Shown here: positions 1 through 64,000 of the stretch, in pieces
Layout of the letters: each line of letters begins with the position of its first letter
Numbering within the stretch: the stretch's first letter is position 1
Assembly (NCBI GenBank): GCA_964016885.1
Contig: OZ024753.1
Location: 28,582,001-28,646,000 of the forward strand
Direction: 5' to 3'
DNA from: Eledone cirrhosa
Lineage: Eukaryota
Length of the DNA stretch: 64,000 bases
Notes under the pieces: model-generated
Seen by the model: the letters and a program-made list of their open reading frames with translations, nothing else
Database searches by the model: none
Told to the model about the DNA's origin: nothing
Made by a program: the position numbers and the translations under genes

Positions 1-1770
1 TTGGGGTTTAGTCACCAATTATTAGACCATCAAGCAGGTTATACTGGATTACAAGGTACCAATGGCAGGCAGAAGCCTGACCTCACCAGACAAGGGTCTG
101 GTTGGGGAACTAGTTTAGTTGTTGACCACTAAATGAAGCAGGTTTACTGGATTTCATGGTACCAGACGCAGGCAGAATCCTGGATATGCAATAATTGTCT
201 TTTATTGTTATGTTCTATGAGGGTGGTAAATCTGAATAAAAACTGATTTGGACTGTGATTATGTATAAAACCTAGAGACATAAAGTAATGATGATGATGT
301 GGAATTACTAATAATAGAATTATGAGAGTTTACAACAGCCCCATGCTTATGAATAATGGCTTAGTGTGGTATAGTTTGTGATTTGTTACAGAAGGTATAT
401 AAAACAACTTTGATATTTGACAATTTCTGAAGTGTCAAGCACATTTACAGCTGGATATTAACACCCTGGAATTTCAAATTACAACAATTGTCACAGCTCA
501 GAAGTTACTATGATTAACTATGTCATCAATAAGAATGAAACCAGTTGTGTTAAAGGATAGTTCTGAAGAGTCCTTTGATAAATTCATTTTCTAGTTTGAA
601 AGTTAGCTTAGATTTCTGAAGCCAGATGGGAACAACAAATCGAATTCATTTCTATTATGTCTAAGAGATTTATTTTGATTAAATCTGAGAGTTACTGTGA
701 AACAGAATAGCTTAAAATGACAAAATGGAAGGCTGAATATAACATTATGGACTATTCAAGAGCAAAACATTGATGAATAGATAGTTGTAATGATGAACAG
801 ATAAGTATATCAAAAATAATTCATGAAGAGATGAGACATTTCAGCTTAGATAGATAATTTGCCTATCTGAAAAGATTCAATTGTAATAATCTATTTTAAA
901 AAACACATTACAGATAAAATTAGATCATGTGAAACTTCATTTTATCAAAATTATAACTAGCTAACTTATACTATCAATAAAATCTTGGCAAAACCTCTGA
1001 GTAAATATTGGCTGAGAGGGTTAGTCCATGCACAGACTGGTAAAGTCCTAATAACCAATTGATTTCATGTTATTCGCATATACTGTTTGATAAATGTTTC
1101 CATGAATATAATCCTTATCTATCGGCCAGTGGATGTGAATAAACAATTATATATTTGAGGAGTGTTGAATTATTTATGAATTTTCAATATACTAGGAGAT
1201 TTTTCAACATGCTGACATGTATGTGTATATGTGTGTGTGTGTGTATGTGCATATGCATACATTTATACGTATGAGTATATAAATATAAACATGCAAACAC
1301 AGACACACTCAGACATACATTCACACAAATACACATATATTCACACAAACACACATATACTTTCACACAAACACATACATTTACAAAAACACACACATAC
1401 ATTCACACAAATACACATATTCACATAAACATACACATACACTTACACACAAGTGTAGTGAATGTTAGATGCTTCTTTTTGTCATCACTTCTTCCTTCCT
1501 CAGTCATCTCTAGTGCGTTATGAAATCACCCCTTCCTTCCTCAATTCCTTCTAGTGTGTGATGGAAGGACGGATGGAAGTCACACAAATTTATATATAGA
1601 TGTTAGTTTAAAGTTAATGGCTTCAACAGCTATGAAAAATAGTCAAACAAATTTGGGCATATAAGACCCGAGAGATAGATAAAAATGGACAGCATCGCCT
1701 GTGGGACTTGAACTCACACCTGCTGTATGTATATATATATACATATGTTGCATACATACATATATATATA

Positions 1771-3006
1771 GGGTACCCCGATCTGTCATTTGGTGGTCCC
1801 TAAGGAAACTAGGTGTTGAGGAATGGCTTGTGAGGACAGTGCAAACTTTGTACAGAGGTACTGTCAGTAAAGTCAGGGTAGGAATGGAGTTTAGTGAGGA
1901 ATTCCAGATACAGGTAGGAGTACATCAAGGTTCGGTCCTCAGTCCGCTCTTGTTAATTATAGTCCTCCGAGCCATTACAGAGGAGTTTAAGACTGGCTGT
2001 CCATGGGAACTTCTCTATACTGATGATCTGGTTCTTATAGCAGAATCAGTAGAGGAGCTAGAGAATAAATTCTGGCTATGGAAACAGCAGTTGGAAGCAA
2101 GAGGACTGAAAGTGAACCTAGCTAAGACAAAAGTGTTGATGAGTAGAAAAGAGGACAAAACTCTGATTCCATCAGGGAAATGGCCATGTTCGATATGCAG
2201 AAAAGGAACTGGCATACATTCTCTAAAATGCACACAATGCAGATCCTGGGTACACAAGAGATGTAGCAGGATAGCAGGCAAACTGACAGGTAGGTAGAAA
2301 TATGTATGCAGTAGATGTACAGGGAAATTAGACAGTAGAAGTCGCATTGATAGACACATTTTTCAAATGCAGGCGGGTGCTATAGAAGTGGTGGATAGCT
2401 TCCGGTACCTAGGAGATCAGATTAGCATAGGAGGAGGGTGTTCCGAGCCATAATATCTAGAATAAGGACGGGTTGGAAGAAGTTTAGGGAGCTGCTTCCT
2501 CTGCTGACAAAGAAGGGTTTCTCCTTGCGTACGAAAGGCCGGTTATAAGATGTCTGTGTGAGGAGCGCAATGCTGCATGGTAGTGAGATATGGGCAGCAA
2601 CTGCAGAGGATATGCGACGGCTGGAGAGAAATGAGGCAAGCATGCTCCGTTGGATGTGCAGTGTCAATGTGCGTGAACGACCCAGCATGAATGTGTTGAG
2701 AGAGAAACTGTGTCTGAGAGGGATAGAATGTAGTGTATGGGAGAGGAGACTGAGGTGGTATGGACATGTGATGCACATGGAGGATGACCGATGGGTGAAG
2801 AAGTGCCAGGAAATGCCAGTTGAAGGAAGACGTGGTAGAGGTAGACCATGAAAAACATGGGCCGAGGTGGTGAGAACAGACCTCAGATCGCTGAAGCTCA
2901 CGGTGGAGATGACGAAGGACCGTGACAAGTGGAGAGATGCTGTGCTGAATAAGACCCGTCCCACCCTTGCAAGCAGGGAAGAGTGGACATAAAATGATGA
3001 TGATGA

Positions 3007-3010
<4 letters not shown>
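1771..3010 (+). mobile_element. 5'-truncated RTE-group LINE (RT C-terminal half with PHD finger and thumb), disrupted
   Basis: Translation gives VGVHQGSVLSPLL, LLYTDDLV (YxDD), GLKVNLAKTKV, a C4HC3 finger, MLHGSEIW, RRLRWYGHV, GRRGRGRP. Has stops and a frameshift, and ends in CCCTTGCAAGCAGGGAA...(ATG)n inside (TA)n. Confidence 0.92.
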
Positions 3011-3055
<45 letters not shown>

Positions 3056-3383
3056 GTCAGATAAGGCACTTTGTCTGTTATGACAACGAGTGTTCCAGTT
3101 GATCCAATCAACAGAACAGCCTGCTCGTGAAATTAATGTGCAAGTGGCTGAGCATTCCACAGATATGCATACCCTTAACGTAGTTCTCAGGGAGATTCAG
3201 CGTTACAGGCGTGACAAGGCTTGCCCCTCGAATTACAGGTACAACTCATTTTAGTCAGCTGAGTGGAGTGGAGCAGCATGAAATAAAGTGTCTTGCTCAA
3301 AGATACAATGCTCCACCAGGTATCAAACTCACAACTTTACAATTGTGAGCCGAATACCTTAACCACAAAGCCATGCACCTTCA
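3056..3383 (-). mobile_element. tRNA-derived CORE-type SINE (family A, tail type 3)
   Basis: Minus strand: tRNA-like head TGGCTTTGTGGTTAAGG...GAGTTTGATACC, then CTTTGAGCAAGACACTTTA core. Homologous copy at 40163-40437. Confidence 0.8.
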
Positions 3384-3891
3384 TGTATATACATGCACGC
3401 ATACACAGACATGCATATATAGATCTGTACATAATCCTGCAAAAACACAGACTAATATACATGTCTGCATAGATATGCATGCATATGTGCATTTCTAATC
3501 CAATCACTTTTTCTGTCAAGCTTGCAGCATAGTAATTTGATCTGTTTACAAGCCTATGTGCAGTGAATGGTAATCTGTACTTGGTGACATGCATGCATTT
3601 AGACATGCAGTAGAATGGTTGAGTAATAACAGCATCAACTGCAGTTAAAATAATTTGTGTAATTTTGCTGTAAGCAAACAAAATGCAAATACTGAAAAAT
3701 AAAATAAATTTTAAAGTATGTCGTCATAATTCGTATCTGAGTGTATGTAGATGCTTCTGTGTATGTATGTATTTATGTGTGTGTCTGTGTGTGAGTGTGT
3801 GTGCGTGTGAATGTATGTATGTGTTTATGTGTGTGTATGTGTGTGTGTGTAATCATTGTTGTTATCAACAATGTTATTGTCTTTCACCTAA

Positions 3892-6800
3892 CTTATCATC
3901 ATCATCATCATTATCACCATCATCCTCACCACTATCATCATCATCATTATCACCATCATCATCATCACCATCACCACCACCACCACCCCAATAACAAACA
4001 CAATCATTTTCGCTATTGTCACCTCCTCTACCACAGTCACCACCACCACCACCACCACCAGAGGCACCACTACCACTACAGTCACCACCACCACCACCAG
4101 AGGCACCACTACCACTACAGTCACCACCACCACCACCAGAGACACCACCACCACCACAGGCACCACCACCACCGCCACAGGCGCCAACACCACCATAGGC
4201 ATCACCACCACCACCACCACAGCCACCACTACCACCACCACAGCCACCACCACCACCACCACAGCCACCACTACCTCCACAGCCACTACTACCACCACCA
4301 CAGGCACCACCACCACCACCACCACAGGCACCACTACCTCCACAGGCACCACCACCACCACCACAGGCACCACTACCTCCACAGGCACCACCACCACCAC
4401 CACAGGCACCACTACCTCCACAGGCACCACCACCACCACCACAGGCACCACCACCACCACCACAGGCACCACTACCTCCACAGCCACCACTACCACCACC
4501 ACAGGCACCACCACCACCACCACAGGCACCACTACCTCCACAGCCACCACTACCACCACAGGCACCACTACCTCCACAGCCACCACTACCACCACCACAG
4601 GCACCACCACCACCACAGGCACCACCACCACCACCACAGGCACCACTACCTCCACAGCCACCACTACCACCACCACAGCCACCACTACCACCACCACAGG
4701 CACCACCACCACCACCACAGGCACCACCACCACCACCACAGGCACCACCACCACCACAGCCACCACTACCACCACCACAGGCACCACCACCACCACAGGC
4801 ACCACCACCACCACCACCACCACAGGCACCACTACCTCCACAGGCACCACCACCACCACCACCACCACAGGCACCACTACCTCCACAGGCACCACCACCA
4901 CCACCACAGGCACCACTACCTCCACAGGCACCACCACCACCACCACAGGCACCACTACCTCCACAGGCACCACCACCACCACCACAGGCACCACTACCTC
5001 CACAGCCACCACTACCACCACCACAGGCACCACCACCACCACCACAGGCACCACTACCTCCACAGCCACCACTACCACCACAGGCACCACTACCTCCACA
5101 GCCACCACTACCACCACAGGCACCACTACCTCCACAGCCACCACCACCACCACAGGCACCACTACCTCCACAGCCACCACTACCACCACCACAGGCACCA
5201 CCACCACAGGCACCACTACCTGCACAGGCACCACCACCACCACAGGCACCACAGGCACCACCACCACCACAGGCACCACAGGCACCACCACCACCACAGG
5301 CACCACCACCACCACCACAGGCACCACTACCTCCACAGCCACCACTACCACCACCACAGGCACCACCACCACCACAGGCACCACCACCACCACCACAGGC
5401 ACCACTACCTCCACAGCCACCACTACCACCACCACAGCCACCACTACCACCACCACAGGCACCACCACCACCACCACAGGCACCACCACCACCACCACAG
5501 GCACCACCACCACCACAGGCACCACCACCACCACCACAGGCACCACCACCACCACAGGCACCACCACCACCACCACAGGCACCACTACCTCCACAGCCAC
5601 CACTACCACCACAGGCACCACTACCTCCACAGCCACCACTACCACCACCACAGGCACCACCACCACCACAGGCACCACCACCACCACCACAGGCACCACT
5701 ACCTCCACAGCCACCACCACCACCACAGGCACCACTACCTCCACAGCCACCACTACCACCACCACAGCCACCACTACCACCACCACAGGCACCACCACCA
5801 CCACCACAGGCACCACCACCACCACCACAGGCACCACTACCACCACAGGCACCACCACCACCACAGGCACCACCACCACCACCACAGGCACCACTACCTC
5901 CACAGCCACCACCACCACCACAGGCACCACTACCTCCACAGCCACCACTACCACCACCACAGGCACCACCACCACAGGCACCACTACCTGCACAGGCACC
6001 ACCACCACCACAGGCACCACAGCCACCACTACCACCACCACAGGCACCACCACCACCACCACCACCACAGCCACCACTACCACCACCACCACCACCACCA
6101 CCACAGCCACCACTACCACCACCACAGCCACCACCACCACAGGCACCACCACCACCACCACAGGCACCACCACCACCACCACAGGCACCACCACCACCAC
6201 CACCACCACCACAGCCACCACTACCACCACCACAGCCACCACCACCACAGGCACCACCACCACCACCACCACCAGCACAGGCACCATTACCTCCACAGGC
6301 ACCACCACCACCACCACAGGCACCACCACCACCACCACCACCAGCACAGGCACCATTACCTCCACAGGCACCACCACCACCACCACAGGCACCACCACCA
6401 CCACCACCACAGGCACCACCACCACCACCACCACAGGCACCACCACCACCACCACAGGCACCACTACCACCACCACAGCCACCACCACCACCACCACAGG
6501 CACCACTACCACCACCACAGCCACCACCACCACAGGCACCACCACCACCACCACAGGCACCACCACCACCACCACCACCACCACAGCCACCACCACCACA
6601 GGCACCACCACCACCACCACAGGCACCACTACCTCCACAGGCACCACCACCACCACCACCACCACAGGCACCACCACCACAGGCACCACTACCACCACCA
6701 CAGGCACCACTACCTCCACAGGCACCACCACCACCACCACAGTCACCACTACCTCCACAGGCACCACCACCACCACCACCACCACAGGCACCACCACCAC

Positions 6801-7620
6801 AGGCACCACTACCACCACCACAGGCACCACTACCTCCACAGGCACCACCACCACCACCACCACCACAGGCACCACCACCACAGGCACCACTACCACCACC
6901 ACAGGCACCACTACCTCCACAGGCACCACCACCACCACCACAGGCACCACTACCTCCACAGGCACCACCACCACCACCACAGTCACCACTACCTCCACAG
7001 GCACCACCACCACCACCACCACCACAAGCACCACCACCACCACCACAGGCACCACTACATCCACAGGCACCACCACTACCACCACCACCACCACCACAGG
7101 CACCACAGCCACCACCACCACCACCACAGGCACCACCACCACCACCACCACCACAGGCACCACCACCACCACCACAGGCACCACTACCTCCACAGGCACC
7201 ACCACCACCACCACAGGCACCACCACCACCACCACCACCACAGGCACCACCACCACCACCACCACAGGCACCACCACCACCACCACCACCACCACCACCA
7301 CAGGCACCACCACCACCACCACCACAGGCACCACTACCTCCACAGGCACCACCACCACCACCACCACCACCACCACAGGCACCACTACCTCCACAGGCAC
7401 CACCACCACCACCACCACAGGCACCACCACCACCACCACCACCACCACCACCACAGGCACCACCACCACCACCACAGGCACCACCACCACCACCACCACA
7501 GGCACCACTACCTCCACAGGCACCACCACCACCACCACCACAGGCACCACCACCACCACCACCACCACCACCACCACAGGCACCACCACCACCACCACAG
7601 GCACCACCACAGCCACCATG
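3892..7620. repeat. 3.7-kb compound (CAC/ACC)n triplet repeat with ACAGGC, ACTACCTCC and ACAGCC variants
   Basis: Directly visible. All length changes are multiples of 3, so several frames stay open. Confidence 0.97.
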
Positions 7621-7875
7621 GTTCGTTAAGGAGGTGGTTTAACGACAGAGCAGAGTGAGCTGAAACAGATAGCGACCGAAACCTTGTAAACCTATTTAAC
7701 CTCATGGATTGCCCAAGAATTTCATCTCAACGTTTCAGTTCTCAATTATGTAAAACTAATAGTGAGATTTTGTGAAAAAAAAAACATTTGATCAATCTGC
7801 CAATCAGATGATGACACATGAATGACATTTGAGCTTTGGGTTATAATGACAGGGAAAAACAAAAACCAAATAATG

Positions 7876-7928
<53 letters not shown>

Positions 7929-8323
7929 AATAAAACCAAAAAAACAACAACAAAAAACATAAAAAAAACATAACATTATGTGCTGCGTCTCAGTGCGACA
8001 AGTGTGTCTTGCATAAGTCATAATGTCACAAATGAATTGATTAGTTAAATTGAATTAAATTGAATTAAATTAATTATAATTTTTAATTTCCCACCAGCCT
8101 TAGTTAAATTAATCTTAATTGCAATATATTTGAGCTTTTCCATTAACTCAAAGTACTTCTTTTGGTTTAAAGAGTTAAGTTTGTCAAATTGACATGAGGG
8201 AAATGGATGAAGAGATAGATACACCCACACGCACTATTTCTCCCTCTCTCTCACATAATTCTTTCTCTTTCCCTCTCTATCTATCACACACACACATACA
8301 CACACAGCTGTTCTATCTATCTA

Positions 8324-8354
<31 letters not shown>

Positions 8355-8603
8355 ACCATTCTGTCTTTCTCTTTCTTTCTCTCTCACACAGGCTCACAGA
8401 TACACACACACTCTTTCTTTCTCTCTCTCACACACATATAGAGACACACAGAGATACACACACATTCTTTCTCCTTTTCTCTCTCTCACAAACGCTCTCC
8501 TTCTCTCTCTCTCTCTCTCACACACATACATGCTCATCCCCACAAATATATTGTTCTGTGTCTAAGACAAAACCTTTCTTATTCTTTGATAATCAAAGAG
8601 AAA

Positions 8604-8657
<54 letters not shown>

Positions 8658-8808
8658 CCCCCCCCCCACATATATATAATTGCTCTGATTGATCAACAAG
8701 ATCCCAGACCTCATTCGCTTGCCAAATGGGGTGGACCTCATCAAATTGGACCAAGGAAACAATGTTTCCATTGCTGACACTATCTACCGGTCACAACTCC
8801 TGGCAGAA

Positions 8809-8928
8809 GGAGCAATGTGAAATAAAGTGTCTTGTTCAAAAACACAAAGCATCACCCAGTCCGAGAATTGAACTCACAACCTCACGATTGCAAATCCAGC
8901 TCTCTAACCACTAAGTCACACACCTTCA
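8809..8928 (-). mobile_element. family A SINE 5' fragment
   Basis: GGAGCAATGTGAAATAAAGTGTCTTG...GAACTCACAACC...CTAACCACTAAG matches the reverse complement of the family A head. Confidence 0.7.
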
Positions 8929-9298
8929 CATGAGACAAAACCACAAACCACAAAACCTTCTCAAATGGCCATGGTTCACCTAACTTTAAACATTTAACCA
9001 CAGAGTAGCAAGATCTTTCTTTGTCCTTTAATTATTTATTTTTGTATAAGTATGACAGAGTAAGAGTAAGATGCTTATCGCCATAACCTTTCTTTATTAT
9101 CAGATTGTAAGCAGTGGGAGCATTGTAAAACATGATTGTTTTTCTTAGCTTGCTGTGCTGGGTTCAACATACATACATACAAGCATGCATGTGTGCATAC
9201 ATACATATGCCCATCCACACAAACATGTGAAAGAGAGAGGGAGAGAGATAGAGAGATGGAGAAAGAGCAAAAGATAGAGATAGCTATATATAATATAC

Positions 9299-9332
<34 letters not shown>

Positions 9333-9895
9333 GGAGAAAGAGCAAAAGATAGAGAGAGAGAGAGAGGGGGGGAGAGAGGGACAAAGAGCAAGAGAGAGAG
9401 AGAAATGTAATAATGGTATTTTTCTTTGAAATACTTCAAAATTTTCACTTGTATATTTGTTTTAATTTAATATATTCTTTTTCCATTTTCTCAAGAATCC
9501 CAAAGGCTTTCTTGGATGTTAGCAACTGTCAACAAGTATGAAATTCATTTACTGAAGTCCAACTTTAAATTGATATTTCTACCTCTAACTGATCTTATCT
9601 GAAAGATGCCATATGCATAAATTCCACCACTGATGTCAGTTCAAAGTATATATGGGTTCTTTGATTTAAAATAGTGCTTCTTGTCAGGTAATTTAATTTT
9701 AAATGTCAAATTTCTAAACCAATAACAGAAGTGTTGTCTTATGTTCTTTTAGAAATTTCATTTTTTCCAGTTCTTCATTACTGATTTTTGTTTCTAAATA
9801 TGTTCATTTATGGCAGCGTGGTTAAGAAGTTTGCTTTGTGGTCTTCGGTTCGATCCCACTACATGGCACTTCAGGCAAATGTCTTTTGCTATAGC

Positions 9896-10064
9896 TGTGG
9901 TTCCCAAAGTGGGTTCCACAAAGAAGTGTCTGTGGTTCCAAGAAAAAAGGTAGAGGAGTATATTTATATTTCGACCATATAACAGTATTAGACTTTGGGG
10001 TTCCCCCCAAAAGTTTCTGAACTAAAAAGGGTTCAGCATTTGAAAATGTTTGGGAAACCTTCTG
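9896..10064. mobile_element. hAT (Charlie-like) MITE nested in a SINE (9811-10125)
   Basis: Degenerate TIRs CTGTGGTTCCCAAA ... TTTGGGAAACCTTCTG. The left flank is a tRNA-like head (TGGCAGCGTGG, GGTTCGATCCC). Confidence 0.6.
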
Positions 10065-10136
10065 CTGGGTTTGGCTAATTTGTGAATCAGTTCAGTAGAT
10101 GAAACCATGTGGAAATTCATTGTATATATATATAGT

Positions 10137-10419
10137 GGAGGCACGTGGTAAGGGTTTTGGACTTACGATCATAATATGTTGGGTTCGATTCCTGGGTTGC
10201 GTGCTGTGTTTTTGAGCAAAACACTTTATTTCACGTTGCTCCAGTATACTCAGCTGAAAATGAGTACCAGCAATAGTTGGGGATTTAACCCCGTGGTGGA
10301 CTGGTGTCCTGTCCAGGGGGGGGGGGAGAGTCTTGTACTCTTAGTCGCTTCACGCCATGAAACTGAGATAAGCACTGACCAAATGAGCCTTGTGGCTTAA
10401 GACAGACTTTAGACTTTAT
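10137..10419 (+). mobile_element. family A SINE (tail type 2, GATGGACTGG-CCTGTCCAGGG)
   Basis: B box GGTTCGATTCC and core TTGAGCAAAACACTTTA. The same tail occurs at 54478, 58640 and 59388. Confidence 0.8.
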
Positions 10420-11822
10420 CTGTTAGAACACGAAAAGTGTGAAACACAGAATGTTCACTTTTCGTGTTCTAACATATATGCCTAGCTTCTATAAAAAATT
10501 TTCGGGGATAGCCGTGGTGGTGATCGTATGTCATTGGCTAATTTTCAACCAATCAGAGTACCTCTCTCTCTCTATATCTCTTCCACTGTTACTTACGCCT
10601 GTTTCTCTCTATCTGTTCCGTCTCTATTTATATCTCTTACTCTTTCGCTTTGCACTCCTCCCCTTCAATACCATCTCTCCCCCTCTCTATATATTTGTTA
10701 CTCTATCGCTGCACGCTCCCCTCCTTCAATATATCAATTACACACGCTTTACACTCCTTTATCCCCAGCGCCCCTATATATACACCCCCCTCTCCCGCAT
10801 CTATATTTTAATGTACCGTTGCACCGTGAATATATGTGTCTATATATATATACATATATATTGTATATACACATTCATGTATGTGTATACACACTCATGT
10901 ATGTATATACACTGGTTTTATGTGTGTATTGTAAATTTGTACTGTTAAAACACGAAACTAACATTCGATTGACACTTTGATTACCTGTACAGGCAATAGT
11001 TATTAGAATGCTGTTGAAGTGTGTATATATTTTTGGGGGACATCCTGTATATACACACATTATATATAATACAATAAACAGATAAATACACACATATATA
11101 TATGAGCTTATTTAATTATAAATATTGTGAATTTTTAACTCAGTTCAATTATATATATAAATGGCTTCTACAGGACTAGAACTGTTTCATTCGAAAGAAA
11201 TCATCATAATATTGAGAGGGGGGACTAGATAAAATATTTCAAATCAAATGTGTATAAGTTATAAGTTAAAATGTATAAATAGAGACGATAGTGGAGGTAT
11301 ATCTGTTTAGTGGAACAGTAGACGATAGAATTAAATACAGACGAGAATCTCCCTTTAATGAAACAGCAGACGATAGAATTAAGGCAATTTAAATTTTAAG
11401 CATTTGCATTTTTGCCTTTCATCGTTACGGGGTCGATAAAATAAAGTACCAGTAATACACTGTCACTAGACGACTTTCAAATTGAATTGTTGGTTCCATT
11501 TCTTTAGTATTTTCAATTGTAGTTATCTACTTAAAAAGCGTTACACGGTTAGAGACATAATTCGTAAGTTATATCTTCCCTATTAAACCATTGCATTATT
11601 TCGCCTACAATAGAACAAAAATGAAATGTTCTTTAAAGAAACAGGAATATAACTTTATAAAAAAAAAAGTTGCATCCGCTTCTTTTATCATTGATAATTT
11701 TTTCGTTTTAATATTAATTGTTTTTTGTAGTTGTTTATATTAAAAATCTTACTGTAATATTTACTTAAACGAAGGCAAACATCTAAACTTATAGATTAAT
11801 CTTGAGCGAAGGACTAGATAAA

Positions 11823-11875
<53 letters not shown>

Positions 11876-12989
11876 GAAGAATGATAACATTTCAAGCAAA
11901 GAGTTTAATTAGGTATATTTTGTAATATTATTAACTAATTATTATAATTAACGCGCATATTTTGCTATCCTCAAACACGTTTACACATGGCATGAAATAT
12001 AACTAATCCGAGATGGCTAGGTTTCATCTTCTAACTGGATATACGAAATCCATTATGTCTTGACAACAACATGAGGTAACATTATGTTATTCACAGACAC
12101 ACTTTGTACACTGTTCCATATCAGAATGTATTTCCTTCGTCACATTCACAAACAGTATTGAAAATATGTTCTTCGGCAAATAAAAATGTTTTGTTCATAA
12201 TATTTCAACTAGCGATTGCTCTACTCCACACACGACCACCATAAATTAATGACCAGCTCAACACAAGTATTGGTAGAGCGTCAGACACCATGCTTTGCAG
12301 TATTGTTATGGTCCTTTGCATTCTAAGTTCAAATCCTGCCGAGGTTAACTTCGACTTTCATACTTACTAATTCGATAAAATAAAGTACCAGTAATGGACT
12401 GCCGTAATGGATTTGTGCCGAAAAATAGAAACACTATTAATGTGCAATAAGAGCAAAATATAACGACATTGCTCAATTATTTTATCTAATGTTGTAATAA
12501 CACAAGGAAATGTTGTTTGTGTATTTTTTTTTATATTTGCTCATAGGCTTTTACAATTTCGCTCAGCCAACAACTATTAAAAAGTGAGTTGCTTAAGATA
12601 ACAATTTAATCACAAATTGTTGCTATCTTTTAATACACTCCAACAAGTCATCAAATTATGTACAATAAAAACAAATCTTATTAATTTGCTCAGGGAATAT
12701 AAAGAAAATGTATATACACTGATAATTGCAATTGTATGTAAATATTTTGTTTTTGTATTGTTTATTTTATGTTTTCTATTATGTATAATATATTGATTTA
12801 ATATTGATTGTTTTTTGTAGTTGTTTATATTAAAAGTCTGAAAATATTTTTATACATCTTACACTAATATTTATAAGATAATTTATAATAACAATTACAT
12901 AATCTAATTACATTACAACGATAATTTATTATTAATATATATCCTGTTTAACTAAAGTTATTACAAGCGTTGCCTTAAAAAAATATTAA

Positions 12990-13946
12990 ACTAGACATGA
13001 AAAATGCGCAAGCTCAAAAGTGCCACAGAATGTTATAATAAACCTTCAAAAGTGTGGGACTAGAGTTGTTGCTAAAAAATATTGTAATCATTATATATCG
13101 TACATTCTGTGGCATCCTTTATAAAAATAGCTTAAACCAACGAAGCCTTTATTTTTACGCTATTTCACTTAGTTAATTCTTAGAGTGTAACATATAAAAA
13201 TAAATACATCTATGTTTAATGTAATAACAGCTATAAATAATTACGTAATATTATTATCATATACTCATAGTAACAAAATAATTGTGTTGAAACTTAATAT
13301 GATGCTTATATGAACGATCAAATCTATAATGATAATTTCTTAAATATACTAATAGTAAAATAATTTAGTTATCTATTGTTACATTTTCATAGAACTATAA
13401 TATTAACAATCGTATTGCATTATCAAATTTTTATCACTACAAACTTTCATATTGGAATTACCTTAAGCCACTTATTATTACTTCGCTTTCGTACTTTTAC
13501 AGCTGTAGATATTGCGCTGTATCTTATATCTAATATCAATATCTCGTGGTAATTTGCATGCAGTGTAAAATAGGTTTATTAATAACTTTAATATGAAATG
13601 TATTATACAGGGCTGCGGAGTCGGCCAAAAATTGACTGGCTCCAACTCAGGATCCGATACTCCATTATTTCCTAAATTTCAGCTCCGCAGCTCTGTTATT
13701 ATATTAATTAATTTATTTTATAGTTGTAAATCATATTTTTATATGTTACACTCTAAGAATTAACTAAGTGAAATAGCGTAAAAATAAAGGCTTCGTTGGT
13801 TTAAGCTATTTTTATAAAGGATGCCACAGAATGTACGATATATAATGATTACAATATTTTTTAGCAACAACTCTAGTCCCACACTTTTGAAGGTTTATTA
13901 TAACATTCTGTGGCACTTTTGAGCTTGCGCATTTTTCATGTCTAGT
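12990..13946. mobile_element. foldback/MITE element with ~210-bp terminal inverted repeats
   Basis: 12990-13201 is the reverse complement of 13735-13946 with no mismatch seen by eye. Termini are ACTAGACATG...CATGTCTAGT. Confidence 0.85.
13608..13695. mobile_element. 88-bp hAT-type MITE
   Basis: TIRs CAGGGCTGCGGAG / CTCCGCAGCTCTG. The 8-bp flanks GTATTATA / TTATTATA match at 7/8, consistent with a TSD. Confidence 0.75.
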
Positions 13947-14559
13947 ATATATATGTGTGTGTGTGACACCAGTACTAGGTAAGTTGTTGATCATAGACAT
14001 GGCTGAAGATTCTTCTCTACCATATAAGGTTAGGTTGATGGGTGTAAGTCAGGATGATATCGTGTGTGTGGGAGTTGGGGGATAAATATTAATTTCCTTC
14101 GATTATTTCTGGCTAGCTTAGTTACTTTTGGGAAGGGAGGGAGGATTTGATAGATGGAAGTTCTACATCTTAAAATATAATACAAAGGAATTTTTTTCAA
14201 ATAATTCTTCTTATCTTAGAAATGACACATTATTATTTTTATGACAGAAAATGAAACATTAAATACACTTTATAAGAATTTTAAATGAATATTTTTGTTG
14301 TTATTGTTGTTATGTATTGTACTAACTTGTTATATTGTGTTGTTGTTGTTGTTACTATTGATGTTGATTATTTTAATAATGTTCAGAGAGCCCTATAAAA
14401 CTTGTGATTCAATATTATTTGAAGATAAGTCTTAGGAATTATTTTATGTTGAAAAATGATTTCATTTTAAACCGAATTGAATTGAATAACATAAATGTAA
14501 ATACATTTATGTGAATAAAGTTTAAAATTAATAAATTTATGTTTATATATAAATCATGA

Positions 14560-15230
14560 ACAAACATACATACACATGTACATACACATGTACATACACA
14601 CACTTATGTACATATACACATGTACATACACATATTCATGCATCCACACGCATATGTGGATCCACACGTGAGCATACACACATACATGCATACATACATG
14701 CATTCTTACACACATATGTGCATATACACACATTTATGTATTCAAACATACATATATATATATGCATACATGCATACACACACATACATACATGCATACA
14801 CATATATGTGCATATACACACATACCTGTATACACATACATATGTGCATACACACACTTATGTACATAAACATATGCATGCGTATAAACATACATGCATA
14901 CACACATACATGTGTACAAACACATATGTGCACCTACACACATACATATATATACACATAGATGCACACACATAAATGCACATGTATACACACACAAGTA
15001 TACACACACATATATACACAAATAGAAATTTAAGGACATACAACAAATATATAAGATAACATGTATGTTTGCTTGTCTTTATTTCAGTATATGTTTATGT
15101 ATGTGTTTGTGTAATTATATGTCTGTGTATGTATATGTATGTGTTTATGTAGTTATATGTATATGTTTGCTTGTCTTTATTTCAGTGTATATATATGTAT
15201 GTGCATGTGTATGTGTAGTTATGAGTATGT
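14560..15230. repeat. (CATA/CA/TG)n low-complexity tract
   Basis: Directly visible; source of the H/T/Y/I ORFs. Confidence 0.9.
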
Positions 15231-15319
15231 TTGTGTTGATTAATATAAATATAGTCTCGCATATTTAAATATGTTTAAAAACTACATGCAGGAATATTTG
15301 TAGATATATCTAAGATTTT

Positions 15320-15602
15320 CATTTATTTTGGAAAGAGTTTGAGTGTTTATGGAAGGAAATATTTGTGACTAAGTCAAGATGATCTGATTCAAAGGAACAA
15401 GTTCATTTACCTTAGTGGGGTAGATTCTAGACTTTAGGTTGGAATGATCAACTGTTCTTTTGAGTTTCTTGTCAAAAGCTAGTGTTCTCCATCTCAAACA
15501 TTTGACCACATCTTCGGCTTTTTGTAGAAGGAGCTTTGAGTATGTCTGGTTTTAAGGGTTGGAAATATTTTTAAAGAAATTATCAATCTCATGGAGATCC
15601 AT
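15320..15602 (-). pseudogene. decayed N-terminal fragment of a PLE ORF related to the 18908 element
   Basis: MDLHEIDNFFKNISNP*NQTYSKLLLQKAEDVVKCLRWRTLAFD...KSRIYP...ELVP/FESDHLDLVTNISF aligns by eye with MDYYNITTSTKDIPIPGKSELTKLLIEKTDSFMRRLRWIAFFYD...NSRRNPP...LVQFEEELTNIIKNLKF. Confidence 0.75.
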
Positions 15603-15820
15603 TGTAGATGGTTATGGTTTTTTGTTGTGTAAGCTGTCTGAATAAGTAGAGTACTCACAAGGCAGAGTAGGTCGTCAAATTTGTGCATGGTGATAGCATG
15701 AAGAATCTGCAAATTCCGGTAATTCATTAGAATGTAGTTGAATATTGTAATAAACATCCTAGTAGGTAGAGCACTCAATCTGGGGGATGAGTTGTGTTAT
15801 ATAAAATCATATCAACAATA

Positions 15821-15973
15821 CGAGGGGGTGCTGAAAAATTCCTGGTTTTGGGTAAAAGAAAATACAGGAGGATCAATTAATTATGATTTTATTCAACATA
15901 TTCCCCTCTCAGATTCACACATTCATTGTAGCGGCCATACCTTTAAAGCCTAGAACTTTTCAGCCCCTCCTCA
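15821..15973. mobile_element. mariner-type MITE
   Basis: TA|CGAGGGGGTGCTGAAAAATTC ... GAACTTTTCAGCCCCTCCTCA|TA: TIRs with a TA TSD. Confidence 0.8.
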
Positions 15974-16156
15974 TATATTATCTGAATACATATGTTTCAC
16001 TAGGAGGGTCTATGACTCTCCCAGTTCATCAGTTGGCCATACTCTGTTGTGTATATATAGATACACACAAACACATACAGACACATGCACACACATATAC
16101 AAACACACACACGTCCCTTCAATCTATCTTATTTCTCATTCTTTCTTCTGATGAAG

Positions 16157-16369
16157 TGCGGTGGATTGGCAGTATCGGTAGAGAGATGGACGCCATGCTT
16201 TGCAGCATAGAGTTAAGGCCCTTTATGGTCTGAGTTCAACTCCCGCCGAGATTAACTTTGCCTTTCATCCTTACGGGGGGTCGATAAAATAAAGTACCAG
16301 TAATGCACTGGGGTCGATTTAATCTCCTCCCCCAAGATTGCTAGCCTTGTACCTATATAAGACACCATT
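16157..16369 (+). mobile_element. tRNA-derived SINE family B with 20-bp TSD
   Basis: B box GAGTTCAACTCC and central GCCTTTCATCCTTACGGGGGGTCGATAAAATAAAGTACCAG. CATTCTTTCTTCTGATGAAG is duplicated at 16137-16156 and 16366-16385. Confidence 0.85.
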
Positions 16370-16560
16370 CTTTCTTCTGATGAAGGACTAGCATCTGAAA
16401 TGTTAAGACCCTCTTCCTGCTATTTCAAGCGTTAACCTAATACATTCCTTCCATATACTGTACTGATTGTGTTCTTATTTCTGTTTACCTTTTAAATATA
16501 TATATATTTTTTTCCAATTCCATCCCACCCGTCCCCTCAATCTATTTTATTTCTCATTCT

Positions 16561-16598
16561 GTCTTCTGATGAAGGACTAACGTCCAAAACGTTAAGAC
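16561..16598 (+). ncRNA. minimal type-I hammerhead ribozyme (G12A variant in this copy)
   Basis: GTCTT-CTGATGA-A-GGAC TAAC GTCC-AAAA-CG-TT-AAGAC. The sister unit at ~16372-16409 retains GAAA. Confidence 0.7.
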
Positions 16599-16678
16599 CC
16601 TCTTCCTGCTATATCAAGCGTTAACCTAATATATACCTTCCATATATTGTACCGATTGTGTTGTTATTTCTGTTTACC

Positions 16679-16751
<73 letters not shown>

Positions 16752-16755
16752 ATAG

Positions 16756-17165
16756 ATTATGAAGAGAGAAGAAACATTAGATATAATTAGTAATAAGATA
16801 TATCATACCTAAACTGCTTAGCTCTGTTTCTTGACCGCTGTATCACGTGATTGACTCCCCCTCCACTTTTCGGGATTCTATCTCGCATCTTACGGACGTG
16901 TTTTGAAACCCTTAATGAGGTATCCTCTTGATAAGTCGGCAGACCTCGCATAATATGCCACGAAACTAGAGGGACTAGAGAAGCAGTTTAGGTATGATAT
17001 ATCTTATTACTAATTATATCTAATGTTTCTTCTCTCTTCATAATGTATTATATAGCTCTGATACTGAATCAATCTAATCCATTCAGATTGGTTTGTCCCA
17101 GTTATTCATAGAGCAACATCGGTTGAGGTTTGTACCACTAACTCAAGGATATATGTGGATATATT
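16756..17165 (+). mobile_element. PLE-type hairpin insertion (inverted arm, decayed HHR, tail) in (TA)n
   Basis: 16756-16819 is the reverse complement of 16981-17044. Contains a TTGATAA...TGCCAC-GAAA-CTAG relic; the tail has a GCTC...GAGC stem. Confidence 0.65.
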
Positions 17166-17210
17166 CATGTATATGTATGTGTCCGCATGTATCTGTGTGT
17201 TTCTCTATAT

Positions 17211-17258
<48 letters not shown>

Positions 17259-17734
17259 CATATCCCATTTAACTGATGCTAACAGGTAGAAAAAAAAGCC
17301 CAAAAAGTTCAGTTAACCAAAATTTTTAGAAAATAAAAAATAAATAAATAAATAAAAAAATAAAAACAATGGTAATGAAGAAGTAAAAACAAACAAACAA
17401 AAACGAACATTATATAACATATAAATGACAAAAAAAAAATCAACCAAACAATTTGTTGATTCTTTTATTGAAAGACATTATAATAATGAAACCCAATGGC
17501 TAATTACAACATCTCTATATGTGGCAGCCAGTTACATGTATTTCAACACCATTGCACAGATTTAATAGGTTTCTCACTATAACATAAATAATAATTTTAT
17601 AATTGTTATGTTCATGTTTCTTTCATCTTAACATGTGATTTTCCATTAGAAATTTAATTAATGCGATTATTAGTGCGTTTGGGTTTGTTTTTGTGTTTGC
17701 ATGCATAACACATACATATAATATATATATATAT

Positions 17735-18480
17735 ATGAAGAGGCGGATTTTCAGGTCTTTACGAAGGTCTGACTTCCACACCGATCTCAAGCTGTGGCAC
17801 ACTGCCCAGGCTTTGCTCTTCCTCTCAACCACATCATCTTCCGTATTCACAATCTTTGCTCCCAAATACAGGAAGTCCTCAACCAATTCTAGCGGCTTCC
17901 CGCCTACATTAGTGATCCCCTCTGGCTTCTCAACATTCTCTACCAGATATTTTGTTTTAGTCTCATTCATTCTCAGCCCCACACTCATCCACACAGTCTC
18001 AACCTCCCGCATCAAATCCTCTGGTCCTTCACTGTATTTGTCACCAAAACTATGTCGTAGTGGAGTCTGTGCTGTTGTACGGGTCTGAGACTTGGACACT
18101 GACCAAGAAACTCACTCAGATGGTGGATGGGTGCTACACGAGAATGCTGAGGATGGCTCTGAACATTAATCAGTATACACTGAGGATGAAAAACTCAGAG
18201 CTGTATGGGAGCATCCCAAAAGTCAGCTCAAAAGTGACACAGAGGAGACTGAGGTTAGCTGGACATGCTCACTGACATCCAGAGTTGACATTGCACTCAG
18301 TGCTCCTGTGGGAGCCTCTACATGGACACACTAGAAGAGGAAGACCAAGGTTAACGTATGTTGATACCCTAAGGACAGACACTGGTCTGTTGGAGATGCA
18401 GGTCATGGCAGCGATAATGAGAGACAGAGACCGCTGGAGAGAACTCGTCCATGGATCTCGGGAATGTTACCCGCCTTAGA
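17735..18480 (+). mobile_element. RTE-group LINE 3' fragment with 5' inversion
   Basis: Minus 17735-~18050 reads VGLRMNETKTKY...DFLYLG...DLKIRLF. Plus ~18055-18479 reads VESVLLYGSETWTL...RRLRLAGH...RGRPRLTYVD...DRDRWR. Flanked by (TA)n. Confidence 0.9.
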
Positions 18481-18492
18481 TATATATATATA

Positions 18493-18664
18493 TAATATAG
18501 ATGAGATTCTACAGGACTAGAACTGTTTCATTCTTTAGATTTCTAAAGAATGAAACAGTTCTAGTCCTGTAGAATCTCATCTATATTAAAACTTTTATAC
18601 TCTGCTATGTATTGAGTACCTTACTTACTGTGGTTACCTCCGATTCAACCTGGAATAACTTACC

Positions 18665-18665
<1 letters not shown>
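18493..18665 (+). mobile_element. short PLE hairpin insertion (47-bp perfect arms plus tail)
   Basis: Perfect palindrome at 18493-18588 and tail ATACTC..GAGTACC...AACTTACCT. Related pieces at 11160-11205 and 53420-53490. Confidence 0.75.
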
Positions 18666-18697
<32 letters not shown>

Positions 18698-18727
18698 AGA
18701 TCAAAAGATGGTTAAAAGAGTTCCATG

Positions 18728-18798
18728 TATTTTATTATGCGCATTTCAAAAACAAATATCATCATACGATGACATTTGCGTTTTCGTCAGATAAAATA
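18728..18798 (-). ncRNA. type-I hammerhead ribozyme (inverted pLTR copy)
   Basis: Near-exact reverse complement of the motif at 22479-22548. Confidence 0.8.
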
Positions 18799-18907
18799 GG
18801 GAGACATGATATGAAGGTTAAAAAACACTTGTGAATGGTGCAGTTTTAAATCAACATATGAAAAGTAGTTTTAGATTGATGTGTGATATTGATTTTTCTT
18901 CTACAAC

Positions 18908-21314
18908 ATGGATTATTACAACATAACCACTTCAACTAAAGACATTCCTATACCTGGTAAATCTGAACTCACCAAACTTCTAATTGAAAAACTGACTCCT
19001 TTATGAGAAGGCTTAGATGGATAGCTTTTTTCTATGACCAGCGCCTAAAAGGGAACTTCTATACCAAGGAACATAACTTTCTCGATCATTTATTTAATTC
19101 TAGAAGAAATCCTCCTTCCAACAAAAATCTAGTGCAATTTGAGGAGGAGTTAACTAACATTATAAAAAATCTTAAATTCAAGAGAAACCCTTACAGAGGA
19201 CAAGAGCACCTTGTAAATCTCAAGAACACTATTTTAAACCAAAATTCCTCAAAAAATGTTTTAGTCCACTCCGACAAAACAAATAATTTATATGGTAATT
19301 CTAAGGATAACTATAACAACCTTATCCTTAAGGAACTTAGGAAAAAATATCGCAAAACCAACCATGATAATTTAGAATCCATAAACTTTGAAGCTTCTGA
19401 GATTATGTCAAAACTTGGCATCGGAAAAAAGACCGAACCATTCCTCCCAAGAACTCCGAGGATAAATCTCAAGGATCACAAAAACAACTTTCGTACTGAA
19501 CTACCTGTTAGACTAATCGTCCCCTCTAAATCTGATCTGGGGGTTGTTAGCAAAGCCATCTTGGATAGAATTATCCCACAGGTTCGTTCTAATTGCTCTA
19601 CTTCGAACTTAAATTTATGGTTTGGTACTTCTGAAGTGATTAGCTGGTTCAACAAATTGAATAAGAAAAACAAACAAAAATTTATTCAATTTGATATTGC
19701 CAGCTACTATTCTTCTATTTCGCCCTCACTTCTCAACAATGCTCTATCTTTCGCTTAGAAATATTTAGACATCACCACAGATGAACTTCACATCATTCTC
19801 ACCGCACGTAAAACCATCCTAGAGTTCAACAATGAATATTGGACCAGAGCTGATACCTCTAACAACTTTGACATCACAATGGGAGCATCCAATTCATCCC
19901 AATTGACAGATTTAATTGGTATCTTTATTTTGAACTCTTTGAATCGGAAAATTCCTCAACTTCGCGGTGGAATTTATCGTGACGATGGATTTTTTACTAT
20001 CTTAAATTGCAACATAGTTAACCTTAATATTATTAAGAACAATATACGTAATCTCTTTAACCAACATAACTTAAAAATTGAATTTTATAACAACATCAAA
20101 CTAGCTAATTTCTTGGATGTATCTCTTAATCTTGACACTGGCCTATATTACCCTTACCATAAAAACAATGAGAATCTAAATTATGTTAATTTTAAATCTA
20201 ACCACCCCACTAATATTAAGAATGCTATAGTTAGTAATATTTGAAAAAGAATATCCAACCTATCATCTAATAAAAACATCTTTGATGCTAACGCCAATTA
20301 CTATAATAATGCGCTTTCTAAAGCCGGTTATCCTGATAAAATCAAATATAGTAAAGAAACAAATTCTAGAAGATCTTACAGTAGTATAATTAATCATGAT
20401 CATTCCAATAACTTTAATAAAAGACCTAGATACAAAAACATAATCTGGTATAATGCTCCTTTCTCCATCTCTATTAATAATAATATTCCTAAATTACTCT
20501 TTAGTGCCTTAAATAAATGCTTCCCTCCCTCACATATCTATAGTAAAATATTTAACAAACACACTATAAAATTTTCCTATTCGACCTCCTCCAACATCTC
20601 CAACATTATCTCTAAAAACAACAATAAAATACTAAATACTAAATCTCTTCCTTCCAACACTGAATATCATAATAATAGTAATAGTACTCCCGACGTCATT
20701 GTTAACTCTAGGCAAATTTCTGCAAACCCAAATACAACGTCAAACGCAACTTCGTTAAATGTTCTTAATCCCAATCTAAATCAAGAAACTATTATTCCTA
20801 TCGTAAATAACTTCTCCAATCCAATTCCTTCTATAGATAACATTAGGTCACTTGTTAATAACTTTATTAATTTCTCTAATCACAATTGTAATTGCCCTGT
20901 TAAAAATAAATGTCCTCTCAACAACCATTGTCTTGAAAAAAACTTAATCTATGAATGTAAAGTTATAACTGACACCAATTCCTTTACCTATTTTGGCTCC
21001 ACTTCCACCTCCTTTAAAGCTCGTCTTTATAATCATCATTCATCTTTTAAATACCAACTTAAAAGAACCAAACGGCACTCTCAGAACTCATATGGTCCTT
21101 GAAAGACAAAAATATTAACTATAACATCTCTTGGAGGAAGGTTTGTTCTGCTTCTCCATACTTGAATGCCTCTCTATCCAAGATATGTAATCTCTGTTTA
21201 TGTGAGAAATTTACCATTATATCTAATTTAGATTCTATAATAAATAGATGCACTGACTTGTTTTCTCTCTACTTGCATAAATTCCACAGAACATTCCATA
21301 AAGTATACAGCTAA
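18908..21314 (+). pseudogene. PLE polyprotein (RT plus C-terminal GIY-YIG endonuclease), ~800 codons, four lesions
   Basis: Motifs FIQFDIASYYSSI, FDITMGASNSS, GIYRDDG, NFLDVSLNL, KSNHP, IIWYNAPFS, CNCPVKNKCPLNNHC, NLIYEC...TYFGST, FKARLYNH, CNLCLCEK. Frameshifts at ~18990 and ~21072; stops at 19756 and 20242. Confidence 0.92.
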
Positions 21315-22478
21315 TATCTAATACTTTACCAATTTAAAATCCTTTTTCTCAAAGGCACATATATATATATACATATATATTTCTTTAAAAATATACCCAT
21401 CTTTCTACCTTATTTCAATGTTATTTATTATATATTATATAATACTAGTTACTCATTCTATATCACTCCTATTTATCACTTCCCTTTCTTCCTTTTTTCC
21501 TTTTTTCTTTTAATTTCTAACCTCTAATCTGTACCTTTTCTTCCTAGATACTTCTCAATTCTCATTATTACTCACAATATATCCACTCTTCCTTCTCCCA
21601 TCCTATCACTGGCCATAAAATTTACTATTACCCTTTTAAATAATTTATAGTATCACCTTGAAAAATCCTTCGTAAACATAAACATTTTTTTTTACGTTAG
21701 ATTATTCATCCTCAATTCATTATTTTTTTCTCCCTTTCATGCTCATCTAACTTCTACTCATCACAACACATAATCAAACTAAAACCCTAACTAATCTCTT
21801 TTATTACATTATATTATTACCATTAGGAAATACTTCATAAACATACATATTTTGATGTTAAGGTCTTCTCCTTAAACACTATCTCCTTCTTTGCTTTCTG
21901 CGCTCATTTGTAAACAAACTATTTACATATATTAATTCATCCACTTTTCACAATATATCCTTAATTATATTACTATTTTTATATTTTTTTTAATAATACA
22001 TATCAACAATTTCTTTCCATCGCACATATTATTAAACCCTTCAATATTCAAACCTTAACTTAATATTATTCTTAATACATATTAACAATTTCTTTTCATC
22101 GCACATATTATTAAACCCTTCAATATACAAACCTTAATTTAACATTATTCTTAAATTTTTCTCTTCGTTAATTTTCAAATTCTTTTAATTTATATATTAT
22201 CTTCCAACGGTTTTTTAACCTCTCTCTGTAAAACAATATATTTTTCTCAATTATAAAAGCTATCTCTCTCTCTCTATCACCCATCTCTCCTCCTATCTCA
22301 TCCTTCCTTATTATACTCCTCCCCCTCCATTCTTTACTCTCATCTCCTCCTCTTTTTCATCCCCCCCCCTCAATTTTTTTCCCCAATATCACACATCAAT
22401 CTAAAACAACTTTTCATATGTTGATTTAAAACTGCACCATTCACAGGTGTTTTTTAACCTTCATATCATGTCTCTCCC

Positions 22479-22548
22479 TATTTTATCTGACGAAACGCAA
22501 ATGTCATCGCATGCTGATATTTGTTTTTGAAATGCGCATAATAAAATA
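22479..22548 (+). ncRNA. type-I hammerhead ribozyme in PLE pLTR
   Basis: Stem I TATTTTAT/ATAAAATA, CTGACGA, long stem II, GAAA, palindromic TGCGCA stem III, TA cleavage site. Confidence 0.88.
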
Positions 22549-22674
22549 CATGGAACTCTTTTAACCATCTTTTGATCTTATATATTATTTATACTCCAGT
22601 CCTACAAACTGTAGAGTGCTACTTATCCGATATCTGCATTGCTTTATTGTACTACAATAAAACTCACCTCCTAC

Positions 22675-22766
<92 letters not shown>

Positions 22767-22798
22767 TATTATATTATATATATGTATATATATATATA

Positions 22799-22878
<80 letters not shown>

Positions 22879-22916
22879 GAAATTACATGAATCAAAGTTC
22901 TGTTTAAACCATTTAT

Positions 22917-22965
22917 TCGCTTACAATTGTTTCTTCCAAACCGAGGTTTGGAGTCTTCGGAGCAA
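22917..22965 (-). ncRNA. type-I hammerhead ribozyme with CCGAAGA core
   Basis: Minus strand: TTGCT-CCGAAGA-C-TCCAAACC TC GGTTTGGA-A-GAAA-CAATTG-TA-AGCGA. Confidence 0.75.
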
Positions 22966-23409
22966 TTTTTCATTGATTTTTTACATACTTGACCTCCATT
23001 CCAACACAAGAGACATACAGAAACATATGTATATATTGATGCACAGGAGGTTGACATCCATTATAATATGGCAATTTACATTCAAAGATTAAGGTCATAT
23101 TAAAGAACAAAATTAAAGTTAAAATACAACAGTGGCAGTTTACGAAGATAAAGCAAGAGGATAGTTTGAAGTAGTTAGTGTATGCAATAGTTACACGTGG
23201 GGCATGAACGTGTGTCTTATTTATATAAGATTATAGTGCGGCAGGGTGTTATATGTAATACAAGCACTTTAAGCGGGCAATCAAGAGTATATATATATAT
23301 ATATGTATATGTATATATATATGTATATATATATATACATATATATGTGTGTGTGTGTATATATATATATATGTGTGTGTATATATATGTATGTAAATAT
23401 GTATATATG

Positions 23410-23440
<31 letters not shown>

Positions 23441-23443
23441 ATA

Positions 23444-23486
<43 letters not shown>

Positions 23487-24136
23487 ATATATATATATAT
23501 TGGTAAAAGGAAAAGAAAATGCTGACAAATTGTTCCCAGTGAAAAATAGTTTAATTAGGAATAAGTAAAAATTAGTAATAAGTATTGGTTAGTATTCAGT
23601 TTTGGTTTTAAGTTTTTACTGGTTGCACATTTCTAATGCTTTTCAAAAATAATTTTGAGATAGAGCGCCCGTGATGTTTGCTCTAATTAGATTAAATAAC
23701 TCCACCTCAGAAAAATATCTAAGGTCTGAGGTGGAGTTATTTAATTTTATCTGGGTACCTATTGATAAACACAGAAAAAGTTGATTAACTCACAGCTAAT
23801 TAGTTAATTATTTTACTATTATACCATCCTTTGTGAAACATGTTTGAAGTTTGAAGTTCTGACCGATCTGCGGAAAAAGTTTGTATTTTGAATTTTAAAC
23901 GTGTCTAGGTACCAAGGCTTTTTGCCCATAAGAGTCTGTGAGTATTGATTTATTATTTTTTAGATCGTACAGGCAGACTTTATGTTGTTGAATTAAGATA
24001 TTTTCACTCTAGCGATTTTATTAGTCAATTGCAACTAAAACATGTAAATGTTCATCAAATATTAATTTATACTGCTCAGAAGCGATTCTTAGAGCTGAAA
24101 TGATTGTAAATGACCCCATTGAGTCTAAACTCTAAG

Positions 24137-24226
<90 letters not shown>

Positions 24227-24275
24227 TACATACATACACATATATATATACATATATATATATACATACATATAT

Positions 24276-24882
24276 GGTGGCTGCCAACTCGTTTTCGAGT
24301 ACGGCCACTTCTTTATATCCATGTAGGAGAACCCCTACCGATGCTCTGAACGAGTGTGACTTTTTAGTCCAGCCAGCGACTTGAAAACTCTGGTACAAAC
24401 ACTACACTTGTGACAATTATTGACACATAGTGCTGGGCCCATGGTACCATGTACGACAAGTGCAGAGAGATCTCCAGATATAAAGCAATGCCTGTGCCAT
24501 GAAGCTTTTATAGTGAGCAAAGGCACTGCACAAAGCCAGTCCCACTCTCTTAACCAAGATGATATTTACCAAAAAGAAGAACAAGTCAACATCATTGGAT
24601 ACCATCAGGGTTGCAGGTGTTATATCAGAGTTTTCCTTCTCCTAGAATTCTGCCTTGACAAAGGCTAAGGGGTCATCTCTCCCGGTGATTTTGGATGGCC
24701 ATTGACTCTTAAGAGCTCCTTTGCCCTTTGACAGGTTTTGTTTTTAGTCCTGCAGGATGTCCAAAGTCACCCTACTCACTAAGAAACCTTGGTGGGGTTG
24801 CCAGTTTAGTCGCCAATGACCTGACCATGGGACAGGTTGTACTGGGATACATGTTACCAGTAGCACCAACTGGTGACCTGAC
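24276..24882 (-). mobile_element. ~600-bp bipartite non-autonomous RTE derivative
   Basis: RTE-like 5'UTR (GGCGACTAAACTGGCAACCCC, GGAGAAGGAAAACTCTGAT) fused to a C2H2 finger end HKCSVCTRVFKSLAGLKSHTRSEHR*. Near-identical copies at 39528 and 56296. Confidence 0.82.
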
Positions 24883-24928
24883 ATACATATATATATATAT
24901 ATATATACATACATACATATATATACAT

Positions 24929-24975
<47 letters not shown>

Positions 24976-25015
24976 CATCTAATGGTGTTTTCCCCTCCTT
25001 TATTCTTTACTTATA

Positions 25016-25081
<66 letters not shown>

Positions 25082-25084
25082 CAT

Positions 25085-25432
25085 GGAGGCACATAGCTTA
25101 GTGGTTAGAGCATTGGCCTTGCAATCGAAAGGTCGTGAGTTCAATTCTCAGACCAGGTGATGTGTTGTTTCCTTGAGCAAGACACTTTATTTCACATTGC
25201 TCCAGTTTACTCAACTGTAGAAATGAGATGATAGGGACTGGGGTCCCTATCATTCCACTGCAAAGTGGTCGTGGAGGTGCCACGGCAAAAAAGCACCCAG
25301 CACTCACTGTAAATGAGGTTGGTGTTAGGAAGGGCATCCAGCTGTAGAAATCAAGCCAGAATCAGTTCCCATCCCACCCTTGCAAGCAGGGAAAAGCGGA
25401 CGTAAAATGAAATGATGAATGAAATGAAATGA
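25085..25432 (+). mobile_element. family A SINE with RTE-LINE-derived tail (tail type 1)
   Basis: tRNA head (TAGCTTAGTGG, GAGTTCAATTCT), core CCTTGAGCAAGACACTTTA, and 3' end CCCACCCTTGCAAGCAGGGAAAAGCGGACGTAAAATG. Confidence 0.85.
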
Positions 25433-26340
25433 TACACACACACAATATATGTATATATATATATATATATATATAGATATAGATCATCAACTCTAGAGAG
25501 GTTTCTACTTTCTGTCTCCAACACTAGAGAGATTTCTATTTCCTGTCATCAACCACCTTACAGAATTAGTACAGTGGAGAAAATGTTTTGTGTCTTGTTT
25601 ACATTCTCAGTTCAAATCCCACCAAGGTCAACTTTGTCTTTCATCATCCGACGTCAGTAAAATAAAGTAAGAGTCAAGCATTGGGGTCAATTTATTGAAC
25701 TTTCCTCTCCCCTCAAAATCGTTTTGATTTTCCTTTATTTACTATATGCATGGCCTTCTTTAAATTACAAAATGGTGGTTGCATCACATTAAAAATTAAA
25801 GTCTTTACTTTAATTAACTGAAAATATTCACAATGATGTGTCCTCTAGTTATTATTCCATAACCATTTGAATTAACAAGTCACATTACTGAGGAAGAATA
25901 CCAAACATAACTAAGACTATATTATGTTAAAATGCTACACACTTTCATAACAATCTCTCAAGTTGTAAAGTTACTATAAATATTTTAATTAACAAACCCA
26001 ATTTTAGATATTTTCTGCTAAGTCCTTACAGGATGTTAAAAGTTAAAGGTTATGTAATATTTTCGTTTGACTTTGACAAATTTTATGGAGTAATTTAAAT
26101 TTTATAAAATCAATTGATTTTTACAGAAGACAAATATCAAAATGGAACCAAAATAGAAAAATAATGGCATTAAAAGTAATTTAGTTTTATAAATATTTTT
26201 AATATATGTGATGTTTGTTCTTTTGTTTGGACCATATTATTACATGTTTCTGCAGCACTTAGAATCTTACACAGAATGACAATTAATAATGGATTACTTC
26301 AGATGGCAAATATTTTCAGATTAAAGTAGAGATAAGTACA

Positions 26341-27225
26341 TATTGGTCTCCAAGTATCTAAACAGAGGTGACAAATTGGCAGAGTTGTTAGAACGTCAGA
26401 TAGAATGCTTTATGGTATTCGTTTTGGCTCTCTACTCTCTGAGTTCAAATTACGCCAGGGTCAAATTTACCTTTCATCCTTTCAAGGTCAATAAAAAAGG
26501 TACCAGTCTAGAACTGAGGTCGATTCTTCCTCTCTCTGGTAGAAACCTGTTGTACTCAGACCTGGAAAGGGATGGGCTCCGCCTGGCTTAAAATGCCCAA
26601 GAAATGCCATATATCAATACGGTGCCCCTACGACTCTATCATGAGTTCTGGGACCATACATACATGTACTTATTGGTCCTCAAGTATCTAAACATGGTGG
26701 CCAATTGGCAGAGTTGTTAGAACATCAGAAGTATTCATACCGACCCTCTACTCTCTCCGAGTTAAAATCCTGCTACGGTCAACTATGCCTTTCATCCAGT
26801 TAAGGTTGATAAAAAAAGTACTAGTCTTGCACTGGGGTCGATTTTTCTTCTATATCTCTTTGTCACTTCCTTTATATCACTCTCTCTATCCTTCTCTAGA
26901 AGAAATCTGCTATATTCAGACCTGGAGAACAGATGGGCTCTGCCTGGTTTAACCATTTAGCATTTACATTACTCTATATTTACTATTGTATTTCCACAGT
27001 AAAGGTTTTATCTCACATAATATCGAATCTATGAGATTTTCATATTATTTATTTTGAGAAGAATATCTTAACATCACTATGAGTGGCAAAGAGGTGAGAG
27101 AATTCTGACCAGGTATGGCCAGTTTAAATGCTATAGGGTTAAAAAAAATGCCCAAGAAACGTTGTATGTCAATGCAGTGCCCCTACGACTCCATCAGGAG
27201 TTATGGGACCATGTATACATACATC
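26341..27225 (+). repeat. tandem duplication of a family B SINE plus 3' extension unit
   Basis: TATTGGTC..CAAGTATCTAAACA..GG starts at 26341 and 26671. The second unit carries a piggyBac MITE. Confidence 0.7.
26953..27138 (+). mobile_element. piggyBac-type MITE
   Basis: TTAA|CCATTTAGCATTTA...TAAATGCTATAGGG|TTAA. Confidence 0.8.
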
Positions 27226-27910
27226 TGCACAGGCAAAAGTCAAACTAATTTAAGATTGGTCTAGTAGACAGTTGTATCTTTGTCTAGTAATCTTCTTCGA
27301 AAACATTTCAGTTAAAGTTGCTATGTGAATAAAAGCATCATTCTACTGAAAGATAATTTGTCTATCATAATCATTGCATAAGTTATTAATACTTTGTGAT
27401 TATTATTGGCCAATGATACTAAATATAATTCTATTTTGCTGAAAGAAAGAAAAACAGGTCAACATGGAAGAATTGCATGTTCTATTACCATACTGTATAT
27501 TTTGGTAAATGCATTGTACTGCCGTATACAAGTTGTTAAATAAATTTATGGCGCCACTAAGATGAGAGTAGACTTCATCAGAAGAGCAAATTTTCATTTG
27601 AAAAGAATAGAATCTGAAAATCTAATCATGAATGTCTTTTCAATAATCATTTGCCACATTTATTTTCTTTCAGCTAATACAAGCATTTCAATCTGTTGGG
27701 AGATAGGCCTAAGATTCATTCTCATTATTTTATTGACAGTATCGATAAAAGGTCGGATGGCATGCTTTGCAGCATAGAGTTACGTTCCTTTATGGTCTGA
27801 GTCCAAATCCCGTCAAGGTTAACTTTGCCTTTCATCCTTATGGGGTTGATAAAATAAAGTACCAGTAATGCACTGGGATAATTGCTGGACTTGAGCCAAA
27901 GGTAGAAACA

Positions 27911-27995
27911 ATTATTATTTTATTTAAGTCAATATTATTTTATTTAAGTCAATATTATTTTATTTAAGTCAATATTATTTTATTTAAGTCAATAT
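27911..27995. repeat. 20-bp minisatellite x4 (AATATTATTTTATTTAAGTC)
   Basis: Directly visible. Confidence 0.9.
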
Positions 27996-28164
27996 TTCTT
28001 TTTGCTGTTAAGCTTTGTCTGCCATGTCAAACCTTCACATCAATAATTTCTTTATAACAATCTTCGAGTAACTATCTTGGTCATCCTTTTATTTTCTTAT
28101 CGGGAACATTCCATGTACTTTTAAATTTATTGATTAGCTTCTTCACTTGCTGTCTTCAATTTAG

Positions 28165-28590
28165 TTTTCGTGCCAATCTTTACTTATGGTCATGAATGTT
28201 AGGTAATGACCAATAGAATATGATCGCAAATACAAGCGGCTGCAATGGGATTCCTCCATAGGGTCTTTGGAGTAATGTTATTCAATAAAGTGCGGAGATC
28301 AGAGAGTCACTCAAGGTGGAGCCGCTACTTCTCTGAATTGAGAGATCACAACTCCGATACTATGGGCATGTGGTTAGAATGTCTCAGGAAAGAATCGCTG
28401 GGCAGATTTTACAGGCAAAACCAGCCTGCAGGAGACCCAGGAGTAGACCCCAAGCAAGATGGTTGGATAACATCCATGAGCTTGGCTGGTCACACTTGGG
28501 GATCCGGCCAGATCAGGTGGAGATGGTTGCTTCTGACAGGACTCGCTGGAAGGAATCTGTCCCCACAACCCTCTCAGGAATAATTGAGCA
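28165..28590 (+). mobile_element. old RTE-clade (Rex3/Expander-like) 3' fragment
   Basis: LTYGHEC...QIQAAAMGFLHRV...IERSQLRYYGHVVRM...RPRSRPQARWLD...DRTRWK. Confidence 0.8.
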
Positions 28591-29084
28591 AAGAAGAAGC
28601 TTCTTCACAGAAACATCAGATGTTGGTATATTGTTACACTTTATTGTAATCTTACAACACAACTTCTATGTATGTATGTGAGGCCCTGTAACTACTGGGG
28701 ATGAAGTGGGGGGTGTCATAGGGACACCATAGTGACATAGGGCGTTTCTTGGGTAGTTTCAACCTGGTGAAGCCCATCATTCTCAAGGTTTGAGCAAAGC
28801 CAATTTCTTCTAGAGAAGAAGAGAGAGGCGGGGGGGGAATGACCCCATTACTGAACTGGCATTACAATGTAATCGAAAATAGCATGCAGGAGTTTTAACA
28901 AAAAGACAATCTAACTTAATAACAAATGTTTTATACATGTTATAAAGATCCTATTTATTTATATATCAGGTACGCTTTTTGAACCCTTTTTTATTATCAT
29001 TTTCCTTAGATATATATATATATATCATCATCATTTAACATCCTTATATATATATATACGCACACATATATATACATATACATA

Positions 29085-29424
29085 TTCATTCATTCATTCA
29101 TTCATTTCGTTTTACGTCCGCTTTTCCCTGCTTGCAAGGGTGAGACGGGAACTGATTCTGGCTTGATTTCTACAGCTAGATGCTCTTCCTAACACCAACC
29201 TCATTTACAGTGAGTGCTGGGTGCTTTTTTGCTGTGGCACCTCCACGACCACTCTACAGTGGAATGATATGGACCCCAGTCCCTATCATCTCATTTCTAA
29301 AGCTGAGTAAACTGGAGCAATGTGAAATAAAGTGTCTTGCTCAAGGAAACAACACATCACCCGGTCTGAGAATTGAACTCACAACCTTTCGATTGCAAGG
29401 CTCTAACCACTAAGCCATGTGCCT

Positions 29425-29428
<4 letters not shown>
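29085..29428 (-). mobile_element. family A SINE, tail type 1
   Basis: Close match to the reverse complement of 25085-25432. Confidence 0.85.
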
Positions 29429-29477
<49 letters not shown>

Positions 29478-30864
29478 TACATTTATATATACATAGAAAT
29501 GTTATGTACTGACTTTTTTCACATATTATTAAACGGATATTTTCGATTTTAACCTTCTTCTATTTTTTCTGTTACATCATTTATTATATATGTGTGTGTG
29601 TGTTTGAGTGTACTCGTGTGTGTTTGAGTGTGTATGTATATACATGCAAACATGCTTTACAAGGACAGAGTGACCCAGATTGCTGATAGAAAAATAAATA
29701 TTTAGATTCTTAAACTGACAGATTGAAAGCTGGAGTAGATTTTTGAAGTGGGTAGATGGATTAGGTGATGAATAGATATTTAGATGGATGCTGAGATAAC
29801 TTAGAGATATAATAGACAGTTAGTCATTTAGAAATAACAAATGTAAGACACACACCCAAATCAGAAATGAGAGGAGTAAAAGATAAGAGATCATCATCAT
29901 CGTCCATTTTTCCACGCTAGCATGGGTTTGATGAGTTTTCCTGTTGTGGGCAATGTCAGTTCAGGTGACCATGTCTTGTTCATACAGAACTGATTTTGGA
30001 TTGGTTTCTATGACTGGATGCCCTTCCTAACACCAACCTCATTTACTGTGTGTACTGGGTGCTTTTTGTTATGACTTCTACATGATCACTTTACAGTGTG
30101 TACTGGGTGCTTTTGTTGTGATGCCTACACGACCGCTTTACAGTGTGGACTGGTGCTTTTTGTCCTGGCACCTACATGACCACTTTACAGTGTGGACTAG
30201 GTGCTTTCTTTCATCAAAAAGAAGAGGAGAGAGAGAGACGGAGAGGTTTAACATAGAAGGACCAAAATATTGACATCTTAAGGTTTTTGTTAGTAATAGA
30301 AAATATATTTTCTTTCACAGGAAGGTCTTTGCTTGTACTGTCAATATTCTCATCTCTCCACAGGATGAGTATTGAAATCTACAAACTTCTACAAAATTTA
30401 TCTTTGAGTTGACTCAAGGATATTATTATACCATATATCAGTTTATTATACCTTATATCAGCTTACTAAATTAGTCTTGTGCTGAAGAAATAAATAATCA
30501 ATATCATTATTATCTATTCATATATGTATATATAATCTCTACCCAACAAATTATGCGCAAATCAATATTTCTTTTTTTACTGAAACTTATAATTTACATA
30601 ATATGCCTACAATTAAATTTTTCTTATTTTCTGAAAGCATAATTTACATGGCATTCATATAATTAACTTTCTTTATTTTGAATGCTACATTGAAAGTATG
30701 TGTATGGCCAAGTCATTAAAATAGTAGATAGGGAACCAAGAAATGTGGCAAGTTAGGAATAATTTGCTTCTCTAAGCAGTAACAGTAGTTGCAATGACGT
30801 AGTAAAAGTTACCCAGAGGAGATTGTGGTTGCTGTTGTTGGTATTTTTATTGTTATTTAGCCCA

Positions 30865-31068
30865 TCCAGTAGAGCATTGGACAACATGCCTTTATGGCAT
30901 AGATTTATGCCCGTTTACATTCTGAGTTCCAATCCCGTCGAGGTTAGCTTTGCCTTTCATCCTTATGGGATCAATAAAATAAAGTACCAGTAATGCATTG
31001 AGGTCGATTTAATCAACTTTCTCCTCTCCCAAAATTGGTGGCCTTGTACCTAAATCAGAAACCGTTAT
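30865..31068 (+). mobile_element. family B SINE
   Basis: CTTTGCCTTTCATCCTTATGGGATCAATAAAATAAAGTACCAG. Other copies at ~12270, 25600, 27735, 33305, 38300(-), 40445, 45115, 46495, 47950, 50995(-) and 61580. Confidence 0.8.
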
Positions 31069-31191
31069 TTAGCTCCATCTAAATGAAGATAGAACAAAAA
31101 AACATAGGCCATATCAGTTAAGTTCTAGTTTGTGTTTGACATAAATAGCAACTGCTATCAATTCTCTTTGTGTGGAGAAACATAAGGTTGC

Positions 31192-31238
31192 ATGTCTTCT
31201 GATGAAAAGCCAACTAGTCTTGAAATGCATAAAGACAT
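31192..31238 (+). ncRNA. minimal type-I hammerhead ribozyme
   Basis: ATGTCTT-CTGATGA-AAAG CCAACTAGT CTT-GAAA-TGCA-TA-AAGACAT: perfect 7-bp stem I and palindromic stem III. Confidence 0.8.
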
Positions 31239-31599
31239 TTTATGTTTTTCTGTGTATGAAGAATATAACAAAAGTGTGCTCATCATTATCATCATTATCC
31301 GTTCATTTTCCGTACTTGTTTATTCACAGCCAGATTTATAATTAAAGACTGTATTTATATCTAAATGAAATTTATCTTAGATCTTCTAAGATACTCTGTG
31401 TTGTGCATGAATCTTTTTCTTTATAAATAGAAACATCATTTACAACATAATGTTGAAATTCATCTTGTATTCTTCATCTGTCCTTAATCAAATAGATGTG
31501 TTAATGAACAAGAATCCTTATCAGAACTAATTCCAAAATAATTCCCAGTGTTCTTCATACCAGCATATAATATCAACACTATTATCTTTTATTATATAT

Positions 31600-31630
<31 letters not shown>

Positions 31631-31696
31631 TATCTATATCTATCTATCTATATCTATATATATATAATGCCTTTATGGTAAATAAAGAAATCTATA

Positions 31697-31762
<66 letters not shown>

Positions 31763-31763
<1 letters not shown>

Positions 31764-32327
31764 CGTTTCTGAATTTGTTTAGCAAGATTCTTTATCTGAA
31801 AACGTGTGTTGAAACCGATATTGTTATACTTTGGGAGGGTCATGTTGCCAATAAGAAACACACGCACCAGTGCTTTCACTTCAATTTATTATAATAAATT
31901 TATAAATTTAGGAATTTATAAATTTCCGGTTGGTTGGTTCCACAACCAGATGGTTGTTTATATATTGTCAAAGTTCTTTCGTCACACATTCTGTGACCTC
32001 TTCAGTGACTGGGGATTCTTTTCTTTGTTTTTTGTGCTCTCCTTTGTTCTGTCCTACGCCATCTTGTTTTTGACACACAAAATCAAGATGGCGTAGGACA
32101 GAACAAAGGAGAGCACAAAAAACAAAGAAAAGAATCCCCAGTCACTGAAGAGGTCACAGAATGTGTGACGAAAGAACTTTGACAATATATAAACAACCAT
32201 CTGGTTGTGGAACCAACCAACCGGAAATTTATAAATTCCTAAATTTATAAATTTATATAATAAATTGAAGTGAAAGCAACTGGTGCGTGTGTTTCTTATT
32301 GGCAACATGACCCTCCCAAAGTATAAC
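31763..32327 (-). mobile_element. PLE pLTR hairpin insertion (~245-bp arms plus 60-bp tail)
   Basis: 31823-32066 is the reverse complement of 32084-32327; tail at 31763-31822; (TA)n flanks. Relatives at 38058-38225, 38750-38907, 44281-44381 and 54056-54390. Confidence 0.85.
32141..32183 (+). ncRNA. minimal type-I hammerhead ribozyme (mirror copy on - at 31967-32009)
   Basis: GTCA-CTGAAGA-G-GTCACA GAATG TGTGAC-GAAA-GAAC-TT-TGAC. Confidence 0.75.
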
Positions 32328-32371
32328 TATATCTATATATATATCTATATATATATATATATATATATATA

Positions 32372-32695
32372 TGACCTCTGGCATCACGCAGTAATACAGA
32401 GTACCCGACCTCCCATGGGTACAAGCTGAAGCATATAGACAATATGCCCCCACACCCTCCCACTGCAAAGTGGTTGTGAAGGGGCCACAGAAAAAATCAC
32501 CCAGCACTTACTGTAAAGGAGGTTGGTGTTAGGAAGGGCATCCAGCTGTAGAAATCAAGCCAAAATCAGTTCCTGTATCAGCAAGGCATGGTCAGCCGAC
32601 CAGACACTGCCCACAACAGGACAACCTGTCTAACCCATGCTAGCATGGAAGAACGGACGTAAAACGGTGATGATGATGATGATGATGATGATGAT
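32372..32695 (+). mobile_element. RTE-tailed SINE-like repeat (family C)
   Basis: TTGGTGTTAGGAAGGGCATCCAGC...ACCCATGCTAGCATGGAAGAACGGACGTAAAACG(ATG)n. Copies at 29890-30210(-), 35410-35560(-), 49110-49550, 51150-51405 and 62685-62880. Confidence 0.75.
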
Positions 32696-33464
32696 ATATA
32701 TGTATATGTGTGTGTGTATATATATATATATATATGTAAAAGGTAAACAGAAATAATAAACATAACAAAACAAATGGCACAGAACATGGATGAAATATAT
32801 TAGTTTAATGCTTGAAATAGCAGGAATGATCTGTCTACTAGTAAAGATACTATACACATCTGAATTAACAAAGGATGTTTAAGAGTTAAGAATTCCAGAT
32901 AGATTCTCAGTCTCAATGGTTGTCTATTTTATTAGACTATACTTTGATAATTATTTGAACATAATCACTGTAGCAATAATTAATTGTAAGCTATTTACAT
33001 GTGATTAGTTTCTACAACAAATTAGGTTATAGTCTGTTGTTATATTTGTATTTTTTTAACTTTATATTTGAAGTGATTTCTTTTTTTCTTTTTCTTTTTC
33101 TTTTTCTTTTTCTTTTTCTTTTTCTTTTTCTTTTTCTTTTTCTTTTTCTTTTTCTTCTGAATAGTAGTGATGGCTATTGAGGCTAGTATAAAAATCATTT
33201 CTGCCTTTTGGCATGGCTGTATGTTTAAAAGGTTTGGTTCACAACCATGTGGTTCTAGATTCAATCCTGTGATATCATGGGTAATTATCTTCAACTATCT
33301 TCTACTAGGCAGTCAATTTGACAGAACTGTTAGAGTGTTAGATATTTCTTCTGGGTTTTTGTGTTCTGAGTTCAAATCCTGCCAAGTTCCACTTTGCCTC
33401 TCATCTTTTCAATCTGTGCTCAATAAAGTACCAGGTCAGTGCTGTTGCAGCTCCTCTCGTTTAA

Positions 33465-33684
33465 CCCTTTACCATTTACATTAGTGTATATATACTATTT
33501 TATTTTCACGGTAAATATTTTAAACATATAATTATCTCACATAATATCAAATCTATGAGATTTTGATATTGTTTATTTTGAGAACAATACCTTAAAGTAA
33601 GTAAGAGCAACTGGTTATAGCCAGTTTCAATAGAAAGTGGTGAGAGAATTCTGGCCGGATATGGCTAGTTTAAATACTAAAGGG
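33465..33684 (+). mobile_element. piggyBac-type MITE
   Basis: TTAA|CCCTTTACCATTTA...TAAATACTAAAGGG|TTAA. Confidence 0.8.
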
Positions 33685-34188
33685 TTAAATCGAATGAGAG
33701 GAAGGAGGTGTTTTCTTTTCTTTTTAGTTAAATTCTGCTTGTAGTTTAATCAATAAGTAATAATTAAAATCAGTCTTATAATCTTGTCAATCTGTTTGAT
33801 ACAATGAAACCATTATATCTTTGACAAAACCAAATGAAAGAATTTTTTTCGAAATGTCTAGCTGTTTTACAGCTTCCCTTGTTTCCTCTTTTCTTTTTCA
33901 TTTTCTTACCCATAATCTGCCTCCCATATTTTTATTTCATTTTATGTTTTACCCCTTTTTATTTTTTATTTTTTTTATTTTTACTTGTCTCATTAGCTCT
34001 TTGTGATTACCAACTATAAGGAGTACCCGGCCCTTCTCCTAGTTTGTCATGGATTACTAGCTCTATACGGATGTTTAAATTGAAAATAAATAAATGAATA
34101 AATAAATAAATTACTCAATCAATGAACCAAATGAACTGTTGTCCTGTCACTGGTGAGTAGTAAAACCTTTCCTCTTATCCTTCTGAAG

Positions 34189-34389
34189 CAGGCATATCAA
34201 ACTGAAGGCCCTCTGAGGTCCACATGGGTCACATGTGTTGTCTGAGGGCCACACATGACAACTAATTGTGCACATTACAACTCATTTAAAAAAATGTTTA
34301 TAGTACAACGATAAAACATGCTCGTGCTGTAAAAACCTTTGTGTGGGCCACAGGTGTGCTTGTAAAGGGCTACATGTTTGACATGCCTG
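34189..34389. mobile_element. hAT (Charlie-like) MITE
   Basis: TIRs CAGGCATATCAAAC / GTTTGACATGCCTG. Confidence 0.75.
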
Positions 34390-34679
34390 TTTTATAACAT
34401 TTGACTTTGGATATCTTATCTTCAATTTGTATTAAATCTATCCAATTCATCTTCTCATCTTGTATATTGTTGTCCACATGTTCCATTGTGGCATGTTATA
34501 TTCTCTCAGTGGTTTTTACTTTTATTTGATGGTTTTGGAAAAAAATTCTCAAAAATTCTATTTCTTTACAATGACTGCTTTTTACTCAATTGTTTGACAA
34601 TTCTGTTTGGCCATGATTTTAGTGAACAGATTCAATGTGGCACTTAAAAGACTTGTAGATCGATAGTTTATTTGTGTGT

Positions 34680-34930
34680 ATGATGATGATGTTGATGATG
34701 ATAACAACAATGATGATGATGAGGAGGACAATGATGATAATGGTGATGATGATAATGATGACAATGAGGATGATAATGATGATGATGATGATGACAATAA
34801 TGATGATGATGATGACAATGAAGATGATAATGATGATGATGATGATGATGATGATGAAGACCACAATGATGACGACGATGATGATGATGATGATAAAAAT
34901 GACAGTGACAAAGATGATGACAATGACAAT
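34680..34930. repeat. (GAT)n microsatellite
   Basis: Directly visible; source of the poly-D/M/S/I ORFs. Confidence 0.95.
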
Positions 34931-34946
34931 GTCGACGAAAATAATT

Positions 34947-35131
34947 GTTTCTACTTTTGGCACAAGGCCAGCAATTGCCCAGTGTATTACTGGTACTTTA
35001 TTTTATCGACCCCCGTAAGGATGAAAGGCAAAGTTAACCTCGGCGGGATTTGAACTCAGAATGGCAAGGGCCGTAACTCTATGTATCAAAGCATGGCATC
35101 CGACCCTCTACCGATACTGCCAATTCACCGC
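34947..35131 (-). mobile_element. family B SINE with 19-bp TSD
   Basis: CAATGTCGACGAAAATAAT at 34928-34946 and 35132-35150. Confidence 0.85.
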
Positions 35132-35766
35132 CAATGTCGACGAAAATAATGATGATAATGATGAAGAGGAAAATATTCTACTGTTGCTATTATGATGATG
35201 ATAATAAAAACCATTCAGATGGTAATGTTTATTATGATAAAGATGTATAAAAAGTAATGCTTAAAAATTCATCAAAATTTCTCATACCATCTTCAAAGAT
35301 TGTCTTTTTTTCATTTTCACCCAAGGAATTAAATAAATTTGATTGACATGTTAATAGGATTTTAGTTATTTATTTATGTATTTATTTATAAATTTAGTTG
35401 TTTATATATTTTCATCATCATCATCGTGACCGTTTTATATCCATTTTTCCATGTTAGCATGGGTTAGACAAGTTGTCCTGTTGTGGGCAATGTCAGGTCA
35501 GGTGATCATGTCTTGCTCATACAGAACTGATTTTGGCTTGGATTCTACAGCTGGATGTGAAGCTGTGTGAAATTTACAACAGGTTTTATTTTATTATTAT
35601 TTTTTTTTTTTTTTTGATAACATAAAAATTTTAAAAATAAATTTATTGTGCTGGACTTGTGTAGTTAAATGCATTATTATCATTATTATTTTTATCAAGA
35701 TATAAATTTACATGACTTCCGTCCGTCACACAATATATGTGTATGTGTGTGTGTGTGTGTGTGTGT

Positions 35767-36010
35767 GTAAAAGGAAGGAAGGGGATGGTGAAAAAACTGT
35801 AGCAAAAACAGTGGCTGACGTTCAATTTGCTACGCTATGTGTGAGTGTATGTGTATGTCTGTGTGTAAATGTATGTGTGTGTAATTGTGTGAATGTATGT
35901 ATGTAAAAGGAAGGAAGGGGATGGTGAAAAAAGCTATAGCAAAACAGCGGCAGGCGTTCTATTTGCTACGCTGTGTGTGAGTGTATGTGTGTGTGTGTTT
36001 GTGTGAATGT
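35767..36010. repeat. ~137-bp tandem duplication
   Basis: GTAAAAGGAAGGAAGGGGATGGTGAAAAAA at 35767 and 35903. Confidence 0.8.
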
Positions 36011-36522
36011 ATATGTGTATTTATGTGAATGTATGTCTGTGAGTGTGTATTTTTGTAAGTGTGTCTGTATTTACGCATTTATATTTATATACTCATACAT
36101 ATAATTCTATGCATATGCACATACACACACATACACACACATATACACATACGCGTCAGCGTGTCAAAAAAAATTCTAGTATTTAAAAACAAAAAAATTA
36201 TTATTTGTTTTATTTTTGCCCTGAGTTAATATTATCATGTTGTAACTTCCTTCAGCTGAGAAATACGATAATGTTAGCTTGCTGTTGATTAATTTCCATA
36301 TGAAATCAGACAACATAATATTGAAATTTAAACAGAAAAATAATGTCAGATATAAATTTACTAAATTGAAAAAAAAATATAAAACAAAAAATTAAGACAA
36401 CAACAACAGCAAAAATGACAACAAATATTTATTTGCTATCAGGGTCCATTCCTTCTGTACAATCAGTACAAAATATGTTGCAAAAGTGACTATGGGGTAT
36501 TATGTATATATACACACACACA

Positions 36523-36566
<44 letters not shown>

Positions 36567-36570
<4 letters not shown>

Positions 36571-38012
36571 GGAGGTGAGTTTTATTGTAGTACAATAAAG
36601 CAATGCAGATATAGGATAAGAAGCACTCTACAAACTTAAAAGAACTAACACTGCTCTCTCAGAACTCATATGGTCCTTAAAAGACAAAAACATTAAATAT
36701 ACCATCTTTTGGAAGAAGATTTCTTCTGCATCCTCATACTTGAACAGCTCTCTATCTAAAATCTGTAATCTCTGCCTAAATGAAAAATTTACCATTATCT
36801 CTAACCTAGATTCTATAATAAATAGACGCACAGATTTGTTTTCTATCTGCCTGCATAAATTCCATAGAAGTTTTCACAAAGTATACAGTTAATATTCAAT
36901 TCTTTATCAATTTAGAATCTTTTCTCAAAGGCACATATACATACACCTCTTTAAAATATACCCATCTACCTTACTTTAAAGGGCATTATACACTCTATAA
37001 TACTTGTTTACTCATTACCCTCATTCTATCTTCACCTTGTAAAATCATAACATATACTCTTGTTGTTTTTGACGTTAGAATATTCATCCGCAATCATTAT
37101 TATTTTTTCTCTCTATCATAAATCTTTTTAATCTCAATTTCATCCTTAATTTATTATTTTTTTCTCCCCATCAACGAACTCATTATTAATACATATTAAC
37201 TCTTTATTCGCATATATTATCAATTCAATCAATATACAAACTTTAACTTCACATTATTTTTCTCAAATCCTTCTACACACAAACCTTAATAATTTTTCTC
37301 TTCGTTAATTTTGAAATTGCCACAATACATACATTTCTTTTTTTGACGTTAGAATATTCATCCACAATTATTATTTTTTTCTCTCTATCTTCATACATAA
37401 TTTCCCTTCGTTAATTTTCAAATTCCTTTAATTTATACATTATCTTCCAACGGTTCTCAACCTCTCTATGTTAAAACAATATATCTTTTTCTCAGTTATA
37501 AAAACTCTCTCTTTCTCTCTATCACCCATCTCTCCCTCTCCACCTTCACTCTCATCTCCTCCCCCTTTTTTTCATCCTTTCCACCCCCCCTCCCTAAATA
37601 AAATATTTTTTCCTCGCACATATCCTCCCTTCGTTAATTTTCAAAATGTTTAATTTATACAGTATCTTCCAACGGTTTTCAACCTCTCTATATAAAAAAT
37701 ATATCTCCTCTCAGTTATAAAAACTATCTCTTTCTCTCTATCACCCATCTCTCCCTCTCATCTCCTTCCCTTTTCATCCTTTCCACCCCCCCCCTCTCTA
37801 AATAAAATATTTTTTTCCCAATATCACACATCAATCTAAAACCACTTTTCATATGTTGATTTAAAACTGCACTATCCACAAGTGTTTTTTAGCCTTCATA
37901 TCATGTTCTCCTGTTTTATCTGATGAAAACACAAATATTATTGCATGATGATGTTTGTTTTTGAAATGCGCATAATAAAATACATGGAACTCCTTTAACC
38001 ATCTTTTGATCT

Positions 38013-38018
<6 letters not shown>
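36567..38018 (+). mobile_element. 5'-truncated copy of the 18689 PLE family, with the tail inverted at the 5' end
   Basis: 36567-36632 is the reverse complement of tail ~22611-22675. Then the EN C-terminus (KRTNTALSELIWSLKDK...CNLCLNEK), 3'UTR and a pLTR ending without a tail in (TA)n. Confidence 0.9.
37912..37982 (+). ncRNA. type-I hammerhead ribozyme
   Basis: TGTTTTAT-CTGATGA-stem II-GAAA-TGCGCA-TA-ATAAAATA. Confidence 0.85.
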
Positions 38019-38058
<40 letters not shown>

Positions 38059-38608
38059 GTCATACTTTGGGAGGGTCATGTTGCCAATAAGAAACACATG
38101 CACCAGTTGCTTTCACTTCAATTTATTATATATTTATGACATATATTATATTATTAAGTATGACAATATCGGTTTCAACACACGATTTCAGATAAAGAAT
38201 CTTGCTAAACAAATTCAGAAACGAAATATATATATAATGGTTTCTATATAAGAAACCATTATATTTATAAATATATTTATATATATATATATATGAGGGA
38301 GGGGAAAGTTGATTAAATCGACCCCAGTGCGTGACTGGTACTTTATTTTATCGACCCCCGTAAGGATGAAAGGCAAAGTTAACCTCGGCGGGACTTGAAC
38401 TCAGATAGTAAAGGACCACTGTTGAGTAGAGACGTGCGTTTCGCTATTGATCAGCACAAGGTTTGATCTGTGTCGGTCTTGCCCGACTCTGCAATCAAAA
38501 GCTTGTTGGACCTTTGTTGTGGTATATACAATATATATATATCCACCCGGAACCTGAACTGATATGGTCTGGTTTCTGGGTATGTCACTATTTATAAAAC
38601 AAATTTAG

Positions 38609-38670
38609 TATTTTATCTGATGAGAGCATACCAAAGATTTTGGTACGCTTTAAATATGTATAATAAAATA
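38609..38670 (+). ncRNA. decayed hammerhead ribozyme (GAAA mutated to TAAA)
   Basis: TATTTTAT-CTGATGA-GAGC ATACCA..TGGTAC GCTT-TAAA-TATGTA-TA-ATAAAATA. Confidence 0.65.
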
Positions 38671-38932
38671 AATATGGTTTTATAAATATAGTTTCCATAT
38701 ATTAATATCATTGTTATATATATACTTATATATATACATATATATATATTGTTATACTTGGGGAGGGTCATATTTGTGTAATATTGCCAGAATTAATAAC
38801 AGAACACACTCACTGTTTGGTTGGTTTTCGCTTCTCGCTGTCTTTTATATCGGTAATCTAACTTACTCGGTCCTCAATGTTGCCATGACTGACTAATTCA
38901 TCGCCGCTATATATATATATATATATATATAT

Positions 38933-39390
38933 ACAATATTAAATAAATGGAAAACTATATTTATAAAACCATATTTATTTCATTATATATATTTCGGGGA
39001 TATCATATTAACAATATGCTATGCCTTCATCAGACAAAATACAATATAAACAGTTTTATAGATAAATATATTCGACATACCGTAATAAACATCAACTTCA
39101 TTTGGAGAGGTTTACTGCTAGCGTAAACCTCTCCAAATGAAGTTGATGTTTATTACGGTATGTCGAATATATTTATCTATAAAACTGTTTATATTGTATT
39201 TTGTCTGATGAAGGCATAGCATATTGTTAATATGATATCCCCAAAATATATATAATGAAATAAATATGGTTTTATAAATATAGTTTTCCATTTATTTAAT
39301 ATTGTAAATATACTCCAAATATTTGTCGAGTGCTTTTATATCAGTTATAAATATTTACTAGTTGTAACCCAACAATTTTAAATATAACTT

Positions 39391-39394
<4 letters not shown>
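38933..39394 (+). mobile_element. PLE pLTR hairpin insertion (183-bp arms, 7-nt loop, tail) with HHR in both arms
   Basis: 38933-39115 is the reverse complement of 39123-39305. CTGATGA at 39205; the left arm keeps GAAA-TATATA-TA on the minus strand; tail ATACTC...GAGTGC. Confidence 0.85.
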
Positions 39395-39456
<62 letters not shown>

Positions 39457-39527
39457 TATCTATATATATGATATATATATATATATCATATCTATATATA
39501 TATATATATATGTGTATATATATATAT

Positions 39528-40125
39528 CAGTTGGTGCTACTGGTAACATGTATCCCAGTACAACCTGTCTCATGGTCGGGTCGTTGGCGACTAAACTGGC
39601 AACCCCACCAAGGTTTCTTGGTGAGTAGGGTGACTTTGGACATCCTGCAAGACTAAAAACAAAACCTGTCAAAGGGAAAAGGAGCTCTTAAGAGTCAATG
39701 GCCATCCAAAATCACCAGTAGAGATGACCCCTTAGCCTTTGTTAAGACAGAATTCTAGGAGAAGGAAAACTCTGATATAACACCTGCAACCCTGATGGTA
39801 TCCAATGATGTTGACTTGTTCTTCTTTTTGGTAAATATCATCTTGGTTAAGAGAGTGGGACTGGCTTTGTGCAGTGCCTTTGCTCACTATAAAAGCTTCA
39901 CGGCACAGGCATTGCTTTATATCTGGAGATCTCTCTGCACTTGTCGTCACATGGTACCATGGGCCCAGCACTATGTGTCAATAATTGTCACACGTGTAGT
40001 GTTTGTACCAGAGTTTTTAAGTCGCGAGCTGAACTAAAAAGTCACACTCGTTCAGCGTATCGGTAGGGGTTCTCCTACATGGATATAAAGTAGTGGCCAT
40101 ACTCGAAAACGAGTTGGCAGCCACC
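39528..40125 (+). mobile_element. bipartite non-autonomous RTE derivative (copy 2)
   Basis: Close match to 24276-24882(-) and 56296-56903. Confidence 0.82.
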
Positions 40126-40162
40126 ATATATATATGATATATATATAGATGTGTGTGTGTGT

Positions 40163-40437
40163 GTGAAGGTTTGTGGCTTTGTGGCTATGGTATTCGTCTC
40201 ACACTCGTAGTTGTGAGTTTGATTCTCAGCGGCACATTGTGTCCTTAAGCAAGACACTTTATTTCATGTTGCTCTAATCCACTGAGTTGGCAAAAATTAG
40301 TTGTGCTTGTAATTTGAATGGCCAGCCTTGTCACATTCTGTGTCACACTGAATCTCTCTGAAAACTATGTTACGGGTACGCATGTCTGTGGAATGCTCAG
40401 CCACTTCATGTGCAGGCTGATGGCATCAACTGGAACA
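40163..40437 (+). mobile_element. family A SINE, tail type 3
   Basis: Head and core TGTGTCCTTAAGCAAGACACTTTA; tail matches 3056-3250. Confidence 0.75.
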
Positions 40438-42149
40438 TGAAAAGAGTAAAGTTGGACAACATGCTTTATGGCATAGAGTTATGGCCCTATACGATCTAAG
40501 TTTAAATCTTGCTGAGGTTAGCTTTGCTTTCCATCCTTATGGGGTCGATAAAATAAAGTATCTGTAATGCACTGGGGGTGATTTAATGGACTTTCCCCGC
40601 TCCCAAAATTGTTGGCCTTGTACCTAAATCAGAAACCAATATCTTAGCATCTTTCAATACACCTCAAAAACTCATGGCATACCTCTGTGGGTCATAGGTG
40701 GCACATAAGTGTGTCACAATATGGTGGTTGAAAACATCTGATGCAGAGATTGGAAATGCTAGAGTTCAACCTGTAAAAATGGTTTCTTTATCAATATTTT
40801 TCAGTGGATTCTTATAAAACATCATTTTTCTTTATTTTTTATTTTTTATTTTTTATTTGTTCATATTTGCATCTGTTTGTTTATCACATTTAATATTCAT
40901 TTGCATGCATACCACTGTAGCCAGATAATTGATTGGAATTGATGAAACAAGTATTTATAGCCTGATTCCTTCCTTTGAAGACTTAATGTCAACCATATGT
41001 GCATTTTGAATCACTTTTGTTGCCTGTGAACAGCATGCAGATAAATGGGCATCATTAGCATACGTGAGATGTAGAGCTTAAAGCAAGCTTAGAAAATGGT
41101 GACTAGACATAAAATGCAAAAACCAATATGTACAGGAGATAATAGCAGTGTTGGTATGGTCACATGATGAAAATGACATCTTCTAAGTGAAAACAGGGAG
41201 ATATGAATGTTGTCAAAAAAATGCAGTCAAGACAAACAAGCCAATGAGGAGCTTCTAGATGGTCATTCGACATGTTAGAAATAGCAGCCATGTGGCTGGT
41301 GTTAGGAAGGGCATCCTCTGTAAAATCCTCAGCCAAATTGACAGTCTCATCGGAGCAAGGTGTGTCATGGCCAATTCTGGCCAGATTTGTCTTCCGCTGT
41401 GGACGATCCATCTAACCCATGCAAGCTTGTAAAAATGGATGATAAATCAAACCCAGCTTGTTTTAAAAATGGTCACATCGTACAATATAGGCCAGGATAT
41501 ACAAAAAAAGGACTGGATGGTCATGGATGGAATGCCTTTTGTCGCACAGAGCTGGCCTGGTTCTATACAACAACAATTTACTGTAGAGAAAGATTGCAGA
41601 ATACATGGGAAGAAAAAGTGAGATCAGATGTGAAATGATAGAATTTTCTGATAGTTTGCTTGTAGATGCAGTCTTGGTTATGAGCACACTTCTTTATATA
41701 TACTTTAAGCCTGACCAGTTACCACTCTGTATGCAAATGAGCTTCATCAGCTCTTATACATAGCCAAGAAATCTATAAGATTTTAGCTATTTTTGTCTCA
41801 GCGGAAACTAGGATATGCAGCCTCGACAATATCTAACAGGTGAAAAACAATTTTGTCGGTCGCTTCCCCTGGTTTTTGCTGAGACTAAGGTTGTGTGATG
41901 ATGATTTCAACCTTTAAAAAATTCATAGCTGAAGTTCTGTCAAATGTTTTTCATTAACATCCTGTATACAACACATACATATATGTGTATAATAATATGT
42001 TGGACTACCTATAATAAATTTATATATATATATATATATAAATATAAAACACTTGCCGCAGGGAAAGCAGATGTTAAAACAACAATAATGATGTTGATAT
42101 ATATATATATATTTATATATATATATACATACATATATATATATATATA

Positions 42150-44030
42150 GAATAAGGAAAAGCGAAGTAGTTTCAGATGTTCAAGTCCTTTAATAATAAT
42201 GCTGTGATATATATTTCAATGACGACACTGGCCACACTGTTCTGTGTGCGAGTGTCGTGTCATCATCAGACAGCTTGTTACATAATAAGGTTATGTTTCC
42301 GAGGCAATCCAAATTGAATCGACATGGGAACGGATGAAGTTCGTGCTTTTGGGTTTTTCATTCGTTCCCTTGTGAGTACCAATTCACCCTCACCGGTCTG
42401 TGCAAGCACATGTCCGAAGGAAGTTGACCATTAGCCACCGCAGATTTCAACAAAATTCGCTGTCAGTTCACCCTCTCAGCCAAAACAATGGCCCACCTAT
42501 GCCCTACCAAAGTTTACTGCTACCCATCACGACTGTGGCAGTCAGCCGAAAGCCAGAAGGGATGGGAGGGTGTTAGTTTTTATAGGTCATAATACTACCT
42601 TTCACTAAGCGTTGACAGCAAGACTGACCATCAACTCATAAGGGAAACTAAACTTAATTCTAGGTACCATGGTTTTACATTGGAAGTTAAGAGTGAGAGT
42701 TGGAAATAAAAATTAAAAATTAAAATCCTAAATCAAATATCAGAGATTATAAATTAAACAATTAAAAAATTCAAAAATTCAAAATTCAAAAATGTTTCAA
42801 GTGATAATTTCGGATTGAGTAAAAATATAGATTGAAGTGAGTAAATAATATGGAGAGAGATGTTTAAGTAATATGTTCTGAGAGGGATTCTAGTGTCACA
42901 GTTACTCTATCCACATATTGAACGACAGTGCCGTGCATTATAACGGAGGGCAAACTACAGGGTTCAAGGCATTAGACAATCTGGTACACAGTCATAATTT
43001 CAATCACATGGAACAAAATCAAAGAAAAACAGACATAAAGTACACAAAAGAAAAGAAAAGAACAGAACCAATAGTGAATAAATGCAAAAACACAGAGTAC
43101 ATATATGCAAAATGATCCATATGATTGTCCATCTGTCCATGTATAGATTGAATTGAGGGGGCTTCTGTTCAAATGCGATTATAATGTAGGGCACTGTCGT
43201 TCAATATGTGGATAGAGTAACTGTGACACTACAATCCCTCTCAGAACATCTCTCTCCATATTATTTACTCACTTCAATCTATATTTTTACTCAATCCGAA
43301 ATTATCACTTGAACATTTTTTAATTTCAAATTTTTTTATTTTTTTATTGTTTAATTTATAATCTCTGATATTTGATTTAGGATTTTAATTTTTAATTTTT
43401 ATTTCCAACTCTCACTCTTAACTTCCAATGTAAAACCATGGTACCTAGAATTAAGTTTAGTTTCCCTTATGAGTTGATGGTCAGTCTTGCTGTCAACGCT
43501 TAGTGAAAGGTAGTATTATGACCTATAAAAACTAACACCCTCCCATCCCTTCTGGCTTTCGGCTGACTGCCACAGTCGTGATGGGTAGCAGTAAACTTTG
43601 GTAGGGCATAGGTGGGCCATTGATTTGGCTGAGAGGGTGAACTGACAGCGAATTTTGTTGAAATCTGCGGTGGCTAATGGTCAACTTCCTTCGGACATGC
43701 GCTTGCGCAGACCGGTGGGGGTGAATTGGTACTCACAAGGGAACGGATGAAAAACCCAAAAGCACGAACTTCATCCATTCCCATGTCGATTCAATTTGGA
43801 TTGCCTCGGAAACATAACCTTATTATGTAACAAGCTGTCTGATGATGACACGACACTCGCACACAGAACAGTGTGGCCAGTGTCGTCATTGAAATATATA
43901 TCACAGCATTATTATTAAAGGACTTGAACATCTGAAACTACTTCGCTTTTCCTTATTCGATATTTACTCCGTCACTCCTATGTGGAAAAAGTACGTTGAG
44001 TGCTTGAATTGAATTGCATCAATGTTTACC

Positions 44031-44033
<3 letters not shown>
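42150..44033 (+). mobile_element. 1.9-kb palindromic PLE-derived insertion (~780-bp arms, ~240-bp spacer, 75-bp tail)
   Basis: 42150-42941 is the reverse complement of 43181-43958 with few substitutions and indels. HHR near the outer ends; tail at 43959-44033; (TA)n flanks. Confidence 0.88.
43834..43907 (+). ncRNA. canonical type-I hammerhead ribozyme (mirror copy on - at 42201-42274)
   Basis: GCTGT-CTGATGA-TGAC.GACACT..CACAC..GTGTG..AGTGTCGTCA-TT-GAAA-TATATA-TC-ACAGC; predicted cleavage after C43902. Confidence 0.9.
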
Positions 44034-44064
<31 letters not shown>

Positions 44065-44065
44065 G

Positions 44066-44136
<71 letters not shown>

Positions 44137-44242
44137 ACATCATTATTGTTGTTTAAACATCTGTTTTCCCTGTGGCAAGTGTTTTATATTTATATATATA
44201 TATAAATTTATTATAGGTGCTCCAATAATAGGTGTGTGTGTT

Positions 44243-44282
<40 letters not shown>

Positions 44283-44419
44283 ATGTGTGACAAAAAAACT
44301 TTGACGAACTAATAACTAATAACAATATTGAAGTGAAAATCAAATATTATGTATGCTTCTTTATTGGCAACTCAGTATAACAATATATATATATATGTGT
44401 ATTTCATATATATATATAT

Positions 44420-44501
44420 GTATGAATGTGTATTTCTCTCTTTAAAAATATATGGGTATATATATATGTGGGTGTGTGTATATATATATATATACACACA
44501 C

Positions 44502-44536
<35 letters not shown>

Positions 44537-44572
44537 CATATATTTTTAAAGAGAGAAATACACATTCATACA
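44420..44572. repeat. (TA)n-centred palindrome
   Basis: GTATGAATGTGTATTTCTCTCTTTAAAAATATATGGG ... CCCATATATTTTTAAAGAGAGAAATACACATTCATAC. Confidence 0.85.
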
Positions 44573-45288
44573 CACATATATATATAGAGAGAGACACACA
44601 CTCACATACATATATATAATCTTGAAGATTTGTCAAAATTTAGTGAACTAAAGTAGATTGATATCTCATGAAATTACAATTCAATGACTAAGATAATAAA
44701 AAATAAAAAATACATAAAAAGATTTATAATTATACTTATATTTGAAATAAATTATTCATCTTGAAATCTGCAGTACGCTATTTTTCCATTACCTTGGTGA
44801 TGAAATAATATTATTTATGAAAAATAAAGTGTACAGCAGACAGTCTTATAAATTATTTTACTGGTTTCAGTCATTAGACTGTGCCAGACTGTGGTACTCT
44901 CTAAACTTGTGCCTTGGAGGGAAACTTTCTTGGTGCAAAACCATGGTCATCAGTGACGAATGGGGGTCTTAGGTGACAACATGCTTCTGGTTGCATTTTG
45001 CATTGTGTCACCTTACCTAACTTATGTTGATTACTCTGAGCATTAATTTATTGATTTCTTCTCATTGAGTGCTTCGTGGAAGCCTCCAAAAATCGATTGC
45101 GAACCTGCTACTTGCAGTATTGGTAGAGGGTTGGACACCATTCTTTGCAGCAAAGAGTTACATCCATTTATAGTCTGAGTTCAAATCCCGCCAAGGTTAA
45201 CTTTGCCTTTCATCATTACGGGGTCGATAAAATAAAGTACCAGTAATGTACTGAATAATTGCTGGCCTTGTGCCAAAAGTAGAAACAA

Positions 45289-45571
45289 TTATTATTATTA
45301 TTATTACAGCTGCATTTATCTTGCTTTATGTTCATACGAGTTATCACCAAGTCACAACCAGTGACCTCAAGAGACAAGGTCCGCCATGTTCAAGAAAGAA
45401 CATACATACACACACATGCATCTTTAGGTGTTTAGACTTGTGATGTACTTATATTGACAGAATCTTTCTTAGTATATGGGCAGTTCCCATTAGTACTATC
45501 TTTTGTATTTCTCCTATACGCGGATTTCCTGGGATTTGCGATAAGTAATCATTAGACCCCTTAGGTATCAT
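45289..45571 (-). mobile_element. Dong/R4-clade non-LTR retrotransposon 3' end with (TAA)n tail
   Basis: MIPKGSNDYLSQIPGNPRIGEIQKIVLMGTAHILRKILSI* matches the R4/Dong C-terminal QKxxLxGTAxILRK motif; ends in (TAA)n. Confidence 0.78.
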
Positions 45572-45856
45572 TCTTATTATTTCATGGCTGGCACATATTT
45601 TAATGATTTTTGTTAAATAACCAATTTACAAGATATAAACACAGAACTAGCCATCGAAACGGCTTGAGCTCTGCCGTCGGAGTCATACTTGTTCCTATAT
45701 ATAATATATATACCTATAATATTATATATATATAATATATATATGCATATATATATGCATATATATATGCATATTTATATGCATTTATATACGTATATAT
45801 GATCCTTAGACACATACACACACATATATATGTTTACTTTGCTCTTTCGAATACAA

Positions 45857-46492
45857 GGTAAGAATGTAATTTGTAGCATCGAACATTGGAAATCTACAAA
45901 AGAAAGAGGAGATAGCATCGATAATTTGCCAACATTTTCTGTATTGTTTAGAACCGAAGCAGATAGTCATGTCAGTAAAAAGTCTAAGTAGAGACTTCAA
46001 AGTAGGCAAAGTTGAAAAGAAATCAATTATTTCCTTTAGAACTTTGGAGTATTGTACCAATACCTGGTTCAGATAAGCGTGTAATATTGTATGAGAATTT
46101 GCATGTTGTGTTTGGCATTTCCTTTTGAAGGTGACTTCTTCAGGAACCGCAGGGTGTTTCTGTATTGGACTGGTATTTAACAATTCCTGTACAATTTGGA
46201 TTAAAGATAGATGACAAAAGATAAATCTCCATTTCTCTTCTATTCCATCAATTAGACACTGGTCTACCAGAGGGTGCTTTTCTCCTTATATTTCGAAGTT
46301 GTGTGGTTGGTATCTGTGCATAAAGTTGATGTTTTCAGTGATCGTCTCTATTAGCTGGTAAGAGTTCTTGTTTAACTCCTGCTCAACTTGATCCAGGAAA
46401 CATAGAATCAAAGGCATTCTATTCCTGGCTACCTCGGCTTTTGTTTTTAGGATTTGTAAAAGGCCTGACCATACTGTCATTTCTATAGACAT
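45857..46492 (-). pseudogene. unidentified complex-sequence coding fragment (~210 codons, one frameshift)
   Basis: MSIEMTVWSGLLQ...TITENIN continues via a frameshift into QLRNIRRKHPLVDQCLIDGIEEKWRFIF...CRFPMFDATNYIL. Confidence 0.4.
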
Positions 46493-47267
46493 ATAGTTAC
46501 GGTTCTTTATGTTCTGAGTTCAAATCCCGCTGAGGTTAGCTTTGTTGATGAAATAAAGTACCAGTAATGTACTGGAGTTGATTTAATTGACTTTCCTTTT
46601 ACCACGAAATTGTTGGCCTTGTGCCTAAATCAGAAACCATTAATTACATAAATATTTCACATGAAAATATAGAATAATAAATTTGTCTTATGTTCGTTCA
46701 TTCTTGTATTAACAATCTTTAGAGAAGGAAACTTTTTTTTTGTGAATGATGCTAATACTGTCTGTGTTTACAGCCATGATTTTGAATTATCGACCTGAAA
46801 TATATTATATATATTGATACAGCAGTGAGCTGTATTGAAAGATTAGACACTTGCTGAAATAATTTAATTGTGACATATGTGGAATTTCCACATTTATCAA
46901 CAAATAATGACAAATTTTTATCCATTTTCCAGAGTAACTTAACATCACATAATTGAGCTATATATACATAATTGTGGTATCAATTAAAATTACCTCCTAA
47001 TATTCTGCCATGGAATTATTTTTCTTGGAAAAGGGAGGGGGACCCATGGACTTTTCCCCAGAGTTATTGTTCAGACTGTTATTTCTATTTTGAATGCATA
47101 TTATCTTAGAATAAATTTACACAAGTTGATTACTCTCACTCATGATAAATATTAGTTTGTCAATGAATTCTAGAAAATTCCATTATGCAAGCGGTAAAAA
47201 AATTAAAGCTACCAGAGAAAGTTGATTAAATTGACCCCAGTTCATTACTTTATTTTATTAACCCTGT

Positions 47268-47670
47268 TGGAGGCACATGGCTTAGTGGTTAGAGCATTGG
47301 CCTTGCAATCAAAAGGTTGTGAGTTCAATTCCCAGACCGGGTGATGTGTTGTTTCCTTGAGCAAGACACTTTATTTCACATTGCTCCAGTTTACTCAGCT
47401 GTAGAAATGAGATGATAGGGACTTGGGTCCATATAATTCCACTGCAAAGTGGTCGTGCAGGTGTCACGGCAAAAAAGCACCCAGCACTCACTGTAAATGA
47501 GGTTGGTGTTAGGAAGGGCATCCAGCTGTAGAAATCAAGCCAGAATCAGTTCCCGTCCCACCCTTGCAAGCAGGGAAAAAGCGGACGTAAAATGATGATG
47601 ATGATGAAATGATGATGATGATGAAATGATGATGATGATGAAATGATGATGATGATGAAATGATGATGAT
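47268..47670 (+). mobile_element. family A SINE, tail type 1
   Basis: Near-identical to 25085-25432; long (ATG)n tail. Confidence 0.85.
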
Positions 47671-48294
47671 GTCAGAATGAAAAGCAAAGCTAACCTCAGT
47701 GGGATTTGAACTGTAAAGGGCCTTAACTATATGCCACAAAGAAGGTTGTGCAACACTCTTCCGATACTGTCAATCCACCGTCCTATAATAATCTGTAATA
47801 ATAGCACAGAGTTGTCTAAGAGAAGAATTAAAGGACAATGAAAATAAATAAAGCAAAGCAACCAACCCATGATGCTAATTCTTTTAAAAACAAAAATATA
47901 AATCTAACTGCACCAGTAATACTATATTTTTATTATGTAGTAGTCCAGAGAGCAGTGGAATAGCAGTATCGGTAGAGTGTCGGACAACATGCTTAGCAGC
48001 ATAGGGTTATAGCCTTTAACGATCTGAGTTCAAATCCTGCCGAGGTTAGCTTTGTCTTTCATCCTTACGGTGCCGATAAAATAAAGTACCAGTCACATGT
48101 TGGGGTCGATTTAATCAACTTTTCCCTCCCCCCAAATTGCTGGCCTTGTGCCTATATCAGAAACCATCATGTAGTAGTAGTCCAGTACTGGAGTTGATTC
48201 TTCCTCTCTATCTCTGTATTACTTCCATTCTATCACATCTTTTAGAAATTGGCTGCATTCAGTCCTGGAGATGACTAAGCTCTGCCATGCTTAG

Positions 48295-48496
48295 CCCTTT
48301 ACCATTTACATTACTCTATATTTACTATTGTATTTTCATGGAAAAGGCTTTATCTCACATAATATCGAAGCTATGAGATTTTGATATTATTTATTTTGAG
48401 AACAATATCTTAACATAAGCAGCCAGTTATGGCCAGTGAGAGAATTCTGGCCAGATATGGCCAGTTTTTAAACTGGCCATATCTGATGCTAAAGGG
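48295..48496 (+). mobile_element. piggyBac-type MITE
   Basis: TTAG|CCCTTTACCATTTA...GCTAAAGGG|TTAA. Confidence 0.75.
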
Positions 48497-48711
48497 TTAA
48501 AATGTCCAAGAAACGCCCTATGACATTCCAGCACCCTTACAACTCCACTGACAGCTATGTGTCCAAACATACATATATTTCAATAATTAAAAGAACTTAT
48601 CTGCATAAAACCTCTTTTATCGTCTTCAGTTAATGAATGAAGATTGTGATAGCCAAATAAAAATGGGACATATTAATTTGGCAAATTGAGATATTGGTGT
48701 GTGTATGTGTA

Positions 48712-48744
<33 letters not shown>

Positions 48745-48842
48745 GTAAACACACACTCCTATTTATATATGTGTATGTGTGTGAGTGTATATATATATAT
48801 ATATATATATCTATATATGTGTGTATATATATGTATATATTT

Positions 48843-49080
48843 ACTCGAGAGAAGAAGACTATGTTGGTATGGTCACGTGATACGCATGAAAGACGACAGC
48901 TGTATAAAAAAGTGCAGGGCGATCAAAATAGACGGTAGCTATGGAGTAGGCAGACCCAGAAAAACCTGGGATGACTTGATAAATTCCGACCTCACACACT
49001 TACACCTCTCCAAGACAATGTCACTGGACCGAGATCTTTGGCGCTATGCAGTAATACAGAAGACCCGCCTTGCCTAAGTA
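48843..49080 (+). mobile_element. RTE-group LINE 3' fragment
   Basis: ERRRLCWYGHVIRM...GRPRKTWDDLINSDL...DRDLWRYAV. Confidence 0.82.
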
Positions 49081-49551
49081 CAAAGCGAAACCTACAGTTA
49101 GTAGGCACCTCTTAACCAAAATACACCCCCGTCCCACTATCCCTACCCCACCGCCATCTACACCACCCCTTTCTCTGTAAAGTAATGTTGGTACCACAAC
49201 ATCCAGTCCGAAACAAATGAGGTCGTGTAGGTGTCACAACAAAAAAACACACAGTCCACGCTGTAATGTGGCCGTGTAGGTAACACAGTAAAAACCTCCC
49301 AGTCCACACTGTAAACGTGGTTGGTGTTAGGAAGGGCATCCAGCCGTAGAAAACCCGCCAGAGAGTTTCGAGCAAGACAACCAATCTTACCTCAAGTGGA
49401 ACAATTCCCGTCCAGACCCATGCTAGCGTGGAAGATGGACATTAAACGATGATGATAGTGATGATGATGATGATGATATATATATATATACATAACTCAT
49501 GCTAGCATGGAAGAACGGACGTAAAACAGTGATGATGATGATGATGATGAT

Positions 49552-49609
<58 letters not shown>

Positions 49610-50048
49610 ATATATATACACACACAAAACACATGTATGCGTGTTTGTGGAAGGATTATCTGAGATAATTTATCTCAATTAATTTAGCCACTAATTTATA
49701 TAATAGAAGCTGTAATTGGTGACTGATAATACAATTACTGCTTTTAATGGTGTCTACTAGATTCATCTAACTTCTTTAACACACACACTTATGTAGAGGA
49801 AGATACATCTATACACAGCTATTCACACATCTGAACATACTTCACAACTTATAAGCAAACATGTTGGATTAATGCCAACTTATGATAGCCTAACAAAGCA
49901 GAACTCACCAACAGTTCCATAGTTCCGCCTTGCTCTGTTCCATTGTCTAACTGACAAAACACTAAGACATAAAAGAGCTGAATGTGAAATAACAGATTGA
50001 GAATTCAGTTTTCTTCCAGGGCTGATCCTAGCTTAGATTTTACCATTA

Positions 50049-50307
50049 CAAGGTGAGTCATAAGTAACTGACAGTCAATGTATTTTTATTACAAGGTTCA
50101 GAGATAACTTTCTGAACATCCACTCATTATCTGTGTGATGGACAAGCTCAGTTTTTTTTTAACACTCACTTGAATTACATTTTAACTGCTTTTGTTTGAT
50201 GTATTTATAATTTCGTACTGTATGACAAGCATTTTAGTAAATAATATCATTTGGAATATAAATGTTGGACCCCCCCCCCCCCCCCCGGTTACTTATGACT
50301 CACTCTG
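50049..50307. mobile_element. Tc1/mariner MITE
   Basis: TA|CAAGGTGAGTCATAAGTAAC...GTTACTTATGACTCACTCTG|TA. Confidence 0.82.
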
Positions 50308-50312
50308 TATAA

Positions 50313-50524
50313 CCTTTTAGCATTTAAACTGACTGTATCCAGTCAGAATTCTTTCCCTTCTTTCTGTTAAAACTGGCCATAACTGGCCCCTCATACTGAT
50401 GTTAAGGTATTGTTCTCAAAATATATAATATCAAAATCTCATAGATTTGTGTGTGTGTGTGTTAGATAAAACCTTTACTGTGGAAATACAATAGTAAATA
50501 TAGAGTAATGTAAATGCTAAAGAG
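50313..50524 (-). mobile_element. piggyBac-type MITE
   Basis: Reverse-complement copy of the 26953/33465 family; TTAA at 50525-50528. Confidence 0.75.
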
Positions 50525-52074
50525 TTAAATATGAACTTTAATATCTTTTTATTAATAATAATAATGAAAATTATTGTGTACAGTGCTCAGGTGCACTACA
50601 CCTCATCAAAAGAGCATGTATACTACATAGAATAATGTACAAATATCAGATGAATATCCATTAAAACCTGTAGTGAAAGGGTCCTTAGGAGAAGTCCTCA
50701 AACTACCCTTATGGGTCATGTTTTACCAATTCTCATGCAATCAAAGAACTGAATGAAATGAACATGTTCATATGTATGTATGGGGCTGTAACTCCCGAGA
50801 GAGTCATAGGGGTGCTGTATTGACATACAACATTTCTTGGGCTTTTTTAAAACCTGGCAGTGCCCAACTCTTCTCCAGGTCTGAATACAGCAGATTTCTT
50901 CCAGAGAAGGAAAGAGAGTGAGTGAGAGAGAGAGAGATAAAATGAGAAAGAGATATAGAGGAAGAGTCGAACCCAGATGAATATCCATTAAAACCTGTAC
51001 TTTTTTATCCATCTCAAAAGGATGAAAGGCAAAGTTGACCTCGGTGGGATTTGAACTCAGAGAGCAGAGAGTCAGCACAAATACTGCAAAGCATTCTATC
51101 TGACGTTCTAACAACTCTGCCAATTCACCACCATATATTTAGTCCTAAATAAATGAGGTCGTGTAGGTGTCATGACAAAAAAACACACAGTCCACGCTGT
51201 AATATAGCCATGTAGGTAACACGGTAAAAACCTCTCAGTCCACACTGTAAATGTGGTTGGTGTTAGGAAAGGCACCCAGCCGTAGAAAACCCGCCAGACA
51301 GTCCCGAGCAAGACAATCAATCTTGCCTCAAGTGGGACAATTCCCGTCCAGACCCATGCTAGCGTGGAAGATGGACGTTAAACGATGATGATGATGATGA
51401 TGATATTTATATACATACAAGATATAAGATAAAAAGAATCATCAAATATATATAATAACATCTATAAAACCTATTGATACAGTTGGACCATGTTGGTGTA
51501 TTTTTTTTACACAAGCTTCTCTGCTATTTGGTGTGACAAGTAAAATAATGATGTAAGTGAAAACAATTTTGATTTATTTCAAACAAGGGTTAATATATTC
51601 TGTGATCATTTCAGAAATATTTTGATTTGTAATAGCAAAATGATAATAATTCTCAACAGGTTTCATAACATGATAACCCATCTGACCCATGCAAGCATGG
51701 AAAAATAGATGTTAAACGGTGACGATGATGATATGTTTCAGATGAAGTTTCTATGAAACAGTATATTCATTTTCTCTGAGAGGCAAAGAACACCACCATC
51801 ATTAACCATATAAATATATTTACATGATGGTGACATGAGAAAACGCCCAGCCCACACTGTAAAGTAGTCGTGTAGGTGTCATGACAAAAAGCACCCGGTC
51901 CACACTGTAAAGTGGTTGTGTAGGTGTCACAACAAAAAGAAAATAGGGTGTGATTTGAGGGAGAGTTGGCAGCTATTTCAAGCAAGTTCAGTGACCACAT
52001 AGAGGCTATGTATGTGTGGGATAGAAATGAGGTTTTAATGAATGTGATAAACTTACTCTATCACTGTTATAACC

Positions 52075-52830
52075 GATACCACTACAAATACTACAACAAT
52101 AACATACCACTACCACAACAATACCACAGCAATAAGACCACTACCACCACTACTGCAACCATGACATCACCCTTGCTTCTACTGCTAAAGCCACCACCAA
52201 CACTACATCTAACATCAATCACTACCACCAACACTGCCACCACTATAACCCCTACATCTAACATCGTCTTTCCATCACTACCACCAACATTGCCACCACC
52301 ACTACCACCCATACTACATCTAACACCATCTTTACATCACTGGCACCACCAGTACCACCCATACTACATCTAACACCGTCTTTCCATCACTACTACAACC
52401 ACTACATCTAACATAATCTTTCCATTACTACCACCCACACTGCCACTACTACAACCACTACATCTAACATCGTCTTTCCATCACTACTACCATCACTACC
52501 ACCAACACTACATCTAACATGGTCCTTCCATCACTACTACCCACACTACCACCAACACCACCACTATCACTACCACCCACACTACCACCAACATTACATC
52601 TAACATCATATTTCTATCACTACGACCCACACTACCACCAACACTGCCATAACCACCAACACTACCACTATCACTACCACCTACACTACCACCAACACTA
52701 CATCTAACATCATCCTTCCATCACTACTACCCACACTACCACCACTTCTACTACTAGAACTACTACCAGTGACATTAACACAACCACTACCACCTACTAT
52801 AACGACCACCAACACTACCACCTACACTGT
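52075..52830. repeat. (ACC/ACT)-rich minisatellite with recurring CTACATCTAACA unit
   Basis: Directly visible. Confidence 0.85.
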
Positions 52831-52904
52831 CACAACTAGCTCTTACATTTCTTCGAAGTAAAAACTGCCATCAGATGCTACAGTTCAACCACATGTAGTG
52901 AGAA

Positions 52905-53022
52905 TAATAGCAGTAGTAGCAGTAGTAGCAGTAGTAGCAGTAGTAGCAGTAGTAGTTGTAGCAGCAACAGCAGTCACTACAGCAGTAGCTGCAACAGCAG
53001 CAACAGCAACAGTAGTAGCTGT

Positions 53023-53074
<52 letters not shown>

Positions 53075-53290
53075 ATAGTAGTAGTAGTGATAGTAGTAGT
53101 AGTAGTGGTGGTGATAGTAGTAGTAGTAGTGGTGGTGGTGGTGGTCGTGGTGGTGGTGGTGGTGGTGGTGGTAGTAGTAGCAGTAGCAGTGGTAGTAGTA
53201 GCAGTAGCAGCAGCAGTAGTAGTGGGAGTGGTAGTAGAGGACATTGGAGTCATAGTAGTACTGCCAATGGTTGTATTGGTAGTAATGTAG
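52905..53290. repeat. (GTA/GCA/GTG)n triplet microsatellite
   Basis: Directly visible. Confidence 0.9.
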
Positions 53291-53769
53291 GGTTGGTGTT
53301 TAGCCCTAGGTCACACCTCATTCAGCAATCTTAGAATCTTAGACAGTACAGCCATGACCACCACCATCTAATGGGTGTAGAATCATAGATAGTACAACCA
53401 TTTATATATCAAACTTGATGTTTACACTCTACTAATGTATTGAGTACCTTACTAACTGTGGTTACCACCAATTGAACCTAGGACTTACGCACATATCTTT
53501 ACATTTTTTACTTCTCTTGTCTGTTTGTCTCTATCTATCTACACACATATATACACACATATATGTCTCTATCTATCTACCCATCTTTCTACCCATCTAT
53601 CTTTCCATCTCTCTCTCTCCTGTCATTTTCTTTTACTTTCTTTCAGACTTCTATCCCTGTATTGCTCCCTTAATTTTTTCCCCCTCAAAAATTGCCTTAG
53701 TTTCATGTCCCTCAATCTTATAATTTCTCAACACACATTTTCATAACCCCCTCTCTCTCTCTCAATTAT

Positions 53770-53816
<47 letters not shown>

Positions 53817-53817
<1 letters not shown>

Positions 53818-54021
53818 CGAAGGAATTGTGGTAAGGAACCAGATGGACCATAACACACCAGAGTACTCAATCCTTAGGGTAGTAGAGTGGGAAATAGGAA
53901 AAGAAATGACCCCGACGGCAGAGCTCAAGCCATTTCGACGGCTATTTCTGGACTAAATTCAATTTAGTTCAGAAATAGCCGTCGAAATGGCTTGAACTCT
54001 GTTGTCGGGGTCATACCTTTT

Positions 54022-54026
<5 letters not shown>
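53817..54026 (-). mobile_element. short PLE hairpin insertion with tail
   Basis: Inverted repeat at 53894-54026 whose apex precedes GAAA-TGGC-TT. Tail 53817-53893 reads CACTC...GAGTAC...CCTTACC on the minus strand. Relatives at 45642-45697 and 54404-54462. Confidence 0.7.
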
Positions 54027-54058
<32 letters not shown>

Positions 54059-54477
54059 ATACTTGGGGAGGGTCATATTGTTGTAATAATATTGCCAGAA
54101 ATAAAATACAGAACAGACTCACTGTTTCGTTGGTTTTCGGTTCTGTATCTTTTATATCTCCACAGTTAATTCATTCGGTCCTCAATGTTTATCATTGACT
54201 GACCAATGGTAAAAAATACAGATATAATATAGATATAAACACATATATATAGTCTAACAAAGTTCTTTTGTTGCATATCTGCAACATCATCAGTGGTACT
54301 ATTATGTTCCTCCTGTTGTATTGTATGTCTACGCCATTTTTGACACACAATTTCATATAAGAAACCTCGCAAAACAAATTCATCACCGTCATATATATAT
54401 ATATAGGAAAAAAGTTAGGGCCCCGATGGCTGAACTTCCTATTATCCACTCTACTACCCTAAATATATATATATATG

Positions 54478-54725
54478 TGAAGGCGCATGGCTTAGTGGTT
54501 AGAGCAGTAGGCTTGCAATCAAAAGGTTTCGAGTTCAATTCTTGGACCGGGTGATATGTTGTTTCCTTGAGCAAGACACTTTATTTCACATTGCTCCAGT
54601 TTACTCAGCTGAAAATGAGTACCAGCAATAGCTGGAGGTTTAACCCTGCGATGGACTGGCGTCCTGTCCATGGGAGAGACTTGTACTCTCAGTCGCTTCA
54701 CGCCATGAAACACCGGCCAAATGAG
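54478..54725 (+). mobile_element. family A SINE, tail type 2
   Basis: Head as in 25085, plus CCTGCGATGGACTGGCGTCCTGTCCA tail. Confidence 0.82.
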
Positions 54726-54982
54726 ATAGACTTAGATATATATATATTGGCTGTCTGCCTTTCAAAATGTTTATTTATTAAACATACTGTATATATTTAA
54801 GATATACGAAATTCACATACATATATGTATACAGCTATGCTGAAGCTAAATTTTAATTCTACTTTTAAGTTGAACCAATTTATACAGCTTCATATGCAAA
54901 TGAAGCTAATCAGCCTACCTACACAGGCAAAAATACTATATATTTTCACCTGTTTCAAGTTGCAGCAGAGACCAGGGAAGCT

Positions 54983-55023
54983 CTGTTCTGATGACAGTCA
55001 GAGCTCAAAATGTGCATAGACAG
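54983..55023 (+). ncRNA. decayed hammerhead ribozyme
   Basis: CTGTT-CTGATGA-CAGTCAGAGCTC-AAAA-TGTGCA-TA-GACAG, inside a ~335-bp partial direct repeat (54761/55095). Confidence 0.55.
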
Positions 55024-55250
55024 CTACCTCTTACTGCTTCTGCTGGAATCCACTAGATGTTGCTGGCCATCAGCTTTTCAATATTTATAGCTGGGCTTTC
55101 AAAATGTTTACTTATTGAACATACTGTGTCTAATCCATGCTAGCGTGGAAGATAGATGTTAATAGATGATGATGATGATGATGTATATCTTTAGATATAC
55201 AAAATTCACATACACACATGCACACACACACCCACACATATATATAATAC

Positions 55251-55286
<36 letters not shown>

Positions 55287-55297
55287 ATATGCAAAAG

Positions 55298-55339
<42 letters not shown>

Positions 55340-55379
55340 CGAAACATAAGTCAATTGCATGAACTCATAATCTTTATTT

Positions 55380-55436
55380 ACTGCTATATATATTTCGATG
55401 ATAGCCATTGAATGGCTATGACCTCATCAGTTAGTC
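55380..55436 (-). ncRNA. type-I hammerhead ribozyme (weak stem I)
   Basis: Minus strand: ACTAA-CTGATGA-GGTC ATAGCCAT TCA ATGGCTAT CATC-GAAA-TATATA-TA-GCAGT. Confidence 0.7.
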
Positions 55437-55542
55437 AGCTCTTAGATATGCCAGCTCTGTGTTTATAGTGTTGATGGTATCAGAGCATTGGGACATATGA
55501 GCTCTCTCTCTCTCTATATATATATATGCATGTGTGTATATA

Positions 55543-55590
<48 letters not shown>

Positions 55591-55968
55591 TATGTATATG
55601 CATATCTATCTATCTATATATATATATATATATATATGCATATGTATATGCATATCTATATATATATGCATATGTATATGCATGTCTATATATATATATG
55701 TATATGCATATCTCTCTCTATATATATATATATGCATATGTATATGCATATCTATATATATACATATAAACATATGCATATACATATGCATATATATATA
55801 TATTCCTTTTTTTCTGATTCCACCCTGCCCATCACTTCTAGCTTTCTAATTTTCCATTCTTTCTTCTGATGAAAACATTAAGACCCTCTTCCTACTATTT
55901 CAAGCGTTAAACTAATATATTCCTTCCATATACTGTACTGATTGTGTTGTTATTTCTGTTTACCTTTT

Positions 55969-56059
<91 letters not shown>

Positions 56060-56081
56060 CGGACGTAAAATGATGATGCTG

Positions 56082-56113
<32 letters not shown>

Positions 56114-56182
56114 ATAATATTATCTAATGAAGTGTGTGCATATATGTTTGTGTATATATATATATATATGTGTGAGCATATA

Positions 56183-56213
<31 letters not shown>

Positions 56214-56295
56214 GTATATGTGAGTGTGGGTGTATATATATATGTGTGTATATATACATATGTGTGTATATATGTGTGTATATATATATGTTATG

Positions 56296-56903
56296 TCAGG
56301 TCACCAGTTGGTGCTACTGGTAACATGTATCCCAGTACAACTTGTCTCATGGTTGGGTCGTTGGCGACTAAACTGGCAACCCCACCAAGGTTTTTTGGTG
56401 AGGAGGGTGACTTTAGACATCCAGCAGGACTAAAAACAAAACCTGTCAAAGGGCAAAGGAGCTCTTAAGAGTCAATGGCCATCCAAAATCACCGGGAGAG
56501 ATGACCCCTTAGCCTTTGTCAAGGCAGAATTCTAGGAGAAGGAAAACTCTGATATAACACCTGCAACCCTGATGGTATCCAATGATGTTGGCTTGTTCTT
56601 CTTTTTGGTAAATATCATCTTGGTTAAGAGAGTGGGACTGGCTTTGTGCAGTGCCTTTACTCACTATAAAAGCTTCACGGCACAGGCATTGCTTTATATC
56701 TGGAGATCTCTCTGCACTTGTCGTCACATGGTACCATGGGCCCAGCACTATGTGTCAATAATTGTCACAAGTGTAGTGTTTGTACCAGAGTTTTCAAGTC
56801 GCTGGCTGTGGACTAAAAATCACACTCGTTCAGCGCATCGGTAGGGTTTCTCCTACATGGATATAAAGTAGTGGCCATACTCGAAAACGAGTTGGCAGCC
56901 ACC
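56296..56903 (+). mobile_element. bipartite non-autonomous RTE derivative (copy 3)
   Basis: Full GTCAGGTCACC start through GAGTTGGCAGCCACC(AT)n. Confidence 0.82.
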
Positions 56904-56962
56904 ATATATATATGTGCATATATATGTGTGTATATATATAGGTGTGTATATATATATTTGCA

Positions 56963-57017
<55 letters not shown>

Positions 57018-57273
57018 ATATTCCTTCTATACTATCAACTTCTATTTTACAAACCAACACACACACACATCACTATCAAATCTGTTTCCTTTTATACACA
57101 CAATATAATACATATATAGATACATACGCAGTGATTCTTTCATTTCTTACTCCCACTTCATTGCTTCCACCACCATTTCTCTTATCCTCTCTTCTTTTCT
57201 CTCTTATCCTCTCTTCTTTTCTCTCTTACTCTCTCTGCTTTGCATCTCTCTTTCTCCCTCTTTTTGCGTTGAA

Positions 57274-57307
<34 letters not shown>

Positions 57308-57767
57308 TCTCTCTCTCTCTCTCTGCCTTGCATCCTTCTTACTTTCTCTCTAGCTCTTATCTCTCTCTCTCTCTCTCCCTCTCTTCTCATACATCTCACA
57401 CTCTACCTCTTTCTCTCTCTCTCTCTCTCTCTCACACACTCTCTCTCTAGCACTTGCATCTCACACACTCTCTTTCTCTCTCTCTAGCTCTCACACACTC
57501 TCACTTTTTCTCTCTCTATCTCTCTCACACACACACACACTCTCACTCTCTCTCTGTCTCTCTAGCTCTTACACTCACTGCCCCTCCTTCTTTCTCTCTC
57601 TAGCTCTCTCTCCCTCTCTCTAACTCTTACACAATATCTCATACTCGTTTCAACCATTGAACACATATCTTATGCACTGAGGTATAATTTATAAAATTCA
57701 CTTCTAACAACATATTGGATTTTCCTCTCTTCAAGACGACATTTTTTTTTTCGTCTATATCTTTCAG

Positions 57768-57782
57768 CTTCTTTGAAATTTG
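57768..57782 (+). other. candidate 15-nt microexon
   Basis: TTTTTTTTTTCGTCTATATCTTTCAG|CTTCTTTGAAATTTG|GTAAGT: strong acceptor and consensus donor. Confidence 0.3.
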
Positions 57783-57926
57783 GTAAGTTATTTCTTTTTT
57801 TCTTTTCATTCATTTCCTTTTATTTTCTTTCTTTGCATTGCTTTCATCTACTTTTGGTGTATCAACACTCTCTCTCTCCCCTCATTTTTGAAGAGGGTTG
57901 GCTGGTCATGATTTTCTCATACACAC

Positions 57927-57990
<64 letters not shown>

Positions 57991-57995
57991 GTGTG

Positions 57996-58039
<44 letters not shown>

Positions 58040-58235
58040 CTTATATATGTATGTATGTATATATATATATATATGTGTGTGTATATGTGTGTATGTATGG
58101 ATGTATATGTGTATGCATGCATGCATGTATGTATATATAGATGTATGTTGTATATATATATATATGTGTGTGTGTTTATGTATATGTATTTATGTATATA
58201 ATGTATATATATATATATATTTATGCATGTATATG

Positions 58236-58304
<69 letters not shown>

Positions 58305-58386
58305 GCATGTATATGTAAGTATGTATGTATATATGTATATATATATCTATGCATGTGTATCTATATATGTATATATGTATATGTAT

Positions 58387-58569
58387 CAGTGAAATTCTGT
58401 TATAAAGAAATTCATGGGGTATAAAAAAAATTTTGTTGCAACGAAAAACTCTTTATAACGAGATTGACCAAAACAAATTGAGATTTTGTTTATTACCTTG
58501 GGGATTGAAAAAAATTTCATTACACTGAAAAATTCATTATAATGGTATATGTCAACAGAATTTTACCTG
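58387..58569. mobile_element. pogo/Tigger-like MITE
   Basis: CAGTGAAATTCTGTT...AACAGAATTTTACCTG|TA. Confidence 0.6.
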
Positions 58570-58579
58570 TATATATATG

Positions 58580-58639
<60 letters not shown>

Positions 58640-58915
58640 AAGTCTGACTTAAGCCAGAAGGCTCATTTGGTCAGTGCTTATCCCAGTTTCATGGTGTGAA
58701 GCAACTGAAAGTACAAGACTACTCCCTGGACAGGACACCAGTCCATCGTAGGGTTAAATTCCCAGCTATTGCTGGTACTCATTTTCAGCTGAGTATACTG
58801 GAGCAATATGAAATAAAGTGTTTTGTTCAAGAACACAGCACGCAACCCAGTAATCGAACCCACGACATTATAATCATAAGTCCAACACCCTTACCACTAG
58901 GCCATGTGCCTCCAC
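58640..58915 (-). mobile_element. family A SINE, tail type 2
   Basis: Close match to the reverse complement of 10137-10419. Confidence 0.8.
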
Positions 58916-59612
58916 ATATATATATATATATGTGTATGTATGTATATGTACGTCAGGTCACTCTTGAGTGCTACTGGTAACATGTAATCCAGTACATTTA
59001 AACCAGCAACCTCATCAAGCTTTCTTGGTATTTAGACACTCTGCGTGATGAAAAACACAACCCTTCAAAGGGTGAAGGAACCCATGGGAATCAATGGCCA
59101 CCCAACAGTGTGTGTATATGTGTGTTTATTTTCTGTGTGTGTGTATGTGTGTGTATAATTTTTTAACTCATAATATTTTATTTTAAAGATTTTATTTTGT
59201 ATTTCTTATTTTTATATATATTGTATATTATTATTTTATTTTTTTATTTTTATTGTATACCATTATTTTAAAGCTCTGATATAATATCATGACTCAGATT
59301 GCTGAGAATTCCCTTCCCAGGACCCTTGTTTTAGTAATCTTTGACTCATAGGGTAGATTGGACTCTATCGTTAAGGCAACTCATCTCGTCTAAAGTCTGT
59401 CTTAAGCCAGTGCTTACCCTGGTTTCATGGTGTGAAGAAACTGAGAGTACAAGACTTCCCCCTGGACAGGATGCCAGTCCATTGCAGGGTTAAACCCCCA
59501 GCTATTGTTGGTACTCATTTTCAGCTGAGTATACTGGAACAACATGAAATGAAGTGTTTTGCTCAAGAACACCACATGCAACCCAGCCCAGGAATTAAAT
59601 CTACAACATTAT

Positions 59613-59819
59613 GATTTCATTGGTGTGAGACATATGGAATGACAAGACCAACAACTTCAGGGGCCTCAGGTTTGTATTTCAGATTTTACCATCTCCTAGA
59701 CTAGAGGTAAGTCCAACACCCTTACCTCTAGTCTAGGAGATGGTAAAATCTGAAATATAAACCTGAGGCCCCTGAAGTTGTTGGTCTTGTCATTCCATAT
59801 GTCTCACACCAATGAAATC
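59613..59819. repeat. 99-bp-arm inverted duplication interrupting a family A SINE (59388-59730, -)
   Basis: 59613-59711 is the reverse complement of 59721-59819 (one mismatch); loop TCCAACACC. Confidence 0.88.
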
Positions 59820-60442
59820 TTCTATTGTCAAGATGTGAGGCAGTTCTGCGCAAGCAATGTCCACTAATATGTTTAACTGCGCAGATACTTCGATACTACA
59901 AGCTCAGTTAATATCAGCTGTATGGTTGACAGTCACCTTAAAATCTAGTAATTATGGGTAACCTCAACTGGAGGGCTGGATCTGACTTTATGACATAACA
60001 AGCCATGGATAAACAATGTTGAAATGAGATATCACTGCAGATTAGTTCTTCAGTTAGCTGTTCAAATGCCTTTCAAAGCTCAAAAGTTATTTAAGATCTC
60101 ATGCTAGGAAGGAACAATAATAGGTACAGGAAGAGGTGAAGCTCTCTCTCTATATATATATGTATATACATATATATATATATGTATGTATATATATGTA
60201 TATATATATATGTGTATATGAATGTGTGTGTATGTATACATGTGTGCGTGTGTGTATGCATGTATATATATATTTCTGTGTATGTATTTTTGTGTATATG
60301 CATATGCATGTATATATATATATATGTATGCATGTAGATATGTATACATGTATATATATATATATGTATGCATATACATATGTGTATGCACATATGTATG
60401 TGTATATGCATATATATATTTGTTTATATATATATATATTTG

Positions 60443-60483
<41 letters not shown>

Positions 60484-61082
60484 TTGCTAGCAGGGAAAAT
60501 GGACATTAAATGATGATGATGATGATGATGATAATATGAAGAGATATTAACACGTCCATCTGTCACTCATAATTTTCAATGTCTTTATTTTAATGTGTCG
60601 ATGTTGGAAAGTGTTTTTACTCTAACACATTTCACTTAACTGAAGTTTTAAAGAGAATGCAGTGAACGAGTTTAACACATATTATTACCAAGAATATGAT
60701 AAAAGCTAATTCAGAGACTCAGTTTTCAGTAGCTGGCTTAATAGTGTATGATTGTATTTTATGTGTGTTTGTTGACGTAGGAAATATTAAGAAGTGACAA
60801 AACCCACAACATGGAATGAAATATGCTGTATTATGAACAGTAAGAATTCTTTGTAGTAAGTGTAGTTAGTGGTGATTTATGATCTATTGAGGTGAGCTGT
60901 GACATCCATGTCTTTCCAGAGAAAAAGAGAGACAGAGAGAGAGGAGGATATATATATATATATAGAGAGAGAGAGAGTAAGAGAGAGAGAGATAGGGGTA
61001 GATAGAGATAGGGGTAGAGAGAGGAGGATTTATATATATATATATATATAGGGAGAGAGAGAGTGAGAAATAAAATTCTAAT

Positions 61083-61124
<42 letters not shown>

Positions 61125-62387
61125 GAGAGAGAGTATATAGATATATTTATTCAGTATATGTCTAAATGTAAACATGGATTCCTAGCTGTATAGAAACTGT
61201 TACAAACTGTTTGCTATATACCTATCACTGCTGTATCAGACAAATCCTAATTCTATGTGACATAGATGGACTTCACTTCCATAAACACAGCTTCTACATA
61301 TAGTTTAGAAGGAAATAGAAATGAAATTGCTTTTATATTTATATATTTCCTAAAGGTGTAAGTTTAGTGATCTGGGAATTGAGAACCAAATGACAGCCTT
61401 TTGTTTTTGTTTAGCCTGAGGTCATCCTTGGCTTAGCAAACCTTTCTATGATCAAAGGTTATCCAGTCTTCATTATGCTGTATATAGTGAATTGGAGATA
61501 GCATTATGGATCACCAAAATGACTACATCTTAATTCAAGGTTAACAAATACACAGTTTATTATTGTTAATTTATTTTGAGGATGGCGGATTGGCAGAATT
61601 GGTAGAGCATCAGACACCATGCTTTGCAGTATAGAGCTATGTTCCTTTACTTTTTGTGTTCAAATCCCATCCTTACAGGGGTCGATAAAATAAAGTACCA
61701 GTTCCGCACTGAGGTCGATTTAATCGACTTTCTCTTCCCCCAAATTGCTAACCTTGAGCCAAATGTAGAAAATATTATACTATATATGTAGTTCAGAAAT
61801 AATGAATCAGAGACAATATTATGGATCACTAAAATGACTCCTTCTTAATTCAAGGTTAACAAATACAGTTTATTAGTGTTAATTTATTTCATCAATCCCT
61901 TCTACTTGGTAATTTCAACTGCGATTTGAAATTTAGAACAAACCGTCAAATATGGATCTAAGAATATATGTATGGACATGTAACATGTCTAAGACACGTT
62001 GTATGTCACTATGAATTCCCTAGGACTCTACCAGGCGTTACAAGTTCATACATACATTTTTAGTATGTTTGATTGTTTTTCTGAGTCTTCACTATTCATT
62101 TAAAACTCAGTGGAGCCCATCACTCTCCAGGTTTGAACACAGGAGTTACTTGATATGTGACATTGTTTTGTGATGCATGGTATTGCTGGTCAAAGGCAAG
62201 TCTCTAGCAGGACTAAAACGCCACGTCCGTGTTGCTCATGCTTAAGTATCAAGCGATGGCATTACTTGAAATTGGGTTGCAGCCATCATATATCTCTCTC
62301 TCTCACTCTCTCTCTCTGTCTCTCTCTATATATATATATATATTAGAATATAAATATTAATAAAATAGATGTTCTTTTGATCAATTA

Positions 62388-62443
62388 CATTTTATTATAC
62401 AAATTTCGGATGTACATCAGTATGTCCTCATCAGACAAAATAT
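62388..62443 (-). ncRNA. type-I hammerhead ribozyme in a pLTR-like fragment (~62342-62650)
   Basis: Minus strand: TATTTTGT-CTGATGA-GGACAT ACTG ATGTACATCC-GAAA-TTTGTA-TA-ATAAAATG. Confidence 0.72.
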
Positions 62444-62934
62444 AATGATACATGACAAACCCTGAGATGTTAAATGGTTAAGATTTAATCAAGGTAGTGA
62501 TTAACCTAAGAGAAAATTTAACATTTATACCCTAATAATGAGAAAATGCGAAAACGTAATAAATTCAATAGAGAATGTGTGAGTTAGAAAAACGTTGCTT
62601 AATGAAACAGTTATAGAGATTTTAAAATGTATGATACTACAATTTATCTAGGAAAGCATTTCATGAATTATAACAGGCATATATGTGTAGGTAACACGGT
62701 AAAAACCTCCCAGTCCACACTGTAAACGTGATTGGTGTTAGGAAGGGCATCCAGCCGTAGAAAACCCACCAGACAGTCCTATGCGAGCAAGACAACCACT
62801 CTTGCCTCAAGTGGGAAAACTCCCGTCCAAACCCATGCAAGCATGGAAGATGGATGTTAAACGATGATGATGATGATGATATATATATATACAAAGTGTT
62901 TAAAACGATCAAATTTTAGTTTAGAACATTTATT

Positions 62935-62981
62935 TGCTGACAATTGTTTCTTCCAGCGGGAAGTCTGGAATCATCGGAGTA
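62935..62981 (-). ncRNA. type-I hammerhead ribozyme with CCGATGA core
   Basis: Minus strand: TACT-CCGATGA-TTCCAG ACTTCCCG CTGGAA-GAAA-CAATTG-TC-AGCA. Confidence 0.7.
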
Positions 62982-63912
62982 TATGGAATGTCAAAACATG
63001 TGACTAAAATCCTAGTCATTCAGAACATTTAGGATACATAAGTGTTGTTAGTGTCTTAGACATCATGTGGAGAGTCAGATGCTTGAGAGAACACAATTAC
63101 AAGCAGCACTGGTTGAAAGTGTAAGAGGTATAAGCAAAAAGTACAGGCAAAAAAGTTATAAGCAAGGAAAAATGTGGGTTAGGATAGATATAAGATATAA
63201 GATATCTTAACATTGGAGAACAATGTTATGGGTGTACACTGCAGGAGTTAATACAATCAATAAGGCATGTATGAGGAAAGAGTTATAATGCAGTTGAAAT
63301 AAACATATTTCGTGTGGGATGTTAAAGCATGTTCTAGGTGTTAGAAATGTTTAAGATAGCGGGATAATGTAGGTATATGTTATGTGAGGTGTAACGCAAA
63401 GTACGTGATAGAATTGGATAGGTGATTTTCACTCAAGTGTTTTTGTGTTGTAGTTTGTATGTATGTGTATATGTTGTTTGTAACTCACATCTATTAACCA
63501 TGGAATTATTTTGAGTCGTTTATGTATATATATATATGTACTGCCTCTCTGTTTTGTTCCCGTTCCATTTTTCACTATCATCATCATTTTACGTCCGCTT
63601 TTCCCTGCTTGCAAGGGTATATATATATGAAAACAGGGAGAAAGAGACGATTATTAGGAAGAAAAATATATTTTTTTCCTTTTTCATTTCTCTCTCTTTT
63701 TTTCTGGGTTAGAAAATGATTAAAACGAAATGTTTTACTTTGTGTGAAGTGTTAAGGTATTAGTTGATTTATTTATTATTTAACAATGGCATTTATTTAT
63801 CTATTTATATATTTAATAATTGTCTATTACCGGTTTCAGCATTTTTATGCATTATGTTTTCATATATATATATATATATCCTAACTCGTGTGCTTCCTCT
63901 CCACATTTTATT

Positions 63913-64000
<88 letters not shown>

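Follow-up and report, generated by a model that had tools for sequence, protein, structure and literature searches.

Hydra-clade Penelope-like elements (PLEs) carry two copies of a small bulged hairpin in their 5′ leader. This hairpin is a putative docking site for the element's reverse transcriptase (RT), and we think it rather probable, from sequence comparisons, that it makes copying begin at a UA-rich patch lying a few bases to its 5′ side. A preliminary description of the window (the whole stretch analyzed, 64,000 nucleotides of Eledone cirrhosa DNA) had suggested an undescribed cis-acting RNA element such as an RT-binding stem; covariation, a sense-strand wobble bias, a fixed position, and a match to insertion ends all support that suggestion.

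Hairpins and Hydra-clade copies in the window

The preliminary description placed an ACTC..GAGT(G/A)C stem in the tails of unrelated PLE families. This motif is confirmed at 18599, 22593 (previously given as 22594), 39312, 43966, 53426, and 53888 (minus strand), as is a GCTC..GAGC version at 17055-17114 and 24074-24095 (previously 24076-24097). The original pattern matches 15 times in the window, versus 2.4 expected (maximum of 8 in 25 block-shuffled windows), and four of these matches (10248, 54603, 58794, and 59530) are an unrelated dispersed repeat without the bulge pair. A stricter descriptor derived from loci outside the window gives 7 matches versus 0.24 expected (maximum of 1 in 25) when an RC flank is included and 10 versus 4.0 when it is not; one of the seven (8935, minus strand) is linked to no tail. 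A covariance model built from outside loci only ranks 39312, 53426, 18599, 53888, and 22593 among its six best window matches (E values of 0.0025 to 0.38), misses the long-looped 43966, 17055, and 45033, and matches 24074 on the opposite strand only. The features are as follows.

15303..16040, minus strand: leader from a different Hydra family, its parts in native order: hammerhead (16032), hairpins 1 and 2, ATG at 15602, and ORF start
15773..15792, minus strand: hairpin 1 of the 15602-16040 leader; one extra base at pair 5
15653..15668, minus strand: hairpin 2 of that leader; upper stem degenerate; follows hairpin 1 by 124 nt
16746..17150, plus strand: F7 insertion with an inverted arm; its GCTC/GAGC hairpin (17055-17114) has a long upper arm and a deviating 3′ flank
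18493..18664, plus strand: F5 fold-back stub with tail; hairpin 18599-18617; tailless arm stops 10 nt before the hairpin position
18683..22671, plus strand: Hydra-clade PLE copy F1, with inverted tailless arm, broken ORF, and 3′ pLTR (hammerhead, hairpin 1, tail), (TA)n flanked
18683..18891, minus strand: pLTR arm of F1 in inverted orientation (96% identity with 22384-22593); stops 4 nt before the hairpin position
18908..21266, plus strand: F1 Hydra-type RT-EN ORF remnant (RW, DKT, CxCx5C), with frameshifts and stops at 19756 and 20242
22480..22547, plus strand: type I hammerhead motif of the F1 pLTR (CTGACGA at 22487, GAAA at 22529), assigned by eye, with a long stem II
22593..22617, plus strand: F1 hairpin 1 (ACTC C..G TA GAGT GCT)
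22618..22671, plus strand: F1 linker to the (TA)n junction, containing AACTCACCT at 22661; hairpin 2 would come next
24074..24141, plus strand: perfect GCTC/GAGC hairpin with bulge at 24074-24095, placed 68 nt ahead of (TA)n
36567..38027, plus strand: second F1-family copy, with a tail-only inverted arm and a tailless direct arm carrying an EN remnant
38926..39394, plus strand: F2 insertion of the fold-back type, carrying a hammerhead; hairpin at 39312-39331, with the tailless arm stopping 5 nt before it
42145..44034, plus strand: F3 inverted-arm insertion; hairpin 43966-44001; tailless arm stops 7 nt before
45033..45070, plus strand: further full-descriptor hairpin, isolated and absent from the preliminary list
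53426..53490, plus strand: solo F5-family tail; hairpin 53426-53445
53817..54026, minus strand: F4 fold-back stub; hairpin 53865-53888; tailless arm stops 5 nt before

The leader at 15303-16040 had been overlooked in the preliminary description and is the only two-hairpin leader of the window (15602-16040); a terminal-inverted-repeat element (approximately 15821-15972) is inserted between its hammerhead and hairpin 1. At 24074-24141, we looked for an RCU flank, a hammerhead, and an arm and found none, and the membership of this hairpin in the PLE set is uncertain.

The Hydra clade is defined by an RWK motif, DKG changed to DKT, a CxCx5C linker, plus a GIY-YIG region at the C terminus (Craig et al. 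2021, PMC8557442, in excerpt). The F1 translation carries RWI, DKT, and CNCPVKNKC, its homologs are 33 to 50% identical, and tblastn matches extend over both RT and endonuclease (EN); in the copies at 36567-38027 and 15303-16040, the EN end or the N terminus alone is visible. Pattern searches and inspection by eye place sense-strand hammerhead cores in the pLTRs at 22487, approximately 37920, and 16032 (minus strand), while no Rfam hammerhead appears among the best 150 of 225 window matches or in 12 related loci. F1 and 36567-38027 show a (TA)n insertion, an inverted arm, and a one-sided tail; 15303-16040 shows the leader only. A Pfam search returned no significant match. Judged on these sequence features, the tails that bear reading frames (F1, 36567-38027, and 15303-16040) belong to Hydra-clade PLEs. 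The published Hydra clade of C-terminal EN+ PLEs shares with them RW(K)/DKT/CxCx5C, a sense pLTR hammerhead, (TA)n targets, inverted truncated arms, and a one-sided tail (PMC8557442, in excerpt). No ORF remnants were found in stubs F2, F3, F4, F5, F7, 24074, and 45033; by hairpin and architecture, the other stem-bearing tails are likely of the same clade. Selenocysteine read-through as in Naiads was considered and rejected: these elements fall in the Hydra clade, the reading frame is first broken by a TAG, and it also contains frameshifts.

The stem is present above expectation, but the description of its carriers as unrelated families is not borne out: all three that retain part of a reading frame are Hydra clade. 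Some of the listed tails also lack the hairpin: it is absent from the GTTTACCT family (16483, 16672, 55958, and 32724) and, as already stated in the preliminary description, from the 31763 family.

Structure and covariation of the hairpin

Across 78 related loci, the stem is a small bulged hairpin of 25 nt with near-invariant positions, comprising a lower stem of 4 bp, a bulge of 2 nt on the 3′ side, and a covarying upper stem, with a fixed RCU flank beside it. The pair across the bulge (pair 5) was not demanded by the search pattern used to collect the hairpins, yet it is formed in 73/73 (51 C-G and 22 U-A; the 5′ partner of each hairpin was picked by folding energy and hand-checked), compared with 0 to 8 of 73 for control bulge sizes. 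On the RT tree of 38 families, pair 5 switches between C-G and U-A at least six times, four of which are forced by well-supported branches, giving at least four to six independent switches. Because MAFFT alone misaligns the 5′ strands, we relied on end-anchored counts and covariance models. In the alignment fitted to the covariance model (A4; 95 distinct rows), pairing reaches 97.3%, with 113 two-sided changes versus 35 ± 5, and slid controls are 18 to 59% paired. The outer pair varies among G-C, U-A (L066 and L071), and A-U (window), while the three lower pairs are near-invariant and so show sequence conservation rather than pairing. The short hairpins are weak (−2.9 to −9 kcal/mol; z below −2 in just 2 of 11), and in a 195-nt fold of F1 the lower stem prefers another partner.

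Literature searches found no description of this hairpin, Rfam covariance models gave no matches at an E value of ≤0.5 in 12 of the 78 loci, and the viral contigs searched contained no relative. The Rfam matches listed for the window were below-threshold microRNA and snoRNA models, mostly on repeats, and were set aside as repeat-driven noise.

Wobble pairs indicate the strand on which the hairpin matters: G-U outnumbers A-C by 12 to 2, which favors the sense strand. This bears on a DNA-level explanation, in which the GIY-YIG endonuclease would recognize the hairpin in cDNA or in the element's own pLTR and cut just 5′ of it, so that ends would arise from resolution or homing rather than RT initiation. 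PMC8557442, in excerpt, attributes the tail to EN-mediated resolution, the Drosophila virilis tail is cited in a part of PMC11167929 as required for EN recognition, and some 5′ junctions also lie near hairpins (−14 in L003 and −11 in L027). First-strand cDNA, however, is antisense, and the starts of the Poseidon element PAc were mapped in vitro on RNA and agree with genomic ends (PMC11167929, in excerpt). We therefore regard endonuclease recognition as quite unlikely to account for the ends. An apparent clustering of 5′ junctions at hairpins was dropped because the loci had been selected for whole ORFs.

Leader architecture, insertion ends, and proposed start-site selection

The leader reads hammerhead, about 55 nt, hairpin 1, a period of about 63 nt, hairpin 2, and AUG. 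Among 50 leaders, a count that includes near-identical families, 37 have two hairpins, 10 have one, 3 have none, and none has three, against a background rate of 0.08 per 260 nt. Hairpin 1 sits 47 to 66 nt past the hammerhead GAAAC (26 leaders), the two hairpins are 55 to 74 nt apart (median, 63; 30 leaders), and hairpin 2 lies 14 to 49 nt before the AUG. Read by eye, the published consensus Hydra-1_Ajap begins with two hairpins, and Hydra-2_Amil, Hydra-2_Ajap, and Hydra-1_Crog have one terminal hairpin (a variant in Hydra-1_Crog). The consensi of Craig et al. thus show the hairpin without remark, and the excerpted text of PMC8557442 names no leader hairpin. The linker's first half holds an excess of G(A/T)TGA (9/33 versus 1.2), and its second half is enriched in TYAC; a third hairpin there is unproven, as linkers fold no better than shuffles (mean z of −0.07; 34 linkers).

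Insertion ends track these hairpins. Allowing that TA microhomology blurs positions by a few bases, 12 of the 16 junctions scored place the 3′ end 0 to 6 nt upstream of a hairpin, six at each of the two (P = 2 × 10−10 by length and 3 × 10−4 given the positions of TAT/ATA sites), with exceptions at −12, −27, −65, and −86. Eight further 3′ junctions, read by eye, are all ≤8 nt from a hairpin, as 8/8 tailless window ends are within 10 nt; window copy 54447-54462 terminates within hairpin 1. Since 3′ ends lie just upstream of hairpin 1 or 2, the tail equals one hairpin period: what had been presented as a feature of the tail belongs to a pair of leader hairpins, whose spacing defines the tail. Tails here measure 65 to 95 nt, compared with 30 to 40 bp published for the Hydra clade (PMC8557442, in excerpt). 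Two-armed insertions carry a tail on exactly one side in 8/8 cases and in two more by eye, and tail-only arms stopping inside hairpin 1 occur in L008, in L018, and at 36567-36632 in the window, the last stopping in the hairpin loop. The 31763 and 12990 families, which have no hairpin, also make one-sided tails, so the hairpin is not the sole route to a tail; a search of the PMC8557442 supplement for short motifs of these two families found none.

These positions could instead reflect a signal for translation or RNA processing in the leader, with ends clustering only because the neighboring UA patch anneals to (TA)n; variants include protein autoregulation, cap-independent initiation after hammerhead cleavage, and an aid to hammerhead folding. 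The closeness of hairpin 2 to the AUG, the narrow distance of the whole module from the hammerhead, the protein requirement of PAc hammerhead cleavage (PMC11167929, in excerpt), and the location of 30% of leader TAT/ATA sites beside hairpins all fit such a role. Ends nevertheless favor hairpin-adjacent sites after TA sites are allowed for, they divide evenly between the two hairpins, and a translational role does not account for the conservation of a UA patch on the 5′ side of both. On balance, we judge a leader signal of this kind unlikely.

If the hairpin docks the RT, the template would be an RNA that reads through from a tandem or partial tandem copy. On it, RT-EN would bind a hairpin and nick (TA)n DNA, whose TA-rich 3′ end would anneal to the UA patch and then be extended. 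A start at hairpin 1 would give a tailless end, and a start at hairpin 2 an end with hairpin 1 and the linker, i.e., a tail. The hairpins would thereby fix the two internal start sites known for PLEs. The anchoring hairpin itself would remain uncopied, so every end would lose one hairpin and both would survive only in the internal leader of a tandem. More tentatively, the two hairpins might load two RT-EN proteins on one RNA and program twin priming, with one target strand extended from before hairpin 1 and the other from before hairpin 2; if true, this would yield the hallmark PLE product, inverted arms with a one-sided tail, as well as tail-only arms that stop in hairpin 1. On that reading, the number of hairpins at the ends would fall stepwise from two through one to zero, accounting for the dependence of PLE mobility on tandems.

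The preliminary description also offered antisense splice donors or U1 mimics as an option for the tail ends. The end motifs it listed are present as described, but the reading fails its own across-family test. Within the window, donor-like ends are strong in 5 of 11 tail families scored (P = 0.015 to 0.065 each), and the eight hairpin families average 4.7 versus 1.1 ± 1.3 bits (0/400 shuffles), values that include sites picked after inspection and use an approximate donor matrix. Outside it, there is no enrichment: the best antisense donor scores 2.77 versus 3.01 ± 0.49 bits in 34 linkers, with strong donors in 3/34 versus 3.4 expected, and the last 25 nt of 28 families score 0.52 versus −0.1 ± 0.65. 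The case for a working 5′ splice site in antisense (or a U1 mimic in sense), serving antisense or host transcripts that run into the element at least in the host lineage, could draw on five AG|GTRAGT-like sites among the 11 window tails (two perfect, three good), perfect or strong sites in L025 and L028, and enrichment of the 4-nt core TYAC in outside linkers (17/33 versus 10.1; 1/300 shuffles; one of eight patterns tried). PLEs also retain 5′-UTR introns, although in sense (PMC2377424, in excerpt), and antisense templates were once proposed (PMC3846280, in excerpt). Against this, full donors are unenriched in both outside sets, TYACC occurs in 4/33 versus 2.1 and ACCT in 4/33 versus 4.0, donor position relative to the end ranges from −3 to −15, and several window tails have no donor; we hold a splicing function to be very improbable. 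The donor-like ends are G-poor, AC-rich linker read backwards, and the resemblance is probably incidental. Sense donors in the 34 linkers show a slight mean excess (7/300 shuffles) and no strong site. A branch-point reading was rejected, since YTRAY is depleted (4/33 versus 10.5) and CTYAC is near expectation (3 versus 2.0).

Relation to known systems and implications

The closest biochemical parallel is PAc, which belongs to a clade other than Hydra. Its RT starts at two internal sites bounding the tail and requires RNA to +172, 3′ of a start given as +111 to +118 (Frangieh et al. 2024, PMC11167929, in excerpt). PAc and the proposed Hydra mechanism thus share required RNA 3′ of the start, an AT-rich target, and priming on both strands. 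PAc starts lie inside the ORF, at an "AC-rich stem loop," and the excerpted text defines no conserved or duplicated binding element, whereas here they would lie in an untranslated leader before a doubled, covarying hairpin. Telomerase RNA likewise has a short stem of conserved sequence beside the template, bound by the related RT TERT; its template boundary element, positioned 5′ of the template, brings synthesis to a stop (PMC4993307, in excerpt), while the Hydra hairpin lies 3′ of the start and would set it. Hairpin 1 may also halt cDNA arriving from hairpin 2. TERT is among the top fold matches of a predicted Hydra protein model, and no PLE RT structure is among the PDB matches listed.

The 3′ stem-loops of LINE and SINE RNAs and the bulged epsilon stem-loop of hepadnaviruses are also small, RT-recognized structures that specify where reverse transcription starts. 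In LINEs the stem-loop sits upstream of the start and is itself copied, and epsilon templates protein priming from its own bulge; the Hydra hairpin differs in being downstream of the start, uncopied, and doubled.

PLEs are the closest retroelement relatives of telomerase; on how they choose an internal start and leave a one-sided tail, the sole in vitro PLE study mapped start sites rather than the signal. Because its pairs covary and its offset to insertion ends is fixed, the hairpin is a ready target for mutagenesis and structural work, and its proposed role predicts the tandem requirement. It also allows Hydra stubs that lack an ORF, and retrozyme-like passengers, to be recognized, and could act as a portable tag in target-primed insertion tools.

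One-sided tails and their stems in the window

The window sequence is animal DNA rich in microsatellites, and the best protein match in a homolog search carries the label Argonauta hians, which makes a cephalopod-like host likely. Self-comparison revealed many insertions with two inverted arms in (TA)n and an extension confined to one arm, the known "tail" of Penelope-like elements (PLEs) in the consulted portions of PMC8557442 (section 6) and PMC3846280. ACTC..GAGT stems, which a preliminary description had placed in these tails, are present at the positions claimed, with offsets within 1 to 2 nt. That stem pattern has 15 matches in the window versus 2.4 expected, 4 of which fall in an unrelated dispersed repeat. 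In all eight comparisons made by eye in two-armed insertions, the stem starts 4, 9, 5, 7, 5, 5, 10, and 0 nt after the stop of the tailless arm. Within the window, the stem is absent from the GTTTACCT family and from the 31763 family.

The 18683-22671 copy (F1, plus strand) encodes a broken reverse transcriptase-endonuclease (RT-EN) protein with RW, DKT, and CxCx5C motifs, which define the Hydra clade of PLEs in the part of PMC8557442 consulted. An Asn/Ser/Pro-rich insert (20620-20880) separates its RT from its EN and resembles the N-rich inserts of rotifer Penelope in the consulted part of PMC3846280. Further Hydra remnants are as follows:

36629-36859: Hydra remnant
15303-15608, minus strand: Hydra remnant adjoining a whole leader in native order

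The latter leader runs hammerhead, inserted terminal-inverted-repeat element, hairpin, hairpin, ATG, where the hairpins are copies of the bulged stem. The inserted element (15821-15972; ~150 bp, MITE-like, with terminal inverted repeats GAGG..GGGGCTGAAAA / TTTTTCAGCACCCCCTC) sits at TA, with the hammerhead on one side and hairpin 1 on the other. Here the two hairpins are 124 nt apart, double the usual period, and a degenerate ATTC..GAAT stem near the midpoint (~15700-15745, minus strand) is possibly a decayed third unit. The remaining stem-bearing stubs in the window lack an ORF, and we infer that they too belong to the Hydra clade.

Other window elements were also recorded. A hammerhead-bearing family group (31764-32330, 38056-38225, and 54054-54390) shares a ~63-nt one-sided tail and the proximal end CCCAAAGTATAAC but lacks the Hydra hairpin; at 38056-38225, a tailless arm is paired with a tail-only arm. 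The 12940-13946 element, with 100% identical inverted arms of 213 nt and a 47-nt tail on one side, is a young PLE-like insertion in which no hammerhead core was found. Four copies of a short family (16366-16494, 16555-16683, 32724-32826, and 55854-55969) have a minimal hammerhead core with GAAA mutated, and all stop at GTTTACCTTTTA, followed by (CA)n or (TA)n. A 3.6-kb (CAC)n-CAGG minisatellite with several open frames occupies 4040-7620.

A doubled, covarying hairpin in Hydra leaders

A 24-homolog alignment used as the query yielded 78 outside loci on metagenome contigs, taken from the top 80 among 444 confirmed stretches. Of 50 leaders whose upstream sequence spans 200 nt or more, 37 carry two hairpins, 10 carry one, and 3 carry none, a count that takes in near-identical families; the background inside ORFs is 0.08 per 260 nt. 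Hairpin 1 follows the hammerhead GAAAC after 47 to 66 nt (26 of 33 references with a matched core), and in 30 leaders the hairpins are spaced 55 to 74 nt apart, with hairpin 2 lying 14 to 49 nt upstream of the AUG. Read 5' to 3', the consensus opens with a UA-rich patch and GCUC-Y, continues through a variable stem-loop and R to a 2-nt bulge (UU in 50, UC in 15, UA in 8), and closes with GAGC-ACU-N-U. Published Hydra consensi, inspected by eye, agree with this picture: they have one hairpin at the end (Hydra-2_Amil and Hydra-2_Ajap), a variant hairpin at the end (Hydra-1_Crog), or two at the start (Hydra-1_Ajap). Hydra-1_Obim has a degenerate hairpin only, and its consensus stops ~50 nt past the hammerhead core.

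The pair across the bulge, which was no part of the search pattern, is formed in all 73 distinct hairpins (51 C-G, 22 U-A); with alternative bulges of 0, 1, or 3 nt, it is formed in 1, 0, and 8. This pair switched at least six times when placed on an RT tree covering 38 families, with four of the switches forced by well-supported branches. The upper stem is 87% paired versus 59 ± 3% with partners permuted (0 of 5,000 permutations), and for hairpin 2 alone pairing is weaker (80% versus 69%; 14 of 5,000). A covariance model built from 10 outside hairpins gave 118 matches in the outside loci, with 97.3% of cells paired and 113 two-sided changes versus 35 ± 5, although this alignment is fitted to the model itself. 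Most hairpins have a G-C outer pair, two loci (L066 and L071) have U-A, and the window has A-U, confirming the compensatory stem change proposed earlier. G-U (12) is more frequent than A-C (2), which favors the sense strand. Both covariance models place five of the six originally noted ACTC sites within their six best window matches. Counting against the structure, the hairpins are weak alone, a longer F1 fold favors a different pairing, and three lower-stem pairs are nearly invariant.

Hairpin 2 of one outside locus (L019:5084-5122, minus strand) differs from F1 hairpin 1 (22593-22617) at 1 of 17 nt in the upper stem and loop, and a compensatory pair distinguishes their lower stems. A model match with GCTC..GAGCACT at 50577-50621 (minus strand), lacking the bulge pair, a hammerhead, and (TA)n, is probably due to chance.

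Insertion ends and donor-like termini

After removal of 11 contig ends, 4 cross-family comparisons, and 3 microsatellite artifacts, 34 rows left 16 3' junctions. Twelve lie 0 to 6 nt before a hairpin (six at hairpin 1, six at hairpin 2), and the rest are at -12, -27, -65, and -86; the probability of this clustering by chance is 2 × 10−10 by length and 3 × 10−4 given the TAT/ATA site distribution. Eight further junctions, scored by eye, are all within 8 nt of a hairpin (L018, L019, L034, L036, L041, L044, L055, and L057). A tailed end is thus one that terminates ahead of hairpin 2, which makes the tail equal to one hairpin period. Tails in the window, which have longer loops, measure 65 to 95 nt from the hairpin start, and the copy at 54447-54462 terminates within hairpin 1. 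Rather than an RT docking site, the hairpin could be a signal read by the endonuclease at the DNA level, which we consider unlikely, or a translational or processing element, given only slightly more credence.

The preliminary description also noted that many tails end in sequences resembling antisense splice donors. By an approximate donor matrix, 5 of 11 window tails score 5.6 to 11.3 bits across the terminal 25 nt; the average for the eight hairpin families of the window is 4.7 versus 1.1 ± 1.3 bits (0 of 400 shuffles), in a set that includes the sites that prompted the idea. Independent families show no excess, either in outside linkers, the intervals between hairpins (2.77 versus 3.01 ± 0.49 bits; strong sites in 3 of 34 versus 3.4 expected), or in 28 outside families (0.52 versus -0.1 ± 0.65 bits). 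A donor specific to the host lineage is possible; that the tail end works as an antisense donor seems very improbable. Of the donor, only the 4-nt core TYAC is enriched in outside linkers (17 of 33 versus 10.1), G(A/T)TGA mirrors it closer to the linker's start, and G content is 7% over the final 15 nt, which together fit a G-poor, AC-rich linker. This linker is perhaps loosely paired; its folding is no better than that of shuffles. Linkers of one sub-clade (L022, L025, L028, L034, and L038) have a CACCT(G)-like word 11 to 22 nt before hairpin 2, which in L025 and L028 pairs with a GGTG/CAG stretch upstream.

The hairpin as a candidate initiation signal

According to PMC11167929, the Poseidon element PAc starts reverse transcription at two internal sites bounding the tail and depends on RNA lying 3' of the start; it extends each of the two target strands. 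The predicted Hydra protein fold (pLDDT 87.5) best matches DRT2 and TERT, with no PLE structure among the matches listed. We favor, with some reservation, a reading in which the hairpin is an RT docking site: Hydra protein would dock onto the hairpin, a nicked (TA)n end would anneal with the UA patch lying 5' of that hairpin, and synthesis would proceed upstream, leaving the anchoring hairpin uncopied.

More tentatively, twin priming may be programmed on one RNA. This reading draws on tails being on exactly one side in 8 of 8 two-armed insertions (plus 2 by eye), where independent choice would give at most 50% each, and on three tail-only arms ending within hairpin 1 (L008, L018, and 36567-36632). 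Two of the eight belong to families without the Hydra hairpin, and overlapping arms would need strand displacement or a second RNA.

Prior work already covers the Hydra clade, the tail, and internal initiation. No description of the hairpin was found in literature searches, in Rfam (12 of 78 loci plus the window), or in the consulted portions of PMC8557442, PMC11167929, PMC3846280, PMC2377424, PMC4209133, PMC4993307, PMC11722881, and bioRxiv 2026.07.22.740005. The hairpin is a real, covarying cis-element of a known retroelement clade, closely linked to insertion ends and apparently undescribed so far. Its function we infer: the Hydra leader anatomy is a candidate signal for PAc-like internal initiation.

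Follow-up and report, generated by a model that had tools for sequence, protein, structure and literature searches.

Head-to-head insertions of Penelope-like elements (PLEs) in (TA)n repeats, in the Hydra clade and in other PLEs, probably arise by twin priming at two fixed sites that bound the element's tail. PLEs are the retroelements closest to telomerase. We examined a window of 64,000 nt from Eledone cirrhosa (GCA_964016885.1, contig OZ024753.1, positions 28,582,001–28,646,000, forward strand), in which two copies of one such element occur in reciprocal form. The anatomy of these copies, the pairing of unlike ends among inserts in the window and two recurrent end points are direct observations, as are, in relatives, a hairpin just 3′ of each end point and often a short TA-like tract before it. 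Priming in the Hydra clade is what we infer from these end products.

Copy 1 (18689–22674) has the layout of the original prediction, running from (TA)n through an inverted tail-less pLTR that starts at the pLTR/tail boundary, an ORF, a second pLTR and a tail to (TA)n:

18665–18688, no strand: (TA)n target left of copy 1, doubling as right flank of the 18493 hairpin insert
18689–18891, minus: inverted tail-less pLTR arm with hammerhead core, reverse complement of 22593–22384; outer end at site 1
18892–18907, plus: 16-nt 5′ leader remnant, where the long arm ends
18908–21314, plus: decayed ORF, putatively Hydra-clade RT-GIY-YIG, with motifs RLRWI, SDKT, YRDD, CxCx5C, YFGST and CxxC
21315–22383, plus: 3′ untranslated region, pyrimidine-rich, with partial matches to copy 2
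22384–22593, plus: right pLTR, the stretch repeated in the inverted arm
22479–22548, plus: hammerhead-type motif in the right pLTR (motif scan)
22579–22593, plus: site 1, a TA-like tract at the pLTR/tail boundary
22593–22617, plus: hairpin 1 at the tail start, ACTC...GAGT (GCTC...GAGC in relatives), predicted from pairing
22594–22674, plus: tail, 81 nt; its end, site 2, is common to copy 2
22675–22878, no strand: (TA)n target right of copy 1

The left arm and the right pLTR are identical at 198 of 202 aligned bases. They agree at positions that vary within the family and have in common a nearly private C at 22438, and therefore derive from one source. The outer end of the left arm meets (TA)n within 22579–22593; because the element is itself TA-like there, with reads leaving for TA at 22593, the boundary cannot be placed to one base. 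The body begins at 18892, 16 nt upstream of the ATG at 18908, a stop that matches the position of the 3′ edge of hairpin 2 in relatives (mostly 12–26 nt before the ATG); hairpin 2 of the copy 1 family is absent from the window. The ORF is decayed, with stops at 19756 and 20242 and frame shifts near 18985 and 21070.

Judged from sequence, copies 1 and 2 are dead members of the Hydra clade, a known kind of PLE. According to Craig et al. 2021 (PMC8557442), this clade comprises PLEs with a C-terminal endonuclease and includes Hydra-1_Obim, a (TA)n inserter according to File S1. A tblastn search with intact relatives placed residues 28–701 in order over 18988–21278, with YRDD followed by CxCx5C and then YFGST; together with the motifs, this indicates a single ORF with RT, then a C-terminal GIY-YIG, and no N-terminal EN. 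Pfam gave no RT or GIY-YIG match for copy 1, and no match at all for four relatives. Motif invariance was scored in 23 aligned relatives. The RWK motif near the N terminus, their consensus, reads RLRWI in copy 1, with a different third residue, and the DKT replacing DKG, invariant in all 23, is present as SDKT. The linker motif CxCx5C, which in this clade replaces Cx2-5CxxC, and CxxC and CxH near the C terminus, found in 21, 22 and 22 of the 23, respectively, appear as CNCPVKNKC and CNLC in copy 1 and as CLH in copy 2 (YLH in copy 1). The pLTRs of both copies have a predicted hammerhead with core motif, stem I and palindromic stem III; in copy 1 this comprises an 8-bp stem I, CTGAnGA and GAAA cores and a self-complementary 8-nt stem III, and Rfam at its gathering threshold did not detect it. 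Both ends of both copies lie in (TA)n, and TA loose ends are found in reads too.

These motifs (RWx, DKT, CxCx5C, CxxC and CxH), the C-terminal GIY-YIG, the pLTR hammerhead, the (TA)n target, an inverted 5′-truncated copy and a tail at either end are all shared with the clade as described (PMC8557442). Unlike its usual members there, our element has a longer unit, a long 3′ region, an Asn-rich linker and a tail of 81 rather than 30–40 nt. The copy 1 body, at 3.78 kb, exceeds the <~3 kb given for the clade; the wording of Craig et al. 2021 is "generally short", so that length is a tendency and not a strict criterion.

Copy 2 (36568–38017) is the reciprocal of copy 1, an inverted tail-only arm preceding a body that ends at the same boundary:

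36568–36632, minus: inverted tail-only arm, reverse complement of 22674–22610, ending within hairpin 1
36629–38017, plus: long arm with ORF end, 3′ region and pLTR, reaching site 1; (TA)n follows at 38018–38055

The mirror form and the common boundary had been noted before, but the inverted piece comprises the distal 65 of the 81 tail bases instead of the whole tail. It is identical to the copy 1 tail at 63 of 65 positions, and the body matches 21052–22593 in pieces (220/260 for the ORF end, 185/199 for the pLTR). The arms are joined without any TA between them, with ~4 nt common to both at the joint, and do not overlap, leaving a 16-nt gap at site 1. The inverted arm is thus sequence missing from the long arm and was not copied from it. 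From the sequence of its arms, copy 2 cannot be a simple fold-back, and its geometry matches that of L1 twin priming.

Further inserts in the window are mostly two-armed as well, and the hairpin inserts among them belong to several families other than that of copies 1 and 2:

16752–17150, plus: two-armed insert of another family; tail-less left arm to ~16825, spacer, right arm 16977–17054, ~95-nt tail ending in degenerate TA
18493–18664, plus: perfect hairpin insert, 47-bp arms, 2-nt loop, tail with ACTC/GAGT hairpin
31764–32333, minus: hairpin insert, 256-bp arms, 5-nt loop, tail on left; family without ACTC/GAGT hairpin
38056–38225, plus: another copy from the 31764 family, reciprocal in form; tail-less arm of 75 nt, AT-rich filler, then tail plus 12 nt
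38745–38907, plus: tail-less arm and ~13–16-nt stub resembling (weak match) the tail end of 54055–54390
38934–39396, plus: hairpin insert, ~190-bp arms, loop of at most 7 nt, tail with ACTC/GAGT hairpin
42150–44033, plus: large two-armed insert, 655-bp arms with a hammerhead in each, 75-nt tail
53817–54026, minus: hairpin insert, arms of 66 bp that are 91% alike, loop of 1 nt, tail on left
54055–54390, plus: probable two-armed insert; tail-less left arm, tailed right end
54406–54462, plus: short insert from the 53817 family with two arms, the tailed one ending off-site within the hairpin loop

All nine clear two-armed inserts, including copy 2 and 38056, pair one tailed with one tail-less end, an outcome with a probability of 0.5^9 = 0.002 under free choice of ends. 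The 31764 family obeys this rule although it has no ACTC/GAGT hairpin. A palindrome scan started at every TA run of at least 4 units in the window (193 runs) returned seven PLE-type palindromes, each with 53–166 extra bases on one side and none symmetric, so that the asymmetry is beyond chance; no tail-less/tail-less palindrome was found. Hairpin inserts had been described as starting their inverted arm at an AT-rich boundary. Each does have one tail-less end, but 31763 and 53817 turned out to be tailed ends, because these inserts lie on the minus strand; their tail-less arms end at ~32328–32333 and ~54023–54026. Several arms have outward-facing hammerhead motifs. Single-armed copies also occur, at 11155, 44285 and 45642, as does a solo tail. 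TA runs here collect several insertions: one holds the 18493 insert and copy 1, another copy 2 and 38056.

We compared 285 nt of the copy 1 element, with the tail end at the edge of this stretch, against four public read runs (X1, X4, X6 and X9). (TA)n is joined at the pLTR/tail boundary in three of the four: among the top loose ends listed (192 further rows lie outside the list), (TA)n begins at 22593 in 53 contigs of X1, 2 of X4 and 274 reads of X9, and X6 has no TA loose end at the boundary. An X1 loose end at 22573 meets TA ~14 nt later, which is the same boundary. Opposite-strand joints at 22606 (X1) and at 22581 and 22645 (X9) point to further short tailed arms, with a head-to-head sense suggested by side lengths; the two X9 joints have one partner coordinate, 22416, in common and may stem from a single locus together with a deletion product of it.

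Of the 22 3′ ends that could be scored in relatives, 16 fall −4 to +7 nt from the start of one of the two tandem hairpins that bound the tail, and 2 more, judged by eye, reach TA at a site; the two sites are used about equally (8 and 10). Four of the 22 are off-site (L018, L020, L024 and L053), as is the outer end of L072. A hairpin is present in 36 of 42 relative loci and two hairpins, 45–74 nt apart, in 22 of 42; in a shuffle control, 1 of 4200 had two. Among 26 non-redundant loci, a TA tract of at least 4 nt stands before hairpin 1 in 17 and before hairpin 2 in 12 (control, 2/26; shuffle means, 8.3 and 6.5; maxima, 17 and 12). Inverted arms recur too, tail-only in L002 and L072 and tail-less in L027 and L059. 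Short tailed arms have their inner ends within ~20 nt of site 1 in copy 2, 38056, 54406, the X1 joint at 22606, the X9 joint at 22581, L002 and L072. Many full-length relatives have a sense-orientation 5′ end directly on the flank; by eye, ~12 5′ joints are in sense orientation and 4 inverted, in short-read assemblies that lose inverted repeats and can fuse ends from different copies.

In the model we favor, the endonuclease would cut both strands of a TA repeat and each cut end would prime reverse transcription, one per tail-bounding site. As (TA)n reads the same on both strands, the two 3′ ends offer one and the same primer, which could anneal to the TA-like tract of either site. Probably, a single terminally redundant RNA, tandem or circular, would serve as the template. 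In copy 2, the tail-end cDNA would have stalled after 65 nt in hairpin 1, presumably where the other primer or the enzyme on it was seated, and the cDNA from site 1 would have extended for ~1.4 kb. For copy 1, the cDNA begun at the tail end would have crossed an entire unit before stalling near hairpin 2 of the next unit upstream, the site-1 cDNA of ~200 nt being primed on the upstream pLTR. The two cDNA ends would then be joined via microhomology.

A single RNA for both arms is favored by the alleles common to the copy 1 arms and by the lack of like-end pairs in the window, although the arms may instead come from two RNAs of one locus. The inverted fragments and small internal deletion or duplication typical of L1 twin priming are seen in copy 2, with its 16-nt gap, and in L059, whose arms overlap by ~20 nt; copy 1 would fit this geometry only if the RNA had two pLTRs. 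Microhomology between target end and internal site is offered by the tract 22579–22593, and in relatives such tracts are enriched before both hairpins and absent in several. Two-ended priming, as originally proposed, stands as the best account of the head-to-head insertions, given the copy 2 arm, the unlike ends and the clustered 3′ ends. The accompanying expectation that junctions would fall at just two coordinates, with each end using one of them and the orientations opposed, failed on the off-site 3′ ends, the insert at 54406–54462 that ends inside its tail, the single-armed copies and the sense 5′ ends on flanks. Direct copies, single-armed copies and off-site ends speak against a strict model, and perfect hairpins also fit fold-back; twin priming is one insertion route among others. 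We regard as possible, though rather doubtful, a stronger form in which twin priming is a programmed route in the Hydra clade and perhaps in all EN-bearing PLEs: a dimer seated on two tandem hairpins of one tandem or circular RNA would cut both (TA)n strands and start one cDNA before each hairpin, the tail would be a spacer between enzyme-binding sites, and the stop points would set every described PLE shape.

The ingredients of this model have precedents. In vitro, Poseidon_Ac cuts and extends both strands, with RT starts at two tail-bounding sites (Frangieh et al. 2024, PMC11167929). As with the two end points here, these start points lie beside a stem-loop and the target is AT-rich; a dimer is predicted. 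Poseidon_Ac belongs to another clade, however, and its start sites lack homology to the target, whereas TA-like tracts are frequent at Hydra sites; TA pairing may therefore not be required. Neither inverted insertions nor the two DNA ends are connected with the two sites in the main text of that study. L1 twin priming, following the description in PMC2837659, likewise uses primers from two target ends and leaves head-to-head arms with an internal deletion between them, and its first arm can be very short. In L1, priming occurs first at the poly(A) tail and next at an internal match that varies, whereas both sites here are internal and fixed, with a repeated hairpin marking them; duplications of the target are unreadable inside (TA)n. 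As far as its available text extends, the Hydra-clade account (PMC8557442) has no pairing rule, tail-only inverted arm or hairpin signal.

The inverted pLTR, the tail at either end, the two RT start sites, both-strand cutting and extension, and L1 twin priming are thus already published; a single model uniting them was not found in the literature searched. How PLE integration is completed and how inverted pLTRs with a one-sided tail originate are stated as open in PMC11167929 and in PMC8557442. Neither the kind of element nor its shape nor any single mechanistic ingredient is new, so what is gained is a well-supported synthesis and not a new system. If true, the model offers a testable explanation for a long-described, unexplained PLE shape, and direct tests in the existing in vitro system follow from the reciprocal pair, the pairing of unlike ends and the two sites marked by hairpins. 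It would also explain dense TA-flanked hairpins, which could be mistaken for miniature DNA transposons.

Single priming followed by fold-back is an unlikely source of these insertions. A tail-end cDNA, or a self-priming RNA as proposed for an antisense template, would copy itself to the TA-like boundary and join the other TA end, lopsided copies arising by later loss of the palindrome center. The perfect hairpins with 1–7 nt loops, four of the nine clear inserts (18493, 31764, 38934 and 53817), are just what this would yield, and it accommodates arms with common alleles and the X9 joints as a deletion pair. Self-priming on an antisense template is also the published reading of junction palindromes in Adineta vaga Pen2a and related elements (Arkhipova et al. 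2013, PMC3846280), though it would not give the non-overlapping arms of copy 2. The short arms of copy 2 and L072 are sequence missing from their long arms, and the copy 1 inverted arm is no copy of the adjoining 5′ end. Moreover, the gathering of inner ends near site 1 is unlike random deletion, and long arms also end at site 1, yet the scan returned no tail-less/tail-less palindrome.

Improbable, too, is resolution by the endonuclease, in which GIY-YIG, guided by hairpins, would cut a tandem or palindromic DNA intermediate at two AT-rich tracts and the cut ends would be joined to (TA)n. Resolution by the EN is how Craig et al. 2021 account for the tail "at either end" (PMC8557442), and within its own ORF-pLTR junction Poseidon_Ac cuts a site that is AT-rich (PMC11167929); its genomic ends, however, fall on the RT start sites that were measured. 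In relatives, 5′ ends in sense orientation also lie at or in hairpins (L009, L013, L026, L028, L033, L045 and L047), but this is also expected from RT stalling on tandem or circular RNA, and cutting alone leaves head-to-head arms that stop in hairpin 1 unexplained. Finally, it is highly improbable that copy 2 is two independent adjacent insertions and the hairpins chance pairs or DNA-transposon-like elements: TA runs here do hold several insertions and copies 1 and 2 are more alike in the tail (97%) than in the pLTR (93%), but the reads have fewer variable sites in the tail than in the pLTR among the top rows listed, the arms meet without TA and with common bases at the joint, the same form recurs in 38056, L002, L072 and the read joints, and several arms have hammerhead motifs facing outward.

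Copies 1 and 2 are reciprocal inserts of one Penelope-like element (PLE) family in (TA)n, and both have the structures originally described for them:

18689-18891: copy 1, inverted arm preceded by (TA)n; reverse complement of 22593..22384
18892-22674: copy 1, body, then pLTR and 81-nt tail, followed by (TA)n
36568-38017: copy 2, between (TA)n tracts; 65 nt of inverted tail (22674..22610; 63/65 identical), then body

The ends fall at the pLTR/tail boundary (site 1, 22579-22593) and the tail end (site 2, 22674), and from the sequences we consider twin priming at these two fixed sites likely to be the best reading of the head-to-head insertions. Copy 2, whose body consists of pieces matching copy 1 21052..22593, has exactly the geometry of L1 twin priming, with two non-overlapping inverted pieces separated by a gap of 16 nt at the internal site; its short arm stops inside hairpin 1, which begins the tail (22593-22617). 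Copy 1 has this geometry if its RNA carried pLTR and tail at both ends, in which case the upstream site 1 would be where the short arm starts. The long arm of copy 1 ends 16 nt ahead of the ATG, a point that would correspond to the 3′ edge of hairpin 2, a second tandem copy that relatives have at the same place (mostly 12-26 nt before the ATG). L059, a metagenome-contig locus of a relative, has the same arrangement and retains both hairpins. The two pLTRs of copy 1 carry the same alleles at family-variable sites, and at 22438 each has C against T in nearly all reads; both therefore come from one source. Both cut ends would offer one and the same primer, as (TA)n is self-complementary. We infer the cutting, priming, stalling and joining alike from sequence.

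A scan of metagenome contigs yielded 78 loci of relatives. A hairpin lies upstream of the ORF at 36 of the 42 loci with enough upstream sequence, and 22 of the 42 have two copies 45-74 nt apart, versus 1/4200 shuffles and 0/454 ORF windows. Of 26 non-redundant loci, 17 have a TA tract of 4 nt or more before hairpin 1 and 12 before hairpin 2 (control stretch, 2/26). The outer hairpin pair has the A-U form in six window tails versus G-C in relatives, where the partner of GAGC is GCTC 118 times and ACTC 5 times; the window GAGT is partnered by ACTC in 8/8 cases having a partner, two of these probably unrelated. We predict the ACTC/GAGT pairing from this exchange between lineages; when the copy 1 tail is folded at minimum energy, the inner stem is preferred and the pairing is not formed.

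From the 78 downstream regions we obtained 29 element ends, of which seven were dropped (six matched wrong references, one a reference without hairpin). Among the remaining 22, several of them from the same families, 16 fall between -4 and +7 nt of a hairpin start, two were judged by eye to run into TA at a site, and four are off-site. Site 1 is used 8 times and site 2 10 times, with both used within single families (L028/L033, L044/L047). Since 3′ ends cluster at two repeated hairpins that are often TA-preceded, the tail is the unit that two homologous signals bound. We discarded another candidate signal, an antisense 5′ splice site seen by eye near tail ends in several window families, as it is not enriched in relatives (4/26 versus 13% of shuffles). 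At L032:1426, L034:2280 and L002 ~765, sense 5′ ends precede the hammerhead core by 7-10 nt, and the 3′ ends of L018 and L020 lie inside the core; the ribozyme may be an additional stop point.

Inverted arms in relatives are tail-only in L002 and L072 and tail-less in L027 and L059. A sense 5′ end placed directly on the flank, in most cases at a hairpin or within one, occurs at about 12 loci; their contigs come from short reads, in which inverted repeats go missing and the ends of different copies may be joined. Because of such joining, we did not count the direct monomers L033, L045 and L047 as single insertions. Two-ended priming, as originally proposed, is likely right for head-to-head insertions and overly strict if applied to every copy; the sense-orientation 5′ joints speak against its universality.

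The six hairpin inserts originally listed in the window are real but belong to other families. Two of them (31764, 53817) lie on the minus strand, and the coordinates originally given for these two thus mark tailed ends. Scanning outward from every window TA run of 4 or more units (193 in all), we found seven PLE-type palindromes; each has one side longer by 53-166 bases, and there was no palindrome with like ends. Symmetric matches were rejected as PLE inserts, being opposite SINE copies, TA runs within arms, low-complexity matches or TA-centred flank duplications. Homology added two clear two-armed inserts (copy 2 and 38056-38225) and three weaker cases (38745, 54055, 54406). A tailed end is paired with a tail-less end in 9/9 clear inserts. 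The strict prediction of only two junction coordinates fails in the window at 54406-54462, where the end falls within the tail, at 11155, 44285 and 45642, tail-less arms whose partner is not visible, and at 53421, a solo tail. Tail-less ends also occur at 38549-38716 and 62344-62460, in families related to the insert at 38934, with no partner arm identified.

Endonuclease resolution may instead give the ends: the end products alone are compatible with cutting at the same two sites, and PMC8557442 describes inverted copies and a tail at either end, ascribing the latter to such resolution. Fold-back of a single cDNA explains the four perfect hairpins well and leaves copy 2, L072 and copy 1 unaccounted for; it would also predict tail-less palindromes, of which the window TA-run scan found none. 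That copy 2 represents two independent insertions is unlikely, given arms with no TA between them, ~4 bases in common at the joint and the recurrence of the form.

Twin priming and dual priming are defined for L1 in PMC2837659. In PMC3846280, the inverted pLTR whose tail is on one side only is described, and self-priming on an antisense template is put forward for it. In PMC11167929 both strands are cut and extended and two RT start sites bound the tail; its main text does not tie these sites to inverted insertions. The accessible parts of PMC8969392 and PMC13282606 add nothing further on mechanism. Our search, to which figures, subscription papers and most supplements were external, found no published description of the paired hairpins and, with the 2005/2006 reviews also outside it, no published application of twin priming to Penelope elements.

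For the copy 1/2 family itself, we compared four public runs (X1, X4, X6, X9) with 22392-22676 only. Among the best-supported loose ends (192 further rows lie beyond these), (TA)n follows 22593 in three runs (X1, 53 contigs; X4, 2 contigs; X9, 274 reads), and X6 has no TA end there. Another loose end, at 22573 (34 X1 contigs), reaches TA ~14 nt further on and so probably represents this boundary in a subfamily that has diverged; the 149 X9 reads at 22573 are mixed. Three opposite-strand joints among these rows have one side at 22606, 22581 and 22645, with side lengths that fit head-to-head joints with short tailed arms; both X9 joints have the same partner, 22416, and may be one locus. As the tail end lies at the edge of the stretch compared, the evidence for site 2 in this family comes from copies 1 and 2. 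Depth from pLTR to tail, which is not a copy-number measure, drops ~twofold in X1, drops in X4 and does not drop in X6 or X9; we drew no evidence from it.

By its motifs (RLRWI, SDKT, CxCx5C, CxxC, CxH), hammerhead-type pLTR motif and (TA)n target, the element appears to match the Hydra clade as defined in PMC8557442, whose File S1, in the part accessible, lists an octopus member, Hydra-1_Obim. The copy 1 ORF aligns collinearly with intact relatives over 18988-21278; its best protein match is from Argonauta hians (43%), which hints at a cephalopod host. With two stops and two frame shifts in its ORF, copy 1 is dead. On the copy 1 ORF pieces, Pfam yielded just two weak unrelated matches and none to RT or GIY-YIG; on four relatives it yielded no match. 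Between RT and the CxCx5C linker, copy 1 has an ~80-codon Asn-rich insertion (20640-20880) that recalls the N-rich inserts of A. vaga Penelopes in the accessible text of PMC3846280. An older fragment at 15372-15572 (minus strand) weakly matches the N terminus of a Hydra-clade protein.

Other repeats occupy the window. More hammerhead-like motifs, with a repeated family ending TTTACCTTTT before (TA)n or (CA)n, lie at 31191-31236, 16384-16683 and 55860-55970 and are likely other PLE-derived families. Inverted duplications of ~80-100 nt with a (TA)n run at their centre occur at 41998-44225, enclosing the whole 42150 insert, and at 44416-44575, possibly through fold-back repair at a self-complementary repeat, perhaps at insertion. 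tRNA-headed SINE copies start at TA runs (25085-25444, 29089-29426, 54477-54735, 58686-58915); the tRNA-like head of the first (25094-25151) is the sole Rfam match. A MITE-like element at 12987-13949 has an AT-rich interior between perfect terminal inverted repeats of 216 bp, and a 207-bp palindrome without TA flanks (59613-59819) is related in sequence to the 54514-54711 repeat. Finally, a 3.7-kb degenerate CAC/CACAGG tandem array at 3851-7618, with stop-free frames of >1100 codons, is probably a satellite.
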